42,145 nucleotides of DNA, from the sequence record NC_073322.1, one strand, 5' to 3'. Shown here piece after piece: positions 1 to 42,145 of the stretch. The translations under genes were made by a program, and so were the position numbers. Source of the stretch: Escherichia phage vB_EcoS-Ro145c2YLVW. The notes under the pieces are model-generated. The model made no database searches and was not told the origin of the DNA. It saw nothing but the letters and a program-made list of their open reading frames with translations. Positions within the stretch are counted from its first letter, which is position 1. Each line of letters starts with the position of its first letter.

Positions 1-203
1 AGTGGATTAAGTGTAGTGAGCAGATGCCACCTAAAATGACCGGAGTTCTGGTTGCTACTGAGTTCTGGCATAAAGGTGACTGGCGTATGAAGTGGGCTAC
101 TTATGTGCCTGGGCATCCGGATGCTGACGATGGGTGGCTGATTCCTGGTGCTTCCTGGAAGCCATCACACTGGATGCCGTTACCAGAGCCACCGGAAGTG
201 TGA
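1..203 (+). CDS. hypothetical protein, 3' fragment (gene starts upstream of window)
   Basis: Frame open from window edge to TGA at 201-203; in-frame ATG at 24 could also give a 59-aa product. Confidence 0.3.
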   Translation, partial: WIKCSEQMPPKMTGVLVATEFWHKGDWRMKWATYVPGHPDADDGWLIPGASWKPSHWMPLPEPPEV

Positions 204-327
204 TGTTCAATAGTTTGGGATTTTACTGAGTGACTTACGCTGCTACACAGCAGCGTATCATTTTTCTCATTTTTGTTCTATTTCACCAAACGCAACAATC
301 GACGAGACTATTGCAGGAGATGCAACA

Positions 328-504
328 ATGAAAACGTTCACAGAGAAACTTATGGAGTGCGTTGCGAAGCGAGATGCTGCGGCTCGTAGTTACCGTAAAT
401 GCGCCAACTGCGGCAGCGGGCAGGTACAGTTAATCTCGTACCTGGGCGACTCGGTTACGCATAAGTGTCGAAAGTGCTGTCACGTGAATGCGCAACCCCA
501 ATAA
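328..504 (+). CDS. small Cys-rich zinc-ribbon protein (58 aa)
   Basis: ATG 328 with GCAGGAG Shine-Dalgarno 8 nt upstream; CxxC...CxxCC motifs; below ORF-track length cutoff. Confidence 0.4.
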   Translation: MKTFTEKLMECVAKRDAAARSYRKCANCGSGQVQLISYLGDSVTHKCRKCCHVNAQPQ

Positions 505-511
505 AATTTAC

Positions 512-540
512 TTGCACACTTGAATAGAATAGGCTACTAT
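512..540 (+). promoter_or_regulatory. sigma70-like promoter, conserved class A cassette (TTGCAC-17 nt-TACTAT)
   Basis: -35 TTGCAC, 17-nt spacer, -10 TACTAT; about 30 nt near-identical to cassettes at 10598-10626(-), 20344-20372(-), 41428-41456(+). Confidence 0.5.
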
Positions 541-570
541 TCATTTACACGAACGAGAGGAGAGACAGAG

Positions 571-720
571 ATGGTTACTTTGATGGTTATGGAGTTTGAA
601 AACAGCGCAGCAACTTACCGCGAGATTACTATGGTGCAGGCGTATCACCTGGCCTCAAACGGCAACTTCTACAAGGCTCAAATCATCAATGAGTTTGGGG
701 TAATTGACTATGAATTTTAA
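571..720 (+). CDS. hypothetical small protein (49 aa)
   Basis: Track ORF 520..720 starts at TTG inside the promoter; trimmed to first ATG (571) preceded by GAGGAGAGA. Confidence 0.45.
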   Translation: MVTLMVMEFENSAATYREITMVQAYHLASNGNFYKAQIINEFGVIDYEF

Positions 721-979
721 CAGTTACACCGTGACTGTTGATTTTGAGGGGCTGGAGTTGCCCCTCCCTAACAACTACCGGTACATAACTCGAGACCGTT
801 TCGGGTTTATCCAGGGGTGGCGTAACAAACCAACAGACACTGAGTTCGGGATGTCAGGAGGGGAAGAGTTGCCGATTACTTTTGGGCATCAGAGTAGCAA
901 CGAAGAACTTAAAACGGTGATTCGTAAGTATCGCCGCCGTAACACCGGGCTTATCGCAATAACAGGCGCTGCTGAATAA
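710..979 (+). CDS. hypothetical protein
   Basis: Track ORF 704..979 trimmed to ATG 710; overlaps upstream gene end (coupled). Confidence 0.5.
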   Translation: MNFNSYTVTVDFEGLELPLPNNYRYITRDRFGFIQGWRNKPTDTEFGMSGGEELPITFGHQSSNEELKTVIRKYRRRNTGLIAITGAAE

Positions 980-998
980 GCTAGAGGAGAGACAGAAG

Positions 999-1109
999 AT
1001 GAAAGATTATAGCGAAGTAACTTTAGGTGAGTTGCAGGACGAGTACGAAGATACGCTGTACCCGTTCATCTGCGACGGAGATTACAACGGCGTCTATAAC
1101 GGGGAGTGA
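999..1109 (+). CDS. hypothetical small protein (36 aa)
   Basis: ATG 999 preceded by AGAGGAGAGACAGAAG leader resembling the one at 571; stop overlaps next gene start. Confidence 0.3.
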   Translation: MKDYSEVTLGELQDEYEDTLYPFICDGDYNGVYNGE

Positions 1110-1114
1110 AGAAT

Positions 1115-1477
1115 ATGAGTAACAAAAACGAAGTATTCGAGTACCTGATTGACCAACTACGGCAACAGGTAAACAGCAATCAGTGCGAAGACCTGGCGCA
1201 CGAGGTGCAGTCACTTAAGAATCAGTTACGCGATGCGTCGGCGCTGGTGGCTGAGTTACAGAGTGAGTTGCAGCATCAGATTGACCTGGCGGCGGGTGTG
1301 TATAGATGGTCTACCGCATATTTCGACGAGAAAGGTAAAGTCACCAGGGTGGAGCGCGGGGTTAAGAGCGAGCAATCAGGTTGCCGTAAAGAAGATACAC
1401 AGGAATGCGGGCATGATTGGTACTTTTACGATAAAGGCACATCGATGATGTGCAAGAAATGCGGGCTGAAGAAATGA
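1115..1477 (+). CDS. hypothetical protein, coiled-coil with C-terminal Cys cluster
   Basis: Track ORF 1106..1477 trimmed to ATG 1115; C-terminal C...C...CxxC. Confidence 0.5.
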   Translation: MSNKNEVFEYLIDQLRQQVNSNQCEDLAHEVQSLKNQLRDASALVAELQSELQHQIDLAAGVYRWSTAYFDEKGKVTRVERGVKSEQSGCRKEDTQECGHDWYFYDKGTSMMCKKCGLKK

Positions 1478-1677
1478 CCAGCATCTTATTTATCTGGGTA
1501 TTATACGCGGGCCAGATGCAACTAGCGGCATCAGAAACGTTTTACTCGATGGAGGCGTGCCAGTCAGCGGCACGCGCCGCAGAGAACGCGCACTTCCTGT
1601 TTCAGGGAGACAAGCCCAACGATTCAGAGGTGCGCGCTATCTGCTCACCTAAGCGACTTGGTAAACAGGAGAAGTAA
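1474..1677 (+). CDS. hypothetical protein with hydrophobic N-terminus
   Basis: Track ORF 1450..1677; ATG 1474 overlaps stop of upstream gene; start choice uncertain. Confidence 0.4.
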   Translation: MTSILFIWVLYAGQMQLAASETFYSMEACQSAARAAENAHFLFQGDKPNDSEVRAICSPKRLGKQEK

Positions 1678-1679
1678 TT

Positions 1680-1862
1680 ATGGTACAGAGATATAGCTAC
1701 AACCCGATGTTCGGGTTTACTCCTGATGTTGAAGGCGGGTTAGTGCTTTACGAAGATTACGTGAAACTCGAAGCCGAGTTACAGAAATACAAAGACCAGT
1801 TCCCTGATTACGTCGAGTGCGCTAATTGTGGGTCGGTTACACATGTGGAAGGGGTGGAGTGA
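1680..1862 (+). CDS. hypothetical protein with CxxC motif
   Basis: ATG 1680 preceded by AGGAGAAG; 60 aa. Confidence 0.5.
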   Translation: MVQRYSYNPMFGFTPDVEGGLVLYEDYVKLEAELQKYKDQFPDYVECANCGSVTHVEGVE

Positions 1863-2155
1863 TGTCGTTAGCAACTGACATCCTGAAACGAAGCGGCCTC
1901 GCGCCGCTGTCACCAAGAGCGAACACCCAGATATACAAGCGCCGCCGTAACGCGCTGTTCCCTGAGATTCAGGCCAGACTCAAAGCTGTCCGCGCCTGTG
2001 GATTCCAGAACGGGAAGGCCGTGAATCTCGGTGAGTTTAAAACAAAGGAACGAGCGGCAATCGCTAATCGGCTATTTAATTACTGGAAATCGCTCGGGTA
2101 TGAAGATATTCCGACGAAACCACAGAGACGACAATACATCTGGAGACACAAATAA
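1862..2155 (+). CDS. hypothetical protein
   Basis: Track ORF 1826..2155 trimmed to ATG 1862 overlapping upstream stop. Confidence 0.5.
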   Translation: MSLATDILKRSGLAPLSPRANTQIYKRRRNALFPEIQARLKAVRACGFQNGKAVNLGEFKTKERAAIANRLFNYWKSLGYEDIPTKPQRRQYIWRHK

Positions 2156-2230
2156 ACCGTTATTAAGATAATTCCTAACCGTGCTATCCTCCAGTTACTG
2201 CATACTTAATACGCACCTGGAGGATTCATC

Positions 2231-2539
2231 TTGGATAAACTTACTGAAACAGTGACAGGCTGGCTTCTGGCTGCCGCACTCGCCGGAGGGGTAATCGGAC
2301 TACGACAACATAAGTCCGCTATTTCCGGCCCTATTGACGGATTCTGCTTTATTGCAACTGGCTTCACCTGCGCCGTATTTGGTGCGCCCCTCGCCGCTCA
2401 ATGGTTTGGAATCACGGGCGAGCGCGAAATCGCTGGCCTTGGCTTCATTATCGCTATTCTCTGGATGCCTATCTATTCCCGTCTCTCCGGTATCGTCGCT
2501 GGAGAATACATCGCACGTCGAGGAGGCACAGATGAATGA
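2231..2539 (+). CDS. putative holin
   Basis: 102-aa protein with hydrophobic helices directly upstream of endolysin; TTG start 2231 after GGAGGA. Confidence 0.6.
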   Translation: MDKLTETVTGWLLAAALAGGVIGLRQHKSAISGPIDGFCFIATGFTCAVFGAPLAAQWFGITGEREIAGLGFIIAILWMPIYSRLSGIVAGEYIARRGGTDE

Positions 2540-2804
2540 GTTATTCTGGTTCGGCGGTATGCTGGCAATCGGAGGCACATCGCTGTTTAATGTGTATCAC
2601 CCCAGCGTGGACGACGGGCTATTCGGTCGGGTGCTCTATATCCTGACCGCTATTGTCTGCGCCGCCGGATGTATCCACCTGTTACAGGGCAGTATGTCAC
2701 CTACGCTGCCTGAGACATTAATCACATTAGTTGCGCTGCGTCAGATTCGTCATGCGTGGCTGTCGTACGGAGGACATAAGCGTGTCTCGAAACATTTCAG
2801 ATAA
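2532..2804 (+). CDS. second lysis-cassette membrane protein (holin or antiholin partner)
   Basis: ATG 2532 after GAGGAGG; 91 aa with two hydrophobic segments; overlaps holin end and endolysin start. Confidence 0.5.
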   Translation: MNELFWFGGMLAIGGTSLFNVYHPSVDDGLFGRVLYILTAIVCAAGCIHLLQGSMSPTLPETLITLVALRQIRHAWLSYGGHKRVSKHFR

Positions 2805-3270
2805 TGGGCTGCATTTCACCGCCGCGTTCGAGGGGTTCCGCGGGGCCGCCTACCGCGCTACGCCGAACGAGAAGTACCTGACGATAGGCTATGGGCACTA
2901 CGGGCCGGACGTAACACCTGGCAAGACCATCACCCCCGGGCAAGGCCTCCTGCTACTTAATCGTGATATGGCTAAGGCTGCAGCTGCGGTTGATGCTGCA
3001 GCGCACCATTCGCTGACACAGGCACAGTTCGACGCTGTGTGTGACCTGGTCTATAATGCAGGTGCAGGTGTGATTGCAGCTACCACCGGCACGGGTAAGG
3101 CGCTGCGCTCGGGGGATATTGCAACGCTGCGGGCTAAGCTGGCGCTGTTTATCAACCAGAACGGCAAGCCGTTACTCGGCCTGCGGCGCCGTACTGCCGG
3201 ACGTCTTGCACTGTTCGACGGTAAACTGTGGCAGGAGGCCGAGGCTATTGGGCGCGCGGTGAAAGGTTGA
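2782..3270 (+). CDS. endolysin, phage lysozyme (GH24-like)
   Basis: FEGFRGAAY...TIGYGH matches the lysozyme catalytic Glu / TIGxGH signature; GTG start 2782 after GGAGGA. Confidence 0.8.
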   Translation: MSRNISDNGLHFTAAFEGFRGAAYRATPNEKYLTIGYGHYGPDVTPGKTITPGQGLLLLNRDMAKAAAAVDAAAHHSLTQAQFDAVCDLVYNAGAGVIAATTGTGKALRSGDIATLRAKLALFINQNGKPLLGLRRRTAGRLALFDGKLWQEAEAIGRAVKG

Positions 3271-3336
3271 CACCTGAGACTAATCCGACGATACTTAAAT
3301 CACCTCCTGTTTCATCCCTCTGCTCTCCAGTTTTAT

Positions 3337-3367
3337 CCCGGCCCTGACCCAGCCGGGATTTTTTTTT
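3337..3367 (+). terminator. rho-independent terminator
   Basis: CCCGGC-9 nt loop-GCCGGG stem followed by A(T)9 run, immediately after endolysin. Confidence 0.7.
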
Positions 3368-3389
3368 ATCTATTTTCTGTAATGACTAG

Positions 3390-3418
3390 TTGACTATTAC
3401 CTACGACCCTATTATATT
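3390..3418 (+). promoter_or_regulatory. sigma70-like promoter (TTGACT-17 nt-TATATT)
   Basis: Consensus-like hexamers at correct spacing upstream of small-ORF operon; spacer shares CTATTATA core with class B promoters. Confidence 0.45.
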
Positions 3419-3451
3419 TACTTCATCGACAACGAGAACGGAGTAGAGAAG

Positions 3452-3529
3452 ATGAGTAACTTCCATAATGAGCATGTGATGCAGTTCTATCGTCATAATC
3501 TGAAAACTAAAGGAGTGTTTGGGAAATGA
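3452..3529 (+). CDS. tiny ORF (25 aa)
   Basis: ATG after GGAGTAGAGAAG; stop overlaps next ATG (translational coupling). Confidence 0.3.
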
Positions 3530-3675
3530 AAATCACAGATATCGAAGCATTCAAAGACGCACAACTGATGGCACGCATCGCCGTCAATAACCTGAGCAGC
3601 AATATCCCGGCTGACGCGTTCTGGGCCGCCGCGATGCGGGTACTGAAAGCAGCTTATGTAGGAGAGAAGAAATGA
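3526..3675 (+). CDS. tiny ORF (49 aa)
   Basis: ATG overlapping upstream stop; AGGAG upstream; stop overlaps next ATG. Confidence 0.3.
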
Positions 3676-3842
3676 GCGAAGAAATTAGAGAACGAAGTAA
3701 AGTACTTCTACCGTTGTGGGTGGGATATAAAGTCGGCCACACCCCGTTCCCAACACGTGAGGAACTGATGAAACGTAACAGTTTCCCGGGGCCGGACAAG
3801 AACAAGTATCTCAATCGCATGTGGGGAGAGCGTAAAGAATGA
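3672..3842 (+). CDS. tiny ORF (56 aa)
   Basis: ATGA overlap with both neighbours; chains into track ORF 3839..4084. Confidence 0.3.
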   Translation: MSEEIRERSKVLLPLWVGYKVGHTPFPTREELMKRNSFPGPDKNKYLNRMWGERKE

Positions 3843-4084
3843 CTGACCGTGAATACGAAAAGATGATGGTAGAGGCGGTTAACGGCGGCGTAGACATCGG
3901 TCACGTGATGCACGTCCTGAATACTAAAATCGCGGTAGCGGAGCAAATGGTTGAGTCGCTTTATGAGACCCGCCGCGAACTGATTAACCGCTTCAACCTG
4001 AACAAGTGCGAACATGAGTTCGACTACAATCCGAAGGATATGTGCGGGCAGTGTATTAAATGCGGGGTACAGCGTCATGCCTAA
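3839..4084 (+). CDS. hypothetical protein with C-terminal zinc-ribbon (CxxC-x-CxxC)
   Basis: Track ORF; ATG start; CGQCIKCG motif. Confidence 0.5.
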   Translation: MTDREYEKMMVEAVNGGVDIGHVMHVLNTKIAVAEQMVESLYETRRELINRFNLNKCEHEFDYNPKDMCGQCIKCGVQRHA

Positions 4085-4355
4085 AATCACAATCGCATCA
4101 CTCGAGCGCCGTATTATGGTGCTTGAGTCAGAGAAACAGACGTTAGGCGGGCAACTGTCAATTAACGGTGAGTTTCAACTGGAGGTGTTTAAGCAGTTAC
4201 TCACATTAACGGCGGACATAGAAAATATTGTCGCCCTTCTAGAGTCAGGGGAATGGGGCGAGCATTGCGCAGAATCGGAGTTAGGCCAACGGCTTGAGTC
4301 GGAGATTACTAACATGCTTAGTGGTCTTGGGTGGTCGCCAGATGAAAGCACCTGA
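4077..4355 (+). CDS. hypothetical protein
   Basis: Track ORF 4014..4355 trimmed to ATG 4077 overlapping upstream stop. Confidence 0.5.
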   Translation: MPKITIASLERRIMVLESEKQTLGGQLSINGEFQLEVFKQLLTLTADIENIVALLESGEWGEHCAESELGQRLESEITNMLSGLGWSPDEST

Positions 4356-4524
4356 GCCAGTAGTTATCGATGGCGTCCTGTGGAAACCTTACTCGGTTAA
4401 CCACATCGACGCCGACGGGAAGAAGTTTAGCTTCTACATTTTTGCAATTAGCCGTGAGCACGCCGCTTGTGTGGTTGACGATATACGAGAAACGGCGTGG
4501 CTTGGTGATGAGATAGTGGGGTGA
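4342..4524 (+). CDS. hypothetical protein
   Basis: Track ORF 4294..4524 trimmed to ATG 4342. Confidence 0.45.
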   Translation: MKAPEPVVIDGVLWKPYSVNHIDADGKKFSFYIFAISREHAACVVDDIRETAWLGDEIVG

Positions 4525-4528
4525 GAGT

Positions 4529-4612
4529 ATGAGTCTTGGAGTGGTTATTGGTCTGGTCGGTCTTAGTTACTTCATTGGGTTATTGGTTGGATTTCTGTGG
4601 GGTAGATACTAA
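4529..4612 (+). CDS. small hydrophobic peptide (27 aa)
   Basis: ATG after GAGAG; single predicted membrane helix; stop overlaps ATG 4612. Confidence 0.3.
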   Translation: MSLGVVIGLVGLSYFIGLLVGFLWGRY

Positions 4613-4893
4613 TGGCACGTACCGTTGCCGCGAGATTCACTGATATTGAATCTGCGATAGAAGAAGCTGTTTATAATAAATTCTGCAACCCCTCTGCTAC
4701 GCACAACTACGGAGTTATTGTTAAATACGGCAAGTTTGAAATTAGGAGAGTTCGCACCGGTCGCCCGCACGAGTTTTTATGGACAACAGAAAGCCTAGTC
4801 CCGCGGTGCCACATTTACACAAGCGGCGCACATACGATTTTTGTAGACCTTAACAAGAAAGATATTACCGTCACTAAAGGAGAGACAAATTGA
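4612..4893 (+). CDS. hypothetical protein
   Basis: Track ORF, ATG start. Confidence 0.5.
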   Translation: MARTVAARFTDIESAIEEAVYNKFCNPSATHNYGVIVKYGKFEIRRVRTGRPHEFLWTTESLVPRCHIYTSGAHTIFVDLNKKDITVTKGETN

Positions 4894-5126
4894 TTACCAG
4901 CATTCCTAAACTGATTGAAGAGTACGGAAGTATGTCGGAGACCTGCCGACAAACCGGTATCTGCGAAATGACGATTGCCAAGTACAGCAAAGACGTGAAC
5001 TGCGAGCGCCACGTAATTTATAACAACCGTCTGATGACGCACGTTAAGACAAGCCCGGTGTTATTCACGCGCCGCGGTATCACTAAAACTGAGCAACGTA
5101 TTGCTAAAGAGGAGAGTGGGGGATGA
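4890..5126 (+). CDS. hypothetical protein, possible HTH
   Basis: TTG start after AAAGGAGAGACAA leader; coupled to neighbours. Confidence 0.45.
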   Translation: MITSIPKLIEEYGSMSETCRQTGICEMTIAKYSKDVNCERHVIYNNRLMTHVKTSPVLFTRRGITKTEQRIAKEESGG

Positions 5127-5305
5127 TTGATATTTTGAGGGCTACAAATGCTGCCGGTGACCTGGTGTTTTGGTTGGCCTTTCTCGGTGTGCTGATAAAA
5201 CAACCGACTTTGTTTAACGTTATTCCTCGCTATCTGTGGTGGCCTATGTTTTTAGGCATGGGAGTATCAGGAGTGGCTGGTATCCTTTTGTGGTTTTTCA
5301 AATGA
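5123..5305 (+). CDS. small membrane protein
   Basis: 60 aa, two hydrophobic segments; last gene before terminator. Confidence 0.5.
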   Translation: MIDILRATNAAGDLVFWLAFLGVLIKQPTLFNVIPRYLWWPMFLGMGVSGVAGILLWFFK

Positions 5306-5407
5306 GGCTACTAATCATCCCGAACGCCTGGGCTATCGCTGTAGCTAACGACCATTACGGCGGCGACGGTAAAAGAGCACCACGACACTGCCTATATAAC
5401 TGATACA

Positions 5408-5432
5408 AGCCCTCTACGGAGGGCTTTCTTTT
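5408..5432 (+). terminator. rho-independent terminator
   Basis: AGCCCTC-TACG-GAGGGCT hairpin followed by TTCTTTT. Confidence 0.65.
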
Positions 5433-5459
5433 ACATCCCGCCTAATCCCCTTATATAAT
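5431..5459 (+). promoter_or_regulatory. sigma70-like promoter (TTACAT-17 nt-TATAAT) for packaging/head operon
   Basis: Near-consensus hexamers directly after terminator and upstream of terminase small subunit. Confidence 0.5.
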
Positions 5460-5524
5460 CCCTTTAGACGCGTAGGGCGCGTCTGGTGCGCTCTGATGGT
5501 CAGACGCATATGCAAGGGGATTAT

Positions 5525-6070
5525 ATGAAGCTGAAACTCAAGCAGCCATCGCCAGAGGTGGTGCAAGCTGCGCATGAAGAAGCTGTTAGCGCGAACCGTC
5601 GCCGTAAACGGCCGCGCGGTAAACAGAGCCTTTATCAATCGTCCCGTAATTCCGCTGCGTTGTGGGACCCGGACTATTGTGACGAATTGATTCGTTTCTT
5701 CGACCGCACGTCATGGGAACTTGTGCCTACGTCCAAAGGTGACGAACGCCCGCTGATTCAGGATAAGCCACCGTCACTGGCCCGCTTTGCCTTACACATC
5801 GGCGTCACTATCCCGATTATTAAGCTGTGGCTGCGTGAGATTCCCGCATTTGCAGAAGCCTATGAAACTGCACAGGCGCTGGAAGAGGCGTACTTCACTG
5901 AGACAGGCGCGGCGGGCATCTCCGCTACGTTTGCCGCTGCGAAGCTGGGCCTTAGCAAAGAGAAACCGGTTGAATCCACCGAAAAAACGGCGCCGACTGA
6001 GATTATTTTCAGTGTTGCAGAGCCTGTAGGTAAAATCGTAACAACGAATATGGGCGAGGTAGAGGAATGA
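5525..6070 (+). CDS. terminase small subunit (putative)
   Basis: Immediately upstream of and overlapping terminase large subunit; basic N-terminus and HTH-like segment; track ORF trimmed to ATG 5525. Confidence 0.6.
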   Translation: MKLKLKQPSPEVVQAAHEEAVSANRRRKRPRGKQSLYQSSRNSAALWDPDYCDELIRFFDRTSWELVPTSKGDERPLIQDKPPSLARFALHIGVTIPIIKLWLREIPAFAEAYETAQALEEAYFTETGAAGISATFAAAKLGLSKEKPVESTEKTAPTEIIFSVAEPVGKIVTTNMGEVEE

Positions 6071-7317
6071 GTATTCAGCTATCCGCCCCTCAGGCGCTGT
6101 TTCTTAATTGCGATAACAAATACAAAGCCTACGTCGGCGGCTTCGGCAGCGGCAAAACATTTGTTGGCTGCCTAGACCTGCTTACGTTTATGCTTAAGCA
6201 TCCCGGTACACGCCTTGGCTACTTTGGACCAACATATCCGGCTATCCGAGACATCTTCTATCCGACATTCGAGGAAGCGGCTAACCTGCTAGGCCTCGAT
6301 GTGCTTGTTAAATCTGGGGACAAAGAGGTAGTGGTTACCCGTGGTAAGACAGTGCTCGGGACAGTTATCTGCCGGTCGATGGATAACCCAGGCTCGATAG
6401 TCGGCTTCAAAATCGCGGCTGCGGTCGTGGATGAGCTCGATGTATTGAGTCGCGAGAAAGCTGAGCTGGCGTGGAACAAAATCGTAGCCCGTATGCGTCT
6501 GGTCATCCCGGGCGTAATCAACCACATCTCCGTAACCACGACACCGGAAGGATTCAAGTTCGTCTACGCCAAGTTCAAAGAGAACCCGACGCCGAGCTAC
6601 TCTATGGTGCAGGCATCAACTCATGAGAACGCCAGATTCCTGCCGCCGGATTATATTAGCTCGCTGACAGAGACTTACCCGGCGCAGTTGATTAACGCAT
6701 ATCTTAACGGTGAGTTCGTCAACCTGACATCCGGCAGCGTGTATTACGCATACGACCGCCGTAAGCATCGCAGCAAAGAGACAATTCAGCCTGGCGACAC
6801 GCTGTACATCGGGCAGGACTTCAACGTTACGAAGAATGCCAGCGCCGTGTATGTGCAACGTAAAGACGGCTGGCACGCGGTAGCGGAACTGAAAGGACTG
6901 TTCGATACGCCGGACACCGTGCGCGTAATTACTGAGAAGTGGAAGTCACAAGGCCACCGCATCGTCGTTTACCCTGACGCCAGCGGCAAGAACCGCAAGA
7001 CCAACTCGGCGTCAATCTCTGATATTGCATTACTCCAGCAGGCCGGGTTCGATGTGCGGGCTAAATCAGCCAACCCGCCGGTTAAGGACCGTGTTTTAGC
7101 CGTGAATACCGCGCTGGAAAAAGGTAAGCTGTGGGTTAACGACCACTTATGCCCCGAGATAGCCAAGACGCTGGAGCAACAGGCATATGACGATAACGGA
7201 GAGCCAGCTAAAGACGGCATCATTGACCATATGGCAGATGCGCTCGGCTATCCTGTAGTTTACGAGATGCCAGTGGTTAAACCAGTAATCAACATCCCGG
7301 TGACTTTCGCACTTTAA
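6067..7317 (+). CDS. terminase large subunit
   Basis: Walker A GGFGSGKT near N-terminus, about 416 aa, followed by portal gene. Confidence 0.9.
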   Translation: MSIQLSAPQALFLNCDNKYKAYVGGFGSGKTFVGCLDLLTFMLKHPGTRLGYFGPTYPAIRDIFYPTFEEAANLLGLDVLVKSGDKEVVVTRGKTVLGTVICRSMDNPGSIVGFKIAAAVVDELDVLSREKAELAWNKIVARMRLVIPGVINHISVTTTPEGFKFVYAKFKENPTPSYSMVQASTHENARFLPPDYISSLTETYPAQLINAYLNGEFVNLTSGSVYYAYDRRKHRSKETIQPGDTLYIGQDFNVTKNASAVYVQRKDGWHAVAELKGLFDTPDTVRVITEKWKSQGHRIVVYPDASGKNRKTNSASISDIALLQQAGFDVRAKSANPPVKDRVLAVNTALEKGKLWVNDHLCPEIAKTLEQQAYDDNGEPAKDGIIDHMADALGYPVVYEMPVVKPVINIPVTFAL

Positions 7318-7329
7318 GAGGATTATTCA

Positions 7330-8805
7330 ATGTTAACTATGAACGGTCAGAATCAGGGTGTTAAGACGAAACACCAGGAATGGCTGCATCACTTCGATAA
7401 ATGGCAGAAGGTACGTCACGCACTGGAAGGCGACCTTATTCGCTATCTGCGCAACGTCGGGAAGAACGAGCCTGACCCGACCTACGCGGCACAGCGCCAG
7501 GAAGAATATGAGAACGGCGCTATCTGCTACAACTTCACTAAACGTACCCTGGCGGGGATGGTCGGCAGTGTCATGCGCAAAGACCCTGAGCAGATTATCC
7601 CCCCTGAACTTGAGTACCTGTTACGCAATGCTGATGGTTCCGGTGTCGGGCTGTGGCAGCACGCACAGGATACTTTGATGGAGATTGACTCGGTGGGCCG
7701 TGGCGGGCTGCTGGTGGACGCCCCTGAGACAGCTGCGGCAACGGCAGCAGAACAGAACGCAGGATTATTAAACCCGGTCATTGCATTCTACACCACGGAG
7801 AACATCATCAACTGGCGACTGACACGCGTCGGTTCAGTCAACCGTGTGACTATGGTCGTGCTGCGTGAGGTATGGGAATACTCAGAACCGGGGGCAGAGT
7901 TTGAAACCAAGTTCGGTGAACAGTTCCGCGTCCTCGACCTGATTGATGGTCGTTACCGCCAACGCATCTATCGCTTCGATGTCGAAGGCGGCGCTCAGGA
8001 CGAAGTAATCGAAATATTCCCGGAACTCGGCGAACAGTTACGTGGCAAAATCCCGTTCACGTTTATTGGCGCAAGCAACAACGACGCCACTATCGACGAT
8101 GCGCCTTTGCTGCCGTTGGCCGAGCTAAACATAGGACACTTCAGAAATTCGGCTGATGTGGAAGAGGCCAGCTTTATAGTAGGCCAGCCCACTCTGTTCA
8201 TCGCCCCCGGCGATAATATGAGCATGGAGCAATGGAAAGAAGCCAACCCCCACGGCATCCGCATGGGGTCGCGTTCTGGTCACAACATTGGCTACGGCGG
8301 CACTGCGTTTCTGGTTCAGGCGGCGGAAACTAACCTCGCCAAACAGAACATGCTGGATAAAGAGAATCAGGCCATCCAGATTGGCGCACAGCTTATTACC
8401 CCGACGCAACAAATCACCGCTGAATCGGCCCGCCTGCAACGAGGTGCGGATACGTCCGTTATGGCGACAATCGCACGCAACGTAAGCATGGCGTACACCG
8501 ATGCGCTACGCTGGGTAGCTGCGATGCTTGGGCTTCGTGAGGATACTGAGATTGAGTTCAAGCTGAATATGGAGTTCTTCCTGCAACCGATGACCGCCCA
8601 GGACCGTGCTCAGTGGATGGCCGACATCAACGCCGGTCTGTTACCAGCTACCGCTTACTACGCGGCATTGCGCAAGGCGGGTGTAACTGACTGGACAGAT
8701 GAGGATATTCAGAACGCTATTGAAGACGCGCCGCTGCCGGTTTTTACACAGACTACCGGGGAAATTCCGGCTACAGCACAGCAGGATGAAGAGGCGCAGC
8801 AATGA
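7330..8805 (+). CDS. portal protein
   Basis: 491-aa protein directly after terminase large subunit; AAGAGGA SD before ATG 7330. Confidence 0.8.
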   Translation: MLTMNGQNQGVKTKHQEWLHHFDKWQKVRHALEGDLIRYLRNVGKNEPDPTYAAQRQEEYENGAICYNFTKRTLAGMVGSVMRKDPEQIIPPELEYLLRNADGSGVGLWQHAQDTLMEIDSVGRGGLLVDAPETAAATAAEQNAGLLNPVIAFYTTENIINWRLTRVGSVNRVTMVVLREVWEYSEPGAEFETKFGEQFRVLDLIDGRYRQRIYRFDVEGGAQDEVIEIFPELGEQLRGKIPFTFIGASNNDATIDDAPLLPLAELNIGHFRNSADVEEASFIVGQPTLFIAPGDNMSMEQWKEANPHGIRMGSRSGHNIGYGGTAFLVQAAETNLAKQNMLDKENQAIQIGAQLITPTQQITAESARLQRGADTSVMATIARNVSMAYTDALRWVAAMLGLREDTEIEFKLNMEFFLQPMTAQDRAQWMADINAGLLPATAYYAALRKAGVTDWTDEDIQNAIEDAPLPVFTQTTGEIPATAQQDEEAQQ

Positions 8806-9857
8806 GCAAGCTATCGCAGATGATTATCAGCCATCAAATATGGCTACAGAGACTAGGAACGCAAACAGCGTCGCTGTCCGTCCCCTTCGTCAATAAGATG
8901 CGTGCGGAGGTGCGCGACGCGGTGCTTAAGTTCGGTGACGACGCGCGCACAGTGAAGAAGCTGAATAAAATGCTGACAAGCCTGGATGGCGTGCTGGATG
9001 ACGTCACCGGCGATTGGAAGAGCACGATAGAGAAGAGCCTTCGCGAGATTGCCGACTACGAGAATAAGTGGTTTATCCATACGCTGGAGGCCAACACGAA
9101 GCCGAAAACGTTTATTACCGGACCTACGGCAGAAGAACTGTGGTCGCGTATCAAGTTCGCACCACTGGCGATGGGTAACTCACCTGTCGGCGTTATGGAC
9201 CTGATGTCAGGCTGGGCGCAGACCGAGCGTAACCGCCTTGTGCGCGGCGTACAGACCGGCTTTGTGCAGGGGCAGACAACCCACCAAATTGTCTCTGCCG
9301 TTGTGGGCCCCGGTGGCCTGGCCGATATATCTGAGCGCAACGTAATGACGGTAGTCCGAACAGCAGTGAGTCACGTATCGAACACGGCGCGAGACTCTGT
9401 GTACGACAGCAACAGCGATATTGTGAGCAAATATCAGTGGGTATCTACGCTCGACAGCCGTACTTCGACTGTATGTAAGTCGCGCGACGGCCAGAAATAT
9501 GACATAGGTAGAGGGCCGATGCCCCCCGCCCATCCGAACTGCCGCAGTACCACTATCCCGGTAATCGAAGATGACTTCCTGGACTTTCTCGACGAGGGGG
9601 CTAAGCGGGCGGCTAAGGGTGCGGACGGCGGTACTCAGGTAAGCGCAGACACCACCTATTACGAGTTCCTGAAGCAACAACCGGCATGGTTTCAGGACCA
9701 GGCGCTCGGCCCTGTTCGCGGTAAGATTTTCCGCGGCAGCGGTATATCGCCGGAAGAGTTTCGCGTAATATCTGTAGATGGTTTCGGGAATCCGCTCACG
9801 CTTAAGCAGATGGCGGAACTCGATAAACGTGTTGCTGATTATCTGAAAGGGGAATAA
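8802..9857 (+). CDS. head morphogenesis / minor head protein
   Basis: Position after portal with overlapping start; size 351 aa. Confidence 0.65.
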   Translation: MSKLSQMIISHQIWLQRLGTQTASLSVPFVNKMRAEVRDAVLKFGDDARTVKKLNKMLTSLDGVLDDVTGDWKSTIEKSLREIADYENKWFIHTLEANTKPKTFITGPTAEELWSRIKFAPLAMGNSPVGVMDLMSGWAQTERNRLVRGVQTGFVQGQTTHQIVSAVVGPGGLADISERNVMTVVRTAVSHVSNTARDSVYDSNSDIVSKYQWVSTLDSRTSTVCKSRDGQKYDIGRGPMPPAHPNCRSTTIPVIEDDFLDFLDEGAKRAAKGADGGTQVSADTTYYEFLKQQPAWFQDQALGPVRGKIFRGSGISPEEFRVISVDGFGNPLTLKQMAELDKRVADYLKGE

Positions 9858-10318
9858 TGATGGGCTTTTTCAAAATTACTGATGTACCGTCGCGCCGCGT
9901 AGTCCAGTTTGCCCGTGTGTCTGGCTCTGGCGAGAACGTGGTGTTTATTGATGATGAAAGTGAACTGGGTACTCCTGTAGACGATATGCCGTTTGCCGAC
10001 AAGACCGGTATTGCGCTACCAGCGGCGGGTATGCTTTACGAGATTCCGTATCTGGCTGATGCAGGTGATGTTTATTTCTCGGTACAACCTAAAGATGCAG
10101 AACTGACAGACGGCAGCGCGACTATCACTGTCGAAGTTAAGGCGGGTAAAGCCCCCTATGCGCTGGCATGGTACAAAGACGGCAAGGAAGTGGTAAATGC
10201 CCCGGAAGAGGCTTTGTCACTGACGGTTAACGCCGCGGGTGAATACTTCGTTAAAGTTACTGATGCCAATGGAGTGGAGGCGGTTAGCAAAGCGGCGAAG
10301 GTTACTAAGCCAGAATGA
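9857..10318 (+). CDS. structural protein with C-terminal Ig-like domain
   Basis: C-terminal segment PYALAWYKDGKEV...EYFVKVTDANG resembles Ig-like fold; homologous to domain in 13649..13999. Confidence 0.5.
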   Translation: MMGFFKITDVPSRRVVQFARVSGSGENVVFIDDESELGTPVDDMPFADKTGIALPAAGMLYEIPYLADAGDVYFSVQPKDAELTDGSATITVEVKAGKAPYALAWYKDGKEVVNAPEEALSLTVNAAGEYFVKVTDANGVEAVSKAAKVTKPE

Positions 10319-10321
10319 TAA

Positions 10322-10348
10322 AAGGCCCCATTATGGGGCCTTAGTTTT
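10322..10348. terminator. bidirectional hairpin terminator
   Basis: AAGGCCCCA-TTA-TGGGGCCTT stem-loop followed by AGTTTT; sits between convergent genes. Confidence 0.6.
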
Positions 10349-10571
10349 AAACTTCCACGTCTATCACCAAATCATCAGGCATGGTTATGACTATTTTATC
10401 GTTTTCATAGAACGGGCTAAGAGGCTCATTTTCAGGCTGCAAACGTAAAGTTAGCTTTTTATCACCAAAATAATCTATGTAACGAACCCAGTACCACTCG
10501 TCGAATACCTGTACCTTTTCTCCGGGGCGTACATCTCTAGCCTTCTTTTGATTCGTAAATCTAATCGGCAT
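10347..10571 (-). CDS. hypothetical protein (74 aa), antisense moron
   Basis: ATG with AGGAGG SD; driven by class A promoter at 10598-10626; ends at the bidirectional terminator. Confidence 0.55.
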   Translation of the reverse strand: MPIRFTNQKKARDVRPGEKVQVFDEWYWVRYIDYFGDKKLTLRLQPENEPLSPFYENDKIVITMPDDLVIDVEV

Positions 10572-10597
10572 AAATACCTCCTGTTTAAGTTAACTGA

Positions 10598-10626
10598 ATA
10601 GTACCCTACTATATTGGGGTGTGCAA
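10598..10626 (-). promoter_or_regulatory. sigma70-like promoter, class A cassette
   Basis: Minus strand TTGCAC-17 nt-TACTAT; near-identical to cassettes at 512, 20344, 41428. Confidence 0.5.
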
Positions 10627-10692
10627 ACTATTTGTTTATGTATTCCAGTTATTCCGCTCAATTGTAAATGTTGGAATAAACTATTCGAATAG

Positions 10693-10721
10693 TTGACTTT
10701 TCACTGAAAATGTGCTAAGCT
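10693..10721 (+). promoter_or_regulatory. promoter with extended -10 (TTGACT-17 nt-TGcTAAGCT)
   Basis: -35 TTGACT 10693-10698, TG motif then TAAGCT 10716-10721; preceded by GGAATA-type repeats. Confidence 0.4.
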
Positions 10722-10728
10722 CCACCTG

Positions 10729-10929
10729 AGCTTGTGAAGTATGAACAAGCGACCGCGGCGCGGGCAGGTAACGGAGCGGGACGTAAGTCCTGAGTGTAGT
10801 TACGCTGACGCGTTCGGAAGGGCCATACTCTATTGCTTGTGTAAAAAGTAACGGGTTTACTGAGATTACGCCGTTTCTATGTTTAAATGATAAGGCCTAG
10901 CGCCCCGCTTTATGGCGGGGCTTTACTTA
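10729..10929 (+). ncRNA. candidate small RNA or structured leader upstream of spanins
   Basis: About 200 nt between a promoter and a GC-rich hairpin (GCCCCGC-TTTATG-GCGGGGC plus T-rich tail); no ORF over 10 codons; internal hairpin GCTTGT-N9-ACAAGC. Confidence 0.3.
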
Positions 10930-10945
10930 TCGAGAAAGGGGAAAC

Positions 10946-11332
10946 ATGAATCTTAAAGCAACTGTCATGGCAGGAGCATGTTTCATCATCCTGGTTTACG
11001 CACACGGCATCTACCAGTATCGCAGCGGCTGGAACGAGGGCCGGGCGAATCTCATTTCGCAGCAACAGCAGAAAGCACAAGCTGAGTTAGCGAAGAAAAC
11101 ACAACGGCAGCAGCAGGATGAATCAAAGGCCGCGGCCGCTGACAACGAAGGCAAGACGAAATCAGAGGTGATTACCCGTGAAGTCGTTAAGTACATTAAA
11201 ACGCCTGGTCGCAGCGTGTGCACTTTCGACCCTGAGCGCGTGCAGCTCAAGTCCCGCGCCGTCGCAAACGCCAATTCCATCCCCGGATACGACGATGATG
11301 CAGCCGCCGTGCAAACTGGCACCGCCAAGTAG
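10946..11332 (+). CDS. i-spanin (Rz-like)
   Basis: N-terminal membrane helix then charged Q/K/E-rich coiled-coil region; o-spanin-like gene embedded in +1 frame. Confidence 0.6.
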   Translation: MNLKATVMAGACFIILVYAHGIYQYRSGWNEGRANLISQQQQKAQAELAKKTQRQQQDESKAAAADNEGKTKSEVITREVVKYIKTPGRSVCTFDPERVQLKSRAVANANSIPGYDDDAAAVQTGTAK

Positions 11333-11441
11333 CGACGCTGACGAGGATTTGGCTGTCGACGTTCAGAACGCCGAATGCGCACGGCAATTGCGCCTGAAAG
11401 TGTTCATGTTGCAGGATTACGTGAGGAATATTCTGGAATAG
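11178..11441 (+). CDS. o-spanin (Rz1-like lipoprotein)
   Basis: Signal peptide with lipobox LSAC, proline-rich mature region; starts inside Rz-like gene and extends past its stop. Confidence 0.6.
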   Translation: MKSLSTLKRLVAACALSTLSACSSSPAPSQTPIPSPDTTMMQPPCKLAPPSSDADEDLAVDVQNAECARQLRLKVFMLQDYVRNILE

Positions 11442-11475
11442 TTGCCTTGCATGTTGGAATAATTTATTCTTGACA
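11420..11475 (+). promoter_or_regulatory. operator-like GGAATA repeat region with -35-like TTGACA
   Basis: GAATATTC and GAATAATTTATTC palindromes plus 12-mer ATGTTGGAATAA shared with 10664-10675; TTGACA at 11470 with no clear -10. Confidence 0.3.
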
Positions 11476-11523
11476 TGTAAATCCGGGTGGCCCGGGTTCC
11501 AACGTCCAGGGGACATACTGACT

Positions 11524-12225
11524 ATGAATCGTTTTTTACGTTATCCGTTCCAGGAAGAAGCTGGGGCAGAAGATAAATCCGCCGGCGGTGACGCGCCGAA
11601 AATGTTCACCGCTGAAGAAGTTCAGGCGCTGATTGAGAAAGAAGTTGCCGGGCTTAAGGCCAATCAGGAAGCATTGCTGGCGGAGAAGAAAGAAGCTGCC
11701 CGTAAAGCAAGAGAGGCTGAAGAAGAACGGCAGCGCGCACACCAGGAGGCATTAAAAGCCGCCGGTAAGATGGACGAGTTCGAAAAGACGATTCGTAGCC
11801 AGTATGACCCGGTGTTAGCAGAGAAAGATGGTCGCATCACCAAAATGGCTGAGCGCATCCTCGGCAGCGAACGTAAAGCGGTGTTAGGCTCTTTCGCTGG
11901 TGACTTTATTACCCCGGAAGCAGTAGACATTCTTGCGTCGTTCGTTATGACTGGGTTCGAAGGCGATGATGTTGTTACTAAGTTTGTTGGCGCAGACGGT
12001 AACGTAATCACGACTGACCCGGAACAGTTCCGCAAATACCTGCGCGAACACAAAGCGTTTTCGCATTTGATTAAAGCAAATGCAGCTTCCGGCGGCGGGG
12101 CTTCCGGTGGCAAAGGCGGCGGGGCCGCACCAGCGTTTAAAGACATGAGTGAAGCGGAGCGTTTAGCTCTGTATAAATCGAACCCTGCCGAATTTGAACG
12201 GCAACTTAAAGCCCTGAGGAAATAA
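11524..12225 (+). CDS. scaffolding protein (putative)
   Basis: Coiled-coil, Ala/Glu/Lys-rich 234-aa protein directly upstream of major capsid gene. Confidence 0.55.
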   Translation: MNRFLRYPFQEEAGAEDKSAGGDAPKMFTAEEVQALIEKEVAGLKANQEALLAEKKEAARKAREAEEERQRAHQEALKAAGKMDEFEKTIRSQYDPVLAEKDGRITKMAERILGSERKAVLGSFAGDFITPEAVDILASFVMTGFEGDDVVTKFVGADGNVITTDPEQFRKYLREHKAFSHLIKANAASGGGASGGKGGGAAPAFKDMSEAERLALYKSNPAEFERQLKALRK

Positions 12226-12227
12226 TA

Positions 12228-13277
12228 ATGGCAATTACCACTATCGGCGATATCGTAACTGGCAACATCCCGGTCCTGGCGTCTTATATGACCGAGGATC
12301 CGGTAGAAAAAACCGCGTTCTTCCAGTCCGGTATTCTGACCCCGACTCCGTACGCTGCCGAGATTGCTCGTGGCCCGTCCAATATCGCTAATATTCCTTT
12401 CTGGAAAGCGATTGATACCTCTATCGAGCCTAACTACTCGAACGATGTGTATCAGGACATCGCTACCCCGCGTAATGTGCAAACCGGTGAGATGATGGCC
12501 CGCGTTGCGTACCTGAACGAAGGTTTTGGTCAGGCGGACCTGACTGTTGAACTTACCAGCCAGAATCCGCTGCAATCCGTGGCGTCCCGTCTGGATAACT
12601 TCTGGCAGCGCCAGGCGCAACGCCGTCTGATTGCTACCGCGCTCGGCCTGTACAACGACAACGTAGCCGCTACCGATGCTTACCACGAGCAGAATGACAT
12701 GGTAATCGACGTGTCCGCTACTCTGGGCTTCGACTCCGGCGCGTTCATCGACGCTACCCAGACTATGGGTGATGCTCTGATGGGCAACGGCGGTGAAGTG
12801 TTGGGTGCTATCGCGATGCACAGCTTCGTTTATGCGCAGGCGCGTAAGCAGCAGCTTATCGACTTCATTCGTGATGCTGACAACAACACCATGTTTGCCA
12901 CCTACCAGGGCTACCGTGTGATTGTTGACGACAGCATGACCGTAGTCGGTACCGGCCCGAGCCGTAAGTTCATCTCCATCATCTTTGGCAATGGCGCTAT
13001 CGGTTACGGCGAAGGCTCCCCGGCCAATCCGCTGGCCTACGAGCGCGAAGAATCCCGCGGCAACGGCGGTGGCGTTGAAACCCTGTGGACCCGTAAGACC
13101 TGGTTGCTGCATCCACTGGGCTACAGCTTCACCAGCACAGTAATCACCGGTAACGGCACCGAGACTGTCGCACGTTCTGCTTCCTGGCAGGACCTGGCGA
13201 ACGCCTCCAACTGGAACCGTGTGGTTGAGCGTAAGCATGTACCGATTGCCTTCCTGGTAACTGGTGTCGGGGCTTAA
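12228..13277 (+). CDS. major capsid protein
   Basis: 349-aa protein following scaffold, followed by strong terminator; position and size typical. Confidence 0.8.
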   Translation: MAITTIGDIVTGNIPVLASYMTEDPVEKTAFFQSGILTPTPYAAEIARGPSNIANIPFWKAIDTSIEPNYSNDVYQDIATPRNVQTGEMMARVAYLNEGFGQADLTVELTSQNPLQSVASRLDNFWQRQAQRRLIATALGLYNDNVAATDAYHEQNDMVIDVSATLGFDSGAFIDATQTMGDALMGNGGEVLGAIAMHSFVYAQARKQQLIDFIRDADNNTMFATYQGYRVIVDDSMTVVGTGPSRKFISIIFGNGAIGYGEGSPANPLAYEREESRGNGGGVETLWTRKTWLLHPLGYSFTSTVITGNGTETVARSASWQDLANASNWNRVVERKHVPIAFLVTGVGA

Positions 13278-13293
13278 GGTTAAGATATAATCG

Positions 13294-13320
13294 GGAGGGA
13301 CTTCGGTCCCTCTTTTCATT
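13294..13320 (+). terminator. rho-independent terminator
   Basis: GGGAGGGAC-TTCG-GTCCCTC hairpin followed by TTTTCATTT. Confidence 0.65.
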
Positions 13321-13336
13321 TACTAAGAGGTAAATT

Positions 13337-13636
13337 ATGGCTAAGACCGGAAAAGGCTTGCCGCGCAGCCTTCAGAACGTCGATTTCGGCGACTTTGACA
13401 TCCCAGTAACGCCGGCTACTACCAGCGTAGTTGGTGGGGTTAAAAAGTCAGCTACTGTGGCTGCACCTGCGGCCATTACCGCTGGCGAAGGAGCGCAGTC
13501 TGCTGATGCTCCAACTAAGACAGAGTTCGATGCTCTTGTAGCCGAGTACAACAAACTTCGAACTGATGTTACCGCGCTGCGCACTACCGTAGCAAATCTG
13601 TTGACTGCGCTTAAAAACGCAGGAACCGTAAGCTAA
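13337..13636 (+). CDS. hypothetical head-associated protein
   Basis: Track ORF; Ala/Thr-rich with C-terminal coiled coil. Confidence 0.5.
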   Translation: MAKTGKGLPRSLQNVDFGDFDIPVTPATTSVVGGVKKSATVAAPAAITAGEGAQSADAPTKTEFDALVAEYNKLRTDVTALRTTVANLLTALKNAGTVS

Positions 13637-13648
13637 AGGAGCTTAAAA

Positions 13649-13999
13649 ATGGTTGATGTAATCAAACGTCGTATTACCGGAGTTTCTGACGATTCTCCTG
13701 CCGACGGTCAGGTTGAAATCGACATGGCAAATATCTCACCAGCATCTTTTTCTACCGCGCTTGCGGCTACTACCGCAGTTACAGCAGGGAATACAATGAC
13801 TCTTACCGTAGTGGTAACTGGCGGTCTGGAGCCGTATTCCTACCAGTGGTACAAAGATAACAACGCTATCGCTGGCGCAAACGCTGCTTCCTATGCGAAG
13901 GCGTCCACTACTACCGCAGATTCAGGCACGTATAAAGTGGTTGTTCACGACGTATATGGTAATATTATCTCCAGTAGCACCATAGCAACTGTATCTTAA
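13649..13999 (+). CDS. structural protein with Ig-like domain
   Basis: PYSYQWYKDNNAI...GTYKVVVHDVYG resembles Ig-like fold; paralogous domain in 9857..10318. Confidence 0.55.
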   Translation: MVDVIKRRITGVSDDSPADGQVEIDMANISPASFSTALAATTAVTAGNTMTLTVVVTGGLEPYSYQWYKDNNAIAGANAASYAKASTTTADSGTYKVVVHDVYGNIISSSTIATVS

Positions 14000-14035
14000 T
14001 ACCGCGGCCCTTCGGGGCCGTAATAAGGAAAGGTC

Positions 14036-14215
14036 ATGGCAGATAATTATGTAATCCGCGAAAAGTACACCCACGTTGATGTTGTTGACGGTCAGGTGAC
14101 GCCAGTTCGCGGTGTGGTAGAAGAGGATGAACTGGTAGCGGTTCAACCGGAGAACGAAGAAGCGCGCAACAACGGTGGTGGTGTTAAGCGTCGTCGCCGT
14201 AAGTCGGAGGAATAA
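14036..14215 (+). CDS. hypothetical small protein (59 aa)
   Basis: ATG after AAGGAAAGG; basic C-terminus; just below track cutoff. Confidence 0.35.
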   Translation: MADNYVIREKYTHVDVVDGQVTPVRGVVEEDELVAVQPENEEARNNGGGVKRRRRKSEE

Positions 14216-14218
14216 TTC

Positions 14219-14731
14219 ATGCCGCTAATCGTGGAAGATGGGTCGATAGTACCTGACGCTGACAGTTACGTTAGCCTGGCTGATGCCCGCGCGTTAGCGG
14301 CTAATTATGGCTTTGAGCTGCCGGAAGACGATACCGCAGCAGAGGTGGCCTTGCGCAACGGCGCTACTTATGTCGGGCTTGCAGAACCGCAGATGTGCGG
14401 TCGTCGTGTATCCGCAGAGCAGTCTCTTGCGTACCCCCGCACCGGCGTTACGTTAAACGGATTCCCTGTAGCGAACAATGTCATTCCGAAGCAGGTAATT
14501 CTTGCGCAGGTAATCGCCGCTGTTACGTATGGTGTAGGTACGGAAGTGCGAGCTAACTCTGATGGGCGTTCCGTGCAGACTGAGCGCGTAGAAGGCGCAG
14601 TGACCGTGACATACTTCAACAACGGCAACAGTGGCGCTACGACCGCAATTACCGCCGCGGACGATGCCTTACGCCCGTTACTGTGTGGCGGACTTAACAA
14701 TGGCTTCTCCTTTAACGTGTACCGGGGTTAA
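14219..14731 (+). CDS. head-tail connector/adaptor (putative)
   Basis: Position between capsid and tail genes; track ORF. Confidence 0.45.
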   Translation: MPLIVEDGSIVPDADSYVSLADARALAANYGFELPEDDTAAEVALRNGATYVGLAEPQMCGRRVSAEQSLAYPRTGVTLNGFPVANNVIPKQVILAQVIAAVTYGVGTEVRANSDGRSVQTERVEGAVTVTYFNNGNSGATTAITAADDALRPLLCGGLNNGFSFNVYRG

Positions 14732-14733
14732 AA

Positions 14734-15348
14734 ATGGCGAAGACTAAAACAGAGATGTTTACCCTTATAGGCGCTAATCTTCCAGATAACACCGACAAAC
14801 TTATCACCCCCGCAGCATTGCGCGAGGTAATGACGCAGATGGCCGACTCGCCTATTTACGCCACTCCGGGTGTTAAAGAGGTAGAAGTTCTCCGTGCCGC
14901 GTCAACCGTGGCACAAGCGCCTACCGCAGTAGATACGGCATTGCAGTTAACTTTCGGCTCCGCTCAGGGGAGTGCATCTGACCCGGTAATGATTAATGCT
15001 GCGGGGCTGGTTACGTCCAACACCGCAGGTAACTACGCCGTTCGCATCAAGTTACAGGCCGGGCGCACCGGGGCCAGCGGTACATCTATCCTGCTATCGC
15101 GCATCCTCGTCAACGGCGCTCAATACGGTTCCCCCGCAGCAACTAAGCTGGTAAGCGCCGACATAACAATTCCTATTGAGTCCCGCGTTGTTATTGGCCC
15201 AACCGCAGGCCAGACGTTTGCCGTTCAGATTATGCGGGATAGCGCCGGGAGTAACTTCGGCGGCGTATATCCGCAAGCGGCTACGGTAACTGCATGGGGT
15301 ACAGCACCATCTGCGCTACTGGTTATCTCGAGACTGGAGGCTGCCTGA
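14734..15348 (+). CDS. hypothetical structural protein
   Basis: Track ORF, tight coupling with neighbours. Confidence 0.5.
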   Translation: MAKTKTEMFTLIGANLPDNTDKLITPAALREVMTQMADSPIYATPGVKEVEVLRAASTVAQAPTAVDTALQLTFGSAQGSASDPVMINAAGLVTSNTAGNYAVRIKLQAGRTGASGTSILLSRILVNGAQYGSPAATKLVSADITIPIESRVVIGPTAGQTFAVQIMRDSAGSNFGGVYPQAATVTAWGTAPSALLVISRLEAA

Positions 15349-15686
15349 TGAGCACCGATTTCAGTAAACGTATGCAAGGCGTAGGTACGCGCCTGCTAAC
15401 CAAATTCGGTAGCACGGTATCTCTGGTTCGCGCTGGCTCGAAAGTGTGGGACGAAGTTCTCGGCGAATACGTCTGGTCTGCGGATGAAGTGTTGCCGTTG
15501 AAGGCCGTTCCGGTTCCTGTTAACGCAGGACTGGTAAACGGTACGACGATTCAGGCAGGTGACATGATCGTTAAGGCTGATTACAGCGTCGTTCCGAAGA
15601 TGGAAGACAAGGTGCAATTTGGCGGCGAGCAATGGTCTATCGAAGCCATTGAGAAGAAGATGGTTAATGATGATGACGTGTCCTAA
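15348..15686 (+). CDS. head-tail joining protein (putative)
   Basis: Track ORF 15294..15686 trimmed to ATG 15348 overlapping upstream stop. Confidence 0.45.
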   Translation: MSTDFSKRMQGVGTRLLTKFGSTVSLVRAGSKVWDEVLGEYVWSADEVLPLKAVPVPVNAGLVNGTTIQAGDMIVKADYSVVPKMEDKVQFGGEQWSIEAIEKKMVNDDDVS

Positions 15687-15703
15687 TTTATGCAGGTGAG
15701 AAA

Positions 15704-16102
15704 ATGACAACATTTGAACAGTCTATTCAGAATTTTATAAAGAAGGCCAAAAAGAACCCTGAACTGGTGGTTCGCCAGGTCACGATTAAATTATATTCTC
15801 AGATTATAATGGCAAGTCCCGTTAAGACGGGTAGATTCAGGATGAATTGGCAGGTCAGTAATAACAAGCCAGCAACGGGTGTTTTAATAGCAGACGACCC
15901 TTCCGGGAGCAGAGCTATAGGTCGGATGACAAATTACGTTATATCATCTCCTGAGTGGGAAAATTTCTGTTTTACAAATAATTTGCCATATGCGGAAAGG
16001 TTAGAATATGGGTACTCACAACAAGCACCTCAAGGCATGGTCCGTGTGACTGTCGCCAGATTTCAACGTCTACTCAACGAAGCTGCGGCGAGGGCAGATT
16101 GA
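15704..16102 (+). CDS. tail completion / neck protein (HK97 gp10-like, putative)
   Basis: Size and position before major tail protein. Confidence 0.45.
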   Translation: MTTFEQSIQNFIKKAKKNPELVVRQVTIKLYSQIIMASPVKTGRFRMNWQVSNNKPATGVLIADDPSGSRAIGRMTNYVISSPEWENFCFTNNLPYAERLEYGYSQQAPQGMVRVTVARFQRLLNEAAARAD

Positions 16103-16515
16103 TGGGCTACTTTGAGGACTTAACCAAAGCGTTTGATGTGCCGTTGGTGGCCTTCGGGACCGCAAACGGCATCAGGGTTGCGCTTGAAAATATCGACGCG
16201 CCGACGTCAACCGATACGCCGTATCTGGCGAGTTACATGTTGCTGGCAGATACGGAACAGGCGGATTTGTTCTTCACCGAGCAACGCTCAGGTGTTTATC
16301 AGGTCAACATTAACTACGCGTCGGTGAAAGGTAGCGCGCCAATCAATAAAATGGCAGACTTACTTAACACGGTGTTTAAAGCAGGTAAGTCATTTTCACG
16401 TAACGACATCTGCGCCGAGGTTCAATCAGTTAGCCTGGGGCCGCTGATTGTAGAAAACGGATGGGCCAAAAGACCATTGTCAATTAACTTTATTGCATTC
16501 ACCAAGAGGCTGTGA
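16099..16515 (+). CDS. tail terminator-like protein (putative)
   Basis: Track ORF, position immediately upstream of major tail protein. Confidence 0.45.
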   Translation: MMGYFEDLTKAFDVPLVAFGTANGIRVALENIDAPTSTDTPYLASYMLLADTEQADLFFTEQRSGVYQVNINYASVKGSAPINKMADLLNTVFKAGKSFSRNDICAEVQSVSLGPLIVENGWAKRPLSINFIAFTKRL

Positions 16516-16517
16516 AT

Positions 16518-17684
16518 ATGGCTACAACTCCTTTTAAGGGCGCGAATACCGCGCAATTCTATGTGGCGGAAGTGACCCCGGGCGTAACACCAAGTAACCC
16601 GGTATGGTCGCCGTTGCGTAGCACTGGCGGCGTTCCTGCCGTAACCCGCGATGCGCTGACTTCCAACGAACTGGACGGCAGCCGTGAAACTACATCCATC
16701 CGCACTGGCAATAAGCAGGTAAGCGGGGAGTATGCCATCGAACTTAGCTCTCGTAGTCAGGATGATTTCCTGGCTGGCGCGATGACTTCTACGTGGCAGG
16801 ATGGGGTAGAGATTACGGGTGCCGAAATTACTGTCGCCCCCGCAGGTAAAACATTCACCCGCGCTGCCGGTAGCTTCATTACTGACGGTGTAGAAGTTGG
16901 TGACCTTATTGCGTTCACCGACTTAACCGGCGACAACGCAAAACCGTTTATCGTGACCGCGGTTTCTGCTCTTGTAGTTACGGGTGCGGGCATTCAGCAC
17001 ACGCTGACAGCAGAGACTGTAACCACCGACGCTAAAACTGGCGATAAACTGGAAACCGGTAACGCATGTAAGACGTTCTCCATCCTGACATGGTTCAAAG
17101 GACAGTGCGGGAACCCTGACGCGTACATGTTGACCAAAGGCGTGGAAATCTCCGGTTTCACCATTGAACAGGCCGTAAACGCGATGGTGACAGGCAGCTT
17201 CCCGTTCATCGGCCTGAGTCAGGAGATTCTTACCACGCCGCCGTCTGGCTCTGATTTCTCTCAGGTGACGTTCACGGACGAGCCGTTCTCTTCTGTAGAT
17301 GTGTCTGTGTTCGACGGTTCTACGCCGTTGCGTTGCGATACTCTCACTATCACCAACGATAACGGTGCTTCCGCGCAGTTCGAACTCGGCAACAGTAGCG
17401 TCGCGTTCGTGGAACGGGGGCGCGCAGCTAACACCTTTTCCATCTCCGGTAAGCTGTACGACATGACGATGATTCAGAAGTTTATCAACGAGCAGCAGGT
17501 AGAGATTAACTCTATTCTGGCGGGGGTAAACGGGGCTATGTCTTTCAGTTTGAAACGTGCGGAACTTACGGCGGTTACGCCTGAGATTGGCGGACCTGAG
17601 TCAATCACCCAGAGCATAGAAGGACAGTCCACAGGCAATCAATATCAATCTTCTATTGTAATACAGCGTATTAGCTACGCGTAA
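16518..17684 (+). CDS. major tail protein (putative)
   Basis: Large Thr/Ser/Gly-rich protein at canonical position; track ORF trimmed to ATG 16518. Confidence 0.6.
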   Translation: MATTPFKGANTAQFYVAEVTPGVTPSNPVWSPLRSTGGVPAVTRDALTSNELDGSRETTSIRTGNKQVSGEYAIELSSRSQDDFLAGAMTSTWQDGVEITGAEITVAPAGKTFTRAAGSFITDGVEVGDLIAFTDLTGDNAKPFIVTAVSALVVTGAGIQHTLTAETVTTDAKTGDKLETGNACKTFSILTWFKGQCGNPDAYMLTKGVEISGFTIEQAVNAMVTGSFPFIGLSQEILTTPPSGSDFSQVTFTDEPFSSVDVSVFDGSTPLRCDTLTITNDNGASAQFELGNSSVAFVERGRAANTFSISGKLYDMTMIQKFINEQQVEINSILAGVNGAMSFSLKRAELTAVTPEIGGPESITQSIEGQSTGNQYQSSIVIQRISYA

Positions 17685-17688
17685 GTAA

Positions 17689-17708
17689 AAGGCCCCGAAA
17701 GGGGCCTT
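17689..17708. terminator. bidirectional hairpin terminator AAGGCCCC-GAAA-GGGGCCTT
   Basis: Perfect 8-bp GC stem with GAAA loop between convergent genes; identical copy at 18218-18237. Confidence 0.6.
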
Positions 17709-17709
17709 A

Positions 17710-18204
17710 CTATTTACCGTGGTTCTCGTGGAACCCCAAATCTCTTTCAGCAACTCTCCTCGCGGCAACTGCATCTAGTATCGTCTTAAAGCACCCGATA
17801 TGTGTTTTTACGTTATTGTTGAATATCTGCGCGTACCACAACCTTTCTTTCGCGTTCCAGTAGACTCCGGTTACTCCTGATTTATTATTACGCTGTTTTG
17901 ACATATTTTTATGGTTTTCCGCATTGGACTTTTTAGCTAAGTTAAGCGGTCTATTGTTTATTCGGTCATGGTCTAGATGGTCTATTTGATCTGACGAGGT
18001 TAGCTTATTGTTAGGATTGTTTAAGTCCCAAGCTATACGGTGCGCCGCATGCCATTTACCCCGGAAAAATATCCTTCTATATCCGTCTCGCTGGACGGTA
18101 CCTGCTTCCTCTCCAGCCTTAGCCCTCCCGGACCGGGTTACTCTGTTAAATATCCTTCCTGAAATTAAGTCGTATATGAAAAATTCATTCCAATCCATAA
18201 TCAT
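17710..18204 (-). CDS. HNH homing endonuclease with AP2-type DNA-binding domain
   Basis: HNH-type motifs (YRRIFFRGKWHAAHRIAW, IDHLDHDRINN) and C-terminal GVTGVYW...W segment. Confidence 0.8.
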   Translation of the reverse strand: MIMDWNEFFIYDLISGRIFNRVTRSGRAKAGEEAGTVQRDGYRRIFFRGKWHAAHRIAWDLNNPNNKLTSSDQIDHLDHDRINNRPLNLAKKSNAENHKNMSKQRNNKSGVTGVYWNAKERLWYAQIFNNNVKTHIGCFKTILDAVAARRVAERDLGFHENHGK

Positions 18205-18217
18205 CTCCTATTGTGAT

Positions 18218-18237
18218 AAGGCCCCGAAAGGGGCCTT
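18218..18237. repeat. second copy of AAGGCCCCGAAAGGGGCCTT hairpin
   Basis: 20/20 nt identical to 17689-17708; followed by T run on plus strand. Confidence 0.6.
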
Positions 18238-18241
18238 TTTC

Positions 18242-18472
18242 TTACTCATCAATATTACTCCTGTACTCCCGTAACTTCTCCAGACTCTCAATTGCTTCCG
18301 CTAAGTCGGTTCCTGTGTCCTTGTGCCCCCGCAAGCCCATACACAATAGCTTCTTCAATGCGTGCTGTAACGCCGGGTCGCGGATGTCGAAGGCACGTAG
18401 CACGTCGTAAACGTCTACTGTCATAGTGCTGCCGTGAGTGTTTGTCATTGTGCGGTTGTATTTTGAAGTCAT
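18242..18472 (-). CDS. hypothetical protein (76 aa)
   Basis: Track ORF between the two HNH genes. Confidence 0.5.
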   Translation of the reverse strand: MTSKYNRTMTNTHGSTMTVDVYDVLRAFDIRDPALQHALKKLLCMGLRGHKDTGTDLAEAIESLEKLREYRSNIDE

Positions 18473-18485
18473 AAATCAATCTCCC

Positions 18486-18956
18486 CTACTCATGGTTTTC
18501 ATGAAAACCGTATTTACTCTCGGCGGCTTTACGCGCGGCAACCGCTACATCAAAATCGTCGTAAAGCCCTAAATGCACTTGTTTGTAGTTAACTTTTATA
18601 AACGCGCGCCACTTACCCGCGGCTTTGTGGAAACTTACACCTGTAGCCCCGGATTTATTTATCTTTCTCATAGTTTTATTTTTACTGTCCCCTGTATTGT
18701 CGGTGGCGCGTAGATTTTCTATTCTATTGTCTAGCCTGTTATGGTTTATGTGGTCTATTTGAGTTTTCCTGTCTAAGTCGCATTTATTATAAAGACACCA
18801 TGCTATGCGGTGGACATACACTGTTTTACCACCCATACCGCAGCACAGATAGCCTCTTACACCAACCGTACCAACCTCAGCACCAGTAGATATCCTGGTA
18901 ACCTGCCCCGTCTCAGGGCAGTATTTAAATTGTTTTGAAACATCAAGATACTTCAT
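18486..18956 (-). CDS. HNH homing endonuclease with AP2-type domain (paralog)
   Basis: VYVHRIAW, IDHINHNRLDN and GATGVSF...W motifs; paralogous to 17710..18204. Confidence 0.8.
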   Translation of the reverse strand: MKYLDVSKQFKYCPETGQVTRISTGAEVGTVGVRGYLCCGMGGKTVYVHRIAWCLYNKCDLDRKTQIDHINHNRLDNRIENLRATDNTGDSKNKTMRKINKSGATGVSFHKAAGKWRAFIKVNYKQVHLGLYDDFDVAVAARKAAESKYGFHENHE

Positions 18957-20083
18957 CTTAGCATCTCCGGTGAGATTGAAAGCCTACCTACTTCCCCGAA
19001 CTCTGAACTATAGGTTATGACATTAGCGGACCTCTTAGACATCCACCCGCCGCGAGAAGCATATGCATCTTTCGCCGCGAGAGTGCGATGTTGTTCCACT
19101 ACCATATTCCTACTTTCTACAATCTTTTGATGGTGGAGATGCCCGACATGTGCGTAACTGTACTCGCTTTCGCCAAATGCTTTTCTGAACTTAGCTATCA
19201 TAATGGGTTCGACCACCTCAAACCGGCATTTATGCCCGTGTGTAAAGAACAGTGTCGTTTTACCGTGTTGCACCATCTTGTAAACATCCGGCGACGTATC
19301 GACGAACACACGCGGCTCATTGTCGTACAGCGTACTGAACATCTCAGCCAACCAAATCATTCCGCTTTCGTCGTGGTTCCCTTGCACGATAAGCAAGCGA
19401 ACATTTTTATGCTTAACCAGCGCCATACCAACAACACGGCGTACCATACGAATCATGTAGCGGACTAGTTTCTGGTAGCGCGTGTCCGCATCAAGAACAT
19501 GACCGCTCGCTGGCGTAACGGCATCCAGACTATCGAAGTGTGCGAAGTCCCCGAGCAGATTAATGACTCCTGTTCCTGCATCTGGCGCTTTCTGGAATGC
19601 CGCATCGAACCATCGGGAGAACAGGTCTTCAGCAATCTTCATATCCCAGTCGTCGCCGCTCTCGTCGGCCCAGGCCAGCATGCCGAGATGGAAATCAGAT
19701 ACCGTGTAAAGATTGAGTAGTTTGTCGTCACGTTTGGCTCGAGTCGCTTTAACAGGCGCAACTGGGGTAATCTCTGACTTCATGCCTTCAACCACGGCTT
19801 TCATCAACTCAACCTGACGTTCGGCATCGGTGTCGGTCTTAACCCATTGCAACTTAGTGTTGCCGAACTCGTCTACCAGTGACGACGTTCCTTTAATCTT
19901 GTAGCCGTCTGGCACAAGGTGACTAACATCACGACCATGACCTACGCCTTTCTTCGCCAGCTTCGCTTTACGGATACGAATAACGCGGTCTGAGATGCCG
20001 TATTTACGGGCAATGTCGATATTCTTCATCCCGACGTTCAATTCTTCCTGTAACTGTTCGTCGGTTATTTTCTTCTGGGCCAT
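18953..20083 (-). CDS. calcineurin-like metallophosphoesterase with N-terminal HTH domain
   Basis: Ordered motifs DFH, GDFAHFD, GNHDE, THGHK, GHLHH match the metallophosphoesterase signature; N-terminal 110 aa has an HTH-like segment. Confidence 0.75.
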   Translation of the reverse strand: MAQKKITDEQLQEELNVGMKNIDIARKYGISDRVIRIRKAKLAKKGVGHGRDVSHLVPDGYKIKGTSSLVDEFGNTKLQWVKTDTDAERQVELMKAVVEGMKSEITPVAPVKATRAKRDDKLLNLYTVSDFHLGMLAWADESGDDWDMKIAEDLFSRWFDAAFQKAPDAGTGVINLLGDFAHFDSLDAVTPASGHVLDADTRYQKLVRYMIRMVRRVVGMALVKHKNVRLLIVQGNHDESGMIWLAEMFSTLYDNEPRVFVDTSPDVYKMVQHGKTTLFFTHGHKCRFEVVEPIMIAKFRKAFGESEYSYAHVGHLHHQKIVESRNMVVEQHRTLAAKDAYASRGGWMSKRSANVITYSSEFGEVGRLSISPEMLR

Positions 20084-20121
20084 GCTTACTTCCTCGTGTT
20101 TAGGATTTGTCCTATACTAGC

Positions 20122-20313
20122 TCACTTCTCGTTAACATTCGAGTTGCACGCCCAGATTAAAATAAATACCCACGGCAGCAGAACCCAACCAAGAAACAGG
20201 TTAGCCATGAATATCGCCAACTTCGCTTTATGGTTACGGAAATATGCAACCAGGAAAGGCGCGAAATAAGCGAGCAGTGCAAACAGAATTAAGGAAACTG
20301 GTAAACTTGACAT
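20122..20313 (-). CDS. small membrane protein (63 aa, two predicted TM helices)
   Basis: Track ORF trimmed to ATG 20313 with AAGGGG SD; own class A promoter. Confidence 0.5.
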   Translation of the reverse strand: MSSLPVSLILFALLAYFAPFLVAYFRNHKAKLAIFMANLFLGWVLLPWVFILIWACNSNVNEK

Positions 20314-20343
20314 TTTAAACCCCTTCATTGTTGGTGTAAGTGA

Positions 20344-20372
20344 ATAGTACCCTATTATATTGGGGTGTGCAA
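20344..20372 (-). promoter_or_regulatory. sigma70-like promoter, class A cassette
   Basis: Minus strand TTGCAC-17 nt-TACTAT; 30/32 identical to cassette at 10598-10626. Confidence 0.5.
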
Positions 20373-20480
20373 GTAATGTGATAGAATAATTTTGCGCCTA
20401 GTGTCGCACACGAAAAGCGGGTGGTTCCCGTCTGGCGCATTTATCGATAACCTGTAACCTCTTAACCAAAGGATTAAAGA

Positions 20481-20900
20481 ATGAAACTTTCTGATTTTTA
20501 TTTCGAAGAGAAAGCACTGGTAGGCAAGAAAATGCCGATTCTGCTGCCGAATGGCGAAGACTCCGGCGAGTGGCTTAATGTTGTAAGCCCTGATGCGGAT
20601 GCCGCCGTTAAAGCGGGGCGTGCTTTCATTATCGCGTACCGTCGCGGACTGGCGCGTTTTGAAGAACTGGAAAAAACCGCTAAAGCCTCCGGCGACTATA
20701 CAGAATATAACCTGGCGATTAATGAACTGGCGGAAGACCTCAACCGGCAACTCGCGGCTGAAGTCGTAAACGGCTGGAGCTTCGACGACGAGCCTTTCTC
20801 TAAGGAAGCGTTTAACAAATTGCTCGACCAGTTCAAAGGGCTTGGAACCCAGGTAGCCGCGTTCCATAACGCTGAGCGCAAAGCATTACAGGAAAAGTAG
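20481..20900 (+). CDS. tail assembly chaperone (putative, by position)
   Basis: First of two ORFs directly upstream of tape measure gene. Confidence 0.45.
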   Translation: MKLSDFYFEEKALVGKKMPILLPNGEDSGEWLNVVSPDADAAVKAGRAFIIAYRRGLARFEELEKTAKASGDYTEYNLAINELAEDLNRQLAAEVVNGWSFDDEPFSKEAFNKLLDQFKGLGTQVAAFHNAERKALQEK

Positions 20901-20932
20901 ACGCGCTGTACAGGTTCGCCACCTACGAGTTT

Positions 20933-21265
20933 GTGGATAAGCATAAAATCAGAGAGTTTGATTCTATAGCTGACGGACATGAACAGGCGCTTATCGCGAT
21001 GGGTGTAATCGATAAGAAAAAACGTGCAGCGCGACGGGGTGGGCCAGAATGTCCGCCCCTTTTCATATCCACCTTTGAGACGTATTGCGACATTAAGTTT
21101 ACGCGACACGTGCGCGAGGACGCTGTAGTATTGTTTGCAAGAGAATCCGTTACGTGGCAAGACCTGAAAGCCTATCTCGACGTTACACAAAAACAGCTTA
21201 GCCTGTTCGAGATAGACATTATCATGGGCTTAGAAGCAATCTTTGAAGGTAGAAACCATGGCTGA
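20933..21265 (+). CDS. second tail assembly chaperone-position ORF
   Basis: GTG start; frame is -1 relative to upstream ORF and open from 20876, but no canonical slippery heptamer seen. Confidence 0.35.
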   Translation: MDKHKIREFDSIADGHEQALIAMGVIDKKKRAARRGGPECPPLFISTFETYCDIKFTRHVREDAVVLFARESVTWQDLKAYLDVTQKQLSLFEIDIIMGLEAIFEGRNHG

Positions 21266-23528
21266 TATCGCTAGCTTGATAGTACGAGTATCCGCAACCG
21301 GCGTCGATAAAGTCACATCACAACTGAACGGGCTTACTAAAGCCGCAGGCGCTGCGGCTGCCGCCGTTGTCAGCCTGGAAACCGCTAAGCAGGTGTTCAG
21401 TGCGCTGGTGGACTCCCAGCGAAACTTCGATAAGCTGAACTCCGGCCTCATCACAATGACCGGGAGTGCTGAGAACGCGGCTAAGGCTTTCAGCGTCCTG
21501 CAACAGTTCGCGAAAGAAACCCCGTACGGCCTCAACCAGGCGGTGGAAGGCTTTACTAAACTTGTAGCCCTCGGCCTGAACCCCAGCAAAGAGGCGTTAA
21601 TCTCCTACGGCAACACCGCCGCTGCGATGGGTAAAGACCTTAATCAGATGATTGAGGCCGTGGCGGACGCCAGTACATTTGAATTTGAGCGACTGAAAGA
21701 GTTCGGTATTAAGTCTTCCCAACAGGCAGATACCGTTTCGTTCACGTTCCGCGGCGTAACGACCACAGTTAAGAAGAACTCCGAAGAAATTCAGAAATAC
21801 CTGCTAAACATCGGTAACACTGATTTCGCCGGGGCGATGGAAACGCGTTCGAAAACCCTTGACGGGCAGTTATCTAGCCTCGCGGACTCCTTTGACGGCC
21901 TTGTACTTGCGGTGGCGCAATCAGGTTTCGGCGACGCCGTAGGTGAGCAAGCTGCGACAGCGGAAGATGCCATCACGGCCCTAACCGATGCCATCGCGTC
22001 TAATGAGATAGCAGCCACGCTCCAGGATTGGGTGACACTGTTCAATGAATCGTTCAAGTTTATTTCTGACGCTTTGAACGATCTGGCATACGACACCGAG
22101 GACAAATCCGTGGATATGTCCGACTCGCTGGGGACTATCCCGGACGCTATTCGTGAGTGGTTGCCTGACATTCAGCAGACATTCCACGAGGTTATTGCGT
22201 GGTTCCAGCGCATTGACGATTACGCGGTCGCGTTAGGCCAGACCCTCGCCGACGTGTTCGACCCGAGCAAAACGGCAGCGCTAACATTTAAAAACCTGAC
22301 CGCAGAGGCCGACGCCGCATACGCCGCCAGCATAAAACGCGCAGAGGCCGAATCACAGGCTATCACCAACAGGTCTAAGCAGCGTAAGAAAGAAATTGAG
22401 GAACAGCGCAAGCAGTATGACGAGCGCAAGAAGCAAGAAATTGACTTAGCCAGCCTTGTTAATAAAAAGAGCGGAAATGGTGGAACCGGAAATACCAACG
22501 ACAAAGACGCGAAAGCCGCCGCTAAGAAAGCGGAGCAATTGCGTAAACAGGCCCAGGATTATCTCGACACTTTGGCCCGTCAGAACAACGACGAATTAAA
22601 GGCTATTGACGCACAGGAACAGCAGAAACTGGCTAAGGCAAAAGAGTTCTACAACCAGGGCGCGTTGGCTCTGAAAGAATACGAGCAAGCAAAAACGGCT
22701 ATCGTCCTCGAAGCCGGACAAGCACGGCAGGAAGAGCTGGATAAGCGAGAGAAAGAACGGCAGGAAAAGCAGCAGAAAGGTGAAGACTTCATGGCTCAGA
22801 TTATGGGTCAGAATGCCGCCGAGCTTGAGCTTCTGGAAATTCAGGAACAACAAAAACTGGACGTTGCGGACCGATACCGCGAACAGAACCTTATTAATGA
22901 GGAGCAGTACCAGGCTGCGGTTAATGCCATAAATGACCAATATGCTTTGAAGCGCGCCAACGCTACAGGTAACGCTTTCGGGATGATGGCGGATAACATG
23001 AAGGCCTCACTAGGGGAGGCGTCGTCCGCGTACAAAGCATTCGCTATTGCTCAGGCCACAATCGCCACATACACCTCCGCTATTGAGGCTTATAAATCAG
23101 CGTCCGCTATCCCCGTGATTGGCTGGGTTATGGGGCCAATTGCCGCCGCCGCCGCCGTAGCCGCCGGTATGGCTAACATAGGTAAGATTCGTTCGGCTCG
23201 TGAACAGGGTGGTCAATTATCCGCGGGCCAGATGTCCACCATCGCTGAACGCGGTAAACCGGAGGTTATCATGCCTGCGGGGGCATCGCGTGTGCGCACC
23301 GCGCAGCAGATGAAAGAGATTATGGGGCAAAACGGCGGAAACTCCGGCGGTGACAGCGTGACAATTGTCAACAACACCACCGGGCGAGTTGATTCTGCGG
23401 TAACAGAACGTGATGACGAAGGGCGTTTACGTATTATAATCAGTGAAACAGTATCGGCGGCGTTACAGGACAGCAACAGCGCAATCTCTAAGTCACGCCG
23501 TGCTACACGAAACCAGCCGGGGTATTAA
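21258..23528 (+). CDS. tail tape measure protein
   Basis: 757 aa, long coiled-coil central region, Gly-rich C-terminal segment; canonical position. Confidence 0.8.
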   Translation: MADIASLIVRVSATGVDKVTSQLNGLTKAAGAAAAAVVSLETAKQVFSALVDSQRNFDKLNSGLITMTGSAENAAKAFSVLQQFAKETPYGLNQAVEGFTKLVALGLNPSKEALISYGNTAAAMGKDLNQMIEAVADASTFEFERLKEFGIKSSQQADTVSFTFRGVTTTVKKNSEEIQKYLLNIGNTDFAGAMETRSKTLDGQLSSLADSFDGLVLAVAQSGFGDAVGEQAATAEDAITALTDAIASNEIAATLQDWVTLFNESFKFISDALNDLAYDTEDKSVDMSDSLGTIPDAIREWLPDIQQTFHEVIAWFQRIDDYAVALGQTLADVFDPSKTAALTFKNLTAEADAAYAASIKRAEAESQAITNRSKQRKKEIEEQRKQYDERKKQEIDLASLVNKKSGNGGTGNTNDKDAKAAAKKAEQLRKQAQDYLDTLARQNNDELKAIDAQEQQKLAKAKEFYNQGALALKEYEQAKTAIVLEAGQARQEELDKREKERQEKQQKGEDFMAQIMGQNAAELELLEIQEQQKLDVADRYREQNLINEEQYQAAVNAINDQYALKRANATGNAFGMMADNMKASLGEASSAYKAFAIAQATIATYTSAIEAYKSASAIPVIGWVMGPIAAAAAVAAGMANIGKIRSAREQGGQLSAGQMSTIAERGKPEVIMPAGASRVRTAQQMKEIMGQNGGNSGGDSVTIVNNTTGRVDSAVTERDDEGRLRIIISETVSAALQDSNSAISKSRRATRNQPGY

Positions 23529-23531
23529 ACT

Positions 23532-24026
23532 ATGTCTTCTTTAAGGTTCCCAATGTCCCTTCGGCCAATAGTGTCGAAGGGGTACTCCCAAACGCGAGGG
23601 AGTAATATCTGGCGTACAGAAGTTCAGGGTGGCGTACCTCGCCAGGGGCGTGCTACATACTTTGAACCGGTGCCGATTAGCGTTACCCTGGTCGTATCGT
23701 CACTAGGCCGCCAGGCTTTCTATAGCTTCCTGAATAACATAGACGGCGGTGCGTCGTCGTTCATCATGCCCCACGACACCGGGTTAGGTATCGAAGACCA
23801 CCAGGTGCTTATTACGTCAGACATTAGTGACAGTACTGATGACGGTAAGAACTGGGTTATTACGTTCACAGCAACAGCAGAACGCACTGCGATTCAGGAA
23901 GACACATGTCTTACGAAGAATCTTCCTGATTTGTTCGGTTGCTATGGTGATTGTTTAGGAGGGTTCCTCAAAGCATACGGAACCGCGCAATCAACGTTTC
24001 CACGAATTTGGGACCCGATGCAATGA
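23532..24026 (+). CDS. minor tail protein (distal tail, putative)
   Basis: Position immediately after tape measure. Confidence 0.5.
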   Translation: MSSLRFPMSLRPIVSKGYSQTRGSNIWRTEVQGGVPRQGRATYFEPVPISVTLVVSSLGRQAFYSFLNNIDGGASSFIMPHDTGLGIEDHQVLITSDISDSTDDGKNWVITFTATAERTAIQEDTCLTKNLPDLFGCYGDCLGGFLKAYGTAQSTFPRIWDPMQ

Positions 24027-24538
24027 GCCAGGAATCAGTAGAAGCCGCATATCGCCGTAAGCTGGCTTCTAACCCTGACGGCGAAATTGACTACACGACG
24101 CTGGAGATAGTTCACCCGCTTCTTTCGAAGCGGTATTTGCTTGTTCGCGGAACTTCCGACCTAACGGCGACGTTAGAGACTGGTGAAGTCGTTACGTTTG
24201 AGGCTACGCCTATGGAGGCTAAAGGGGCCGCCAACAATAACGACATGGACCAGCGAGCATCGTTCGCATTGCCCGATATTGGAAACCAGTTAGACGATGA
24301 GATGGATAGGATACCGCCCGATAATACCGTGTTGCCTAAGTTTATATTCCGCCGTTTTGTTAGTACCGATTTGTCTTACCCGGCTGACGGGCCTGTTGTG
24401 TACGAGTTGCAGTCGATAAACCAGGAGAAGGGGTTATTCACGGCGGATGTTGGCGTTCCTATGTTGAACCAAAGAGCCACTGGCGAGTTAATGACTCCTT
24501 CAGTAATCCCATTGTTACGTGGTATTTTGTCTACATGA
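24023..24538 (+). CDS. minor tail protein
   Basis: Track ORF 23951..24538 trimmed to ATG 24023 overlapping upstream stop. Confidence 0.5.
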   Translation: MSQESVEAAYRRKLASNPDGEIDYTTLEIVHPLLSKRYLLVRGTSDLTATLETGEVVTFEATPMEAKGAANNNDMDQRASFALPDIGNQLDDEMDRIPPDNTVLPKFIFRRFVSTDLSYPADGPVVYELQSINQEKGLFTADVGVPMLNQRATGELMTPSVIPLLRGILST

Positions 24539-24900
24539 ACATTAATTCTTATACTGGTCTTCCGTATGATTTTCGCCGCCGTAATTGCTGGCACCATGTG
24601 TGTAACGTTCGCGCGGACGCGGGGCTCCCCACGCCCGAGTTTAACGTCGCTTCGCCAACACAGATTAATGATGCCTTTGAAGAAGGCCATAAAGACACTA
24701 AAGGCCTCGTACACGTAGAAACTCCGCAAAACTTCGATGTCGTTCTGATGGCAACGCGACACAGAAACCGTGTAATCTGGCACGCTGGCGTATATTATGG
24801 TGGTATGGTCAGTCATTGCGAGCTAGCTAGTCGCCAGGTACGGTTAGACCGACTGGAAGACTTGCGCGAAACTTATGCGGAGATAGAATTTTGGCGCTGA
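24535..24900 (+). CDS. tail-tip protein with Cys/His peptidase-like motif (NlpC/P60-like, putative)
   Basis: NCWHHVCN ... H arrangement and position before the central tail-tip gene. Confidence 0.45.
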   Translation: MNINSYTGLPYDFRRRNCWHHVCNVRADAGLPTPEFNVASPTQINDAFEEGHKDTKGLVHVETPQNFDVVLMATRHRNRVIWHAGVYYGGMVSHCELASRQVRLDRLEDLRETYAEIEFWR

Positions 24901-25217
24901 TATTACACTACACCCGTAACGAAGACGGTACTTTCGACCGCAAACGGTACAACGTACCGCCGATGGAATACGTCGTTGCTAACATCCCTGACGGGGTGCC
25001 GGTACGTATTTACCGGGGCGAGATTGGCGAGGATACGGAAGTAACGGAAGATTTCGAAGCGCTGAAAGAAGACGACGTATTCCATATTATCGAAGGTGCT
25101 GGTGGCGGTGGCGGTGTTCTCGGAAAACTGCTTGACCCATTGGGTGTGCTTAAGTTTATCACTAAACTGATTTCCCCGTCGCAGACAACGCCTAAAACTA
25201 GTGTAGCTAACCAGTAA
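24891..25217 (+). CDS. tail assembly protein (lambda I-like position)
   Basis: Small protein with poly-Gly linker; C-terminal 17 codons repeated at N-terminus of next gene. Confidence 0.5.
   Translation: MALILHYTRNEDGTFDRKRYNVPPMEYVVANIPDGVPVRIYRGEIGEDTEVTEDFEALKEDDVFHIIEGAGGGGGVLGKLLDPLGVLKFITKLISPSQTTPKTSVANQ
25164..25214 (+). repeat. 51-bp direct repeat, copy 1
   Basis: AAACTGATTTCCCCGTCGCAGACAACGCCTAAAACTAGTGTAGCTAACCAG; 49/51 identical to 25278-25328. Confidence 0.8.
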
Positions 25218-25259
25218 TCCGGAGGGGGTTGTGTAGGGAAAGAGCGTAAACCTTGGGGG

Positions 25260-27560
25260 GTGCCGAAGTATTTCAAAAAACTGATTTCCCCGTCGCAGAA
25301 AACGCCTAAAACTAGTTTAGCTAACCAGCAGGCGGAGTCGCCAAACAACAACCTGACGGACCGAAACAATAAACCTCGCCCGTATGAGCGGTCGTATGAT
25401 ATTTGCGGCAGGGTACAGACTATCCCTAATGACCTCATGACTACCTATAAAATATTCGATGAATCCGGCCGAATTATCGAGTATGGATACTACGACGCCG
25501 GTCGAGGTTACCTGGATATCAAAGCAGAAGACATTACTGACGGCGATACTAAAGTACAGGAGATTACAGGTACATCTGTCGCGGTGTATGCGCCGTTTAC
25601 ATCGCCTAACAATACAAATACTCCTCAGCTTCTGGTGGGGGAACCTATCAATCAGAATCTTTATATAACTATCGCTTCTAATGAAGTAGACGGAGCCGTT
25701 CTTAAAGCCCGTAACGATATAAGGGTTAACCCTAGCGACACGGGCCGTGTGAGATATGACTCTGCTACAAAAATTGGATACCTGTATGATGGCACGGGGG
25801 ATTCTGGCTTCGCGGAAATATTATCTGTTGGCGATACCGCGTCGTTCAATAACTTTGACGTTCCGGACGTAACAAATACCAACGGCAACTTTCGTGTTCT
25901 TTATGTCGATAACTTCGAGCTGCGGGTCGACACCGGCGGCGCGTCTAACTGGGCTGCTTTAGGTTCAACCACCTATTCACTTTCCCCGAGAAGTGACACG
26001 TGGGTGGGCCCTGTGAATACGTATGAAAGAACATTAACCGACTGGACCACCTTAAACCGCCTGGAAGTTGAACGAGTAGTTGCTAACATTGCCGCCGCGA
26101 ATGGCATGTACAAGGACAACGGCAGTAAATTGCGCACCGCTGTAACTGTAGAGCTTCAATATCAGCTACTAGATGAATCCGGGGCACCGTACGGAAGCAT
26201 TTACTCGAAACAGGCCACTATATCCGGGCGGTCCGCAGATTACACCGGGGTCACCATTTACGCCGACCTGCCCGTGCGGTCGAAAGTCAGGGTACGCGCC
26301 CGGCGTGTTACCAACCTGGACCTCGATTTCGAGGGCACCGTGGTAGACGAGGTTTCCTACATCAACCTTTACGGGCAGGTCCGCGACACTACGCCGCATT
26401 ACGGCAACCGTACTACTGTACACTCTGCACGTAAGCCGACGCCGCGGGCCGCAGAGATTAAGCAGCCGCAGCTACGTATGGTCGCGACGGAGATGGTGTA
26501 CAAATACCTCGGCAACGGCGTATTTGACGCGGTTATGACACCTAATACCCAAGCCGTTCAGTCGTTAATACGCCTGGCGCGGGACCCAGTAGTAGGAAAC
26601 CTCAATCTCACCACGGCTAACATGGATAAGTTGTTGGCTACGCAAGCAGAGATTGAAAATTATTTCGGAAATGCTGAGGCTGGGCAGTTCTGCTACACAT
26701 TCGATGATTACAAAACGACTATGCAGGACATCATCAGCACAATAGCTGATGCTATTTTCTGCACGCCATATCGTAAAGGGCAAGACATATTACTGGATTT
26801 CGAGCGCCCTCGTATGGGGCCGGAGATGGTATTCACCCACCGCAGTAAAACAACGGCATCCGAGAGGTGGACTAGGACATTCAACGACGCTCAGGTATAC
26901 GATAGTCTTAAGTTCTCCTACATCGACCCAGATACCAACGTAAAAGAGACTATTAGCATTCCAGCCGAAGGTGGTGTTAATACCGAAACGTATGACTCCA
27001 AGGGTATACGTAATTATCGCCAGGCGTACTGGGCGGCGTACCGCCGCTACCAGAAAAACCTGTTGAAGAAGGTAACGGTATCATTCACGGCGACAGAAGA
27101 AGGGATTTTTGCAATGCCTGGGCGTGCGGTAAGTGTGGTAAAAGGTTCGCGTATGGCTCCACAAGACGGCTATGTAATCGCCGTTAACGGGCTTACGCTT
27201 ACTCTTTCTCGGCCGGTCGCGTTTACTCCTGGGGATGACCACTCACTGATTCTTAAGAAGCGAGACGGGGGAGTTCAAAGTGTTGCCGTTGTGCCTGGAA
27301 GCCACGACCGTGAAGTGGTTATGCTATCCGCGCCGCAGGAGGCAATTTACACGGGGAATAGCGCACTAAAAACTGAGTTTTCATTCGGCAACGAAGCAAG
27401 GCATAATGCTCAGATGATTCTTGTTTCTACAGTTGACCCCGGAGATGACAGAACAGTTAAGATTACCGGGATTAACTATGAAGCAGATTTCTATAAATAC
27501 GACGGCGTCGCGCCTTTCGGTCGCGGTTTCTCCGACGGATTCAGCAACGGTTTTAGTTAA
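25260..27560 (+). CDS. central tail fiber / tail tip protein (J-like, putative)
   Basis: 766-aa protein downstream of tail-tip assembly genes; GTG start after CTTGGGGGG. Confidence 0.65.
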   Translation: MPKYFKKLISPSQKTPKTSLANQQAESPNNNLTDRNNKPRPYERSYDICGRVQTIPNDLMTTYKIFDESGRIIEYGYYDAGRGYLDIKAEDITDGDTKVQEITGTSVAVYAPFTSPNNTNTPQLLVGEPINQNLYITIASNEVDGAVLKARNDIRVNPSDTGRVRYDSATKIGYLYDGTGDSGFAEILSVGDTASFNNFDVPDVTNTNGNFRVLYVDNFELRVDTGGASNWAALGSTTYSLSPRSDTWVGPVNTYERTLTDWTTLNRLEVERVVANIAAANGMYKDNGSKLRTAVTVELQYQLLDESGAPYGSIYSKQATISGRSADYTGVTIYADLPVRSKVRVRARRVTNLDLDFEGTVVDEVSYINLYGQVRDTTPHYGNRTTVHSARKPTPRAAEIKQPQLRMVATEMVYKYLGNGVFDAVMTPNTQAVQSLIRLARDPVVGNLNLTTANMDKLLATQAEIENYFGNAEAGQFCYTFDDYKTTMQDIISTIADAIFCTPYRKGQDILLDFERPRMGPEMVFTHRSKTTASERWTRTFNDAQVYDSLKFSYIDPDTNVKETISIPAEGGVNTETYDSKGIRNYRQAYWAAYRRYQKNLLKKVTVSFTATEEGIFAMPGRAVSVVKGSRMAPQDGYVIAVNGLTLTLSRPVAFTPGDDHSLILKKRDGGVQSVAVVPGSHDREVVMLSAPQEAIYTGNSALKTEFSFGNEARHNAQMILVSTVDPGDDRTVKITGINYEADFYKYDGVAPFGRGFSDGFSNGFS
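25278..25328 (+). repeat. 51-bp direct repeat, copy 2
   Basis: AAACTGATTTCCCCGTCGCAGAAAACGCCTAAAACTAGTTTAGCTAACCAG. Confidence 0.8.
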
Positions 27561-27572
27561 AGAGGACTCTAT

Positions 27573-29663
27573 ATGTCAAGCGGATGCGGTGACGTTTTAA
27601 GCTTGGCGGATTTACAAACCGCCAAGAAACACCAGATTTTTGAAGCCGAGGTTATCACCGGTAAATCCGGCGGTGTTGCTACGGGAGCTGATATCGATTA
27701 CGCGACCAACCCTGTTACCGGCCAGACTCAAAAGACGCTACCCGCCGTGTTGCGTGACGCTGGTTTTTCACCCGTGTCATGGGACTTCGCCACTGGCGGA
27801 ACGTTAACAGTTAGTGACCGCGACAAAGTGGTGTACGACCCTGTAAGTGAAACATGGTACTCATACGCAGGTACACTACCTGTTACAGTCCCCGCTGGTT
27901 TTAACCCTGTTGGTAATGCGGACTGGAAGCCGCAGACAGACCCGGATTTGAGGTCCGATTTAACCGCCCCATCATCGGGTCTTATTGTCGATGCATCCAA
28001 TATTTTCATCAAAGCTAGTTCTCCTGGTACAAAGGATGTTCCGTTAAACACATTTGCGGGCCAGATGGTTAGTTTACTTAATTTCCAGGGAGTGGTAGCC
28101 GATGGTATAACCGATACACGAGCCGGGGTGCAAGCTGCGATAGACGCGTGTGCTCTCGCTGGGGTTACGTTATATATCCCAGACGGTGTGTATGCTTTCG
28201 GAAACTTCTTCACCCAACCTTCTAATTCTAAGCTAGTTTTCGGTGAAAATGCATGGTTTAAACTACTAAATAACACCACCTGGCCTGGGCTTGGCGGTAT
28301 AAGCCACTTCCACAACACCGGAACTAACTACAATGATTTCCTTAATACGGACGGTGAAACTATTAAGTATGTAGAAGCTACCAATGTAGTCACTGTAGGA
28401 ATGAAGCTGGACTGTAACAATATTGAGGGTGAAAACGGCATTTCATCAGCATGGGGTTCTAATATCCGCCATATCCGCCCTATAGTTAAGAATACAGTAC
28501 ACACAAACACCGCTCTAGGCGGTAGGGCGTTTCAGATAGAAGGTGAGCTAAACCAAGATATTGTAGTATCAGATGCCACTATTATTGATTGCTCTATTGG
28601 GTGCAATAGCCAAGGTTTAGCAGGCAGCACAACCGCCAACACCCGCGCAGTAACTTACGACGGTATTTTCATGAAAAATGTTGGAGTACCATTTAACATC
28701 GATGGGCAGGTATCCAACCCCGAAACCGCAGACGGCAGAGTACATTCAGTAACCGCATACAATGTAACATTGCATAATTGTGGCGGGCCGAAAGCACCAT
28801 TTGCATCCCAATTAGACGGCGGCATTATTTGCGGGGATCGTGGGGCTGGTTTAGCAATATACGGTCTTCGTTTGATAAATGAGGATTCTTATGGTGGTAT
28901 AGGCGCGGTGTTTAGAGGGGTTATTTATAACGTAGCTATACACGACGCAGATTTAACAGCCCCTTATATTAGTGCCATTGTCGACCACACTCCGCCGGGG
29001 TTTGGCTCACCATCACTGGCAGCATTAGGCGGTTTTGTGTCGACAAGGAACGTTAAAGTAAACGCGAATATTGACTACATAGCTAATGGGCCTAACAACA
29101 GTATAGGTCCTCACAGCCTTAGATTAGATATAGATATGGCTAAGGCATCTATTACAACATTGTTTGGTTCGAGCATAGCCTCGGACCCTACCACGCTGGC
29201 TATGGTGGAAATATTAGATACCAACACCGGGACAAGTAGTGGGTATCGGTCCTTTGGGGACATATACCGTGAAGGCAACTCCCCATCTGTCTGTATAAAA
29301 CGAAAAGATTCCATCGGGCCTGTAGTCCCGGTTGATGCGTCTGGCGCGAGTCTACCCCTTACCCCTAATGGGGTCCAACGTTTTGTTAGAAATGGAAATA
29401 CCGTCACAATATCTATCGATGTAACTTACCCAACCACAGCGGACTCTCGCCCTGCGACCATATCAGGTATTCCGGTTCCAGGAGTAACAGGAGTAAATTA
29501 TTGCGGCATTGGTACTGTTCTTAACGGTGCTGCTGCTGGTACTATTGCGGTGGTTAAAGGTGGGGAAAATTTTATAAGACTTTTAACTCCAACCGGCTCC
29601 AATACCCTAAACAGTGATTTATCTGGTAAAAATATTTCTATATCACTTACGTATATGTTCTGA
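27573..29663 (+). CDS. tailspike with pectate-lyase-like beta-helix (putative depolymerase)
   Basis: GVVADGITDTRAGVQAAIDACALAGVTLYIPDGVYAF resembles right-handed beta-helix glycanase N-terminal repeats; last plus-strand structural gene. Confidence 0.6.
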   Translation: MSSGCGDVLSLADLQTAKKHQIFEAEVITGKSGGVATGADIDYATNPVTGQTQKTLPAVLRDAGFSPVSWDFATGGTLTVSDRDKVVYDPVSETWYSYAGTLPVTVPAGFNPVGNADWKPQTDPDLRSDLTAPSSGLIVDASNIFIKASSPGTKDVPLNTFAGQMVSLLNFQGVVADGITDTRAGVQAAIDACALAGVTLYIPDGVYAFGNFFTQPSNSKLVFGENAWFKLLNNTTWPGLGGISHFHNTGTNYNDFLNTDGETIKYVEATNVVTVGMKLDCNNIEGENGISSAWGSNIRHIRPIVKNTVHTNTALGGRAFQIEGELNQDIVVSDATIIDCSIGCNSQGLAGSTTANTRAVTYDGIFMKNVGVPFNIDGQVSNPETADGRVHSVTAYNVTLHNCGGPKAPFASQLDGGIICGDRGAGLAIYGLRLINEDSYGGIGAVFRGVIYNVAIHDADLTAPYISAIVDHTPPGFGSPSLAALGGFVSTRNVKVNANIDYIANGPNNSIGPHSLRLDIDMAKASITTLFGSSIASDPTTLAMVEILDTNTGTSSGYRSFGDIYREGNSPSVCIKRKDSIGPVVPVDASGASLPLTPNGVQRFVRNGNTVTISIDVTYPTTADSRPATISGIPVPGVTGVNYCGIGTVLNGAAAGTIAVVKGGENFIRLLTPTGSNTLNSDLSGKNISISLTYMF

Positions 29664-29668
29664 TAACT

Positions 29669-29687
29669 AAGGCCCCAACGGGGCCTT
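29669..29687. terminator. hairpin terminator at convergence of structural and replication modules
   Basis: AAGGCCCC-AAC-GGGGCCTT followed by TTATCT. Confidence 0.6.
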
Positions 29688-29691
29688 TTAT

Positions 29692-29829
29692 CTACTCTTC
29701 TGATAACTTCTCCAGTACAAACGCCAGTTGCGCATTAGCGGCGTCTCTTTGCTGCCGTAGTCGTAGAACTTCTTCTTCAAGTTCCTTGATACGTTTTTGC
29801 AATGCTGGAATAGGGGCTATGATGTTCAT
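29692..29829 (-). CDS. small coiled-coil protein (45 aa)
   Basis: ATG overlapping stop of upstream gene (TGATG); below track cutoff. Confidence 0.35.
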   Translation of the reverse strand: MNIIAPIPALQKRIKELEEEVLRLRQQRDAANAQLAFVLEKLSEE

Positions 29830-30017
29830 CATTCGAACTCCACCAAATCACCGTTAAAGAACTCGGCAACTATATAACCAGAATCGGGGTCATAGTCTGC
29901 TATACTTTCTGCTCCGCTTTCATCCACCACTCGGTACTCTATGCCGTTGTAGATGGTCTGGTATTCCTCGCCTTCTATAAAATCATCGATTGTGGAACTT
30001 ACGCAAAACAGTTTCAT
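29829..30017 (-). CDS. small acidic protein (62 aa)
   Basis: Track ORF, coupled to helicase gene. Confidence 0.45.
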   Translation of the reverse strand: MKLFCVSSTIDDFIEGEEYQTIYNGIEYRVVDESGAESIADYDPDSGYIVAEFFNGDLVEFE

Positions 30018-31438
30018 TTCTTACCTCGTCTCTTCATGTAATTAAGCAACTCTTCCTGTACAGATTTTTTCTCGTCCGTACGCGCGGCAACAACCTCGTC
30101 CAGCGTGTCCTTAGCAACGATGTGATAGAGGAACACCGGGCGCTCGTGGCCTGCCTGTTTCTGGCGTACAGGGCCTATACGCTCGACGACCTGCAAATAG
30201 TGCTCAAGGTTCCAGCCTTGCGAGATGAATGCCAGATGATGCCCGCCGTCCTGTAAATTCAAACCATGCCCGGCTGACGCAGGGTGTACGCATAAGATTT
30301 CTATTTCCCCGCGGTTCCACGCTTCCATCTGCTTATTGCCCTTAGCACCTTTTGCGAACGCCTGCGCCTGCGGGAATCGCTTAAGGATGCGCTCCAGTTC
30401 GTGCTTAAACTGATAGGCCACCAGTAACGGCGCCCCCTGTAACTCCTCAACAATTGACTCCAGTGCGTCCAGTTTTGTGTCGTGCACTTTCTCCCATTCT
30501 TTCGTCGCTTCGCCGTCTGGCCCCGACACATACACGGCACCGGAGGCAATTTGCAAGCACTTTGACGTCTTCGCCGCGGCGTTAGCCGCCTCAACTTCTC
30601 CGCTCTCCAGTTCCGCGAATAACTTCTCCTCCATATCTATGTACGCCTGACGTGCTTTCTTCGGCAGGTCGATTTCCACCGGTACGATAACAGGCGCTTC
30701 ACATCCGAACCACTCGGCGGCGTCAATCGTGAGACTAATGTCCTTCATCTTCTGGTGAATCTCATTATCCGCACCCGGGCGCGCATGATATTCACGGGCC
30801 ATAGCTGATTTGCCTTTCTGTACCGAGTTAAACCAGCGGTCGGTGAATGCCGTATATGAAGAACCAAGACGCTCGCCCGCGTCGATAAACCAGTTCTGCC
30901 CCCACAAGTCTTTGAGGCCGTTTGGTGATGGTGTGCCGGTGAGGTTAATGAATCGCTTGACCTTGCCGAACGCCACTTTACTAAGAGCCTTCGCGCGCTT
31001 GCTTCCGCCGGAACGGCTGCGGAACGATTTCAGCTTCGTGCTTTCATCGGCAACGATAACCGTAAAAGGCCAGTCGTCTTTGCCGTAGTAGTCAATCAGC
31101 CACTCGATAACTTCGTAGTTAGTGCACACCACGTTGGCGTCTGACTCCAGCGCCGCGATACGGCGCTTCTCTGAGCCAGTGGCATCGACGACGCGCAGAC
31201 ACGGGAAACCCCACTTAGTTTGTTCTGCGGGCCACGTACCAGACGCAACACGTAACGGGGCGAGGATTAACACGCGGTCCTCTTCCGTAAGCTGCCCGTT
31301 GCGGAACAGGCGGTTTAGAACCCACATCGTTGCGGAACTTTTGCCCGCGCCCATCGAGGCCCAAATATTACAGCGCGGATGCCGTAGCATGAACGAAGTC
31401 ATGAGTTTCTGGTACTCTCGCCTTTGAAACTTACTCAT
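30014..31438 (-). CDS. SNF2-family ATP-dependent helicase
   Basis: Walker A GAGKSSA, DEAD-like VIVADEST, helicase C-terminal block; start set to ATG 31438 (track gives GTG 31450). Confidence 0.75.
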   Translation of the reverse strand: MSKFQRREYQKLMTSFMLRHPRCNIWASMGAGKSSATMWVLNRLFRNGQLTEEDRVLILAPLRVASGTWPAEQTKWGFPCLRVVDATGSEKRRIAALESDANVVCTNYEVIEWLIDYYGKDDWPFTVIVADESTKLKSFRSRSGGSKRAKALSKVAFGKVKRFINLTGTPSPNGLKDLWGQNWFIDAGERLGSSYTAFTDRWFNSVQKGKSAMAREYHARPGADNEIHQKMKDISLTIDAAEWFGCEAPVIVPVEIDLPKKARQAYIDMEEKLFAELESGEVEAANAAAKTSKCLQIASGAVYVSGPDGEATKEWEKVHDTKLDALESIVEELQGAPLLVAYQFKHELERILKRFPQAQAFAKGAKGNKQMEAWNRGEIEILCVHPASAGHGLNLQDGGHHLAFISQGWNLEHYLQVVERIGPVRQKQAGHERPVFLYHIVAKDTLDEVVAARTDEKKSVQEELLNYMKRRGKK

Positions 31439-31694
31439 TTTGCAAATCACCTCGTTCTTTGGCGAACCTTAACGCCCTTCTGGCGGCCGATGAGTTTGAA
31501 GTATATCTGTGGCCGCATGTTTTGCATTCTAACTTCGGCGTTCCGTTTTTAGTTTCTCCGATAACAATGACATTACGCCACCTGATAAAGCTACTGTCTC
31601 TGTGGCCGTCTCTGGTGGAAAATGATGACGCAAGCCAGGCGCCCTCCCACTCCCGCAAACACTTAACACATCGCAAGCTATGATGTACTGTCAT
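31431..31694 (-). CDS. zinc-ribbon protein
   Basis: CxxC ... CxxC pair (CVKC, CKTC). Confidence 0.5.
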   Translation of the reverse strand: MTVHHSLRCVKCLREWEGAWLASSFSTRDGHRDSSFIRWRNVIVIGETKNGTPKLECKTCGHRYTSNSSAARRALRFAKERGDLQNE

Positions 31695-31885
31695 TTTGCC
31701 ACCAGTACCAGTTCTTTACGCCCAAACGCCGTAACATTGCCCGTCACATCTTCGATAACCAGTTTACCGTTCGACTCGACGAACACAGTATCAACGGCAA
31801 CAGGCCGGCGTGTCTTAACGTTGAAAATCATGTCGCCAGGTACGATGTCGCGTGCCGGTTTGCGGTCATATTCGTATTTATTCAT
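31691..31885 (-). CDS. hypothetical protein
   Basis: Track ORF, coupled. Confidence 0.45.
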   Translation of the reverse strand: MNKYEYDRKPARDIVPGDMIFNVKTRRPVAVDTVFVESNGKLVIEDVTGNVTAFGRKELVLVAK

Positions 31886-32088
31886 TATTCGTCTTCCTCT
31901 GTGCAGTAGTTTTCTAGTACATAATTCAGTGCGTTACGTTTTGCCTCGTCTATACATATGCACAGTCGGTCAAATTCAAGATCATCTAAAACAGATTCAG
32001 CGCCAACTAATCCCTCCAATGCGGTTACAATGTCGCCATCATATTTTTCGTACATGTACTTAACGATGTGCGGGTCTAACTTTCTCAT
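31885..32088 (-). CDS. hypothetical acidic protein
   Basis: Track ORF immediately downstream of class B promoter. Confidence 0.45.
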   Translation of the reverse strand: MRKLDPHIVKYMYEKYDGDIVTALEGLVGAESVLDDLEFDRLCICIDEAKRNALNYVLENYCTEEDE

Positions 32089-32120
32089 TTCTCAATTCCT
32101 TATATTGTTGGTGTGTGTGG

Positions 32121-32405
32121 TTAACTATAATAGTTCACTATTAGGTCGTCAACCTCTTCTTTTGTTCCTACTACAAAAACATTTGCGCCACGTTTACGAA
32201 GCCGTTTGTGCTCCCGCAACTGATGGTCCTCCGGTTCCGTGTTTTCATCCTTCTTCACCTCTACAAACCATATCACTCCTCCTGGAAGGGCGACTAACAG
32301 GTCAGGCGCTCCGTTTCTACCCTCGTACGACAGCTTACGAACGAGGCCGCCAATAGCCTCGAATCGGTCTTTTGCGTATTTCTGTATTTTGCCTTCCGGG
32401 GTCAT
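32121..32405 (-). CDS. VRR-NUC domain nuclease
   Basis: PDLLVALPGGVIWFVEVKKD matches PD-(D/E)xK VRR-NUC core; start set to ATG 32405. Confidence 0.6.
   Translation of the reverse strand: MTPEGKIQKYAKDRFEAIGGLVRKLSYEGRNGAPDLLVALPGGVIWFVEVKKDENTEPEDHQLREHKRLRKRGANVFVVGTKEEVDDLIVNYYS
32124..32152 (-). promoter_or_regulatory. sigma70-like promoter, class B (TTGACG-17 nt-TATAGT)
   Basis: Spacer contains AATAGT...CTATTATAGTT core shared with promoters at 35700 and 37970. Confidence 0.45.
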
Positions 32406-32554
32406 TAGCGCAGAACCCAAGTAAGGAAAGCCCCTCCTAGAACGGCAATACCGACAAACTTAAAGAACAGACCGTAACAGAACATCGCAGCTATTCCCGC
32501 GCCGGATAACAGTGCGAGCATGGTTACTGTCGCCCAAAATACAAACATTGTCAT
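32405..32554 (-). CDS. small membrane peptide (49 aa)
   Basis: Hydrophobic ORF coupled by TAATG overlap to VRR-NUC gene; two further tiny ORFs (Zn-ribbon about 32551-32640, membrane about 32637-32768) chain upstream. Confidence 0.3.
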   Translation of the reverse strand: MTMFVFWATVTMLALLSGAGIAAMFCYGLFFKFVGIAVLGGAFLTWVLR

Positions 32555-32780
32555 AATACGCACCCCTCACGTTTCGTATGCGCAATGCCACAGCGCGGAC
32601 AGATTCGACAGTCTTCTTCATAGAACCAGTAAATTTTCATTCCAGCACCCACAGATAAATTGCGATTAACATACACAATACGGCAACCATCATTCCGTAT
32701 TGACCTTCGTGACAGTAAACCCCGGCGGCGAATCCCGCCAGCGCCGTAACAATCAGTTTACTTAGCATTAGAACCACCTC

Positions 32781-34958
32781 TCACTTAGCGTACCGGTACA
32801 TTTCGCTGCCTTCTGCTACAAGAGGGAATCCCTCAGCCCATTCAGGTAATTCGCACATCAATCGTTCGAGTTCAGCCACATTGTATTCAGGCGAATCTGG
32901 CGTCTCGCAGATAATTTCATCGTGTACATGAAGTACAATCGGGTAGCCGTTTGCTTCAACGTTAAGTAGCGCATTAGCCAGCAAGTCACGGCACAGTGCC
33001 TGGGTACAGTTTTCCACCAGTTTCCCGGAGTACGTGTACTGGAAGCCCCACTGACGAGTTAACTGGTTTTCACCTTGGTACTTGATGCGCACGTTAGTAG
33101 AAACTTTCCCGTCTTCGTCCGTCTCTTTCGATACACTTAAACCTACGCCAGGGTAGGACATTACGCGGCCTGACGGCAACGTCATGCGCAACCACCAACC
33201 AGCTACCTTGTTGCCGTTGTTATCTGTTTCTACGTTGCGTGAAAACTTAACGCCACGAGGACCAGCGGTGAACTCTTTCCCTGGATTACGTATTGCCGCC
33301 ATAGCTGCGTCTTCGATATCACGCCAGAAAGCTACAGTCTCAGGGTGCGACTCGCGCCACATGCGCTTGATAGCGTCACATGTACGCCAGACTTTCTTAT
33401 CCAGAATATATGATGGTCGGTCATCTTTTTCACCAGGACGCGGTGGCCGCTTGGCTTCCTGAATACGCGCCCACTCGTACCCACGTGCGGTAGCGGCCCA
33501 GATGTGGTCAGGGAAAGTACCGTCCATTGTTTTAGCCATATCAACCAGGTCAAGGCCGAGGTTCTTGGCGAACTGAACGAAAGCCCCTACGCCGCCAGCG
33601 TAGCCGAGTCCCAACTCGCAAGCTTTGCCTATCTGGCGAAGGTCTTTACGTTCTTTCTTAATGTAATCCGGTTCCAGGCCAAACATCTTGCCCGCCGTTA
33701 CGCAATAAATATCCAGCCCGGCCCGGAAAGTATCGAGCGCGGCTTCTTCGCCCGCCAGCCATGCCAGCCCGCGACCTTCAACGTTAGAGTAATCTGCAAC
33801 AACAAACTTGTGCCCTGCTTCCGGGATAATGCAGCTGCGCACCGTAGATGCCGTTAGCTTGGCTACATCAAACCGACGATGCGCACGTCCTTTCAGCAAC
33901 GCAGAAATCCCTTTATCCAGCTCATCGTCATGATAGTACCCGCGGGCCAGGTTCTGTGGCTGGAAGCCTTTACCGGCGAATCGTAGCGTACGTTTAGCCC
34001 CGCCGTACTGGATGCAACCGCGGCGGCGGTCGTCAGAAGAACGACCCAGCAATAACGGTGTGTATTTCGTTGACGCGGTGGACGCCGCTCCGAGGCGCAT
34101 TTCGACAATATCACGGGCATCGTCGGGTAAATCCTCGTCAGCCAGCAGGTCAAACAACGTTGCTTTTTGCGCGTTATGAATGCGGTTCGCAGGGGCCAGT
34201 TCCTGCAATGCCGGTAGAAAGTCTTTTCCGGTTAATGAACAGCCGAATTTACGTTGAGATTCCTCCTGCAACTCCCCCTTATGCCGTGTTATGGCTTCAA
34301 TAGCGGCTTCTGCCAGCGCAATATCAACCTTGAACCCGCGGTCGTTGATTAACTGGTCCAGTTCCAGTACGCGGTCCTCGAACTCAGAGTTGCCCCACGA
34401 CGGCATTTTTTGAAACACTTCACGCATCGAAGTGATATCACTAATAGCGTACTTGATGAATAACGCCCACTCCTCCGGGTGCGTCTCAGACGTATAGCGG
34501 CGTATTTTGTAATTCTTCGGGGTCGGCTTGGTGAATCTCTTTATTAACGCCTTACCGCGTTTGTCCTTGGCGTTCTCTGCAGATACTTCCAGCACTTCAC
34601 ACAAAACAGCCAATTTCCCCGGCAGCGCGTGGCGAAAAGCACAGGTCATTGTATCTATAACGCTGCTTACAGGTATGTCATAGCCCCAGCAGTTGCGGAT
34701 AACTAAGCGGTCAAACATATTGAAGTTATGACCTACAATCTTAATATCCCCTCTCATTGCCTTACGCAGGCCAACTTTCAGGTCGCGCGGCATATCGCTG
34801 CCGTCTGTGCAGTCCCAGCAACGCACCTCGCCGTCGTCGAACGCGTAGGTGCATATCAGAATTTCTGTAGATGGGTGTTCGGCGTAGGCATAACTGCCGA
34901 CAACCGTTATGTCTAATTCACAAAAAGTTTCTGTATCAAGATAAAGTAATTCGTTCAT
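32781..34958 (-). CDS. DNA polymerase, family A, with 3'-5' exonuclease domain
   Basis: Exo I LYLDTETF; pol motif A VVADYSNVEGR, motif B-like RQIGKACELGLGYAGG, motif C VHDEI. Confidence 0.9.
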   Translation of the reverse strand: MNELLYLDTETFCELDITVVGSYAYAEHPSTEILICTYAFDDGEVRCWDCTDGSDMPRDLKVGLRKAMRGDIKIVGHNFNMFDRLVIRNCWGYDIPVSSVIDTMTCAFRHALPGKLAVLCEVLEVSAENAKDKRGKALIKRFTKPTPKNYKIRRYTSETHPEEWALFIKYAISDITSMREVFQKMPSWGNSEFEDRVLELDQLINDRGFKVDIALAEAAIEAITRHKGELQEESQRKFGCSLTGKDFLPALQELAPANRIHNAQKATLFDLLADEDLPDDARDIVEMRLGAASTASTKYTPLLLGRSSDDRRRGCIQYGGAKRTLRFAGKGFQPQNLARGYYHDDELDKGISALLKGRAHRRFDVAKLTASTVRSCIIPEAGHKFVVADYSNVEGRGLAWLAGEEAALDTFRAGLDIYCVTAGKMFGLEPDYIKKERKDLRQIGKACELGLGYAGGVGAFVQFAKNLGLDLVDMAKTMDGTFPDHIWAATARGYEWARIQEAKRPPRPGEKDDRPSYILDKKVWRTCDAIKRMWRESHPETVAFWRDIEDAAMAAIRNPGKEFTAGPRGVKFSRNVETDNNGNKVAGWWLRMTLPSGRVMSYPGVGLSVSKETDEDGKVSTNVRIKYQGENQLTRQWGFQYTYSGKLVENCTQALCRDLLANALLNVEANGYPIVLHVHDEIICETPDSPEYNVAELERLMCELPEWAEGFPLVAEGSEMYRYAK

Positions 34959-34974
34959 TATTTCGACCCTTTGT

Positions 34975-34997
34975 AAAAAGGCCCAATAAAGGGCCTT
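34975..34997 (-). terminator. intra-operon terminator/attenuator between SSB and polymerase
   Basis: AAGGCCC-TTTATT-GGGCCTT hairpin followed by TTTT on minus strand. Confidence 0.55.
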
Positions 34998-35016
34998 AAT
35001 TAAACTGATTCAAGTA

Positions 35017-35646
35017 TTAACCACGGCGACGACGTTCTCGGCGCGGTGCTTCATCTTCTTCGTCGTCTTCAAGGTCATTGACGCTCGCAGCAACTTTAGA
35101 GCCTCCAAACGCTTTACCTTCGCCGACGTATTTAATCGCCAGCAGGTTAACGCCGAGGACTTTGTATTTCTGGCTGAACCAGATTTCAACGCTTACGTTA
35201 GCAACGCAGCCGCTGTAAACCTGTTCGCCTTCAATCTGTTCACCGTCTACGTTGAAGTCCTGCTCTACCTGAGTCTCACCTTTTTTAGAGGTTACAATCA
35301 GCGGTTGTTTCTGTGCCTTCGCTTTGAAGTAGAAACCTTCCGGGAAGTCTTCAAAAGGATTATCACGCTCGGCAATGTCTTTAATCGCGCATTTATCCAT
35401 GTGCTTGCCTTCGCCGTAGTTTGACTTCATCCACTTCTCGGCAGCGGCGGCACCAAGTGCTTCTTCTACAACCGCATAAACGGTGTCGTACATTTCGTCG
35501 ATTTGCGCATGGTCAGACGGCAGGATGATAGTCGCGCTGTACTGGCCTTTAGTGATTGAGCCATCATCGTTTTCACGGTCTTTTTCGCGTTCGAATACGT
35601 TAACCCATGCAGTGTTTACTTTACGCAGATTTAATTTCATTCCCAT
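35017..35646 (-). CDS. single-stranded DNA-binding protein (putative)
   Basis: 209 aa, acidic stretch DLEDDEEDE near C-terminus, within replication module. Confidence 0.55.
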   Translation of the reverse strand: MGMKLNLRKVNTAWVNVFEREKDRENDDGSITKGQYSATIILPSDHAQIDEMYDTVYAVVEEALGAAAAEKWMKSNYGEGKHMDKCAIKDIAERDNPFEDFPEGFYFKAKAQKQPLIVTSKKGETQVEQDFNVDGEQIEGEQVYSGCVANVSVEIWFSQKYKVLGVNLLAIKYVGEGKAFGGSKVAASVNDLEDDEEDEAPRRERRRRG

Positions 35647-35699
35647 TTGATTTCTCGCTTTTAAGTTTACTCCGGGAAGCTGCCCGGCCAGTGATTAGA

Positions 35700-35729
35700 A
35701 CTATAATAGCTAACTATTCAGGTGTCAAC
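35700..35729 (-). promoter_or_regulatory. sigma70-like promoter, class B (TTGACA-18 nt-TATAGT)
   Basis: Consensus -35; conserved AATAGT...CTATTATAGTT spacer core. Confidence 0.5.
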
Positions 35730-35732
35730 ACT

Positions 35733-35888
35733 TTATTTAAACGTTTCTTTTGTCATACGGATAATTTTCGCCGATTCGTCCCTAATTATCATGCTGAATA
35801 CCTGGTATATGACTTTGCTCCTGCCTAGCTTCGCTCCGTTTCGATGCTGTTGTATGTAGCTTTTATGCAATTCTTGAATCGTACTCAT
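35733..35888 (-). CDS. hypothetical small protein (51 aa)
   Basis: ATG overlaps exonuclease stop (ATGA); track ORF 35733..35918 trimmed. Confidence 0.35.
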   Translation of the reverse strand: MSTIQELHKSYIQQHRNGAKLGRSKVIYQVFSMIIRDESAKIIRMTKETFK

Positions 35889-37147
35889 TCCAAATCCCCC
35901 TCTGTTACTTGATTCCACTCAGGCCGTTTATCGTCTGCCGTTGCAACGCATGGTGCTCCTGGCTTACGAGTAATGAAGTCTTTCAGTTCTTCTTCCGGCA
36001 CAACTTTAACAGCTTCGGTTGGCGTCATGAGCACTTGCTTCATTAGCGCGATGCCGTATTTGCTTGCCACTTTCTCCGCGTCTTTCCACGCGCGATTACC
36101 CGGACGACCTTCTACCAGCTTGTAACCCGGCACTTTCTTGCCAGAATGCAAAGCGGCAGCCATAGCTTTCTCAACCTTGTCGATGTGCTGGCGCAACAAC
36201 GGCAACTTCTCATACTCGGCGACGAGTTGCTCAGGTGTCAGTTCCAGTGCAAAATCGTCCTCCAGTTCTTCCGCCAGCACCGCGTTAACGGTTTTTGTAC
36301 GCGCTGCGCACTGTTCTGAGAACCGACACCACTGGCAACCATCGACCGACGGCTTGAAGTCCGACGCTTTCAGGTTCTTCTTTCCACGGAAATAGGCATC
36401 AAGGGCCCGCAGCGCTCGTTTCCGTGCGAACTTAGCGAACAGTTCCAGACCTTCAACCGAGATGTCCCACTCCGACGCGCCACCAGCATACGGCTGGAAG
36501 ATGACCAGGCGAACTACTGTGATGTTATAACGTCTCTTGAGTCGGCGATAAACACCGAGAGCGTAAAGCATAAGCTGCTTGTTTTCTTTCGCTTCAACAC
36601 GATGCCGTCCTGTTTTCAGGTCGCCTATAATGAGCATGTGCCCATCGGTGTTAGACAGCTCCTGAACGGCAACGAGGTCAGCAGTTCCGAACGTCTCAAC
36701 GCCTTCATAGCCCGGATGCAATACCTCAGTAAGATTGACGCGCATTTCCAGCTTGGCGTAAGTGGCAACGTCGATAATCGCTTTGCAGTAGTCTGTGTAC
36801 TTGCGCACCTGTTCAATCATGTCAGCCGTAATCAGTACCGCACCTTTCATCGGGCTGATTAGTGCCTTAATCTGACCTTTACCCTCATCCAGCACGTAAG
36901 CACCGACTTCACGCTCCAACGGCAGCGCAGTGCCTTTGATGTACTGGTTTAGATGTACCTCAGCTATTGTGTGCATAGCTGTGCCTAATACCGCAGATTT
37001 ACCTGACGTGTTAGGGATATCTTTTTCACAGGCCAGCGATGCGGCGCAGCTTAACCACTTTTTGGCACCTGACGGCGACAGTAAGGCGTGCACATCGTTA
37101 TTGCCGCCGCGTTCTTTTAAAATCATTCCGTACCTCCCACTGGTCAA
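35885..37147 (-). CDS. PD-(D/E)xK exonuclease, RecB/Cas4-like with Cys cluster
   Basis: GDLKTG...EAKENKQLMLYAL nuclease core and C-terminal CQWCRFSEQC cysteines. Confidence 0.7.
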   Translation of the reverse strand: MTSGRYGMILKERGGNNDVHALLSPSGAKKWLSCAASLACEKDIPNTSGKSAVLGTAMHTIAEVHLNQYIKGTALPLEREVGAYVLDEGKGQIKALISPMKGAVLITADMIEQVRKYTDYCKAIIDVATYAKLEMRVNLTEVLHPGYEGVETFGTADLVAVQELSNTDGHMLIIGDLKTGRHRVEAKENKQLMLYALGVYRRLKRRYNITVVRLVIFQPYAGGASEWDISVEGLELFAKFARKRALRALDAYFRGKKNLKASDFKPSVDGCQWCRFSEQCAARTKTVNAVLAEELEDDFALELTPEQLVAEYEKLPLLRQHIDKVEKAMAAALHSGKKVPGYKLVEGRPGNRAWKDAEKVASKYGIALMKQVLMTPTEAVKVVPEEELKDFITRKPGAPCVATADDKRPEWNQVTEGDLE

Positions 37148-37394
37148 TTAAATGCCGCGTCTGGTGCTGGCAGTGCATAGCCCACCCATACATCGACTCG
37201 AAGACATAAAAGTCAGGTTTGGCGAAGGTCGTTCGCTTAATCTGCGACACGCGGCGACCTATATCTTTAGGGCGCGGTACTTTGCCTAAGTACGCCATCT
37301 CTTCCATCCGGTGCGCACCTGACGGCGCACGCAACAGCCACAACGCCTCTGTGTTATCCCGCCTGTCGATGGCGCGGTAGAGTTGGTAAATCAT
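37098..37394 (-). CDS. hypothetical protein
   Basis: Track ORF overlapping exonuclease start. Confidence 0.4.
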   Translation of the reverse strand: MIYQLYRAIDRRDNTEALWLLRAPSGAHRMEEMAYLGKVPRPKDIGRRVSQIKRTTFAKPDFYVFESMYGWAMHCQHQTRHLIDQWEVRNDFKRTRRQ

Positions 37395-37437
37395 AATTCC
37401 GAACCTCAGTTAAAGCGGCCCGAAGGCCGCAGGATAG

Positions 37438-37938
37438 TTATTCTTCTTCGAAATATTTGTTCTTGATTGCCGTCAGGCGTTCCAGATATTCAGCCAAGTC
37501 TTCGTCTTTAATCGCCGCAATCTTCATCTTCTTACCTGTGAACTCTTCCAGCAGTTCATCGGAATCGTCGCACGCGGCATCGCTCGGACCTTCATTAATT
37601 GCATCGTCGATGGCCTGAATCTGGTCACGCAGAGACTGGTAATCGACTTCTTCCTTCCCTTCTTCCGGCTCTGGCTCTGGCTGCTCTACTTTAGCTTTAC
37701 GCGGCTTGCGTTTTGGCTTCTCTTCTTCTGCTGATTTAGTGTCGACGATGTCTTCACCTTCGACCGGGATTTCTTTTGTTGCTTCTTTTGCGCACTCGTC
37801 TACCGCTTCTTTGGTATACATTACCGTCTCTACTTCTAGTGGCGCGGCAACCCGAACAACTTGTTTCGCGCTGTTCGCAGCAATCAGTTCATGTGCAACT
37901 ACGAAACGTTCCAGTAATTTTAAGAATTGGTCTAACAT
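37438..37938 (-). CDS. highly acidic protein, first gene downstream of class B promoter
   Basis: Asp/Glu-rich (EPEPEEGKEE, DDSDELLEE); GAGAGGAGAGAAACAA leader before ATG. Confidence 0.5.
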   Translation of the reverse strand: MLDQFLKLLERFVVAHELIAANSAKQVVRVAAPLEVETVMYTKEAVDECAKEATKEIPVEGEDIVDTKSAEEEKPKRKPRKAKVEQPEPEPEEGKEEVDYQSLRDQIQAIDDAINEGPSDAACDDSDELLEEFTGKKMKIAAIKDEDLAEYLERLTAIKNKYFEEE

Positions 37939-37969
37939 TTGTTTCTCTCCTCTCGTTTGGTATGGGCTA

Positions 37970-37999
37970 ACTATAATAGCTGACTATTCATGATGTCAA
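37970..37999 (-). promoter_or_regulatory. sigma70-like promoter, class B (TTGACA-18 nt-TATAGT)
   Basis: Consensus -35, conserved spacer core; divergent from XRE gene. Confidence 0.5.
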
Positions 38000-38063
38000 T
38001 GGGCTTTTCTAAAATAATTAATATGGTACTATTCACATATCAACTGACTAAGGAGTGATTAAC

Positions 38064-38279
38064 ATGCAACCATCTGAACTAGGCATCCGTGTAGAACAGC
38101 GCCGTAAAGAACTCGGCATCTCCCAGCGCCGTCTGGCTGTCCTGACGGGAGTTTCTCAGGGCGCAATTAATCAGCTTGCACTCGGAGTAACTCAGGACGT
38201 CCGCCCGGCAACGCTGTTTAAACTGGCGGAAGTGCTGGAAGTAGACGCCAAGTGGCTGGCGTTAGGTGAAGGGGCTTAA
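38064..38279 (+). CDS. XRE-family HTH transcriptional regulator
   Basis: ELGISQRRLAVLTGVSQGAINQL helix-turn-helix; AAGGAG SD before ATG 38064. Confidence 0.7.
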   Translation: MQPSELGIRVEQRRKELGISQRRLAVLTGVSQGAINQLALGVTQDVRPATLFKLAEVLEVDAKWLALGEGA

Positions 38280-38296
38280 TGCCCCTTTCTTTTTAC
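38269..38296 (+). terminator. rho-independent terminator
   Basis: AAGGGGC-TTAAT-GCCCCTT hairpin followed by TCTTTTT. Confidence 0.55.
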
Positions 38297-40537
38297 CTAT
38301 TCCAAATCTTCCTCTGTAACTTTCAGCATCTCATTCGGTTCGTATATTGTCTTCGGCCTTAATCTGTCACCTATCTTTTCGGGTATCCGGTATGTGCCGG
38401 GGGCAACTTCACCGTTAACATCACACCCGAGCATCAACTCACCGTCTTTCAGCATCTTCTCAAGATGGTGGTTGGTGATGGCGTGGTCCCCCGAGTTCGC
38501 CACTATCTGCCGTTGGGTAAAACCTCGTCCGGTGTCGTCGGACTGTTGCAGGTCTTCCAGCGCGGCGAGTATTGATTCCTTACGCCCTTCATCCTTCCCG
38601 CGTTTTACAGCATTCTTTACGTTTTCTTTACCTTCCTTTGTCAGCCCTTCTTCCCGCTCTTTCTCCTCGTCAGTTTTGAATGGCTCGAAGCCCCACGGCA
38701 TCAACACAAGCGCCTTGTGTGGTTCCGGCAGGTCGAGGTTTACGATTGTGCCGTATTCCTCCGTGCTGCCCAGGAACTCCACCGCGCGGTACTCTTTCGG
38801 CGGTGGCGCTTCACGGAACTGTACCGACTCCAGCACCATACCAACCGTCTTCTGTTGAGGCCCGTGCTTAAATTTAGAGTGGTATACGTTTATCTGACGG
38901 TCGGTTGCGCGTTCAATTGTCAGCTCCACGTCGACACCCGCATACAGCGCCCCACTGCCACGGGCTTTCTTTCCACCCTTCGGGGTATGGTGAACAACGC
39001 CCACCGCAGCTTTGGTTGCGTCGCGTACTTCTTTCAGGATGGCAATGACTTTACCCATGCCGATTGCCGTCGATGAACTGTTCTCGTCGAACTTATCAAT
39101 CGTCAGGGCCAGGGTCTGGTTGAGGGTATCGAACGCGACCATCCCAATTGGCTCGTCACCCGCGGTTTCGCGCATCAACTTAATCAGGCTTTTCAGTTTT
39201 CCGACTTCACCCATGTCGATGACATGTACATAATCTTTACCTTCCTCGCCATATTTAGCCGCGAGTGCGTCGATGCGTGTGCGTGTAGCAGCACCACCCT
39301 CACCGTCGATATAGAAATGGTGGCAACGCTGGGTATCTGCCCCTGCAAACCGGTATCCGGCGGCGCTAAGGTACATCATCCCCAGCGTATAGAACGATTT
39401 GTACGTGCCAGATTCCCCGACGATATCCCAGATACAATCCGACGGCATGTACCCTTCAACGACGAAATCAGCCTTTACCGGTTCCGGTAACTCGTCCTCC
39501 TCTGGATCCTCGTCGTCTTCCAGGTCGTCCAGGCTGCATGAAACATATTCACGTGCACCCCATCCGATGGCCTCTGCAACTTCACTGAACGGCAGCCCGG
39601 TCGCATCGCACGCGTATTTCCACACATCTTTCGGTGGCCTGCCTTCTGTCGCCCCAATGTCGGTGTCGTGAATCATGGTTACGTTCGGCGCTTCGTACCC
39701 TTCACGTGGGAAACACAGCAGGAAGTCGTCCGGGCGTGGCGTCGGGTCGCTGTAGTTTTCTGCGTGTTCTGGTGTGGCAGGCATCTTAAGGCCGCGAGGC
39801 GTCATGATGCCGCCGTACTCAAACGCCAGCGATTCAAACGCATCTGTAAACGCGGTGCGCAGTTCTTCCGGAATCTGGTAGTCAGATGCGCTGCTTACCT
39901 CGTAATCCGGGATGCCTTCCAGTAACTCGTCAGGGTCAATCAGGTCATTGCGGCGCGCCCAGATAACGGTAGAGCCGACCGGCGGCAGGTACATAGGCTG
40001 AGACAGAGTGAACCCGCTGCGGTCGGCACCCATGCCTTTGAAGAAGTGCTCCAGCAATCCGTGACGAACGCGGATGATGTCACCACCTTCAACCGGACGC
40101 CCCAGCGGCATGACGACGCGAAAGCGCGGTGACTCATCGGTATGTGATGCCGTAGTGTAAAGGCACATAGCCTGACGGCTGCGCTTAACCAGGCACACCA
40201 CTTCCTGATACTCTTCCGGCGTTGCGCTGTCGAAGTCCAGGTACGCCAGCGACGATTTACTTACAGACGCGTCACAGCGATAAAAGAAGCCTTTGCGCGC
40301 TTGCTTAAAGTCACCGGTTTCCGGGTCTTTTACGGTGCTGTGCGTAGCGTCGCACGCGGCAGTAACATAGCCAGGTGCTGTCTTCGGGTTAATTCCGTCG
40401 CGAACGGAATCGAGTGGACGGATTAACTCTTTCAGGTCGTCCAGTGTTGCCGTGTGTGTTGTTCTGACGTTTATATCCTTTTTCTCCGCCCGCGCGTTGC
40501 GACGAGACCACGAGTAGGATAAGATTGCATCGGACAT
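38297..40537 (-). CDS. DNA primase/helicase (primase-like N-terminal region plus RecA-like P-loop ATPase)
   Basis: Walker A GESGTYKS in central domain; 746 aa; canonical position in replication module. Confidence 0.65.
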   Translation of the reverse strand: MSDAILSYSWSRRNARAEKKDINVRTTHTATLDDLKELIRPLDSVRDGINPKTAPGYVTAACDATHSTVKDPETGDFKQARKGFFYRCDASVSKSSLAYLDFDSATPEEYQEVVCLVKRSRQAMCLYTTASHTDESPRFRVVMPLGRPVEGGDIIRVRHGLLEHFFKGMGADRSGFTLSQPMYLPPVGSTVIWARRNDLIDPDELLEGIPDYEVSSASDYQIPEELRTAFTDAFESLAFEYGGIMTPRGLKMPATPEHAENYSDPTPRPDDFLLCFPREGYEAPNVTMIHDTDIGATEGRPPKDVWKYACDATGLPFSEVAEAIGWGAREYVSCSLDDLEDDEDPEEDELPEPVKADFVVEGYMPSDCIWDIVGESGTYKSFYTLGMMYLSAAGYRFAGADTQRCHHFYIDGEGGAATRTRIDALAAKYGEEGKDYVHVIDMGEVGKLKSLIKLMRETAGDEPIGMVAFDTLNQTLALTIDKFDENSSSTAIGMGKVIAILKEVRDATKAAVGVVHHTPKGGKKARGSGALYAGVDVELTIERATDRQINVYHSKFKHGPQQKTVGMVLESVQFREAPPPKEYRAVEFLGSTEEYGTIVNLDLPEPHKALVLMPWGFEPFKTDEEKEREEGLTKEGKENVKNAVKRGKDEGRKESILAALEDLQQSDDTGRGFTQRQIVANSGDHAITNHHLEKMLKDGELMLGCDVNGEVAPGTYRIPEKIGDRLRPKTIYEPNEMLKVTEEDLE

Positions 40538-40595
40538 GTTGTGTTTCCTTCAGCAAGTAATTTGGCCTCGGCGTTCACCGCGTCGGGGCTTTCTT

Positions 40596-40829
40596 TTATT
40601 CCAGGTCTTCTAAAGTAGCGGTCATTCCGCGAACTTCTGCAACAGCGCTATATTTCCCGCCAACGTTTTTTACGACACCGGATTTAACCAGCACGCGTAA
40701 CGACGCTTCAATAATGGCGGAACTATAGTACTTAAAATAACTGCGGCGCAAGTCAAGAACACTACACGACCCTTTTTTACGTGTAAGCGAAACTACCGCC
40801 GTAAATACTCGTGACTGGAACTCTGTCAT
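40596..40829 (-). CDS. hypothetical protein ending in TLEDLE
   Basis: Track ORF; shares C-terminal DLE tail with primase and exonuclease. Confidence 0.45.
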   Translation of the reverse strand: MTEFQSRVFTAVVSLTRKKGSCSVLDLRRSYFKYYSSAIIEASLRVLVKSGVVKNVGGKYSAVAEVRGMTATLEDLE

Positions 40830-40996
40830 TTCACATTCTCCTTAATCCACGCTTCCACTTTATCCGGGTCAAACGTACCTGGCTGACGGCGGCCCATAAT
40901 GCGGATACAGCAATCAGGGAACTTCCCACTCTTTAACCAGTTATTCAGCGTTCGACGAGTAACCCCGATACGCTCGGCTACCTCATTCTGCGTCAT
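40826..40996 (-). CDS. small HTH DNA-binding protein
   Basis: NEVAERIGVTRRTLNNWLK helix-turn-helix; start set to ATG 40996 with GAGGG SD (track gives TTG 41029). Confidence 0.55.
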   Translation of the reverse strand: MTQNEVAERIGVTRRTLNNWLKSGKFPDCCIRIMGRRQPGTFDPDKVEAWIKENVK

Positions 40997-41028
40997 TCTC
41001 AAACCCTCATTATCAGTTAACGAAACCA

Positions 41029-41057
41029 AGTATACATTGCGAATAATGGGAAATCAA
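41029..41057 (-). promoter_or_regulatory. sigma70-like promoter (TTGATT-17 nt-TATACT) for replication operon
   Basis: Hexamers at correct spacing about 30 nt upstream of ATG 40996. Confidence 0.4.
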
Positions 41058-41336
41058 ACATAATCTCACCTATTGACATTACGGAAATCTTCGTTTAAGG
41101 TGCTTCTATATCTTAGTTACTTTGATTCCTGTTCACCTTGTAAAACCCGCCGAAAACGAGCGCACAACGCGAAGTGTTAGGCGGCAGTTTACTGAACATT
41201 CGAATTATCGTAACTTCCCTTCCTTAGTATCTCAGTTGCCCTGGGCAAGCTCTATTCTCATCGGCAGCATATCTCTTAAGTAACTGATTTTTTTAATGTG
41301 CTGTAGATTCGCAACCGTAAAAATGTAACGATTATT

Positions 41337-41364
41337 GGGCAGGCTTAAGGCCTGCCCTTTAGTT
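41337..41364 (+). terminator. rho-independent terminator in non-coding region
   Basis: GGGCAGGC-TTAA-GCCTGCCC hairpin followed by TTTAGTT. Confidence 0.55.
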
Positions 41365-41427
41365 ACCAAGTAATAAGAATAAAGGCACATCCCTACCTGA
41401 AGAATCACAACGGCAACGAATCTTTGC

Positions 41428-41456
41428 TTGCATACCCCAATATAATAGGCTACTAT
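41428..41456 (+). promoter_or_regulatory. sigma70-like promoter, class A cassette (TTGCAT-17 nt-TACTAT)
   Basis: Near-identical to cassettes at 512, 10598, 20344. Confidence 0.5.
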
Positions 41457-41490
41457 TCACTTATCGAAACGAGACAGAGGGGTGAGGGTT

Positions 41491-41676
41491 ATGTTTAAGA
41501 AGGGTCAGTTGGTCAGGGACAAACAAACCGGCGATTTATTCGAGGTAATAGAATCGAATTTAATGTGGTTTGGTTTTGTAGAGGTTAATAGCGCGGCGGG
41601 CTACGGAAAGGGTTTACTTCGTAAGTGCGATTTAGAACTCATCGGCAACAATTTTAAATTCAAAGGGGCGAAGTGA
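41491..41676 (+). CDS. hypothetical small protein (61 aa)
   Basis: Track ORF 41482..41676 trimmed to ATG 41491; GAGACAGAGGGGTGAGGG leader. Confidence 0.45.
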   Translation: MFKKGQLVRDKQTGDLFEVIESNLMWFGFVEVNSAAGYGKGLLRKCDLELIGNNFKFKGAK

Positions 41677-41930
41677 TGGAAGAATTAATTTGTATTGAAT
41701 CTGAACCAGATGTGCAGGGTTGGTTTGTAAAAGGTAACAAGTATTCGTCTGGAGTATATTACGACGGCCGTCGATACGTTTTAGATGAAGACGGTGATGA
41801 ATGGGATTTAGAGGACGCGGTTGGAGGAACTTTAACTATTAGTTTCTTCAATGCTGTTGCCGCCTCATTCACAACGGCATCGAATCATGATGCGAGTGCC
41901 GACGACTCTGAGGGAGGTTGCCGTGAATAA
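41673..41930 (+). CDS. hypothetical acidic protein
   Basis: Track ORF coupled by ATGA overlap. Confidence 0.45.
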   Translation: MMEELICIESEPDVQGWFVKGNKYSSGVYYDGRRYVLDEDGDEWDLEDAVGGTLTISFFNAVAASFTTASNHDASADDSEGGCRE

Positions 41931-41990
41931 TTACCCGTTTATTTTAATTGTCAGCGCCGTTTATGTGGCGCACGCGTTATGGGGGTTGGT

Positions 41991-42145
41991 ATGAGAGAAG
42001 CATTTGAACGCTGGGCCGTAGTCGAGGGGCTGCCGGTTAACAAGGGTTCGAAGAAAGAGTACCTGAACGTTAAGACGCGTCTCGCGTGGCGGGCGTGGAA
42101 AGCTGGCGTTCGAACTGCGATGAATAAGGAGGTGAAACATGAGCG
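41991..42145 (+). CDS. hypothetical protein, 5' fragment running off window end
   Basis: ATG 41991, open to window end; may continue into the partial ORF at window start if the genome is circularly permuted. Confidence 0.3.
   Translation, partial: MREAFERWAVVEGLPVNKGSKKEYLNVKTRLAWRAWKAGVRTAMNKEVKHE

Follow-up and report, generated by a model that had tools for sequence, protein, structure and literature searches.

We found that four copies of a 32-bp cassette in the Escherichia phage vB_EcoS-Ro145c2YLVW, a virulent Kagunavirus (Guernseyvirinae) of E. coli, combine the features of a promoter with a 14-bp dyad-symmetric site that recurs at other promoters of the same phage. The window analysed was the 42,145-nucleotide stretch of record NC_073322.1. 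With a confidence only slightly above even, we favor a promoter and operator circuit in which a 71-aa Cro-like repressor is the most likely binder. In this circuit a host σ70-type promoter would consist of a -35 TTGCAC, a 17-bp spacer and a -10 TACTAT, with transcription starting about 7 nt downstream at the A of TCAnTTA. The 3′ part of the spacer, the -10 and the first downstream bases would double as the operator AATAG-N4-CTATT, and a dimeric phage DNA-binding protein occupying this operator would block RNA polymerase. The operator would also lie in the spacers of three near-consensus promoters of replication operons and, in a weakened form, before the gene of the regulator itself, which is probably the 434-Cro-like protein encoded at 38064-38279. 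Since the operator is common to these promoters, a single protein could lower the output of about ten promoters at once, early, accessory and moron ones alike.

The four cassettes, which we call class A, are located at 512-543 (+, A1), 10595-10626 (-, A2), 20341-20372 (-, A3) and 41428-41459 (+, A4). An earlier sequence-only reading of this DNA had listed the same four copies, and only its end of the first, 545, needed correction. A genome-wide motif search bore out its description of three near-identical 32-bp copies and one with a diverged spacer, where none is expected by chance. The degenerate 32-mer consensus matched three copies without a mismatch and gave no matches in 100 shuffles, and the looser frame TTGC-N19-TACTAT returned exactly the four class A sites in the window compared to 0.07 expected. 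The spacer of A1 (TTGCAC-17-TACTAT) is indeed diverged and reads ACTTGAATAG. Directly upstream of A1, at 494-506, we observed a relic of the spacer motif, ACCCCAATAAAAT. A1 lies within the rightward early operon with a predicted start near A547, and A4, a TTGCAT variant, would be the first promoter of that operon with a start near 41463. A2 precedes a 74-aa moron gene and A3 a leftward accessory operon, with starts predicted near 10591 and 20337, respectively. Based on the gene starts of MG852086.2, the start codons follow the cassette ends by 27, 23, 27 and 31 nt, close to the 24-30 nt previously claimed. A partial class A core with an extended -10, TGG-TACTAT, is present before the XRE gene at 38018-38035 (+, A5).

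The proposal that the cassettes are promoters fits all features that can be tested in sequence, namely a -35 hexamer of the TTG type and a -10 hexamer of the form TAnnnT at a constant 17-bp spacing, with a Shine-Dalgarno sequence and start codon 23-31 nt downstream. The σ70-type frame TTGCAC/T-17-TACTAT is present in 4 of 4 copies and is retained in their orthologues. A GGAG-like Shine-Dalgarno sequence and a start codon are kept in every copy and relative, even where the downstream gene is different. TTGCAC and TACTAT match the σ70 consensus at only 7 of 12 positions, which is why the promoter scanner did not list class A. Together these features suggest that the class A cassettes are host σ70-type promoters. 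A literature search for transcription start or binding data from Guernseyvirinae returned none; as a lead only, Salmonella phage MB78 is said to have a strong promoter that lacks a -35 consensus and interacts with a phage-specific factor.

Other readings of the element were tried and rejected. The TATAAT within the spacer is not the true -10, as there is no conserved -35 17 bp upstream of it. A reverse-strand promoter using the TATATT of the cassette was dismissed as a general reading, since a passable -35 (TCGATA) is found in A4 only. No Rfam match was found in the window, and the hairpin folding energies had z-scores of -0.2 to -0.8 relative to shuffled controls, so we rejected hairpin and RNA explanations. 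With negligible folding energy, the element is expected to act as duplex DNA.

To explain the similarity of the copies, the sequence-only reading had offered either a site for a shared additional factor or the recent duplication of a promoter-plus-leader unit. Recent intragenomic duplication would account for the three near-identical copies, the similar leaders of A1 and A4 and the relic just upstream of A1. However, A1 to A4 are syntenic, with copy-specific flanks, in fEg-Eco19, K1ind2 and Bas76, which are roughly 84-92% identical to the window over the aligned parts. The copies are orthologous across Kagunavirus and still recognizable in Jerseyvirus, and their flanks are unrelated to one another. 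This contradicts recent duplication, which we consider highly improbable. The earlier interpretation is thus supported in part, for the promoter and the factor site but not for the duplication. LSPA1 and SETP7, both Jerseyviruses, retain an exact dyad in cassettes whose 5′ half has drifted.

In class A, the 14-bp dyad (K)AATAG-N4-CTATT(M) is made up of the 3′ part of the spacer together with the -10 and the following TCA. In an unbiased scan of all 5-N4-5 dyads AATAG ranked first in every Kagunavirus and Jerseyvirus genome, making it the top dyad in six genomes, with 5-8 exact copies per genome compared to about 0.04 expected. Just one other dyad, GCCCC, was recurrent; it forms the stem of terminator hairpins, for example AAGGCCCC...GGGGCCTT, and apart from it AATAG is the only enriched dyad in these genomes. 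The window contains 10 sites with at most one mismatch where 1.23 are expected. Nine of the ten are intergenic and one lies in the final bases of a gene, in a genome that is only 12.9% non-coding, and all of the sites are in promoter-like DNA. The dyad is exact in A1 (AATAG-GCTA-CTATT, 528-541, +), A3 (20343-20356, -) and A4 (41444-41457, +), carries one mismatch (AGTAG) in A2 (10597-10610, -) and is imperfect in A5 (AATAT-GGTA-CTATT, 38020-38033, +).

The sequence-only reading had overlooked six further promoter-like sites in which the 3′ half of the cassette is repeated. Among these are three near-consensus leftward promoters of replication genes, class B, which hold an exact dyad in the spacer in a register unlike that of class A. 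B1 (TTGACG-17-TATAGT, 32124-32152, -; dyad 32129-32142) precedes small genes and a SNF2 helicase gene, and B2 (TTGACA-17-TATAGT, 35700-35728, -; dyad 35705-35718) precedes the genes for the ssDNA-binding protein and DNA polymerase. B3 (TTGACA-18-TATAGT, 37970-37999, -; dyad 37975-37988) is divergent from the XRE gene. The three best σ70 matches in the right half of the genome hold the dyad in their spacers. Two more promoter-like sites carry weaker versions. At 3390-3418 (+) TTGACT-17-TATATT has only a half or degenerate dyad (3385-3398), and the class A spacer reads as a mirror image of its -10 region, ACCCTATTATATT. At 10693-10721 (+) TTGACT-17-(TGC)TAAGCT precedes the spanin and capsid genes, and an imperfect dyad (10688-10701) overlaps its -35.

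Counted manually from the sequences, the dyad is centered at about -12.5 in class A, -18.5 in class B and -15.5 in Jerseyvirus A3. A register that is free but always overlaps the core promoter suits a repressor rather than an RNA polymerase contact or an activator. That this sole enriched dyad also lies in other promoters, at differing registers, supports the proposal of a shared additional factor site. Phages of E. coli, Salmonella, Serratia and Enterobacter all have the dyad in unchanged form. PSDA-2 has almost no dyads, and a search of it for a replacement dyad found nothing convincing. To our knowledge none of the consensus sites for σ54, σ32, the marbox, CRP, ArgR, NrdR or TrpR fits the dyad, judged by eye. 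An IMG/VR scan with the 14-mer returned mostly unrelated families. The sequence flanking the dyad differs consistently between its two sides (TGAATAGT and TATAATAG), an asymmetry that a simple homodimer model does not predict.

The best candidate for a repressor that binds the dyad is the 71-aa protein encoded at 38064-38279 (+), the only XRE gene of the phage. The protein matches HTH_3 (E = 2.3e-12), and its best sequence matches in the PDB are 434 Cro (E = 7.9e-6) and 434 repressor (E = 1.5e-5). Its AlphaFold2 model has a pLDDT of 85, and the top Foldseek matches include 2cro and 3cro with TM scores of 0.77-0.85. The phage 434 operators are 14-bp ACAA-N6-TTGT sites in OR and OL, and in the 434 structures Gln28 reads base 1, Gln29 bases 2-3 and Gln33 base 4 of the half-site ACAAG. 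When aligned to 434 repressor, the XRE protein retains Gln28 and Gln33 (Q32 and Q37) and has Gly33 in place of Gln29. The half-site AATAG shares bases 1, 4 and 5 with ACAAG, and bases 2 and 3 are exactly the ones that differ, while the overall 14-bp 5-4-5 geometry is the same. Two dyads adjoin the XRE gene upstream, the exact one at 37975-37988 and the imperfect one at 38020-38033, and both are mismatched in Jerseyvirus. These correspondences suggest that the dyad binder is most likely the 71-aa XRE protein. An informal cross-check gave a consistent picture, as ACAAC...TGT repeats lie upstream of the gene for a Vibrio phage cI homologue in which Gln-Gln is retained.

Several observations count against the XRE protein. 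It is only 49-51% identical between Kagunavirus and Jerseyvirus, and its recognition helix changes from SQGAINQ to SQSLITH between them despite an identical dyad. PSDA-2 keeps a homologue (41% identity) although it has almost no dyads, and the promoter of the XRE gene itself has an imperfect site only. A search of a large protein database for distant homologues gave only relatives with at least 77% identity, and thus no independent lineage in which to look for co-variation; those of the relatives with long contigs are on phage-sized ones of about 28-45 kb.

The likeness to phage 434 Cro/cI extends beyond the protein, a small five-helix HTH_3 protein similar in sequence and fold, to the putative operators, which like those of 434 are 14-bp dyads whose outer arms are conserved while the central 4 bp vary. 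In both systems the dyads overlap promoters, which here are predicted and include an apparent divergent pair beside the regulator gene, one dyad of which is imperfect. The systems differ in the half-site (AATAG rather than ACAAG, with binding predicted here) and in arrangement, with single sites over about ten promoters of a virulent genome instead of the tripartite OR/OL clusters. Unlike 434, this phage has no cI partner, integrase or lysogeny module. A search for a lambdoid immunity region found no integrase or long repressor in the MG852086.2 annotation or among the proteins scanned. A lambdoid cI-cro switch was therefore rejected, as only the 71-aa protein is present, without lysogeny genes.

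The same promoter and operator architecture could instead serve another binder, such as the 56-aa HTH_17 (Xis/MerR-like) protein, whose gene (40826-40996, -) opens the leftward helicase-primase operon, or else another small early protein or a conserved enterobacterial host factor. We regard this as unlikely, though worth some credence. HTH_17 is 84-85% identical between Kagunavirus and Jerseyvirus, which fits the invariance of the dyad better than XRE does, and the apparent promoter of its gene has no dyad. It is found only in records of both genera and of a few phages labelled Raoultella, Klebsiella, Proteus, Pseudomonas and Shigella (441 records), and is absent from PSDA-2, which is also without dyads. 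However, Tsm2 and phiEap-2 have exact or near-exact dyads at orthologous promoters without HTH_17, and in K1ind2 the putative recognition helix changes from VTRRTLNN to VSPMTLNR while the dyads are unchanged. Moreover, the sites bound by HTH_17/Xis-type proteins are as a rule asymmetric or direct repeats rather than 14-bp palindromes. Phyletic profiling was tried as a way to identify the binder: six genomes have dyads together with HTH_17 and PSDA-2 lacks both, a pattern broken by Tsm2 and phiEap-2. Since XRE is present everywhere, including dyad-poor PSDA-2, this profile, drawn from phylogenetically non-independent genomes, decides nothing. A host factor would also explain the constancy of the dyad across phages of four host genera, but we know of no E. 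coli regulator with an AATAG half-site. None of the other small early proteins has a recognizable DNA-binding domain. It is also conceivable, but improbable, that two sites are stacked, the dyad for a 434-Cro-like global brake on essentially all early, accessory and moron promoters of a strictly virulent phage family, and the C-rich spacer TTGCAC-ACCCCAATAT as an HTH_17 loading or activation site, much as Q and AlpA proteins bind between -35 and -10. The conserved, C-rich 5′ half of the class A spacer is left unexplained by the operator model, and its occurrence is limited to class A promoters of the Kagunavirus/Jerseyvirus clade, the one in which HTH_17 is also present. If this were true, class A promoters would follow a separate temporal program, possibly with terminator read-through.

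We also asked whether a factor is needed at all. Paralogous promoters might share one successful sequence through descent or recombination, with the dyad arising as a side effect of -10-like sequence on the two strands. Both TATAAT and TACTAT resemble a -10, the leaders of different copies are alike, as in CGAAACGAGA, and orthologous cassettes vary in their 5′ half (TTGCGC, TTGCAG, GCCCC, ACACC and GATAT), which is conserved no better than the flanks. However, the dyad is found in three registers relative to the -35 and -10 and in two promoter classes with different -35 hexamers, and its left arm falls on positions that RNA polymerase does not contact in a base-specific manner. The dyad is exact across two genera while adjacent spacer bases drift, and the similarity of the copies ends sharply at the -35, with unrelated flanks upstream. 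These results make an origin without a factor quite unlikely. The motif has also been taken for the promoter of a phage-encoded RNA polymerase, the label used for fBC-Eco01: PHIRE detects it, and the fBC-Eco01 paper gives seven copies as 'Phage RNAP promoters'. No such polymerase is annotated in Ro145clw or in five fully read Kagunavirus/Jerseyvirus relatives, and ten scanned proteins of 208-766 aa, including all five of at least 696 aa, contain no RNA-polymerase domain. Three of the ten (375, 696 and 766 aa) had no Pfam match at all, and the two largest lie where relatives annotate tail fiber and tail proteins. With a σ70-type -35/-10 frame in every copy as well, this reading is already effectively refuted.

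The motif itself is already published. The genome papers on VB_EcoS-Golestan, fBC-Eco01 and SGP-C report PHIRE-predicted 'phage-specific promoters' of Kagunavirus/Jerseyvirus with the same sequence, TAATAGGGTACTATTCA, or its reverse complement tgAATAGTa-ccTATTat-T, in seven copies per genome at the same places. Those papers give a 20-mer without a mechanism, attributed in one of them to a phage RNA polymerase, and mention neither the dyad, the two promoter architectures, the link to a Cro-like gene nor the orthology. The promoter and operator circuit proposed here is tidy but fairly ordinary phage control and reveals no new kind of mechanism. If true, its ten or so promoters and one small repressor would provide a compact, testable map of early transcription, correct the 'phage RNA polymerase promoters' label in the literature and supply matched promoter and operator parts for engineering Guernseyvirinae phages. 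When phages are isolated for biocontrol of E. coli and Salmonella, Kagunavirus and Jerseyvirus are among those obtained most often, and their gene regulation is essentially unstudied.

We found promoter-plus-leader units at the borders of gene slots whose content is exchanged among relatives. The A3 copy would drive a leftward operon of about five genes that includes a superinfection-immunity gene (Imm_superinfect, 20122-20313, -) directly after the promoter, a phosphoesterase gene and others. Two copies had been read as lying before antisense morons; this fits the copy at 10595, which precedes a single 74-aa gene between head genes, and not the A3 operon. If the circuit is correct, accessory genes including the superinfection-immunity gene would be expressed from phage-regulated slots that are swappable between relatives. 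The PeSL elements of T4-type phages, an early promoter plus a stem-loop, are mobile regulatory cassettes that flank shuffled genes. Class A resembles them as repeated early-promoter units at the borders of hypervariable slots, which may serve as recombination joints. It differs in having no stem-loop and far fewer copies, and is known here as sequence, with recombination only possible.

Morons, in the sense of Hendrix and colleagues, are promoter-gene-terminator units of lambdoid phages. The A2 slot contains the 74-aa gene (10347-10571, -), with unrelated genes at this place in relatives, and is closed by a conserved intrinsic terminator, AAGGCCCC-ATA-ATGGGGCCTT followed by a T run (10322-10342, -). 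In four genomes the promoter, leader and terminator are conserved and four unrelated genes lie between them. Judged from these sequences the slot qualifies as a moron, with its own promoter and terminator around a replaced gene. As in lambdoid phages, the two bracket one gene antisense to the head genes that differs among relatives. Here, in contrast, promoter and terminator form a fixed backbone in which only the gene is exchanged. A further difference is that the A2 promoter carries the phage's own putative operator, so the moron would be wired into phage regulation.

We found that the 32-bp class A promoter cassette, which a sequence-only reading had described in four copies, is present at 512-543 (+), inside the rightward early operon (A1); at 10595-10626 (-), before an antisense gene between head genes (A2); at 20341-20372 (-), before the leftward accessory operon (A3); and at 41428-41459 (+), at the start of the rightward early operon (A4). 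Three of the four copies match the degenerate 32-mer exactly, with no match in 100 shuffles, and the window has exactly four matches to the frame TTGC-N19-TACTAT versus 0.07 expected, which is more than chance would give. Each cassette ends 23-31 nt before a start codon that is preceded by a ribosome-binding site. The frame count and this spacing support the view that the cassettes are promoters.

The same reading had proposed that the copies share a site for an additional factor, and this is supported. A 14-bp dyad, AATAG-N4-CTATT, makes up the 3′ half of the cassette; with at most one mismatch it occurs 10 times in the window versus 1.23 expected. Four of the ten sites lie in A1-A4 and a partial copy (38020-38033) precedes the gene of a 71-aa XRE protein; three lie in leftward replication-gene promoters (class B; 32124-32152, 35700-35728 and 37970-37999, all -), and in two rightward promoters, at 3390 and 10693 (+), a degenerate site overlaps the -35. 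The class B promoters (TTGACG or TTGACA, 17-18 bp, TATAGT) are the best three sigma-70 matches in the right half of the genome. Nine of the ten sites are intergenic and the tenth lies in the final bases of a gene, in a genome that is 12.9% non-coding. When every possible 5-N4-5 dyad was scanned, with no prior assumption, in six Kagunavirus and Jerseyvirus genomes, the AATAG dyad ranked first in all six, with 5-8 exact copies each; just one other dyad, GCCCC, recurs, and it forms the stem of terminator hairpins. As single-stranded DNA the AATAG dyad would form only a five-pair A/T-rich stem, no better than shuffled controls, and Rfam gave no match in the window.

Dyad-centre positions were counted by hand from the promoter sequences. 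In class A the right arm provides most of the -10 (TA-CTAT) and the centre falls at about -12.5, whereas in class B the dyad occupies the spacer, its last T begins the -10 (TATAGT) and the centre falls at about -18.5. The Jerseyvirus A3 promoter (TTGCAT-17-TATTAT) is intermediate, at about -15.5. Class A dyads invariably have TA as the last two of the central four bases, creating TACTAT; class B dyads do not, as fits firing in one direction. Since the dyad keeps its own symmetry while its register to the -35 and -10 slides, and always overlaps the core promoter, it behaves like a repressor operator and not like an RNA polymerase contact or an activator site.

The right half of the window is 99.9% identical to Escherichia phage vB_EcoS-Ro145clw (MG852086.2), a virulent Kagunavirus of the subfamily Guernseyvirinae; over the aligned parts other Kagunaviruses are ~84-92% and Salmonella Jerseyviruses ~80% identical to the window. 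At 42145 bp the window is 114 bp longer than MG852086.2 (42031 bp), a difference within 20000-42145, where the match breaks into two pieces. The Kagunaviruses fEg-Eco19, K1ind2 and Bas76 have cassettes at matching positions, and every cassette has conserved flanks of its own; only K1ind2 has no cassette at the A2 position. In the Jerseyviruses LSPA1 and SETP7 the dyad is exact in the corresponding promoters while the 5′ halves have diverged, reading for instance TTGCAGACACCAACAT and TTGACGTAACCAAACAT. Thus the likeness among the four copies reflects long-standing constraint, and the suggestion of a recent duplication of promoter plus leader does not hold.

The dyad does not account for a C-rich 5′ spacer, ACCCCAATAT, common to A2, A3 and A4 (Jerseyvirus counterparts AACCAAACAT and AACCCAATAT); A1 and the class-A-type promoter of the distant phage Tsm2 lack this spacer. 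Constraint on this spacer is moderate, since its variation among orthologues about equals that of the flanks. The dyad also has consistently asymmetric flanks, TGAATAGT and TATAATAG. Possibly a second factor, such as the 56-aa HTH_17 protein, acts at the cassettes. Just upstream of the A1 -35 (494-506), ACCCCAATAAAAT nearly repeats, in a displaced position, the spacer motif found in the other cassettes, and it is conserved there in other Kagunaviruses; it looks like the remnant of a second cassette that became joined to A1 in an old rearrangement.

At A2, conservation runs through promoter and leader to the ribosome-binding site, gives way to unrelated sequence and returns at a conserved terminator. 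Four genomes have four different genes here (67 to 179 codons). In metagenomic relatives at least six different genes follow A2 and at least four follow A3, and an A4-type leader is found on some of the A2 copies. This swapping of genes between conserved ends indicates a moron slot whose fixed promoter is A2. In Ro145clw, A3 is followed by a gene for a protein with a superinfection-immunity domain.

A recognisable sequence-specific DNA-binding domain is present in only two of the window's proteins, the HTH_3 (XRE) protein (38064-38279) and the HTH_17 protein (40826-40996). A 78-aa protein (4890-5126) matches lambda NinH below threshold (26.2 bits, cut-off 29.8) and is possibly a third small DNA-binding protein. 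Among solved structures the XRE protein best matches 434 Cro and 434 repressor, and its model (pLDDT 85, five helices) superposes on 2cro and 3cro at TM 0.77-0.85. The dyad shares the 14-bp 5-4-5 layout of 434 operators; its half-site AATAG keeps bases 1, 4 and 5 of the 434 ACAAG, whereas bases 2 and 3 are changed. In published 434 complexes base 1 is reportedly read by Gln28, bases 2-3 by Gln29 and base 4 by Gln33. Gln28, Gln29, Ser30 and Gln33 align with Q32, G33, A34 and Q37 of the XRE protein, so the changed bases correspond to the residue that differs, Gln29 (G33). As an informal cross-check, ACAAC...TGT repeats precede the gene of a Vibrio phage cI homologue that retains Gln-Gln. The XRE gene adjoins one exact and one imperfect dyad. 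Together, the likeness to 434 and the adjoining dyads are suggestive of the XRE protein as the dyad binder.

The dyad could instead be bound by HTH_17 or a host factor. HTH_17 is ~85% identical between Kagunavirus and Jerseyvirus, whereas the XRE protein is only ~50% identical and differs in its recognition helix, and in PSDA-2, which retains an XRE homologue, dyads are essentially lacking and HTH_17 is absent. However, Tsm2 and phiEap-2 lack HTH_17 and yet carry dyads, exact or nearly so, at the orthologous promoters, and in K1ind2 the dyads are unchanged despite an altered HTH_17 helix. On balance the XRE protein ranks first, with HTH_17 or a host factor second.

The motif is already catalogued in genome papers. 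PHIRE scans reported its 20-mer core as seven "conserved promoter sequences" in VB_EcoS-Golestan, as seven "phage RNAP promoters" in fBC-Eco01, and in the Jerseyvirus SGP-C; none of the three papers proposes a mechanism. The published description of vB_EcoS-Ro145clw does not mention promoters and names one small gene "transcriptional repressor DicA". We found no RNA polymerase in the MG852086.2 annotation and no such domain among the ten proteins scanned (208-766 aa, including all five of 696 aa or more), so the fBC-Eco01 label is wrong. Judged from sequence, these elements are best described as host-type promoters dispersed over a virulent genome, with a putative Cro-family operator built in.

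Several further observations were made. The 14-mer AATAGGGTACTATT also occurs in unrelated metagenomic viral contigs (IMG/VR; L008, L009, L015, L023, L026, L028, L043, L047, L058, L115, L116, L121), within a conserved ~35-nt element, ttctctctcatctcAATAGGGTACTATTatctcat, often in two copies ~300 bp apart. The element looks like a promoter, possibly of phage-RNA-polymerase type, that is repeated in another phage group, and its likeness to the Kagunavirus dyad is probably a coincidence. In fEg-Eco19 the promoter pair beside the XRE gene (B3, the class B promoter at 37970-37999 in the window, and A5, a partial class A core) is present twice, at 40962-41020 and 41383-41441, 421 bp apart; the second copy contains an N, and either the regulator region is truly duplicated or the repeat is an artefact of assembly. 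In phiEap-2 and Tsm2, both distant Guernseyvirinae, the helicase-primase gene is inverted and now lies downstream of the XRE gene on the same strand, and the HTH_17 gene is missing.

An inside-out palindrome, ACTATTC-GAATAGT (10680-10693), with half-sites pointing apart, abuts the -35 (TTGACT) of a promoter-like site (10693-10721) before the spanin and capsid genes and is kept in Kagunavirus and Jerseyvirus. The next ~220 nt (10722-10945) hold no convincing gene, have no Rfam match and end in a strong terminator-like hairpin (10902-10921) right before the spanin gene; this stretch could be a small RNA or a leader needing read-through. A non-coding region of ~400 bp (41030-41427) separates the divergent early operons and contains a GC-rich hairpin (41337-41357) and TTGACA at 41074. 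A passable promoter on the reverse strand of A4, TCGATA-17-TATATT, points into this region, which may serve as a replication origin or form a long leader.

Follow-up and report, generated by a model that had tools for sequence, protein, structure and literature searches.

Spanin genes of Escherichia phage vB_EcoS-Ro145clw lie 7.7 kb from the holin and endolysin genes in a layout common to its subfamily

The holin sets the time of phage lysis by making holes in the inner membrane, through which the cytoplasmic endolysin escapes to degrade the peptidoglycan. In lambda, T4 and T7, the spanins act after holin and endolysin and are not known to take part in lysis timing. The lambda lysis genes (S-R-Rz/Rz1) are contiguous on one late transcript, with an RNA hairpin (sdi) at the holin start, and P2 lysB/lysC sit in a lysis cassette beside the holin and endolysin genes. 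The T7 spanin genes 18.5/18.7 are unlinked from those of the T7 holin and endolysin.

Unlinked spanins are also described for T4 (pseT.3/pseT.2; PMC6139136). Among overlapped pairs, Kongari et al. 2018 (PMC6139136) define a 'Jersey' family, whose named members include Jersey, SETP3, K1G, K1H, K1ind1-3 and HK578, with a 155-bp overlap and constant Cys45/Cys67. A separation of spanins from holin/endolysin has been stated for phages Schulenberg (PMC6763661) and fBC-Eco01 (PMC9825357), as well as for vB_EcoS-Ro145clw in its own paper (PMC6627115).

The window analyzed here, a stretch of 42,145 nt (NC_073322.1), is the genome of vB_EcoS-Ro145clw (Kagunavirus, Guernseyvirinae) and matches record MG852086.2 at about 100%. 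Its split lysis genes, whose separate transcriptional control the initial annotation had called unusual, represent an ordinary layout, because the split is common to the whole phage subfamily and already in print for this phage.

The holin/endolysin locus

The first locus and its flanking signals comprise the following features:

2186-2225, plus strand: hairpin of 9-10 bp just 5′ of the first holin-like gene (fold -19.5 kcal/mol, z = -2.85)
2231-2539, plus strand: holin-family membrane protein 1, 102 aa, TTG start (PHROG 2359 holin, E = 1.2e-29; hydrophobic segments)
2532-2804, plus strand: holin-family membrane protein 2, 90 aa, basic C-terminal tail (PHROG 2508 holin, E = 5.8e-34; hydropathy)
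2782-3270, plus strand: 162-aa soluble GH24 endolysin that starts with GTG (PF00959; PHROG 33703 and 7; PDB 8HP8)
3335-3368, plus strand: strong intrinsic terminator ending the holin/endolysin unit, 8-bp GC stem followed by U9 (sequence; fold)

The initial annotation of a holin, a second membrane protein and a GH24 endolysin at 2231-3270 thus needs only small corrections, given the PHROG holin and PF00959 matches. GenBank labels the two membrane proteins 'holin-like class II' (2231-2539) and 'holin-like class I' (2532-2804), and neither matches a Pfam or NCBIfam model in profile searches. As expected of holins, they are small hydrophobic membrane proteins, the 90-aa one with a basic tail, and their genes are close neighbors of the endolysin gene; hole formation is predicted from these features. 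The endolysin scores 94.8 bits against Pfam PF00959 Phage_lysozyme (cut-off 22.3) and has a nearly identical counterpart in PDB 8HP8 (E = 3e-95). Because hydropathy reveals no hydrophobic window, it lacks a SAR or signal segment at the N-terminus and is a canonical soluble endolysin, not a SAR endolysin. Translation likely starts at GTG 2782, which lies behind the Shine-Dalgarno (SD) sequence GGAGGA and is also the GenBank start, and not at TTG 2731.

The cassette had further been described as lying behind a terminator. There is indeed a hairpin at 2186-2225, and in Shelanagig and TheodorHerzl true terminators abut the start codon at this place, but the hairpin here lacks a U-tract. Its 3′ arm holds the SD (GGAGG) of the 2231 gene, so in placement it resembles lambda sdi. 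The same pre-holin hairpin is found in EF2-1.

The overlapped spanin pair and its family

Downstream of this locus, flanked by the genes for a Hoc-like decoration protein and the scaffold, lie two overlapping genes:

10946-11332, plus strand: i-spanin, 128 aa, with N-terminal transmembrane segment, helical periplasmic stalk and Cys92 (PHROG 2536; hydropathy; AlphaFold)
11178-11441, plus strand: 87-aa o-spanin whose GTG start follows AGAGG (PS51257 rule; PHROG 5672 and 1267; start and lipobox of relatives)

Their profile matches (PHROG 2536, 5672 and 1267) and their neighbors agree with the Rz/Rz1-like pair that had been placed inside the head-gene region at 10946-11441. The proposed distance of about 7.7 kb is likewise accurate, as the endolysin stop and the i-spanin start are separated by 7,675 nt.

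The i-spanin matches PHROG 2536 'Rz-like spanin' (E = 9.5e-57) and has homologs in 663 phage records. It is a small protein with a largely helical periplasmic domain, and hydropathy, in line with the membrane-helix check that the initial annotation had proposed, places its single N-terminal transmembrane segment at about residues 3-23. A single-sequence AlphaFold model has helices at 3-64 and 69-79, with pLDDT 75-91 over residues 1-60 and low confidence in the C-terminal third.

The o-spanin matches PHROG 5672 (E = 1e-29) and PHROG 1267 (E = 9e-21). Consistent with the proposal that it starts within the i-spanin gene in the +1 frame and outruns its stop, the o-spanin gene begins 232 nt inside that gene, overlaps it by 155 nt and extends 109 nt beyond. 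The initial annotation had made this open reading frame depend on a valid lipobox; that objection falls away because the product conforms to PROSITE lipoprotein rule PS51257 (K2, an h-region without charged residues and T-L-S-A-C22). It is the only annotated-gene product in the window to do so. The lipobox TLSA|C22 (T18-L19-S20-A21-C22) is followed by Ser at +2, so there is no Asp at this position. The protein also has a Pro-rich linker. Measured against what Summer 2007 and Kongari 2018 require of two-component spanins, the pair has the expected embedded or overlapping gene arrangement and periplasmic cysteines in both products (i-spanin Cys92, o-spanin Cys45 and Cys67), which are kept in relatives and may form intermolecular disulfides.

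We compared the pair with the described spanin families. By tblastn it is 62-97% identical to Jerseyvirus and Kagunavirus members of the Jersey family, and local similarity reaches Dhillonvirus. It has in common with that family an overlap of 155 nt, product lengths of 128 and 87 aa, Cys45 and Cys67 in the o-spanin, Cys92 in the i-spanin and the site upstream of the scaffold gene, with no difference of substance; vB_EcoS-Ro145clw is one more member, with its o-spanin truncated in GenBank. By contrast, the pair falls outside the lambda Rz/Rz1 and P2 LysB/LysC sequence families: there is no Pfam match to the lambda families and no sequence similarity to Rz or Rz1, and the scores for DUF2514 (17.8 vs 26 bits) and LysC (13.3 vs 27) in Pfam and P2_Rz1 (15.6 vs 27) in NCBIfam lie below cut-off. 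P2 LysB/LysC nonetheless share the overlapped architecture, the predicted topology and this weak sub-threshold similarity, whereas the P2 genes sit in the lysis cassette and those of vB_EcoS-Ro145clw lie 7.7 kb off. The T4 and T7 pairs are precedents for distant spanins but belong to other sequence families, and the T4 genes are 'separated', not overlapped. With lambda, the predicted likeness is in the three functional steps; its contiguous lysis genes set it apart.

Both reading frames are open in every related locus whose translation we inspected, and an automated scan reports the overlapped pair for most of 57 loci. The o-spanin start position (GTG or ATG at +232) and lipobox Cys are kept in relatives. 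Conservation of the o-spanin is highest over its C-terminal 35 aa (83-89%), whereas the signal peptide diverges (36-50%); Jerseyvirus o-spanins have an atypical lipobox, L-N-G-C, as against the canonical one in vB_EcoS-Ro145clw.

Predicted transcription units and the spanin leader

Between and around the two loci, the following signals were found:

3390-3418, plus strand: sigma-70-like promoter of the next unit, TTGACT-17-TATATT (sequence)
5407-5426: predicted terminator between the two loci
5430-5459: predicted promoter-like site between the two loci
10322-10342, no strand assigned: terminator-like hairpin, bidirectional, that parts the Hoc-like gene from the minus-strand gene (prediction, fold)
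10347-10571, minus strand: small gene of 74 aa; its slot, which follows the head genes and precedes the spanin leader, is variable (PHROG 8705)
10643-10687, no strand assigned: TTATTCC / GGAATAA half-site cluster just 5′ of the -35 element (sequence)
10693-10721, plus strand: putative promoter of the extended -10 type for the spanin leader, with TTGACT and TAAGCT 17 nt apart and TGc at the end of the spacer (sequence)
10753-10817, plus strand: long irregular RNA hairpin in the leader, ~65 nt (MFE, centroid, covariation, covariance model (CM))
10902-10921, plus strand: GC-rich hairpin 25 nt 5′ of the i-spanin ATG, with tail UUUACUUAU (top terminator-like site; covariation)
11434-11475, no strand assigned: second TTATTCC / GGAATAA cluster, TGGAATAG ... 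GGAATAATTTATTC-TTGACA (sequence)

The holin/endolysin genes and the spanin pair fall in different predicted transcription units, because the terminators at 3335-3368, 5407-5426 and 10322-10342 and the promoter-like sites at 3390-3418, 5430-5459 and 10693-10721 intervene. Our literature search found no transcript mapping, and promoters, terminators and timing are presented here as predictions. The putative spanin promoter was missed by a strict consensus scan because its -10 element matches at only 3/6 positions; Kagunavirus, Jerseyvirus and phiEap-2 all retain its -35, TGn and TAnnCT elements. The second half-site cluster lies in the interval that separates the o-spanin stop from the start of the scaffold gene (ATG 11524) and is invariant across relatives, including phiEap-2. 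Relatives have either no gene or different genes in the slot of the 10347-10571 gene.

A structured leader of ~215 nt precedes the spanin pair. Across relatives, the hairpin at 10753-10817 covaries: 92% of cells are paired, compared with 28-44% when the partners are slid, and nine pairs show compensatory changes. A covariance model yields one match per locus in 55/55 related loci, and the hairpin has no Rfam match. It is followed by an invariant UUCGGAAGGGCC (10813-10824). The hairpin at 10902-10921 is terminator-like in vB_EcoS-Ro145clw, with a moderate U-tract, and has four compensatory stem variants among relatives. This U-tract, however, is lost in Jerseyvirus (CUUAGCGUAUAAAG), Cornellvirus and phiEap-2, and is also missing from the equivalent VSiA hairpin; a conserved attenuator role is disfavored because the stem is kept while the U-tract is lost. 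Folding and comparison of the leader identified no conserved competing (antiterminator) helix. The initial proposal of a different promoter and a possible attenuator is therefore supported as to the predicted promoter and the presence of a hairpin, whereas U-tract loss in relatives weighs against a conserved attenuator.

HK022 put, an antiterminator RNA of ~70 nt, has two stem-loops just downstream of a promoter; it binds the zinc-binding domain of RNAP beta' and suppresses terminators farther downstream. The spanin leader resembles it in gross layout alone (a small 5′ hairpin, 1-2 nt, a long hairpin and a downstream terminator-like hairpin).

A three-step lysis system at two loci

In all 11 relatives whose annotation we inspected, spanning Kagunavirus, Jerseyvirus, Cornellvirus, phiEap-2 and Dhillonvirus, the spanins lie immediately 5′ of the scaffold and capsid genes (named examples are Shelanagig, SETP3, demigod, LSPA1, ER11, XY2, EF2-1, phiEap-2, VSiA and TheodorHerzl). 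The head-module position is thus an inherited synteny of Guernseyvirinae and Dhillonvirus and reflects no special circuit. Dhillonvirus has homologous spanin genes that overlap the minor-capsid gene at its end and lack a promoter or leader of their own, so separate spanin control is not a conserved requirement.

Together, these findings make it very likely that vB_EcoS-Ro145clw has an ordinary three-step Gram-negative lysis system with its genes at two loci, and that the spanins are a two-component pair of the Jersey family. At the first locus (2231-3270), which also encodes a soluble GH24 muramidase, the two membrane proteins would probably be a holin and its antiholin or co-holin. The holin would accumulate in the inner membrane, form holes and fix the lysis time, and the endolysin would leave the cytoplasm by these holes and then degrade the peptidoglycan. 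On the model of lambda Rz/Rz1, the spanins from the second locus (10946-11441) may connect to each other across the periplasm as disulfide-linked dimers; intact murein would keep them inactive, and the outer membrane would be disrupted only once the endolysin had acted. We infer that they share their transcription with the late genes for scaffold and capsid, which would start at the conserved extended -10 promoter and pass through the structured leader. As it would suffice for the spanins to be produced sometime before holin triggering, co-regulation with the holin would not be required.

A distinct lysis-timing circuit, as initially proposed, would instead place the spanins under separate gated control by their own promoter and an attenuator at 10902-10921. 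The conserved promoter, the compensatory changes and U-tract of the hairpin and the terminators that part the two units are compatible with such control, yet the U-tract is not a conserved feature, no antiterminator pairing is conserved in the leader and no Q-like antiterminator was detected among the small ORFs. Considering also that Dhillonvirus homologs do without any leader and that the spanins of lambda, T4 and T7 have no known timing role, we regard gated control as unlikely.

The 10946/11178 pair could also serve another envelope function, such as lipoprotein-based superinfection exclusion or receptor masking, and lie in the head module by chance. Its distance from the lysis genes and the sub-threshold lambda and P2 profile matches would fit, and the spanin role of the Jersey family is itself predicted from sequence; we found no report of a genetic test or lambda Rz/Rz1 complementation for this family. 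The pair nevertheless shows every element of the two-component signature (type II membrane protein, outer-membrane lipoprotein in the +1 frame, periplasmic Cys in both and Pro-rich o-spanin linker), includes the only lipoprotein candidate in the genome, has no rival spanin candidate near the endolysin gene and belongs to a family curated as spanins by Kongari et al. (PMC6139136), which makes another function very improbable. The chance is smaller still, close to negligible, that the second product begins at 11295, as in GenBank MG852086.2 and several relatives, which would leave a 48-aa protein without its signal peptide, and hence neither a lipoprotein nor a genuine overlapped o-spanin. GTG 11178 lies behind AGAGG, but 11295 has no SD; the 39 codons upstream remain open, with the start position (ATG in SETP3-type phages) and lipobox Cys both kept in all relatives; the long form is used for Shelanagig and SETP3 in their CPT and RefSeq annotations; and o-spanin starts are often mis-called (Kongari et al., PMC6139136). 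In Enterobacter phage Mulvp2, a distant i-spanin homolog lies directly 3′ of a lysozyme gene, which argues for the spanin reading and indicates that this family occurs both linked to and unlinked from lysis genes.

Holin/endolysin cassette and overlapped spanin genes

The window was compared with MG852086.2 (vB_EcoS-Ro145clw; Kagunavirus, Guernseyvirinae), which is ~100% identical to window 2000-12300 by megablast and whose positions, minus 30102, give window positions for window 1-11929. In window coordinates, that record annotates the lysis genes as follows.

2231-2539: 'holin-like class II'
2532-2804: 'holin-like class I'
2782-3270: 'endolysin'
10946-11332: 'putative spanin'
11295-11441: 'putative spanin'

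The ORFs at 2231 and 2532 are both small and hydrophobic and match PHROG holin families 2359 and 2508. The endolysin matches Pfam PF00959 (94.8 bits) and is near-identical to PDB 8HP8, 'Endolysin mtEC340M'. Because its N-terminus lacks a hydrophobic segment, it is of the canonical soluble type and needs a hole-forming holin. GTG 2782, which is preceded by GGAGGA, is a better candidate for its start than TTG 2731. Within residues 17-34, alignment to PDB 9KBS places Arg-Ala (FEGFRGAAYRATPNEKYLT) where T4-type lysozymes have a conserved Asp (E-x8-D-x5-T), with a 2-residue insertion. The 2532 holin ORF can be extended upstream in frame (2406-2531), through a stretch that the first holin gene uses in a different frame; this extension contains a lipobox-like LFSGC that is probably a chance by-product of a hydrophobic coding region.

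The i-spanin ORF (10946-11332) encodes an N-terminal transmembrane segment and matches PHROG 2536, 'Rz-like spanin' (E=1e-56); in a single-sequence AlphaFold model, residues 3-64 form one long helix (pLDDT 75-91). The o-spanin ORF (11178-11441) starts 232 nt into the i-spanin gene in the +1 frame, overlaps it by 155 nt and runs 109 nt past its stop. With 7,675 nt separating the endolysin stop from the i-spanin start, this geometry bears out the initial annotation, which had described a holin/endolysin cassette split from an overlapped spanin pair. Lack of a valid lipobox in the 11178 ORF had been named there as evidence against this description; instead, the o-spanin product (MKSLSTLKRLVAACALSTLSA followed by C22-S...) conforms to the PROSITE PS51257 lipoprotein rule, with Ser at +2. 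When each start codon of each window ORF of at least 40 aa was scanned, this was the sole annotated-gene ORF to conform. A spanin function for this family is an inference; matches to the tested P2 spanin family profiles were sub-threshold.

The conserved o-spanin start is GTG 11178. The GenBank start at 11295 yields 48 aa and no signal peptide, and an SD (AGAGG) precedes GTG 11178 while none precedes 11295. Across 57 related loci scanned, the codons upstream of the 11295 equivalent are open in every translation inspected; related loci have a start codon at the same offset (ATG in SETP3-type phages) and keep the lipobox Cys. Among relatives, signal peptides share 36-50% identity and the last 35 residues 83-89%, as would be expected were this a genuine secreted lipoprotein. 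Shelanagig (CPT annotation) and SETP3 (RefSeq annotation) are both annotated with the long form, in identical geometry. The truncated form is also found in the GenBank entries of EF2-1, XY2, demigod and LSPA1, and the o-spanin is wholly unannotated in ER11 and phiEap-2. In MG852086.2 and several relatives, the o-spanin should begin at the GTG further upstream; as annotated, it is without a lipoprotein signal.

One relative, IMG/VR contig UViG_3300045988_013393 (locus L046, 1501-2100), carries a Kagunavirus-type leader, but its i-spanin is truncated to 118 aa. The signal peptide of its o-spanin is a different one, with lipobox ITGC, and the overlap is just 14 nt. This is the 'separated' architecture, as described for FSL SP-031, and suggests recombination within the spanin pair. 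In Enterobacter phage Mulvp2 (OR508996.1, locus L060), an unannotated distant i-spanin homolog (2501-2773, 30% identity) lies directly 3′ of a lysozyme-like gene; it is likely a spanin that annotation has missed, within a canonical lysis cassette.

Predicted transcription units and lysis timing

Between the endolysin and spanin genes we predicted the following elements.

3335-3368: strong terminator (8-bp stem plus U9) closing the holin/endolysin unit
3390-3418: promoter-like site 3′ of that terminator
5407-5426: terminator before the terminase-portal-MuF-Hoc unit
5430-5459: promoter before the same unit
10322-10342: bidirectional hairpin at the end of that unit
10347-10571, minus strand: small gene (74 aa), followed by a 374-nt non-coding region
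10693-10721: predicted promoter of the spanin leader

These sites place the spanins in a different predicted unit from holin and endolysin, as initially proposed. The last one listed is a predicted extended -10 promoter: in an alignment of nine relatives, T[T/A/G]GACT is conserved at -35 and TAnnCT at -10, with a 17-nt spacer that ends in TGn. Among ten small upstream ORFs, a Pfam scan found no Q-type antiterminator; its only find was a NinH-like protein (4890-5126). The minus-strand gene slot separating the spanin leader from the Hoc-like gene is variable (compared at related loci L004, L005 and L008). This slot contains a 'DNA polymerase III sliding clamp' gene in XY2 and encodes a 179-aa protein in LSPA1, and it is empty in SETP3, EF2-1 and ER11; in Dhillonvirus it is after the spanins, instead, that a gene with the annotation DNA polymerase III beta subunit lies.

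The holin had also been described as lying behind a terminator. Kagunavirus, Jerseyvirus and Dhillonvirus do have a strong hairpin that directly adjoins the first holin-family start codon and includes the SD (window 2186-2225; related loci L003, 39324-39360, and L010, ~41033-41067), with a -10-like hexamer just 5′ of it in each of the window, L003 and L010. In Jerseyvirus and Dhillonvirus it is a canonical terminator. The start of the holin gene may couple a terminator, a promoter and translational occlusion.

In lambda, the Rz/Rz1 spanin complex builds up in the envelope during late expression, held back by intact murein. It acts only once the holin, which is the timer, has triggered and the endolysin has degraded the wall. 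The most economical reading here is that the spanins would likewise be expressed late, alongside the capsid genes, their position being fixed by descent; the sequence itself does not call for a separate timing circuit. The separate predicted unit survives from the initial interpretation, but it is no evidence for the 'distinct lysis-timing circuit' drawn from it; nor does the supposed unusualness of the layout hold.

Homologs of the i-spanin occur in 663 phage records, and the pair lies directly 5′ of the scaffold and major capsid genes in 11/11 relatives with inspected annotation (EF2-1, XY2, LSPA1, SETP3, demigod, ER11, phiEap-2, Shelanagig, Cornellvirus VSiA, Dhillonvirus TheodorHerzl and MG852086.2 itself). 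Where whole-genome or long annotation tables were read, holins and endolysin lie upstream of the terminase genes. The spanin genes of T7 are unlinked too. In T4, spanins are likewise unlinked from holin and endolysin (PMC6139136), and the split has been published for vB_EcoS-Ro145clw (PMC6627115), Schulenberg (PMC6763661) and fBC-Eco01 (PMC9825357); the layout is already known, not novel. The 'Jersey' overlapped spanin family (K1G, K1H, K1ind1-3, SETP3, HK578 and others) has a 155-bp overlap and constant Cys45 and Cys67 (Kongari et al. 2018, PMC6139136), and the vB_EcoS-Ro145c2YLVW pair shows exactly these values. The homologous Dhillonvirus pair overlaps the end of a minor-capsid gene, with no leader and no promoter, and the distant Mulvp2 homolog directly follows its lysozyme gene, so members of the spanin family may be linked or unlinked, self-promoted or co-transcribed.

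There is little new biology in the split: this is textbook three-step lysis with unlinked spanins, on record for T4 and T7 as well as for this phage and its subfamily. For the engineering of therapeutic or biocontrol phages (lysis-deficient, endolysin-swapped), it means that the outer-membrane step is encoded within the head module.

The spanin leader and its flanking motifs

The spanin genes are preceded by a structured leader, with the following elements in and around it.

10643-10687: motif cluster with extra TTATTCC / TGGAATAG half-sites
10728-10945: leader (~215 nt), core 10753-10824
10730-10750: small 5′ hairpin
10753-10817: irregular 65-nt hairpin, followed by invariant UUCGGAAGGGCC
10902-10921: terminator-like hairpin
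11434-11475: second motif cluster with extra half-sites of the same kinds

When 42 distinct leaders are aligned with MAFFT, 92% of the hairpin's cells are paired, versus 28-44% with partners slid by 1-3 columns, and 9 pairs have compensatory changes. The covariance model R2 finds exactly one copy of this hairpin per locus (55/55 loci), always upstream of the i-spanin, with no second copy elsewhere in the window or the complete Shelanagig and TheodorHerzl genomes. It has no significant match in Mulvp2 or in Cornellvirus VSiA, whose different leader contains an analogous hairpin tipped GGCC-GUAA-GGCC. An RNAalifold consensus model, R1, was set aside: Jerseyvirus rows are misaligned by MAFFT, and as a result the model retained just 7 pairs. 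Rfam gave 0 matches across the whole window at gathering thresholds and chance-level matches only for the leader at E<=10. A host-derived leader was rejected, with no blastn match among 5,426 E. coli genomes.

The conserved region might alternatively be a micro-protein gene, as a 36-aa ORF (10741-10851) overlaps the hairpin, is open in most relatives and has 'AFGRA.LYC' in common with an annotated 39-aa Shelanagig ORF. However, 1-nt indels among close relatives alter its N-terminus and start, and variation among phages >95% identical is mostly first-codon-position and nonsynonymous. Within a 12-nt core even the third positions do not vary, and covariation is seen between paired columns. The ORF is probably non-coding, and the pattern of variation argues for an RNA element. 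That the leader as a whole, from its promoter to its hairpins, is an undescribed cis-acting regulatory RNA strikes us as rather unlikely. As such it might mediate put-like processive antitermination, serve RNase III processing or stability, or yield a leader-terminated small RNA, in each case gating the late spanin-scaffold-capsid operon of Guernseyvirinae. Its gross layout resembles HK022 put RNAs, which we take as a lead only. The leader is a cheap transcript-mapping candidate for late regulation in a widely used phage group.

The leader also holds a covarying GC hairpin, at 10902-10921, abutting the SD. Initially annotated as a possible attenuator, it is the top terminator-like site of the region, and its stem is kept by compensatory changes (CCCCGC/GCGGGG, CCCTGC/GCAGGG, CCCGGC/GCCGGG, CCCGAC/GTCGGG). 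The U-tract that follows is moderate in vB_EcoS-Ro145c2YLVW (UUUACUUAU), poor in Jerseyvirus and absent in phiEap-2 and VSiA, after their hairpins at the equivalent position. No conserved competing helix was found for this hairpin. Because the hairpin is conserved and the U-tract is not, a role in RNA stability, processing or translation fits better than a conserved attenuator.

Just two exact copies of a composite motif, GGAATAAnnTATTC, occur, and they flank the leader-spanin module, the first just 5′ of the leader -35 and the second just 5′ of TTGACA before the scaffold gene. Each adjoins a TTGAC(T/A) hexamer. Neither copy varies between genera, and no -10 can be recognised at the second site. 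Genome-wide, the composite is enriched (12 vs 2.9 expected) and the GGAATAA half-site is not (7 vs 5 expected). These sites could be regulator binding sites, UP-like elements or a recombination boundary.

Differences from the reference record

GenBank annotates nothing in 4356-4889, where a 93-aa ATG ORF lies at 4612-4893 on the plus strand, with no above-threshold family match. A tRNA scan found none. MG852086.2 is 114 nt shorter than the window, and the blastn segments between them are broken at ~25214-25256, within the large tail gene (record ~13213-13285), with overlapping subject coordinates. TRF detected no tandem repeat; the break suggests a duplicated segment or another assembly version.

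What the first reader, a model, noticed from the sequence alone, without database searches (positions are those of the whole stretch)
5431..5527. Nested palindromes between the late promoter and terminase small subunit start
The -10 region (TATATAATCCC, 5452-5462) is an inverted repeat of the ribosome-binding region (GGGATTATATG, 5514-5524). Between them lie two mutually exclusive hairpins sharing the GCGTCT segment (AGACGCG/CGCGTCT and GCGTCTG/CAGACGC). This could be an operator for a late regulator, an RNA switch controlling terminase translation, or part of a packaging recognition site.
Basis: seen in the sequence. Interest (0 to 1): 0.4.

Follow-up and report, generated by a model that had tools for sequence, protein, structure and literature searches.

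The report
Promoter-embedded RNA lock on terminase gene
The DNA in front of this phage's packaging (small terminase) gene encodes a conserved three-armed RNA fold that hides the ribosome-binding site only in RNA read through from upstream. RNA started at the built-in promoter lacks the hiding arm, a trick known from phage T4 and seen here in a new phage group.

Summary
The window is a Kagunavirus (99.8% Escherichia phage Ro145clw).

Layout of 5407-5528:
- intrinsic terminator
- sigma70-type promoter (-35 5430-35, -10 5454-59)
- two adjacent hairpins, HP1 5466-84 and HP2' 5486-5509
- SD/AUG of terS

The -10/discriminator (5451-64) pairs with SD-spacer-AUG (5515-28). This closes a three-way junction around both hairpins.

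HP2' replaces it, so there is no hairpin-swap switch.

The junction recurs before terS across Guernseyvirinae and, in weaker form, Dhillonvirus. All three helices covary: 12 of 31 pairs change on both sides, versus 6.8 +/- 1.5 in shuffles (0/500). SD and discriminator co-change (GGGGA/CCCU, GAGGA/CCUU, AGGAG/CUCCU). The sense strand folds better in 14 of 16 lineages. Rfam has no match.

Best reading: T4 gene e-style gating. Read-through RNA has terS's RBS locked; promoter-initiated RNA starts just past the anti-SD arm and is open. This is inferred, not shown. In most Kagunaviruses the helix is imperfect. The invariant hairpin triloops (AGG, UGG) remain unexplained. Nothing supports a pac site or operator.

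The parts
5407..5434 (+). Intrinsic terminator of the upstream co-directional gene block. Stem 5407-5414/5419-5426, loop TACG, T-tract TTTCTTTT.
   Evidence: Found by the scan. 98.9% paired in 46 relatives, with a U-A to G-C compensatory pair. A terminator occupies the same place in nearly every lineage examined.
5430..5435 (+). -35 element TTTACA (18-nt spacer). It overlaps the terminator T-tract. Every other Kagunavirus/Jerseyvirus-type relative in the set has TGTACA here.
   Evidence: TTTTCTGTACA is invariant in all other Kagunavirus/Jerseyvirus-type sequences; the window-specific changes are at 5428, 5429 and 5431.
5454..5459 (+). -10 element TATAAT (TACAAT in Jerseyvirus).
   Evidence: The pattern TA[T/C]AAT is invariant, while the spacer varies in sequence but not in length.
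5451..5464 (+). 5' arm of the closing helix (anti-SD arm): the -10 hexamer plus discriminator CCCTT. It lies upstream of the predicted start site, so it is present only in RNA coming from upstream.
   Evidence: Minimum-energy fold. Covariation: 4 of 10 core pairs change on both sides.
5466..5466 (+). Predicted transcription start: an A, 7 nt after the -10 and the first base of HP1.
   Evidence: Inferred from promoter geometry only; not measured.
5466..5484 (+). HP1: AGACGCG(U)-AGG-(G)CGCGUCU, a 7-8 bp stem with an AGG triloop.
   Evidence: 99.7% paired. 3 of 8 pairs covary across lineages and 6 of 8 on the model-fitted alignment.
5486..5509 (+). HP2': GUGCG[C]UCUGA-UGG-UCAGACGCAU, 10 bp with one bulged C and a UGG triloop. 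The apex GAUGGUC is conserved across genera.
   Evidence: 99.6% paired. 5 of 10 pairs covary.
5515..5528 (+). 3' arm of the closing helix: Shine-Dalgarno GGGGA (5516-5520), spacer UUAU, AUG (5525-5527) and the first base of codon 2.
5525..6070 (+). terS (small terminase, 181 aa), overlapping terL (6067-7317) by ATGA.
   Evidence: PHROG 3064 'terminase', E 8e-74, aligned from residue 1. terL has Terminase_6N/6C domains. Substitutions are synonymous downstream of 5525 and non-synonymous upstream.

Best explanation
This is a compact transcription-unit junction whose RNA decides whether small terminase is translated. The upstream co-directional gene block (small early-type ORFs, including a NinH-like gene) ends at an intrinsic terminator (5407-5434). 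A sigma70-type promoter follows at once, and its start site is predicted at A5466.

RNA started there begins with two stable hairpins, HP1 and HP2', followed by about 15 unpaired nucleotides that carry the SD and AUG of terS. That RNA should be translatable. The 5'-terminal hairpin probably also protects the message from 5'-end-dependent decay.

RNA that reads through the terminator also contains the promoter's -10 hexamer and discriminator (5451-5464). These are complementary to the SD-spacer-AUG (5515-5528). The two arms close a three-way junction around HP1 and HP2', which buries the ribosome-binding site. terS, and the overlapping, probably translationally coupled terL, would therefore be made only from the dedicated promoter.

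This is the logic of phage T4 genes e, soc, 49 and I-TevI, and of IS10 'fold-back inhibition'.

Shown here: the structure exists, is conserved, covaries and favours the sense strand; in the Guernseyvirinae lineages the anti-SD arm lies between the -10 and the predicted start.

Inferred: the start site, the existence and amount of read-through, and the effect on translation.
For: - Anatomy: terminator and 11/12 promoter match.
- Folds: promoter-initiated RNA gives HP1 + HP2' with a free SD. Read-through RNA gives a 14-bp closing helix and a three-way junction, z -4.1.
- Accessibility: the predicted unpaired probability of SD-AUG falls from 0.58 to 0.14 in the window, and from 0.57 to 0.31 on average over 67 relatives.
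- Recurrence: the same three-way junction is the minimum-energy fold in 15 of 17 lineage representatives. These include three roughly 60%-terS metagenomic lineages, phiEap-2, VLCpiS11a, St162, STP-1 and, more weakly, Dhillonvirus.
- Covariation on an unbiased MAFFT alignment of 14 lineages: 88.6% of cells paired versus 82.0 +/- 1.0; 12 pairs with changes on both sides versus 6.8 +/- 1.5 (0/500). That covers 4 of 10 closing-helix pairs, 3 of 8 in HP1 and 5 of 10 in HP2'. The model-fitted alignment of 51 loci agrees: 16 of 31 pairs, with all measures at 0/500.
- SD and discriminator co-vary: GGGGA/CCCU, GAGGA/CCUU, AGGAG/CUCCU. The third base of the -10 co-varies with the spacer: TATAAT/ATTATA against TACAAT/ATTGTA.
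- Strand: sense-strand RNA is more stable than antisense in 14 of 16 lineages, with 1-5 G.U pairs each.
- Precedent: T4 e, soc, 49 and I-TevI (PMC3014915).
Against: - No transcript data. The start site and the read-through are predictions, and a terminator sits directly upstream.
- In most Kagunaviruses the spacer is ATTCTATG, which puts a U.C mismatch in the helix (29 of 46 sequences). About a quarter also carry discriminator variants that break a further pair.
- Natural recombinants L056 and L057 combine a Kagunavirus promoter with a Jerseyvirus leader and keep only a weak helix.
- Against shuffled upstream sequence of the same pyrimidine-rich composition, occlusion is clearly significant only for the window type (2/300) and a few other lineages. 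It is not significant for the Kagunavirus majority (31/300) or for Jerseyvirus (41-95/300).
- eiAU keeps both hairpins but has no closing helix. In L247 the helix abuts the SD rather than covering it.
- Gating does not explain the invariant AGG and UGG triloops.
Confidence: 0.5

Rival explanations
1. The three-way junction, or the two hairpins with their invariant AGG and UGG triloops, is a docking site for a trans-acting factor or nuclease. Candidates are a phage or host protein that represses or activates terS translation (Com/mom-like activation, or TerS autoregulation), or RNase III cutting the closing helix to process read-through RNA. The promoter-embedded arm would then be secondary.
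For: - Loops are conserved while stems covary across lineages whose terS is only 25-35% identical: GAUGGUC apex and YAGGG loop.
- eiAU keeps HP1 and HP2' without the closing helix, so the hairpins have a role of their own.
- The closing helix (14 bp) stacked on HP1 (8-9 bp) approaches the length of an RNase III substrate.
Against: - No candidate protein was identified and there is no experimental hint.
- Triloop conservation could reflect folding or stability alone.
- The element is single-copy in the genome.
- Loops do vary in some lineages: AGA, UGA and CGG.
Confidence: 0.2
2. This is an ordinary junction and nothing more: terminator, promoter and a leader with stabilising hairpins. The complementarity between the -10 region and the RBS would be a by-product of a pyrimidine-rich promoter region facing a purine-rich SD and an A/T-rich spacer, with no function.
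For: - Occlusion is not significant against composition-matched shuffles for the commonest Kagunavirus and Jerseyvirus types.
- The helix carries mismatches in most relatives.
- Recombinants with a weak helix exist in nature.
Against: - Five closing-helix positions switch between Watson-Crick pairs across lineages, including SD/discriminator co-changes.
- On two alignments, no shuffle reaches the observed number of covarying pairs for the whole structure.
- A rough combined test over 11 lineages gives p about 0.003. This is my own Fisher combination of the counts and assumes the lineages are independent.
Confidence: 0.12
3. The element works in DNA. It would be a pac recognition site for the small terminase, or an operator for a regulator, with the inverted repeats read in duplex or cruciform DNA.
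For: - It lies immediately upstream of terS, where SPP1 has its pac site (recalled from memory).
- Relatives package by the headful mechanism.
- TAATCCC occurs 3 times within 80 bp and only 4 times in the genome.
Against: - Stems covary while loops stay fixed, and G.U pairs are tolerated on the sense strand only, with sense more stable in 14 of 16 lineages. Duplex-DNA sites do not behave this way.
- The upstream TAATCCCC copy is absent in Jerseyvirus.
- PhageTerm on relatives finds random, permuted ends and no fixed end here.
- Record starts inside the region are conventions: K47 begins exactly 50 nt before the ATG, and Schulenburg/Shashou begin at a predicted RBS.
Confidence: 0.07
4. HP1 + HP2' is a put-like cis-acting RNA that binds RNA polymerase and makes it resistant to terminators in the morphogenesis operon.
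For: Two adjacent hairpins separated by a single G lie directly after a promoter, which resembles HK022 putL. Terminator-like hairpins exist further downstream on the + strand.
Against: - The element is 44 nt with simple stems. put is about 70 nt, with bulges, non-canonical pairs and a triplex.
- It is single-copy.
- The terS unit probably ends at the convergent terminator near 10.3 kb, with no strong internal terminator before it.
Confidence: 0.04
5. One reading: an RNA switch that toggles between two mutually exclusive hairpins sharing GCGTCT.
For: Both 7-bp complementarities exist in the window.
Against: - The second hairpin loses its central pair in every Jerseyvirus-type leader and shows no covariation.
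- The very substitution that breaks it (G to T) is compensated in HP2' (C-G to A-U).
- It is not part of the minimum-energy fold in any of 23 leader variants, and it is absent from the RNAalifold consensus.
Confidence: 0.03

Closest known systems
Phage T4 genes e (lysozyme), soc, 49 and I-TevI: an RBS-sequestering hairpin with a promoter in its 5' arm (PMC3014915)
   Same: Long transcripts from upstream fold so that the SD and AUG are paired. A promoter lies inside or at the 5' strand of that structure, so its own transcripts lack the inhibitory arm and are translated. The arrangement is conserved among relatives.
   Different: - Here the promoter is a host sigma70-type -35/-10 promoter, not a T4 late TATAAATA promoter.
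- The two arms are 50 nt apart and close a three-way junction around two further conserved hairpins, rather than forming a simple local hairpin.
- The gated gene is small terminase.
- Nothing here has been tested experimentally.
IS10/Tn10 'fold-back inhibition' of transposase translation in transcripts from external promoters (recalled: Davis, Simons and Kleckner 1985; no open-access source found)
   Same: A sigma70 promoter's own transcript is translatable. Read-in transcripts carry upstream sequence that pairs with the RBS.
   Different: That case is a mobile element protecting itself from host read-in. It has no three-way junction, and an antisense RNA adds a further layer of control.
5'-terminal stabilising stem-loops such as the ompA leader (recalled: Emory, Bouvet and Belasco 1992)
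   Same: HP1 begins at the predicted +1, within 0-2 unpaired nt in all lineages. This is the geometry that blocks 5'-end-dependent RNase E/RppH decay.
   Different: Conserved triloop sequences and a second conserved hairpin are not needed for that role. The half-life effect is untested.
HK022 put RNA (PMC9378689)
   Same: Two adjacent stem-loops just downstream of a phage promoter, with a single unpaired G at the junction between them.
   Different: - Much shorter: 44 nt against about 70 nt.
- No bulged or non-canonical architecture.
- One copy only.
- No evident need for antitermination in the roughly 4.9-kb terS unit.

Membership tests
T4 gene e-type promoter-embedded translational lock (a mechanistic class, not a homologous family) | SD and/or AUG base-paired in transcripts that come from upstream | tested here: met
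   The predicted 14-bp helix 5451-64/5515-28 covers the SD and AUG. The same fold appears in 15 of 17 lineage representatives, and the helix covaries. This rests on prediction and comparison, not on structure probing.
T4 gene e-type promoter-embedded translational lock | A promoter lies in the 5' strand of the structure, so its own transcripts lack that strand | tested here: met
   The -10 (5454-59) and discriminator (5460-65) form the 5' arm, and the predicted +1 (5466) is the first base after it. The anti-SD sits in the discriminator in the Guernseyvirinae lineages. The start site itself has not been measured.
T4 gene e-type promoter-embedded translational lock | Upstream transcripts actually extend into the gene | not testable with these tools
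   Upstream ORFs are co-directional, but an intrinsic terminator intervenes. The only transcriptome paper on a Kagunavirus gives no nucleotide-level data.
T4 gene e-type promoter-embedded translational lock | Long transcripts are translated much less than promoter-initiated ones | not testable with these tools
   Only predicted accessibility is available: 0.58 against 0.14.
HK022 put antiterminator RNA | About 70 nt; two long stem-loops with bulges, non-canonical pairs and a triplex | tested here: not met
   The element is 44 nt, with two simple stems of 7-8 and 10 bp and one bulged base, compared with the description.
HK022 put antiterminator RNA | Sits upstream of terminators that must be read through; more than one site per genome | tested here: not met
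   The element is single-copy. No strong + strand terminator lies between 5466 and the convergent terminator near 10.3 kb.
Lambda-type nut site (boxA + boxB) | Single-stranded boxA (CGCUCUUA) followed by a boxB hairpin with a GNRA-like pentaloop | tested here: not met
   CGCUCUGA at 5489-96 matches 7 of 8 (boxA consensus recalled from memory), but it is buried in the HP2' stem and changes to CGCUAUGA in Jerseyvirus. The loops are triloops.
pac site of headful phages (SPP1, P22, P1 types) | Terminase cleavage or packaging series initiating at this place | not testable with these tools
   No reads are available. Published PhageTerm runs on relatives give random, permuted ends or a generic 'P1-like headful' call without a position.
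pac site of headful phages | Conserved duplex-DNA recognition repeats | tested here: not met
   Stem sequences change by compensation while loops stay fixed, and the sense strand is favoured. The upstream TAATCCCC copy is not conserved.
Any curated Rfam family | Covariance-model match | tested here: not met
   There is no hit in 5400-5530, even at E up to 10.
Sigma70-type promoter | -35 and -10 hexamers conserved at a fixed 17-18 nt spacing, with a variable spacer sequence | tested here: met
   11/12 match in the window. TA[T/C]AAT is invariant and the -35 region is conserved while the spacer differs between genera at constant length. Dhillonvirus has an extended -10, TGTTATAAT. Promoter activity has not been measured.
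Intrinsic terminator | GC-rich hairpin followed by a U-tract, with the stem kept by compensation | tested here: met
   (U-A to G-C in 7 sequences).
5'-terminal stabilising stem-loop (ompA type) | Stable hairpin within a few nt of the mRNA 5' end | tested here: inconclusive
   The geometry fits if +1 is 5466. Neither the start site nor the half-life has been measured.

The most novel reading that the evidence does not exclude
The two leader hairpins, with their near-invariant AGG and UGG triloops (the GAUGGUC apex), form a previously undescribed cis-regulatory RNA module at the 5' end of terminase operons in several enterobacterial siphovirus genera. The loops would be read by a specific partner, such as the small terminase itself, another phage protein, or the ribosome or RNA polymerase. 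That would add a second control layer (autoregulation, timed activation or processing) on top of the promoter-embedded lock.
Probability: 0.2. Interest if true: 0.65.

Novelty: new member of a known kind. Interest (0 to 1): 0.42.

Why it matters
If the gating is real, a host-type promoter's -10 and discriminator do double duty as the anti-Shine-Dalgarno strand. This lets a small lytic phage keep terminase off in RNA that leaks through from its earlier genes without needing any regulator protein.

It also defines a covariation-supported leader RNA that is absent from Rfam. It is present before terS in Kagunavirus, Jerseyvirus, several unclassified Guernseyvirinae and, in weaker form, Dhillonvirus and Eiauvirus.

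Practical consequences:
- It corrects the terS start in many deposited genomes. The GTG/ATG 39 nt upstream lies inside HP2' and is not a conserved start.
- It identifies the sequence that must be preserved or redesigned when these therapeutic-candidate phages are engineered, or when their terminase is expressed from foreign promoters.

Tried and rejected
- **Rfam scan of 5000-6000 at E up to 10:** only three chance snoRNA-like hits, none in the region.
- **Motif reuse:** TAATCCCY occurs 4 times in the genome and AGACGCG 13 times, scattered. There is no operator-like set of sites.
- **Exact-pattern scan of IMG/VR for the HP2' apex (TGATGGTCANACGCAT):** beyond known relatives, only chance matches inside unrelated genes.
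- **Metagenome scan with a promoter-to-HP1 pattern:** more Kagunavirus and Jerseyvirus variants, but no new lineage.
- **GenBank record starts as hints of a packaging end:**
  - K47 starts in the HP1 loop, but exactly 50 nt before the ATG.
  - Schulenburg and Shashou were arranged to match published relatives and start at a predicted RBS.
  - fBC-Eco01 had no PhageTerm ends.
  - All are conventions.
- **Kagunavirus time-course transcriptome paper:** no terminase timing and no 5'-end data.
- **N-terminally extended TerS from GTG 5486:** rejected. Across lineages the frame is either out of register with terS or closed by a stop. Changes upstream of 5525 are non-synonymous and compensatory, and the PHROG profile aligns from residue 1.
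- **boxA/nut and Q-type readings:** rejected (see the membership test).
- **Covariance model of HP1+HP2' searched over the window:** one real copy. A 15.8-bit hit at 1266-1319 lies inside an ORF and is taken as chance.
- **A distant, low-GC terS group (L319-L330):** lacks the element and has a different leader.
Full report
**What the window is.** Positions 5000-7400 are 99.8% identical to Escherichia phage vB_EcoS-Ro145clw (Kagunavirus, Guernseyvirinae). Several hundred Kagunavirus and Jerseyvirus genomes match at 75-95%. The ORF at 5525-6070 is the small terminase: PHROG 3064, E 8e-74, aligned from residue 1. It overlaps terL (Terminase_6N/6C), and portal and head genes follow. Upstream on the same strand lie lysis genes and a run of small ORFs, including a NinH-like one. 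The last of these ends at 5305.

**Checking the observation.**
- TATATAATCCC is at 5452-5462.
- AGACGCG/CGCGTCT is at 5466-72/5478-84.
- GCGTCTG/CAGACGC is at 5479-85/5501-07.

The consensus scan adds context. An intrinsic terminator lies at 5407-5426 plus its T-tract. The best sigma70-type promoter match in the genome (11 of 12: TTTACA, 18 nt, TATAAT) lies at 5430-5459.

**What the RNA would fold into.**
- RNA starting at the predicted +1 (A5466, 7 nt after the -10) folds into two adjacent hairpins.
  - HP1 is 5466-5484.
  - HP2' is 5486-5509: 10 bp, one bulged C and a UGG triloop.
  - The SD and AUG stay largely unpaired. The fold is -28.3 kcal/mol, z -2.7.
- RNA that includes the promoter folds into a three-way junction.
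  - A 14-bp helix pairs 5451-5464 (the -10 plus discriminator) with 5515-5528 (SD, spacer, AUG).
  - This helix closes around HP1 and HP2'.
  - The fold is -42.3 kcal/mol against -28.6 +/- 3.3 for shuffles, z -4.1, 0/200.

**First comparative round (Kagunavirus and Jerseyvirus).** I aligned 46 distinct sequences.
- The terminator, HP1 and HP2' are 98.9%, 99.7% and 99.6% paired.
- Each has one compensated pair:
  - terminator: U-A to G-C
  - HP1: G-C to U.G
  - HP2': C-G to A-U
That hairpin shows no covariation.
- Twenty-two of 23 distinct leader variants fold into the same two hairpins. RNAalifold predicts them independently.
- The promoter shows a classic footprint. TA[T/C]AAT and the -35 region are invariant, while the spacer differs in sequence but not in length.
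- The start codon is 5525. Downstream differences between genera are synonymous. Upstream differences are non-synonymous and follow base pairing.

**The long-range helix looked weaker at this stage.**
- It is perfect only in the window and a minority of relatives.
- Most Kagunaviruses have ATTCTATG, which gives a U.C mismatch (29 of 46).
- Some also carry discriminator variants.
- Two natural recombinants join a Kagunavirus promoter to a Jerseyvirus leader.
- Arm-arm duplex energies beat shuffles only modestly, with p between 0.002 and 0.09.
- Predicted occlusion of the RBS holds on average (0.57 to 0.31 unpaired).
- Against composition-matched shuffles of the upstream part, occlusion is clearly significant only for the window type (2/300) and one other type.
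- Two compensated pairs between the genera were suggestive, but they represent one phylogenetic split: the third base of the -10 with the spacer, and discriminator C with the SD G.

**Second round: more distant lineages changed the picture.** I fetched the terS upstream regions of these lineages.
- Dhillonvirus SECphi18 and Eiauvirus eiAU, with terS 25-26% identical.
- Five metagenomic lineages with about 60% terS identity.
- phiEap-2, VLCpiS11a, St162 and STP-1.

Nearly all show the same order: terminator, promoter, HP1, HP2', SD. The stems have different sequences, but the loops are conserved.
- HP1 carries an AGG triloop in a YAGGG context.
- HP2' carries a UGG triloop closed by A-U, giving the apex GAUGGUC.

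The closing helix is also present, and its sequence tracks the SD.

| Lineage | SD | Discriminator |
|---|---|---|
| Kagunavirus | GGGGA | CCCU(U) |
| Jerseyvirus | GAGGA | CCUU |
| STP-1 | AGGAG | CUCCU (8 perfect pairs) |
| VLCpiS11a | GGGGG | CCC |

L248 repeats the TACAAT/ATTGTA pairing, and L250 repeats TATAAT/ATTATA. The three-way junction is the minimum-energy fold in 15 of 17 lineage representatives. eiAU lacks the closing helix. In L247 the helix abuts the SD rather than covering it.

**Formal covariation test.**
- On a MAFFT alignment of 14 lineage representatives (not fitted to any structure):
  - 88.6% of cells are paired, against 82.0 +/- 1.0 in shuffles.
  - 12 of 31 pairs change on both sides, against 6.8 +/- 1.5 (0/500).
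  - The structure slid by 1-3 columns gives at most 52% paired.
  - Covarying pairs occur in the closing helix (4 of 10), HP1 (3 of 8) and HP2' (5 of 10).
- A covariance model built from that alignment finds the element directly upstream of terS in 51 of 66 loci searched.
  - Matches include ten Dhillonvirus genomes, and eiAU weakly.
  - It does not match the L247/L335 lineage or a distant low-GC terS group.
- On the resulting model-fitted alignment, which leans towards the structure, 16 of 31 pairs covary and all five measures exceed every shuffle.
- Sense-strand RNA is more stable than antisense in 14 of 16 lineages (mean -4.4 kcal/mol), with 1-5 G.U pairs per structure. This argues for RNA made in the terS direction rather than a DNA palindrome.

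**Mechanism.** In the Guernseyvirinae lineages the anti-SD strand is the promoter's discriminator plus the 3' part of the -10. That is the stretch that ends just before the predicted start site. Transcripts from this promoter cannot contain it; transcripts from upstream must.
- This is the arrangement established for T4 genes e, soc, 49 and I-TevI. There, long early transcripts have a sequestered RBS and late-promoter transcripts lack the 5' strand of the hairpin (PMC3014915).
- From memory, IS10 uses the same logic against read-in transcription.
- I therefore take this as the most likely function: terS, and the overlapping terL, are translated only from the dedicated promoter, and RNA leaking through the terminator is silent.
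- HP1 at the very 5' end probably also protects the mRNA.

None of this has been measured. The start site, the read-through and the translational effect are all inferences, and the helix is imperfect in many relatives. I put this reading at about 0.5.

**What remains unexplained.**
- The triloops are near-invariant, and both hairpins persist in eiAU without the closing helix. The hairpins therefore do something on their own.
- A protein or nuclease partner is the main rival (0.2).
- A put-like antiterminator is unlikely.
  - The element is 44 nt with simple stems (compare).
  - It is single-copy.
  - The terS unit seems to end at a convergent terminator near 10.3 kb, with no strong terminator before it.
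- A pac site or operator is not supported.
  - The conservation pattern is RNA-like.
  - Relatives show random, permuted ends.
  - Record starts in this region are conventions.
  - A pac site cannot be excluded without read data.

**Novelty.** The papers I searched contain only generic promoter and terminator predictions for these phages. Rfam has no matching family. The principle is known, so this is a new, more elaborate instance of it (a three-way junction using a sigma70 -10/discriminator) in a different phage group. It is also a new conserved leader RNA motif.

Noticed in passing
window 5389, 5428, 5429, 5431: Four of the only five differences from Ro145clw in the first 11.9 kb cluster here. 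They change the terminator T-tract from TTTTCTG to TTTCTTT, and the -35 from TGTACA to TTTACA, which is closer to consensus. TGTACA is invariant in all other Kagunavirus/Jerseyvirus-type relatives in the set. This could be a promoter-up or terminator-altering variant, or a small patch or sequencing difference.
   Followed up: partly
window 5486 (GTG) to 5524: Many deposited genomes annotate terS from the GTG/ATG 39 nt upstream, inside HP2', or place their first base there. Across lineages that frame is out of register or closed by a stop, and substitutions there are non-synonymous. ATG 5525 is the real start.
   Followed up: yes
L056 (Salmonella phage L223) and L057 (SE126_1pH), about 60-120 nt upstream of terS: These natural recombinants have a Kagunavirus-type promoter and spacer joined to a Jerseyvirus-type leader and RBS. 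The breakpoint lies between the -10 and HP1. They weaken the closing helix, which shows it is not essential.
   Followed up: partly
L319-L330 (IMG/VR contigs with 35-37% terS identity), about 60 nt upstream of terS: A distant low-GC terS group has a different leader. The order is terminator, extended -10 (TGTTATAAT), then a hairpin with a U-tract (GCGGATCGAAAGAGCCGC TTTTTT) just before the SD. It looks like a leader terminator or attenuator in front of terminase.
   Followed up: no
window, whole genome: The HP2' apex heptamer GATGGTC occurs 11 times in the window, 9 of them on the + strand. Dinucleotide shuffles give 3.9 +/- 2.1, and none of 100 reaches 11. Codon bias (GAT GGT) may explain the excess; this was not examined.
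   Followed up: no
window 42073-42082: AGACGCGTCT is a 10-bp palindrome made of the two HP1 arms fused without a loop, near the end of the window. It is probably chance.
   Followed up: no
window 25214-25277, 11937-11973 and 15676-15710: The remaining differences from Ro145clw also come in tight clusters. The alignment breaks between 25214 and 25256, and the window is 114 bp longer than the record. This suggests small mosaic patches or indels.
   Followed up: no
window 1266-1319: There is a weak covariance-model hit (15.8 bits, rough E 0.018) to the HP1+HP2' model inside an ORF. It shares TAGATGGTCTACCGCATAT with the real element and is taken as chance.
   Followed up: partly
window 10322-10342: A palindromic GC-rich hairpin (AAGGCCCCATAATGGGGCCTT) sits between the end of the five-gene terS unit and a small opposite-strand gene. 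It is probably a bidirectional terminator that bounds the unit at about 4.9 kb.
   Followed up: no

What the first reader, a model, noticed from the sequence alone, without database searches (positions are those of the whole stretch)
10347..10571. Antisense moron between head genes and spanins
A 74-aa ORF on the minus strand, with a strong Shine-Dalgarno sequence, its own class A promoter and a shared bidirectional terminator, sits inside the plus-strand structural region. Independent transcription in the opposite orientation is the hallmark of a moron; function is unknown.
Basis: partly seen in the sequence, partly recalled or inferred. Interest (0 to 1): 0.45.

Follow-up and report, generated by a model that had tools for sequence, protein, structure and literature searches.

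The report
Swappable antisense accessory gene cassette
A small backward-facing gene with its own on/off signals sits among the head genes of an E. coli phage; it is a genuine optional "moron" in a slot where related phages carry many different genes or none, and its protein is a small barrel of unknown function shaped like part of a translation factor.

Summary
The window is Escherichia phage vB_EcoS-Ro145clw (Kagunavirus). The 74-codon minus-strand ORF 10347-10571 has an AGGAGG site 5 nt before its ATG. Its promoter motif occurs 5 times in the window (0.12 expected). Its stop codon lies 4 nt from a symmetric hairpin shared with the Hoc-like head gene.

The whole unit (about 10319-10641) is absent from 9 of 46 related loci. 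The other 37 keep the same promoter, leader and terminator but carry at least 14 unrelated cargo families, including a DNA methyltransferase, an endonuclease VII-like protein and membrane peptides. Some cargoes also occupy a second slot with the same signals. This is a moron whose signals belong to a reusable slot, much like T4 PeSL cassettes.

The ORF is under purifying selection (dN/dS 0.04-0.23) and has 40% GC against about 51% nearby. It belongs to a tiny phage-only family that is rare in Kagunavirus. The predicted fold (pLDDT 86) best matches EF-P/eIF5A domain I, but EF-P's sequence and loop signatures are missing. The domain is also found fused to HD_4 alarmone-hydrolase-like enzymes.

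I infer an optional, probably early-expressed protein-binding accessory factor. Transcription and function are untested. An adjacent ultra-conserved structured RNA is worth separate study.

The parts
10319..10641 (-). The whole optional module (terminator + ORF + leader + promoter), inserted relative to empty-site relatives.
   Evidence: In alignment A5, empty-site phages (K1ind1-type, L009, L013, L024, L035, L044) join the Hoc-like stop plus their own terminator directly to TATTCCAGTTATTCC, which is window 10642. The slot is 37-38 nt when empty and 202-865 nt when occupied.
10320..10348 (.). Bidirectional intrinsic terminator AAAA-GGCCCC-ATTAT-GGGGCC-TT-AG-TTTT (hairpin 10322-10342), shared by the Hoc-like gene (+) and the 74-aa ORF (-).
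   Evidence: It was called on the minus strand with 9 pairs, 6 of them G-C. The same hairpin core occurs 4 times in the window, always at convergent gene junctions, against 0 expected. It is conserved in all occupied relatives, whereas empty-site phages have a different one-sided hairpin.
10347..10571 (-). 74-aa ORF (stop included): an acidic all-beta small protein, PHROG 8705.
   Evidence: dN/dS is 0.04-0.23 and GC is 40%. The AF2 model has pLDDT 86 and pTM 0.72. Its fold is nearest to EF-P/eIF5A domain I.
10572..10591 (-). Predicted ~20-nt 5' leader with the Shine-Dalgarno AGGAGG (10577-10582), 5 nt before the ATG.
   Evidence: Read directly from the sequence. The leader GTTAACTTAAACAGGAG is conserved in relatives whatever ORF follows.
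10595..10629 (-). 'Class A' promoter motif: -35 TTGCAC (10621-10626), 17-nt spacer, -10 TACTAT (10598-10603). The -10 lies inside the palindrome ATAGTA-GGG-TACTAT (10598-10612).
   Evidence: There are 5 copies in the window against 0.12 expected, aligned. The same motif heads both slots in relatives. It was reported as a PHIRE repeat, tgAATAGTa-ccTATTat-T, in phage fBC-Eco01 (PMC9825357). Promoter activity is predicted, not shown.

Best explanation
This is a self-contained, leftward-transcribed accessory cassette (a moron) inside the rightward head/lysis gene block of a virulent Kagunavirus.

Shown from sequence and comparison:
- A promoter of the phage's own five-copy class lies upstream, followed by a ~20-nt leader with AGGAGG and a 74-codon ORF.
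- The stop codon sits 4 nt from a symmetric hairpin that also ends the Hoc-like gene.
- The whole unit is present or absent among close relatives.
- Within occupied relatives only the ORF is exchanged, between the conserved SD and the conserved terminator, for at least 14 unrelated families.
- The same cargoes turn up in a second slot that has the same signals.

This points to homologous recombination at the shared regulatory sequences as the way cargo is exchanged, as proposed for T4 PeSL cassettes.

Inferred:
- Host sigma-70 RNA polymerase reads the unit independently of the late operon. It probably does so early, because the other class A copies head the clusters of small early-type genes and an HTH regulator gene.
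- The product is a non-essential, mildly acidic beta-barrel with an EF-P/eIF5A N-domain-like (KOW/SH3-type) fold. It is a portable ~65-aa binding module. It stands alone in early or accessory gene clusters of Sashavirus, Chivirus and a Klebsiella prophage. Elsewhere it is fused to HD_4 alarmone-hydrolase-like enzymes and to Ead/Ea22-like proteins.
- It most likely works by docking, through its invariant RYI strand and acidic LQPE-EPLSPF-END loop, onto a host or defence protein, and so helps infection on some hosts (host takeover or counter-defence). The target is unknown.
For: Anatomy.
Presence/absence and exact module borders: (9 empty, 37 occupied of 46 loci). In a spread sample of phage records, 15 of 40 lack the first 69 nt of the intergenic query that carry the promoter and leader.
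ORF-only swapping with constant flanks.
Same promoter and leader at a second slot, with cargo moving between slots: the 173-aa gene is in slot 2 in 9 loci and in slot 1 in L035; 60- and 61-aa genes behave likewise.
Repeated terminator core.
Cargo spectrum typical of accessory or anti-restriction genes: N6_N4 methyltransferase, endonuclease VII-like protein, membrane peptides, unknowns.
Coding and foreign origin: dN/dS 0.04-0.23; GC 40% against 51-55%.
Rarity: present in only Ro145clw and ZCEC5 among the phage records, in 0 of 38 IMG/VR Kagunavirus loci fetched through the Hoc-like gene, and in three metagenomic contigs.
Other homes: co-oriented early or accessory clusters in Bas82/PDP46 (about 65% identity), Chi-like phages (about 45%) and a Klebsiella prophage.
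Fold.
Domain fusions and neighbourhoods with HD_4, SLOG and methyltransferases.
Conserved acidic character.
Against: There is no transcript, TSS or protein evidence. The only Kagunavirus RNA-seq paper I found did not annotate this slot. The promoter matches the sigma-70 consensus at only about 8 of 12 positions and failed the generic scan, and 'early' timing rests on analogy. No homologue has a tested function, and there are no Pfam or PADLOC hits. The association with HD_4 and SLOG genes is seen in two other phage groups but not in Kagunavirus, where the gene stands alone. No gene neighbour is consistent across all contexts. The fold call rests on an AF2 model from a shallow alignment of 38 sequences.
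Confidence: 0.6

Rival explanations
1. The protein is a stand-alone mimic of EF-P/eIF5A domain I. It would dock where EF-P does, either on the ribosome between the E and P sites or on the EF-P-modifying enzyme EpmA, and so reprogram host translation.
Against: There is no sequence-level relationship: hhalign gives probability 0.2%, and EFP_N matches 1 of 38 members at E=0.04, below the cut-off. The beta-hairpin loop is 3 residues long and variable, with no conserved Lys or Arg, whereas EF-P needs a 7-residue loop modified at its tip (PMC6544042 abstract). The family is acidic (median net charge -3), while an rRNA/tRNA-contacting surface would be expected to be basic. Foldseek E-values are only about 5e-3.
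Confidence: 0.08
2. The protein is a Tudor/KOW-like binder of host RNA polymerase or another nucleic-acid enzyme. It would act as an early transcription or replication modulator, like other small acidic phage inhibitors.
Against: These structural matches are much weaker than the EF-P-type ones and are generic for SH3-like barrels. There is no direct evidence of any kind.
Confidence: 0.1
3. The gene is a core regulator of the neighbouring conserved RNA or late operon, not an optional accessory gene.
For: It is transcribed divergently from the ultra-conserved promoter and structured RNA at 10694-10925, and it has a KOW-like fold.
Against: The RNA element is present and 94-98% identical in 177 records. 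The 74-aa gene is in only two phage isolates. The slot holds unrelated genes or nothing while the RNA element is unchanged.
Confidence: 0.03
4. The ORF is incidental, and the functional part is the leftward transcript or the promoter-terminator pair itself, acting as insulation or transcriptional interference within the late operon.
For: The promoter, leader and terminator are more conserved than the cargo.
Against: There is strong purifying selection on the protein, a conserved protein family across four phage groups and a strong SD. Empty-site phages do without the unit. The transcript ends before it overlaps any plus-strand gene.
Confidence: 0.03

Closest known systems
Morons of lambdoid and HK97-like phages (the concept of Juhala, Hendrix and colleagues, 2000; cited from my own knowledge)
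   Same: An extra gene sits between two conserved structural genes. It has its own promoter and terminator, atypical base composition, and is present in some close relatives and absent in others.
   Different: The host phage is virulent, so prophage expression or lysogenic conversion does not apply. The expression signals are a conserved, reusable slot framework rather than travelling with the individual gene. The slot is occupied in most relatives, by varied cargo.
PeSL (promoter-early stem-loop) regulatory cassettes of T4-type phages (Arbiol et al. 2010, PMC2839356; Comeau et al. 2014, PMC4122927)
   Same: Repeated sigma-70-like promoter and stem-loop terminator motifs bound non-essential ORFs of unknown function. 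Unrelated ORFs are exchanged exactly at these motifs, and the same ORF appears at different motif-bounded positions.
   Different: The phages here are small siphoviruses with two single-gene or small-operon slots inside the structural region, not arrays in hyperplastic regions. The promoter and hairpin flank the ORF rather than forming one composite motif. Mini-circles and promoter or terminator activity are untested.
EF-P / EfpL / eIF5A N-terminal KOW-like domain (for example PDB 6j7m, 8put, 8s8u, 5wxk)
   Same: It is the best structural match for the predicted 74-aa barrel, including the long beta-hairpin.
   Different: There is no detectable sequence homology. The hairpin loop is short and variable, without the modified Lys or Arg. 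The OB domains II and III are absent. The surface is acidic rather than basic.
PHROG 8705 homologues: Bas82_0084 and PDP46_0090 (Sashavirus), YSD1_46c and other Chi-like phages, and Klebsiella prophage protein P0034
   Same: They belong to the same protein family (45-66% identity, same length, same RYI and LQPE-EPLSPF motifs).
   Different: In those phages the gene is co-oriented inside long clusters of early or accessory genes, near ParB-like, SLOG, methyltransferase and HD_4 genes. It is not an antisense single-gene unit within structural genes. None has a tested function.
Antisense counter-defence genes within structural modules, for example the Acb2/Tad1-hairpin family gene between terminase and portal in the Klebsiella prophage locus L053
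   Same: A small minus-strand gene is embedded among plus-strand packaging and head genes.
   Different: It is a different protein family. A counter-defence role for the 74-aa protein is only a guess.

Membership tests
Moron (independent accessory transcription unit in a phage late region) | The gene lies between two conserved genes and is present in some close relatives and absent in others. | tested here: met
   9 of 46 loci have an empty 37-38-nt slot and 37 are occupied. The exact borders are 10319 and 10641.
Moron (independent accessory transcription unit in a phage late region) | It has its own promoter upstream and its own terminator downstream. | tested here: met
   This is met at the sequence level. 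The promoter is a five-copy motif with a TTGCAC-17-TACTAT layout. The hairpin carries a T-run on the minus strand. Activity was not measured.
Moron (independent accessory transcription unit in a phage late region) | Its base composition differs from the surrounding genome. | tested here: met
   The ORF is 40% GC, against 51% for the Hoc-like gene, 55% for the spanin gene and 51% for the window.
Moron (independent accessory transcription unit in a phage late region) | It is transcribed independently of the late operon. | not testable with these tools
   The only Kagunavirus RNA-seq study found left this slot unannotated.
PeSL-type mobile regulatory cassettes | Conserved promoter and stem-loop motifs are repeated at several genome positions. 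| tested here: met
   The promoter motif occurs 5 times and the hairpin core AAGGCCCC-N3-6-GGGGCCTT occurs 4 times. Both are far above chance.
PeSL-type mobile regulatory cassettes | Unrelated ORFs are exchanged at the motifs, and the same ORF is found at different motif-bounded sites. | tested here: met
   At least 14 cargo families sit between constant flanks. The 173-, 60- and 61-aa genes are found in either of two slots.
PeSL-type mobile regulatory cassettes | The terminator and promoter are fused into one composite motif, arranged in arrays within hyperplastic regions. | tested here: not met
   Here the promoter and hairpin lie on opposite sides of the cargo. Multi-ORF slots have one promoter and one hairpin only.
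PeSL-type mobile regulatory cassettes | Recombination between the motifs produces excised mini-circles. | not testable with these tools
   This needs PCR or sequencing of infected-cell or virion DNA.
EF-P / eIF5A N-terminal domain (Pfam EFP_N, PF08207) | KOW-like beta-barrel fold with a long beta3-beta4 hairpin. | tested here: met
EF-P / eIF5A N-terminal domain (Pfam EFP_N, PF08207) | Sequence-profile membership. | tested here: not met
   EFP_N matched 1 of 38 members at E=0.04, below the cut-off. hhalign against E. coli EF-P gave probability 0.2%.
EF-P / eIF5A N-terminal domain (Pfam EFP_N, PF08207) | A seven-residue beta3-beta4 loop with a conserved, modified Lys or Arg at its tip. | tested here: not met
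   The loop is residues 36-38 in the model. The tip sequence is variable across the family (FGDKK, LGGKK, HG-AT, HNVGS).
EF-P / eIF5A N-terminal domain (Pfam EFP_N, PF08207) | Followed by OB-fold domain(s) II or III. | tested here: not met
   The protein is 74 aa and a single domain.
PHROG 8705 (phage protein family of unknown function) | A significant full-length profile match. | tested here: met
   E=2.4e-24, with residues 6-73 matching profile positions 2-69 of 73.

The most novel reading that the evidence does not exclude
The 74-aa protein is a portable docking module that imitates domain I of EF-P/eIF5A. Alone, it would occupy the EF-P site on the ribosome, or bind the EF-P-modifying enzyme, to skew host translation early in infection. 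Fused to HD_4 hydrolases, it would deliver alarmone degradation to the same place. That would be a previously undescribed way for phages to target the translation or stringent-response machinery.
Probability: 0.07. Interest if true: 0.8.

Novelty: new member of a known kind. Interest (0 to 1): 0.42.

Why it matters
As a single gene, this is an ordinary moron of unknown function in an already published phage genome. Its slot has more practical value. The slot is a precisely bounded, naturally exchangeable expression site with a conserved promoter, leader/SD and terminator, and relatives load it with methyltransferases, nucleases, membrane peptides and many unknowns. It therefore offers a ready catalogue of candidate host-takeover or counter-defence genes, and a natural insertion site for engineering Kagunavirus phages used in biocontrol. 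The evidence that cargo moves between two slots sharing the same signals extends the PeSL idea from T4-type myoviruses to small siphoviruses. The 74-aa family is a small, uncharacterised phage domain with an EF-P-like fold and with fusions to alarmone-hydrolase-type enzymes, so it is a reasonable target for a pull-down experiment.

Tried and rejected
- Pfam on the protein and on all 38 family members gave only sub-threshold hits to small-barrel families (Mu-transpos_C, SH3_1, EFP_N), which are not informative.
- PADLOC gave nothing.
- A PDB sequence search matched only Tako8, a designed repeat propeller, with no stretch passing on its own. I judged this spurious.
- hhalign against E. coli EF-P was insignificant.
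- The generic sigma-70 scan found no promoter in 9800-11500, because the phage's own motif scores about 8 of 12. I therefore characterised the repeated motif directly.
- I looked for a conserved gene partner across Sashavirus, Chivirus and prophage contexts. None is shared by all. HD_4 and SLOG genes recur in only two groups.
- I looked for transcript evidence in the K1B4 Kagunavirus RNA-seq paper. Its annotation skips the slot.
- The AFDB50 fold library was unavailable.
- I considered and rejected a core-regulator role and a non-coding role; see the rival explanations.
- For the neighbouring RNA, Rfam gave nothing at the gathering or E-value thresholds, there was no match in E. coli genomes, and single-nucleotide indels reject the annotated 36-aa ORF there.

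Full report
**Identity and context.** The region 9800-11400 is 100% identical to Escherichia phage vB_EcoS-Ro145clw (MG852086.2; Guernseyvirinae, Kagunavirus). About 300 related Escherichia and Salmonella phage records match it. The finding's ORF is annotated there as a hypothetical protein. The surrounding genes are as follows:
- portal, 7330-8805
- Mu F-like head morphogenesis, 8802-9857
- Hoc-like Ig decoration protein, 9857-10318
- the minus-strand ORF, 10347-10571
- a 374-nt non-coding stretch
- i-spanin 10946-11332 and o-spanin 11178-11441
- scaffold and major capsid

**Checking the observation.** The ORF is 74 aa with an ATG start. AGGAGG (10577-10582) lies 5 nt upstream of it. TAGGGTACTATTCA occurs five times in the window, against 0.12 expected by chance. 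Four of the five copies, including this one, align as TTGCA(C/T), a 17-nt spacer ACCCCAATATA(A/G)TAGG(G/C), then TACTAT, and all five are followed within about 25-45 nt by an SD and an ATG; the 38022 copy lacks the -35-like TTGCA. Here the -35 is at 10621-10626 and the -10 at 10598-10603. The -10 lies inside the palindrome ATAGTA-GGG-TACTAT.

The motif matches the sigma-70 consensus at only about 8 of 12 positions, which is why the generic scan reported nothing. The same repeat was reported by PHIRE in the Kagunavirus fBC-Eco01 (PMC9825357). The other four copies precede two clusters of small early-type genes, a DicA-like HTH gene, and a minus-strand block inside the tail region.

The terminator hairpin (10322-10342) has an A-run on one side and a T-run on the other. 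It was called on the minus strand, and the ORF's stop codon is 4 nt from its foot. Its core, AAGGCCCC-N3-6-GGGGCCTT, occurs four times in the window, each time where plus- and minus-strand genes converge.

**The gene is real and foreign.**
- It matches PHROG 8705 at E=2e-24.
- It has 14 close and 45 profile-level homologous clusters among 5.8 billion proteins.
- An exhaustive HMMER scan of 1.84 billion cluster representatives found only 44 hits.
- Four Kagunavirus copies give dN/dS of 0.04-0.23.
- Its GC content is 40%, against 51-55% for its neighbours.

**Presence, absence and swapping.** Aligning five annotated relatives shows constant flanks on both sides of the ORF. On the left are the Hoc-like gene's end and the hairpin. 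On the right, conservation resumes exactly at the SD and continues through the leader and promoter. Only the ORF between them differs:

| Phage(s) | Cargo in the slot |
|---|---|
| Ro145clw, ZCEC5 | 74 aa |
| Bas70 | 67 aa |
| K1H | 33-aa membrane peptide |
| XY2 | 173 aa |

I then surveyed 46 loci: 38 IMG/VR contigs fetched through the Hoc-like gene, plus annotated phages and metagenomic contigs. Nine slots are empty (37-38 nt). The other 37 are occupied by at least 14 unrelated cargo families. These include an N6/N4 DNA methyltransferase, an endonuclease VII-like protein, a clamp-like 173-aa protein, membrane peptides and several unknowns.

Empty-site phages (K1ind1 type) run from the Hoc-like stop through a different, one-sided terminator directly to window position 10642. 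The whole unit 10319-10641 is therefore an insertion. Many relatives carry a second slot between the portal and head-morphogenesis genes, with the same promoter, leader and hairpin. The 173-aa, 60-aa and 61-aa cargoes each occur in one slot in some phages and in the other slot in other phages. Multi-ORF slots still have only one promoter and one hairpin. A more distant relative (L047, Hoc-like protein 57% identical) keeps the hairpin and holds two minus-strand ORFs in the same position.

The 74-aa cargo is rare in this lineage. Among the phage records it is found only in Ro145clw and ZCEC5. It is in none of the 38 unbiased IMG/VR loci, and in three metagenomic Kagunavirus contigs, always in this slot.

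**Other homes of the family.** Homologues at about 65% identity lie in Sashavirus phages (Bas82, PDP46, PJ16). Homologues at about 45% lie in Chi-like phages, and one sits in a Klebsiella prophage just upstream of the terminase genes (two small ORFs intervene). In all of these the gene is co-oriented within long clusters of small early or accessory genes. No single neighbour is shared by all contexts.

In Sashavirus the cluster also holds SLOG, cytosine methyltransferase, ParB-like and HD_4 genes. The exhaustive search also found the domain fused to other parts. It sits at the C-terminus of HD_4 (RelA/SpoT-type hydrolase) proteins from roughly 70-118 kb Providencia and Morganella contigs (one of only 17 kb), whose neighbourhoods include Dam, YpsA/SLOG and dCMP deaminase genes. 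It is also joined to Ead/Ea22-like proteins and to repeated small beta domains. The conserved signature is PxD-V, (W/Y)xVRYI, then LQxExExLSP...D.

Membership in the EF-P family fails on every other criterion:
- Sequence profiles do not match.
- The hairpin loop is 3 residues long and variable, instead of 7 residues with a modified Lys or Arg (PMC6544042 abstract).
- There are no OB domains.
- The family is acidic, with a median net charge of -3 and conserved E47, E49, E56, D58, D67, D71 and E73.

**Interpretation.** The moron reading is supported and can be sharpened. The promoter, leader and terminator form a reusable expression slot, and the ORF is interchangeable cargo. The closest described mechanism is the PeSL regulatory-cassette shuffling of T4-type phages (PMC2839356, PMC4122927). 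This system differs in layout and in phage type.

Timing and function are inferred, not shown. Transcription probably uses the host polymerase and probably occurs early. The product is a non-essential binding module, and its acidic loop suggests a protein target. An EF-P-mimic or ribosome-directed role remains possible but is disfavoured by the loop and charge data. No transcript data exist for this slot.

**Neighbouring element (outside the finding).** The 374 nt between the ORF and the spanin gene are 94-98% identical in 177 Escherichia and Salmonella phage records, although the flanking coding DNA is only 60-92% identical. This stretch holds:
- a 16-bp perfect palindrome abutting a TTGACT-17-TGcTAAGCT promoter on the plus strand;
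- about 195 nt that fold into a long hairpin;
- a terminal stem-loop 24 nt before the spanin ATG.

Single-nucleotide indels rule out the 36-aa ORF annotated there in some records. Six base pairs show compensatory double changes, against 0.7 +/- 0.8 in shuffles (0 of 500) and 0-3 in slid controls. Rfam and E. coli genomes give no match. It is probably a structured leader or small RNA of the late operon, and it deserves its own study.

Noticed in passing
window 10642-10945 (promoter about 10694-10722, RNA about 10729-10925): This is an ultra-conserved non-coding element. It is 94-98% identical in 177 Escherichia and Salmonella Guernseyvirinae records, while the flanking genes are 60-92% identical. 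It has a 16-bp perfect palindrome AACTATTCGAATAGTT abutting a TTGACT-17-TGcTAAGCT plus-strand promoter. About 195 nt of structured RNA follow, with 6 covarying pairs (0 of 500 shuffles reach this), ending in a stem-loop 24 nt before the spanin ATG. There is no Rfam hit and no match in E. coli genomes. Indels show that the 36-aa ORF annotated there in some records is not coding. It may be a late-operon leader or small RNA, perhaps analogous to lambda 6S/qut or to put-like elements.
   Followed up: partly
window 17689-20354: A second antisense block (minus-strand genes 17710-20300, including a calcineurin-like phosphoesterase) lies inside the tail-gene region and is headed by another class A promoter copy (20341-20354). 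Two identical hairpins, AAGGCCCCGAAAGGGGCCTT at 17689 and 18218, bracket the 164-aa minus ORF 17710-18204, which looks like another cassette.
   Followed up: partly
loci L015, L016, L020, L021, L033, L034, L035, L037, L040 (about 1870-1895) and L032 (about 842-868): Many relatives have a second cargo slot between the portal and head-morphogenesis genes, with the same promoter, leader and hairpin. Ro145clw lacks it, because its portal and head-morphogenesis genes overlap at 8802-8805. The same cargo genes appear in either slot in different phages.
   Followed up: partly
window 10598-10612, 38000-38035 and the other class A copies: The -10 element of the class A promoters sits inside a 6-3-6 palindrome (ATAGTA-GGG-TACTAT). 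Upstream of the DicA-like HTH gene there are two tandem copies of the ATAATAG..ACTATTCA motif. This could be an operator for a phage repressor that shuts off these promoters.
   Followed up: no
L053 3408-3803 (Klebsiella prophage contig): An Acb2/Tad1-hairpin family gene, a known counter-defence sponge family, lies antisense between the terminase and portal genes in a prophage that also carries a homologue of the 74-aa protein. The layout is analogous to an antisense moron within a structural region.
   Followed up: no
proteins P0064, P0072, P0084-P0087; loci L054, L055: The 74-aa domain occurs fused to the C-terminus of HD_4 (RelA/SpoT-type hydrolase) domains in Providencia and Morganella contigs mostly of about 70-118 kb (one of 17 kb), next to Dam, YpsA/SLOG and dCMP deaminase genes. 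It is also fused to Ead/Ea22-like proteins (P0059, P0063, P0069).
   Followed up: partly
window as a whole, compared with MG852086.2: The window is 114 nt longer than the GenBank v2 record and differs from it by scattered mismatches (the first at window 4186). It is identical over 9800-11400.
   Followed up: partly
MN927226.1 gene GT372_00054 (L004 2047-2568) and relatives: The 173-aa slot cargo annotated as 'DNA polymerase III sliding clamp' has no Pfam hit and matches only PHROGs labelled RusA-like resolvase or processivity factor. The GenBank name is probably over-interpreted.
   Followed up: partly

What the first reader, a model, noticed from the sequence alone, without database searches (positions are those of the whole stretch)
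10640..11475. Two homologous GGAATA-repeat operator-like regions in front of two late promoters
Upstream of the -35 elements at 10693 and 11470 there are clusters of GGAATA / TATTCC half-sites, including palindromes GAATAaacTATTC, GAATATTC and GAATAATTTATTC, plus the shared 12-mer ATGTTGGAATAA (10664-10675 and 11451-11462). The 11470 promoter lacks a recognisable -10, which fits activator dependence. This looks like binding-site architecture for a dedicated, unidentified transcription factor coordinating the spanin unit and the scaffold-capsid unit.
Basis: seen in the sequence. Interest (0 to 1): 0.5.

Follow-up and report, generated by a model that had tools for sequence, protein, structure and literature searches.

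The report
Conserved operator module at two promoters
The two GGAATA-repeat clusters in this E. coli phage are real, conserved sites of the kind that bind a regulatory protein; they sit on two internal promoters, one for a structured leader RNA plus the spanin lysis genes and one for the scaffold and capsid genes, and this is an ordinary kind of element whose binding protein is still unknown.

Summary
The window is Escherichia phage vB_EcoS-Ro145clw (Kagunavirus, Guernseyvirinae). The GGAATA/TATTCC clusters exist as described; one coordinate is 4 nt off. They are the only two such clusters in the genome (0 of 1000 simulations give two).

Across six Guernseyvirinae lineages they resolve into 15-bp units (6-N3-6). 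The units are paired about 32 bp apart and stay conserved while linkers and flanks diverge. In one lineage the whole module is inverted, yet keeps its spacing and its distance to the -35.

- **Site A** lies 4-6 nt upstream of a conserved extended -10 promoter. That promoter drives a ~200-nt structured, non-coding leader ending in a terminator hairpin, not the spanin gene directly.
- **Site B:** The conserved promoter is TTGCCT(11442)-17-TATTCT(11465). One unit abuts its -35 and an invariant palindrome contains its -10.

The best reading is operator sites for a phage-encoded dimeric DNA-binding protein. The sign of regulation is unresolved. By phyletic pattern the leading candidate is a NinH-like protein (4890-5126); the two annotated early HTH proteins fit poorly. 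Nothing is experimentally shown. This is a new member of a known kind, of moderate interest.

The parts
10320..10349 (.). Bidirectional intrinsic terminator (GGCCCCattatGGGGCC with U-rich tails on both strands). It closes the upstream head-gene transcription unit and the leftward moron ORF, so a new promoter is needed downstream.
   Evidence: the equivalent terminator is annotated in vB_SenS-Ent1
10641..10655 (.). Site A, distal 15-bp unit: direct doublet TATTCC-agt-TATTCC.
   Evidence: Identical in type 1, type 2, pink and phiEap-2 although the flanks differ. It is kept whether or not the leftward moron and its promoter are present.
10656..10672 (.). 17-nt linker between the two units of site A. 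It contains a block, TGTAAAT (10663-10669), conserved in types 1 and 2.
   Evidence: The linker is exactly 17 nt in type 1, type 2, pink/phiEap-2 and the inverted TS33 module, while its sequence diverges.
10673..10687 (.). Site A, proximal 15-bp unit: palindrome GGAATA-aac-TATTCg. It overlaps a second small palindrome, TATTCGAATA (10682-10691).
   Evidence: It is a perfect GGAATAaatTATTCC in pink and phiEap-2 and GGAATAattTATTCC in TS33.
10693..10721 (+). Promoter PA: -35 TTGACT (10693-10698), 17-nt spacer, extended -10 TGcTAAGCT (10713-10721). Inferred start near 10728.
   Evidence: Position and layout are conserved with sequence change: TAGACT/TGtTACGCT in type 2, TGGACT/TGaTAACCT in pink and phiEap-2, TTTACT/TGaTAACCT in TS33. 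The simple scan missed it because the -10 matches only 3 of 6. The start site is inferred, not measured.
10728..10930 (+). About 200-nt structured non-coding leader RNA, ending in the terminator hairpin GCGCCCCGC-tttat-GGCGGGGC (10900-10921) plus a U-rich tail, 15 nt before the spanin start codon.
   Evidence: Terminator. MFE -71.2 kcal/mol, z = -1.9. RNAalifold: 9 of 32 pairs with compensatory changes. The 36-aa ORF at 10741-10851 is broken by 1-nt indels in L004, L019, L027 and L028 and is absent in type 2. No Rfam family matches. 95-98% identical in 173 phage records.
10946..11441 (+). Spanin genes: Rz (10946-11332) and embedded/overlapping Rz1 (11295-11441).
11425..11440 (.). Site B, upstream unit: GGAATA-ttct-GGAATA. 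It overlaps the last six codons of Rz1 (R N I L E stop).
   Evidence: Third-codon-position variation is 0 of 6 codons here against 22 of 24 in the preceding codons. Only the -35-proximal hexamer is kept where the region is non-coding (Cornellvirus, TS33); pink and phiEap-2 have tGAATAaatTATTCC instead.
11442..11470 (+). Promoter PB: -35 TTGCCT (11442-11447), 17-nt spacer, -10 TATTCT (11465-11470). Inferred start near 11477.
   Evidence: Conserved at the same spacing in all seven lineages, with replacements TTGCAA (pink, phiEap-2), TTGCTT (TS33) and TTGCCC/TATATT (Otaku). The conserved hairpin always starts 9-12 nt after the -10.
11456..11470 (.). Site B, downstream 15-bp unit: palindrome GGAATA-att-TATTCT, covering the spacer and the -10 of PB.
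   Evidence: The 17-nt block GGAATAATTTATTCTTG is invariant, except one G>T in L042, across four lineages. TS33 has AGAATAattTATTCT. Otaku has none.
11470..11475 (+). Most likely part of the start-site region of PB, not a -35.
   Evidence: It is TTGTTA in type 2 and pink and absent in Otaku. No -10-like hexamer follows in any lineage; the GC-rich hairpin lies there.
11480..11498 (+). 5'-proximal stem-loop of the PB transcript (AAUCCGGG-ugg-CCCGGGUU).
   Evidence: The core CCGGG/CCCGG is invariant; the outer pairs co-vary (AAU/GUU, ACA/UGU, AG/CU). It is annotated as a 'putative rho-independent terminator' in vB_SenS-Ent1 although it has no U tract.
11504..11526 (+). Invariant ribosome-binding region GUCCAGGGGAC (a 4-bp mini-hairpin over the Shine-Dalgarno sequence) and the scaffold start codon at 11524.
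4890..5126 (+). NinH-like HTH protein (78 aa), the leading candidate for the factor that binds the units. Candidate only.
   Evidence: Pfam Phage_NinH E = 7.5e-6, 26.2 bits, below the 29.8 cut-off. About 30% identical to lambda NinH. Present at 59-66% identity in all six unit-bearing lineages and not detectable in Otaku.
3672..4084 (+). Two further small proteins with the same phyletic pattern: hyp56 (3672-3842) and hyp81 (3839-4084, Cys4 C-terminus). Secondary candidates.
   Evidence: no family assignment

Best explanation
The GGAATA/TATTCC hexamers are half-sites of 15-bp recognition units (6-N3-6; palindrome GGAATA-N3-TATTCC or direct doublet). A sequence-specific dimeric DNA-binding protein would bind these units. 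The units come in pairs about three helical turns apart (32 bp centre to centre at site A, 30.5-33 bp at site B), so two dimers would sit on the same face of the DNA and bind cooperatively.

The module is placed on two host-sigma70 promoters inside the morphogenesis region.

- At PA it ends 4-6 nt upstream of the -35, with unit centres near -48 and -80. PA transcribes a structured ~200-nt leader and, by read-through of its terminator hairpin, the spanin genes.
- At PB one unit abuts the -35 (centre about -44 to -47), the -35 lies in the linker, and the second, invariant unit contains the -10 (centre about -14). PB transcribes scaffold, capsid and the downstream structural genes.

I think the factor is phage-encoded, made from the rightward operon upstream of terS. 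The best candidate is the NinH-like HTH protein at 4890-5126. It would couple both promoters to its own accumulation, acting positively through the -35-adjacent unit. The -10-overlapping palindrome at PB would give a ceiling or negative component.

Shown: the sites, their organisation, their conservation and the promoter assignments by comparative sequence. Inferred: protein binding, the identity of the protein, the start sites and the sign of regulation.
For: 1. Non-random. These are the only two hexamer clusters in this genome, in phage Jersey and in pink. The palindrome is the top 5-N3-5 palindrome in six genomes.
2. Footprint-like conservation. The units are identical or near-identical between lineages whose linkers, flanks and neighbouring proteins have diverged (spanin 62-67% identical).
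3. Constraint independent of coding. There is no synonymous variation in the six Rz1 codons under the site-B doublet, against 22 of 24 variable codons upstream. The spacer sequence of PB is invariant across lineages, which core promoter function does not require.
4. Module behaviour. The linker is exactly 17 nt in four site-A lineages. In Hafnia phage TS33 the whole module is inverted (palindrome distal, GGAATAaaaGGAATA proximal) yet keeps the 17-nt linker and a 4-nt gap to the -35.
5. The promoters are real by comparative criteria. Hexamers change but positions and 17-nt spacers are kept. Terminators lie upstream, and 5' hairpins start 2-4 nt after the inferred starts.
6. The lineages that lack units have better core elements at the same promoters: Otaku PB -10 TATATT, and Cornellvirus PA -10 TATAAT. 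This fits loss of a positive factor.
7. Phyletic profile. Among small proteins, only NinH-like, hyp81 and hyp56 are present in all six unit-bearing lineages and undetectable in Otaku. NinH-like is unusually conserved at 59-66%, against 35-48% for XRE.
8. Lambda NinH is a Fis-like dimer that prefers 15-bp pseudo-palindromes with a G-N13-C signature and loads a second dimer cooperatively (PMC7166090). The perfect units here are 15-mers of the form G-N13-C.
Against: - There is no binding, start-site or expression evidence for these sites. The one Kagunavirus RNA-seq paper has coarse timing and no promoter analysis.
- The most conserved unit overlaps the -10 of PB. This is a repressor-type position and is awkward for a purely positive regulator.
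- Pink and phiEap-2 also carry a unit inside the PA spacer.
- The distal hexamer of the site-B doublet is not kept where the region is non-coding.
- The inner positions of the units (A-T at -4/-3) do not match the Y-R step of Fis/NinH sites.
- The residue equivalent to lambda NinH R30 in the recognition helix is Glu in all Guernseyvirinae NinH-like proteins.
- The Pfam score is below threshold and NCBIfam gives nothing.
- A Klebsiella phage with a 52%-identical NinH-like protein has no GGAATA units.
- The phyletic argument rests on one negative lineage and is confounded by phylogeny and by host: Serratia versus Escherichia, Salmonella, Enterobacter and Hafnia.
- Much of the type-1 conservation may reflect recent recombination rather than independent retention.
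Confidence: 0.5

Rival explanations
1. Pure repressor operators. The same units are bound by a repressor that occludes PB (the palindrome over the -10 and spacer, helped by the upstream unit) and damps PA by cooperative binding next to the -35. This would delay or cap structural-gene and spanin expression. No activation is involved.
For: The invariant site-B palindrome spans -21 to -7 of the conserved promoter. Pink and phiEap-2 have an extra unit within the PA spacer. Both promoters have recognisable sigma70 elements and could work unaided. The NanR hexamer-repeat operator is a precedent for cooperative repression.
Against: A fixed 4-6-nt distance from the module to the -35 of PA, kept even when the module is inverted, is not needed for repression. 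The lineages without units have stronger core promoters. A phage product that represses its own capsid promoter lacks an obvious rationale unless it acts early or transiently.
Confidence: 0.2
2. A host transcription factor of Escherichia, Salmonella and related hosts binds the units, rather than a phage protein. Candidates are Fis, a NanR-like GntR protein or RcsB. Structural-gene expression would then be tied to host physiology.
For: - The hexamer-N3-hexamer direct doublet (reverse complement GGAATAactGGAATA) resembles the NanR (GGTATA)n operator, where dimers bind hexamer repeats cooperatively (the exact nanA operator sequence is from my memory).
- The site-B doublet contains AGGAATATTCT, an 11-nt match to the RcsAB-box consensus as I recall it.
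- The units are 15-bp G-N13-C elements with A/T-rich cores, like Fis sites.
- The only lineage without units infects Serratia.
Against: - The hexamer is GGAATA or a one-base variant of it, and never GGTATA, in about 50 sequences.
- The RcsAB-like stretch is not conserved in pink or Cornellvirus and is absent at site A.
- The Y-R steps typical of Fis sites are missing.
- No similar DNA is found in 5,426 E. coli genomes at E <= 1.
- The units occur nowhere else in the phage.
Confidence: 0.12
3. One reading: an activator-dependent late promoter whose -35 is TTGACA at 11470 and which has no -10, with the palindrome abutting it as the activator site.
For: TTGACA is a perfect -35 and follows the palindrome directly, as TTGACT follows the site-A palindrome after 6 nt. 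The overall order doublet-linker-palindrome-TTGAC is the same at both sites.
Against: TTGACA is TTGTTA in type 2 and pink and absent in Otaku. No TAnnnT hexamer lies 16-19 nt downstream in any lineage; that position is occupied by the conserved GC-rich hairpin. Activators normally compensate for a weak -35, not for a missing -10. The alternative TTGCCT-17-TATTCT is conserved with compensating variants.
Confidence: 0.06
4. No dedicated binding protein. The similarity of A and B would be a relic of a promoter duplication or of insertion of the leader-spanin cassette between direct repeats. The conservation would reflect recombination sweeps, core-promoter or UP-element function, or RNA-level structure.
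For: The spanin cassette sits oddly inside the head-gene cluster, flanked by the two homologous regions. Region A plus the leader is 95-98% identical among phages whose neighbouring genes are far more diverged, which suggests exchange. TATTCT is itself the -10 of PB.
Against: The units are retained across lineages with diverged linkers. The module is inverted in TS33 with its geometry kept. Extra perfect units appear in pink and phiEap-2. Synonymous variation is suppressed. Spacer sequence is invariant. The palindromic RNA stems would be weak 5-bp A/U helices, and site A lies upstream of the start site.
Confidence: 0.08
5. A lambda PR'-like antitermination cassette. PA would be constitutive, the ~200-nt RNA would be the terminated product (like lambda 6S RNA), and the GGAATA units would load a Q-like factor; alternatively the leader itself would act like HK022 put RNA. 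Either way RNA polymerase would read through into the spanin and structural genes.
For: A promoter, a short structured RNA, an intrinsic terminator, and then lysis and head genes: this order mimics lambda PR'-6S-tR'-S R Rz. A -10-like repeat follows the -10 (TAAGCT..TGAGCT; TACGCTnnnTACGCT in type 2). NinH-like and a calcineurin-like phosphoesterase recall the lambda ninH-ninI-Q neighbourhood.
Against: No Q-like protein was found among about 40 small ORFs. The -10-like repeat is not conserved in pink or TS33. The same units occur at PB, where no terminator follows. There is no second copy of the leader in the genome.
Confidence: 0.04

Closest known systems
Lambdoid operator arrays (OR1-OR3 with cI at PRM/PR)
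   Same: Several copies of a ~15-17-bp dyad unit spaced to allow cooperative dimer-dimer binding. One unit sits next to a -35 in an activating position and another overlaps core promoter elements in a repressing position. The same protein controls more than one promoter.
   Different: The half-site (GGAATA) and the unit spacing (32 bp rather than ~24 bp) differ. Units may be direct as well as inverted repeats. The setting is a virulent phage with no immunity function, and the sites lie in the morphogenesis region. The binding protein is not identified.
Phage Mu Mor and C, and other small phage activators bound just upstream of or over the -35 (from my own knowledge)
   Same: Small dimeric HTH proteins made earlier in infection that bind a dyad centred near -43 of middle or late promoters used by host sigma70 RNA polymerase.
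   Different: Mu middle and late promoters lack a usable -35 and have a single dyad. Here both promoters keep -35 and -10 hexamers, the sites are bipartite, and one unit covers the -10. No Mor/C homologue was seen.
E. coli NanR and its (GGTATA)3 operator (PMC8012715)
   Same: Hexamer repeats separated by 2-3 nt, each bound by a dimer, with cooperative binding that needs at least two repeats and a fixed spacing. The hexamer differs by one base (GGTATA versus GGAATA).
   Different: The hexamer identity is not met. The phage units include inverted repeats. The NanR operator lies downstream of the RNA-polymerase site. No sialic-acid link is shown.
Lambda NinH / E. coli Fis binding sites (PMC7166090)
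   Same: 15-bp pseudo-palindromes of the form G-N13-C with A/T-rich cores. [quoted passage not shown] A NinH-family gene co-occurs with the units.
   Different: The inner Y-R steps are not matched. The recognition-helix arginine of lambda NinH is glutamate in these phages. The biological role of lambda NinH is unknown, and no binding has been tested here.
Lambda late promoter cassette PR'-6S RNA-tR'
   Same: A promoter followed by a ~200-nt RNA ending in an intrinsic terminator, directly upstream of lysis and then head genes.
   Different: No Q homologue was found and there is no conserved pause-inducing element. The leader here is highly structured and conserved in sequence.

Membership tests
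sigma70 promoter (PA, 10693-10721) | -35-like hexamer, 16-18-nt spacer, -10 TAnnnT (here with an extended TGn) | tested here: met
   TTGACT-17-TGcTAAGCT. The layout is kept with different hexamers in four lineages. It fell below the simple scanner's threshold because the -10 matches only 3 of 6.
sigma70 promoter (PA and PB) | Mapped transcription start | not testable with these tools
   No 5'-end data are available. The starts near 10728 and 11477 are inferred from the hexamers and the 5' hairpins.
sigma70 promoter (PB, 11442-11470) | -35-like hexamer, 17-nt spacer, -10 TAnnnT, conserved in position | tested here: met
   TTGCCT-17-TATTCT, with variants TTGCAA, TTGCTT and TTGCCC/TATATT at the same spacing in seven lineages.
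   No TAnnnT at the right distance in any lineage. TTGACA is replaced by TTGTTA or is absent.
Intrinsic terminator (10900-10930) | GC-rich stem-loop followed by a U-rich tract | tested here: met
   8-bp stem, 7 GC pairs, tail TTTACTTATC. The stem co-varies (CG>GC and GC>AU). The U tract is weak in type 2. Termination efficiency was not measured.
Transcription-factor operator | Repeated recognition unit with dyad or direct symmetry at fixed spacing, conserved beyond its surroundings | tested here: met
Transcription-factor operator | Specific binding by a protein | not testable with these tools
   Needs EMSA, footprinting or ChIP.
Fis/NinH-type site | 15-bp core with G at -7 and C at +7 (G-N13-C) | tested here: inconclusive
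   Met by the perfect units in pink, phiEap-2 and TS33 (GGAATAnnnTATTCC). In this window +7 is G (site A) or T (site B). The signature is from PMC7166090.
Fis/NinH-type site | Pyrimidine-purine step at -4/-3 (and +3/+4) | tested here: not met
   The units have A-T at -4/-3.
Phage_NinH protein family (PF06322), for the ORF at 4890-5126 | Score at or above Pfam's gathering threshold | tested here: not met
   26.2 bits against 29.8 and no NCBIfam hit. However, it aligns with lambda NinH over the HTH at about 30% identity, and homologues are named 'NinH family protein' in RefSeq records.
NanR operator | At least two GGTATA hexamers in direct repeat with short fixed spacers | tested here: not met
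   The arrangement is similar (hexamer-N3-hexamer), but the hexamer is never GGTATA in about 50 sequences.
Lambda Q-type antitermination cassette | A Q-family protein encoded by the phage | tested here: not met
   PHROGs and Pfam on about 40 small ORFs found none. Distant homologues could be missed.
Lambda Q-type antitermination cassette | -10-like pause element in the initially transcribed region, conserved among relatives | tested here: inconclusive
   TGAGCT follows TAAGCT and TACGCT is repeated in type 2, but this is not seen in pink or TS33.
Any Rfam RNA family (leader 10728-10930 and the PB 5' region) | Covariance-model match at the gathering score | tested here: not met
   No match at gathering thresholds in the whole window. 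Only chance-level matches at E <= 10.

The most novel reading that the evidence does not exclude
NinH-family proteins have no known biological role, even in phage lambda. In Guernseyvirinae they might be dedicated regulators that switch on, and then limit, the structural-gene and spanin promoters, acting through paired 15-bp GGAATA-N3-TATTCC units. Separately, the conserved ~200-nt leader between PA and the spanin genes might be a new class of structured cis-regulatory RNA (an attenuator or antiterminator) that sets when the last step of lysis becomes possible.
Probability: 0.22. Interest if true: 0.55.

Novelty: new member of a known kind. Interest (0 to 1): 0.4.

Why it matters
Guernseyvirinae (Kagunavirus, Jerseyvirus, Cornellvirus and relatives) include hundreds of sequenced phages proposed for therapy and food safety. 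Their transcriptional programme is essentially unmapped.

- Published annotations place no promoter at either site.
- One annotation calls the PB 5' hairpin a terminator.
- Another calls an unrelated early-promoter repeat a 'phage RNA-polymerase promoter', although PHROGs and Pfam scans of the small ORFs found no sigma factor and the record annotates no phage RNA polymerase.

This work supplies a defined 47-bp module, two promoter assignments and a short list of three candidate proteins. Together these make the control of capsid and spanin expression directly testable. The module would also be useful for engineering these phages, for example to time a payload. If the NinH-like protein is the factor, a widespread phage protein family would gain a function. 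In kind, however, this is a normal operator-promoter arrangement.

Tried and rejected
- **Rfam.** Searched at gathering and at permissive thresholds; nothing for the leader or the PB region.
- **15-mer scan of IMG/VR.** An exact scan for the site-A doublet returned mostly chance matches in unrelated contigs and was not used.
- **Host homology.** No similar DNA in E. coli complete genomes.
- **ArgR, IHF, CRP, TyrR, MetR, IclR and Fur boxes.** Compared from memory and dropped for wrong spacing or wrong bases.
- **RcsAB box.** An 11-nt match within the site-B doublet, dropped because that stretch is not conserved in pink or Cornellvirus and is absent at site A.
- **NanR.** The architecture is similar but the hexamer identity fails.
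- **HTH_17 (excisionase-like) protein and its neighbour hyp77.** Initially attractive, then excluded because VSiP, phiEap-2 and TS33 keep the units without them.
- **XRE protein.** Present in every lineage including Otaku, so it is not informative. It more likely serves the separate early-promoter palindromes.
- **pac site or replication origin.** Not pursued. The location is between head genes, the units sit on promoters, and terS and the replication genes are elsewhere.
- **The 36-aa ORF in the leader.** Rejected as a gene because of frameshifts in relatives.
- **NinH-linked motif in a Klebsiella phage.** A search for a repeated 5-N3-5 palindrome found none.
- **Literature search.** One search was wasted on 'NinH' matching 'ninhydrin'.
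Full report
**Identity and context**

The window is Escherichia phage vB_EcoS-Ro145clw (MG852086.2; Kagunavirus, Guernseyvirinae), matched at 100% identity. It is rotated relative to the record and carries one extra 114-nt tandem copy in a tail gene. The finding lies in the head-morphogenesis region. The order there is terminase, portal, head-morphogenesis protein, Hoc-like decoration protein (ends 10318), a bidirectional terminator (10320-10349), a small leftward ORF (10347-10571), the 374-nt intergenic region with site A, the spanin genes Rz/Rz1 (10946-11441), an 82-nt gap with site B, then scaffold (11524), major capsid and the other structural genes.

**Check of the observation**

The exception is the first copy of ATGTTGGAATAA, which is at 10668-10679, not 10664-10675.

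- GGAATA/TATTCC occurs 28 times against 17.9 +/- 3.7 expected.
- The excess is concentrated. The only two places with at least 3 hexamers in 60 nt are 10641-10678 and 11425-11461.
- Random placement gives two such clusters with P = 2e-4. No first-order Markov simulation out of 1000 gave two.
- GGAATA-N3-TATTC occurs only at the two sites.
- Phage Jersey shows the same two sites as its only clusters. Phage pink has one cluster of at least 3 exact hexamers, at the equivalent of site A, and its site-B units show up in the palindrome scan.

**Comparative anatomy**

I collected 47 related loci from IMG/VR with the spanin protein. I added GenBank representatives of further lineages: a divergent Jerseyvirus 'pink', three Cornellviruses (VSiP, PhiSTP1, TS6), Enterobacter phage phiEap-2, Hafnia phage TS33 and Serratia phage Otaku.

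The hexamers resolve into 15-bp units of the form 6-N3-6. A unit is either the palindrome GGAATA-N3-TATTC(C) or the direct doublet TATTCC-N3-TATTCC.

At site A the two units are separated by exactly 17 nt in four lineages, giving 32 bp centre to centre, or three helical turns. This holds in Kagunavirus-type, Jersey-type and pink/phiEap-2-type sequences even though the linker sequence differs. In TS33 the whole module is inverted: GGAATAattTATTCC, then 17 nt, then GGAATAaaaGGAATA. It still ends 4 nt from the -35.

The doublet is retained whether or not the leftward ORF and its own promoter are present. It therefore belongs to the rightward promoter.

**Promoter at site A (PA)**

TTGACT(10693)-17 nt-TGcTAAGCT(10713-10721) is an extended -10 promoter. 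The same layout with other hexamers is found in the other lineages: TAGACT/TGtTACGCT, TGGACT/TGaTAACCT and TTTACT/TGaTAACCT. The simple scanner missed it because the -10 matches only 3 of 6.

What it transcribes is not the spanin gene directly. It transcribes about 200 nt of conserved non-coding sequence ending in a GC-rich hairpin with a U-rich tail (10900-10930), 15 nt before the Rz start codon.

- The 36-aa ORF annotated there in some relatives is broken by 1-nt indels in four loci and is missing in Jersey-type sequences.
- The RNA folds into a 5' hairpin and a long stem enclosing a GNRA-capped hairpin.
- RNAalifold finds compensatory changes in 9 of 32 pairs.
- No Rfam family matches.
- The region is 95-98% identical in 173 phage records, including Salmonella phages whose spanin is only about 75% identical.
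- More diverged but recognisably related leaders precede the spanin gene in pink, Cornellvirus, TS33 and Otaku.

**Promoter at site B (PB)**

It is TTGTTA in Jersey-type and pink and is absent in Otaku.

A different promoter is conserved: TTGCCT(11442)-17 nt-TATTCT(11465).

- The -35 becomes TTGCAA in pink and phiEap-2, TTGCTT in TS33 and TTGCCC in Otaku.
- The -10 becomes TATATT in Otaku.
- The spacer is always 17 nt.
- The promoter persists in Cornellvirus, where a leftward gene separates the spanins from the scaffold gene.
- A stem-loop starts 9-12 nt after the -10 in every lineage, which is 2-4 nt after the inferred start. Its core is invariant and its outer pairs co-vary: AAU/GUU, ACA/UGU, AG/CU. 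This is the usual arrangement of a 5' stabilising hairpin. One GenBank record calls it a terminator although it has no U tract.

In this frame the invariant palindrome GGAATAattTATTCT (11456-11470) covers the spacer and the -10. The -35 lies in the linker. The upstream unit ends 1-4 nt before the -35.

The upstream unit overlaps the last six codons of Rz1. Those codons show no third-position variation in 43 distinct sequences, whereas 22 of the preceding 24 codons do (hypergeometric P about 5e-5, my calculation). Where the region is non-coding, only the -35-proximal hexamer is kept (Cornellvirus, TS33), or a different full unit, tGAATAaatTATTCC, is present (pink, phiEap-2).

**What it most likely is**

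A bipartite, orientation-independent, spacing-constrained module of dyad or direct repeats, conserved against diverged surroundings and placed on two promoters, is the signature of operator sites for a dimeric DNA-binding protein that binds cooperatively.

The sign of regulation cannot be settled from sequence.

Features that favour a positive role:
- the fixed 1-6-nt distance of a unit to the -35 at both promoters, kept even when the module is inverted;
- the weak and variable core hexamers;
- the better core elements in the lineages that lack units (Otaku PB TATATT; Cornellvirus PA TATAAT).

Features that favour a negative role:
- the most conserved unit contains the -10 of PB;
- pink and phiEap-2 carry an extra unit in the PA spacer.

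I therefore commit to a dual arrangement. Activation would come from the -35-adjacent unit and limitation from the -10 unit, as at lambda PRM. A pure repressor is the main rival.

**Which protein**

PHROGs, Pfam and NCBIfam on about 40 small ORFs find three DNA-binding candidates and no Q-like or sigma-like protein. The candidates are an XRE protein, an excisionase-like HTH_17 protein and a NinH-like protein.

I ran a local tblastn profile over seven lineages. It shows the following.

- HTH_17 and its neighbour are missing from VSiP, phiEap-2 and TS33, all of which keep the units.
- XRE is present everywhere, including Otaku, which has no units.
- Only the NinH-like protein (4890-5126; 59-66% identical) and two adjacent small proteins are present in all six unit-bearing lineages and undetectable in Otaku. 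The two are hyp56 (3672-3842) and the Cys4 protein hyp81 (3839-4084).

Lambda NinH is a Fis-like homodimer that bends DNA, prefers 15-bp G-N13-C pseudo-palindromes and loads a second dimer cooperatively (PMC7166090). The perfect units here are 15-mers of that form.

Against this candidate:
- the inner Y-R steps are not matched;
- a recognition-helix arginine of lambda NinH is glutamate in these proteins;
- the Pfam score is sub-threshold;
- a Klebsiella phage with a 52%-identical homologue has no GGAATA units;
- the profile rests on a single negative lineage, which also differs in host.

The assignment is a lead, not a result.

**Literature**

I found no description of these sites.

- Genome papers on fBC-Eco01 and Golestan report PHIRE 'phage promoters' with the consensus tgAATAGTa-ccTATTat-T. 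That is a different repeat, a sigma70-type early promoter family.
- The Jersey and Ent1 records annotate no promoter at PA or PB.
- A temporal RNA-seq study of a Kagunavirus exists but has no start-site or intergenic analysis. It places NinH and capsid in the same broad 'middle' class.

**Verdict**

It is wrong in its promoter assignment for site B and in what site A drives. The element is a new member of a known kind. The most interesting open points are the identity of the factor and the function of the conserved spanin leader RNA.

Noticed in passing
window 10728-10930: A conserved ~200-nt structured non-coding RNA lies between promoter PA and the spanin start codon and ends in a terminator hairpin. 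It shows compensatory base changes and a GNRA-capped hairpin, matches no Rfam family, and is 95-98% identical in 173 phage records. Some records annotate it as a hypothetical protein. Its function is unknown; it could be an attenuator, an antiterminator, a stabiliser or a trans-acting RNA.
   Followed up: partly
window 508-554 (+), 41424-41463 (+), 10591-10626 (-), 20337-20376 (-), 38019-38039: A separate repeat family, TTGCAY-N17-TACTAT, with an embedded palindrome AATAGTAnnnTACTATT. These look like strong sigma70 early promoters with an operator. It is the motif that a published genome paper (PMC9825357) reported as 'phage RNA polymerase' promoters, although PHROGs and Pfam scans of the small ORFs found no sigma factor and the record annotates no phage RNA polymerase. 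One copy drives the leftward ORF next to site A.
   Followed up: partly
window 10347-10571 (-): A 74-aa leftward ORF of unknown function (phrog_8705) with its own early-type promoter. It is present in only some Kagunaviruses. In others a different cassette, or just a terminator, occupies the spot. It behaves like a moron inserted between the head genes and site A.
   Followed up: partly
window 25106-25328: A tandem repeat of 114-nt period inside the large tail protein gene. The window carries one more copy than the GenBank record MG852086.2, which accounts for the length difference (42145 versus 42031).
   Followed up: no
window 32119-32142, 35695-35718, 37965-37988: A third repeat family (GGYTAACTATAATAGYTNACTATT) containing a perfect TATAAT, in the replication-gene region. 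These are probably promoters of the leftward early/middle operons.
   Followed up: no
window 17950-17989 and 18723-18762: Two 40-nt copies (80% identical) of TCTATTGTTTATTCGGTCATGGTCTAGATGGTCTATTTGA, with internal GGTCTA repeats, 773 nt apart between the tail genes and the leftward HNH/phosphoesterase block. Function unknown.
   Followed up: no
window 11504-11514: GUCCAGGGGAC, invariant in all lineages, can form a 4-bp hairpin that encloses the scaffold gene's Shine-Dalgarno sequence. This could be a translational control point.
   Followed up: no
L177 (pink) 12529-12543; L185 (phiEap-2) 11501-11537 and 5576: Pink and phiEap-2 carry extra perfect GGAATA units outside PA and PB. One set lies at the end of the Hoc-like/extra head genes, next to a terminator and a leftward small gene. 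In phiEap-2 a doublet also lies between the NinH-like gene and terS. phiEap-2 has 43 hexamers in all.
   Followed up: partly
window 29481-29504: GGAGTAacaGGAGTAaatTATTGC is a triple of a related hexamer with the same 6-N3-6 spacing, inside the 3' end of the tail-fibre gene. It is probably chance.
   Followed up: no
L186 (lambda 43040-44509) versus window: In lambda, ninH is followed by ninI (a calcineurin-like Ser/Thr phosphatase) and Q. This phage also encodes a NinH-like protein and a calcineurin-like phosphoesterase (record 7024-8154), but far apart and with no Q homologue detected.
   Followed up: no
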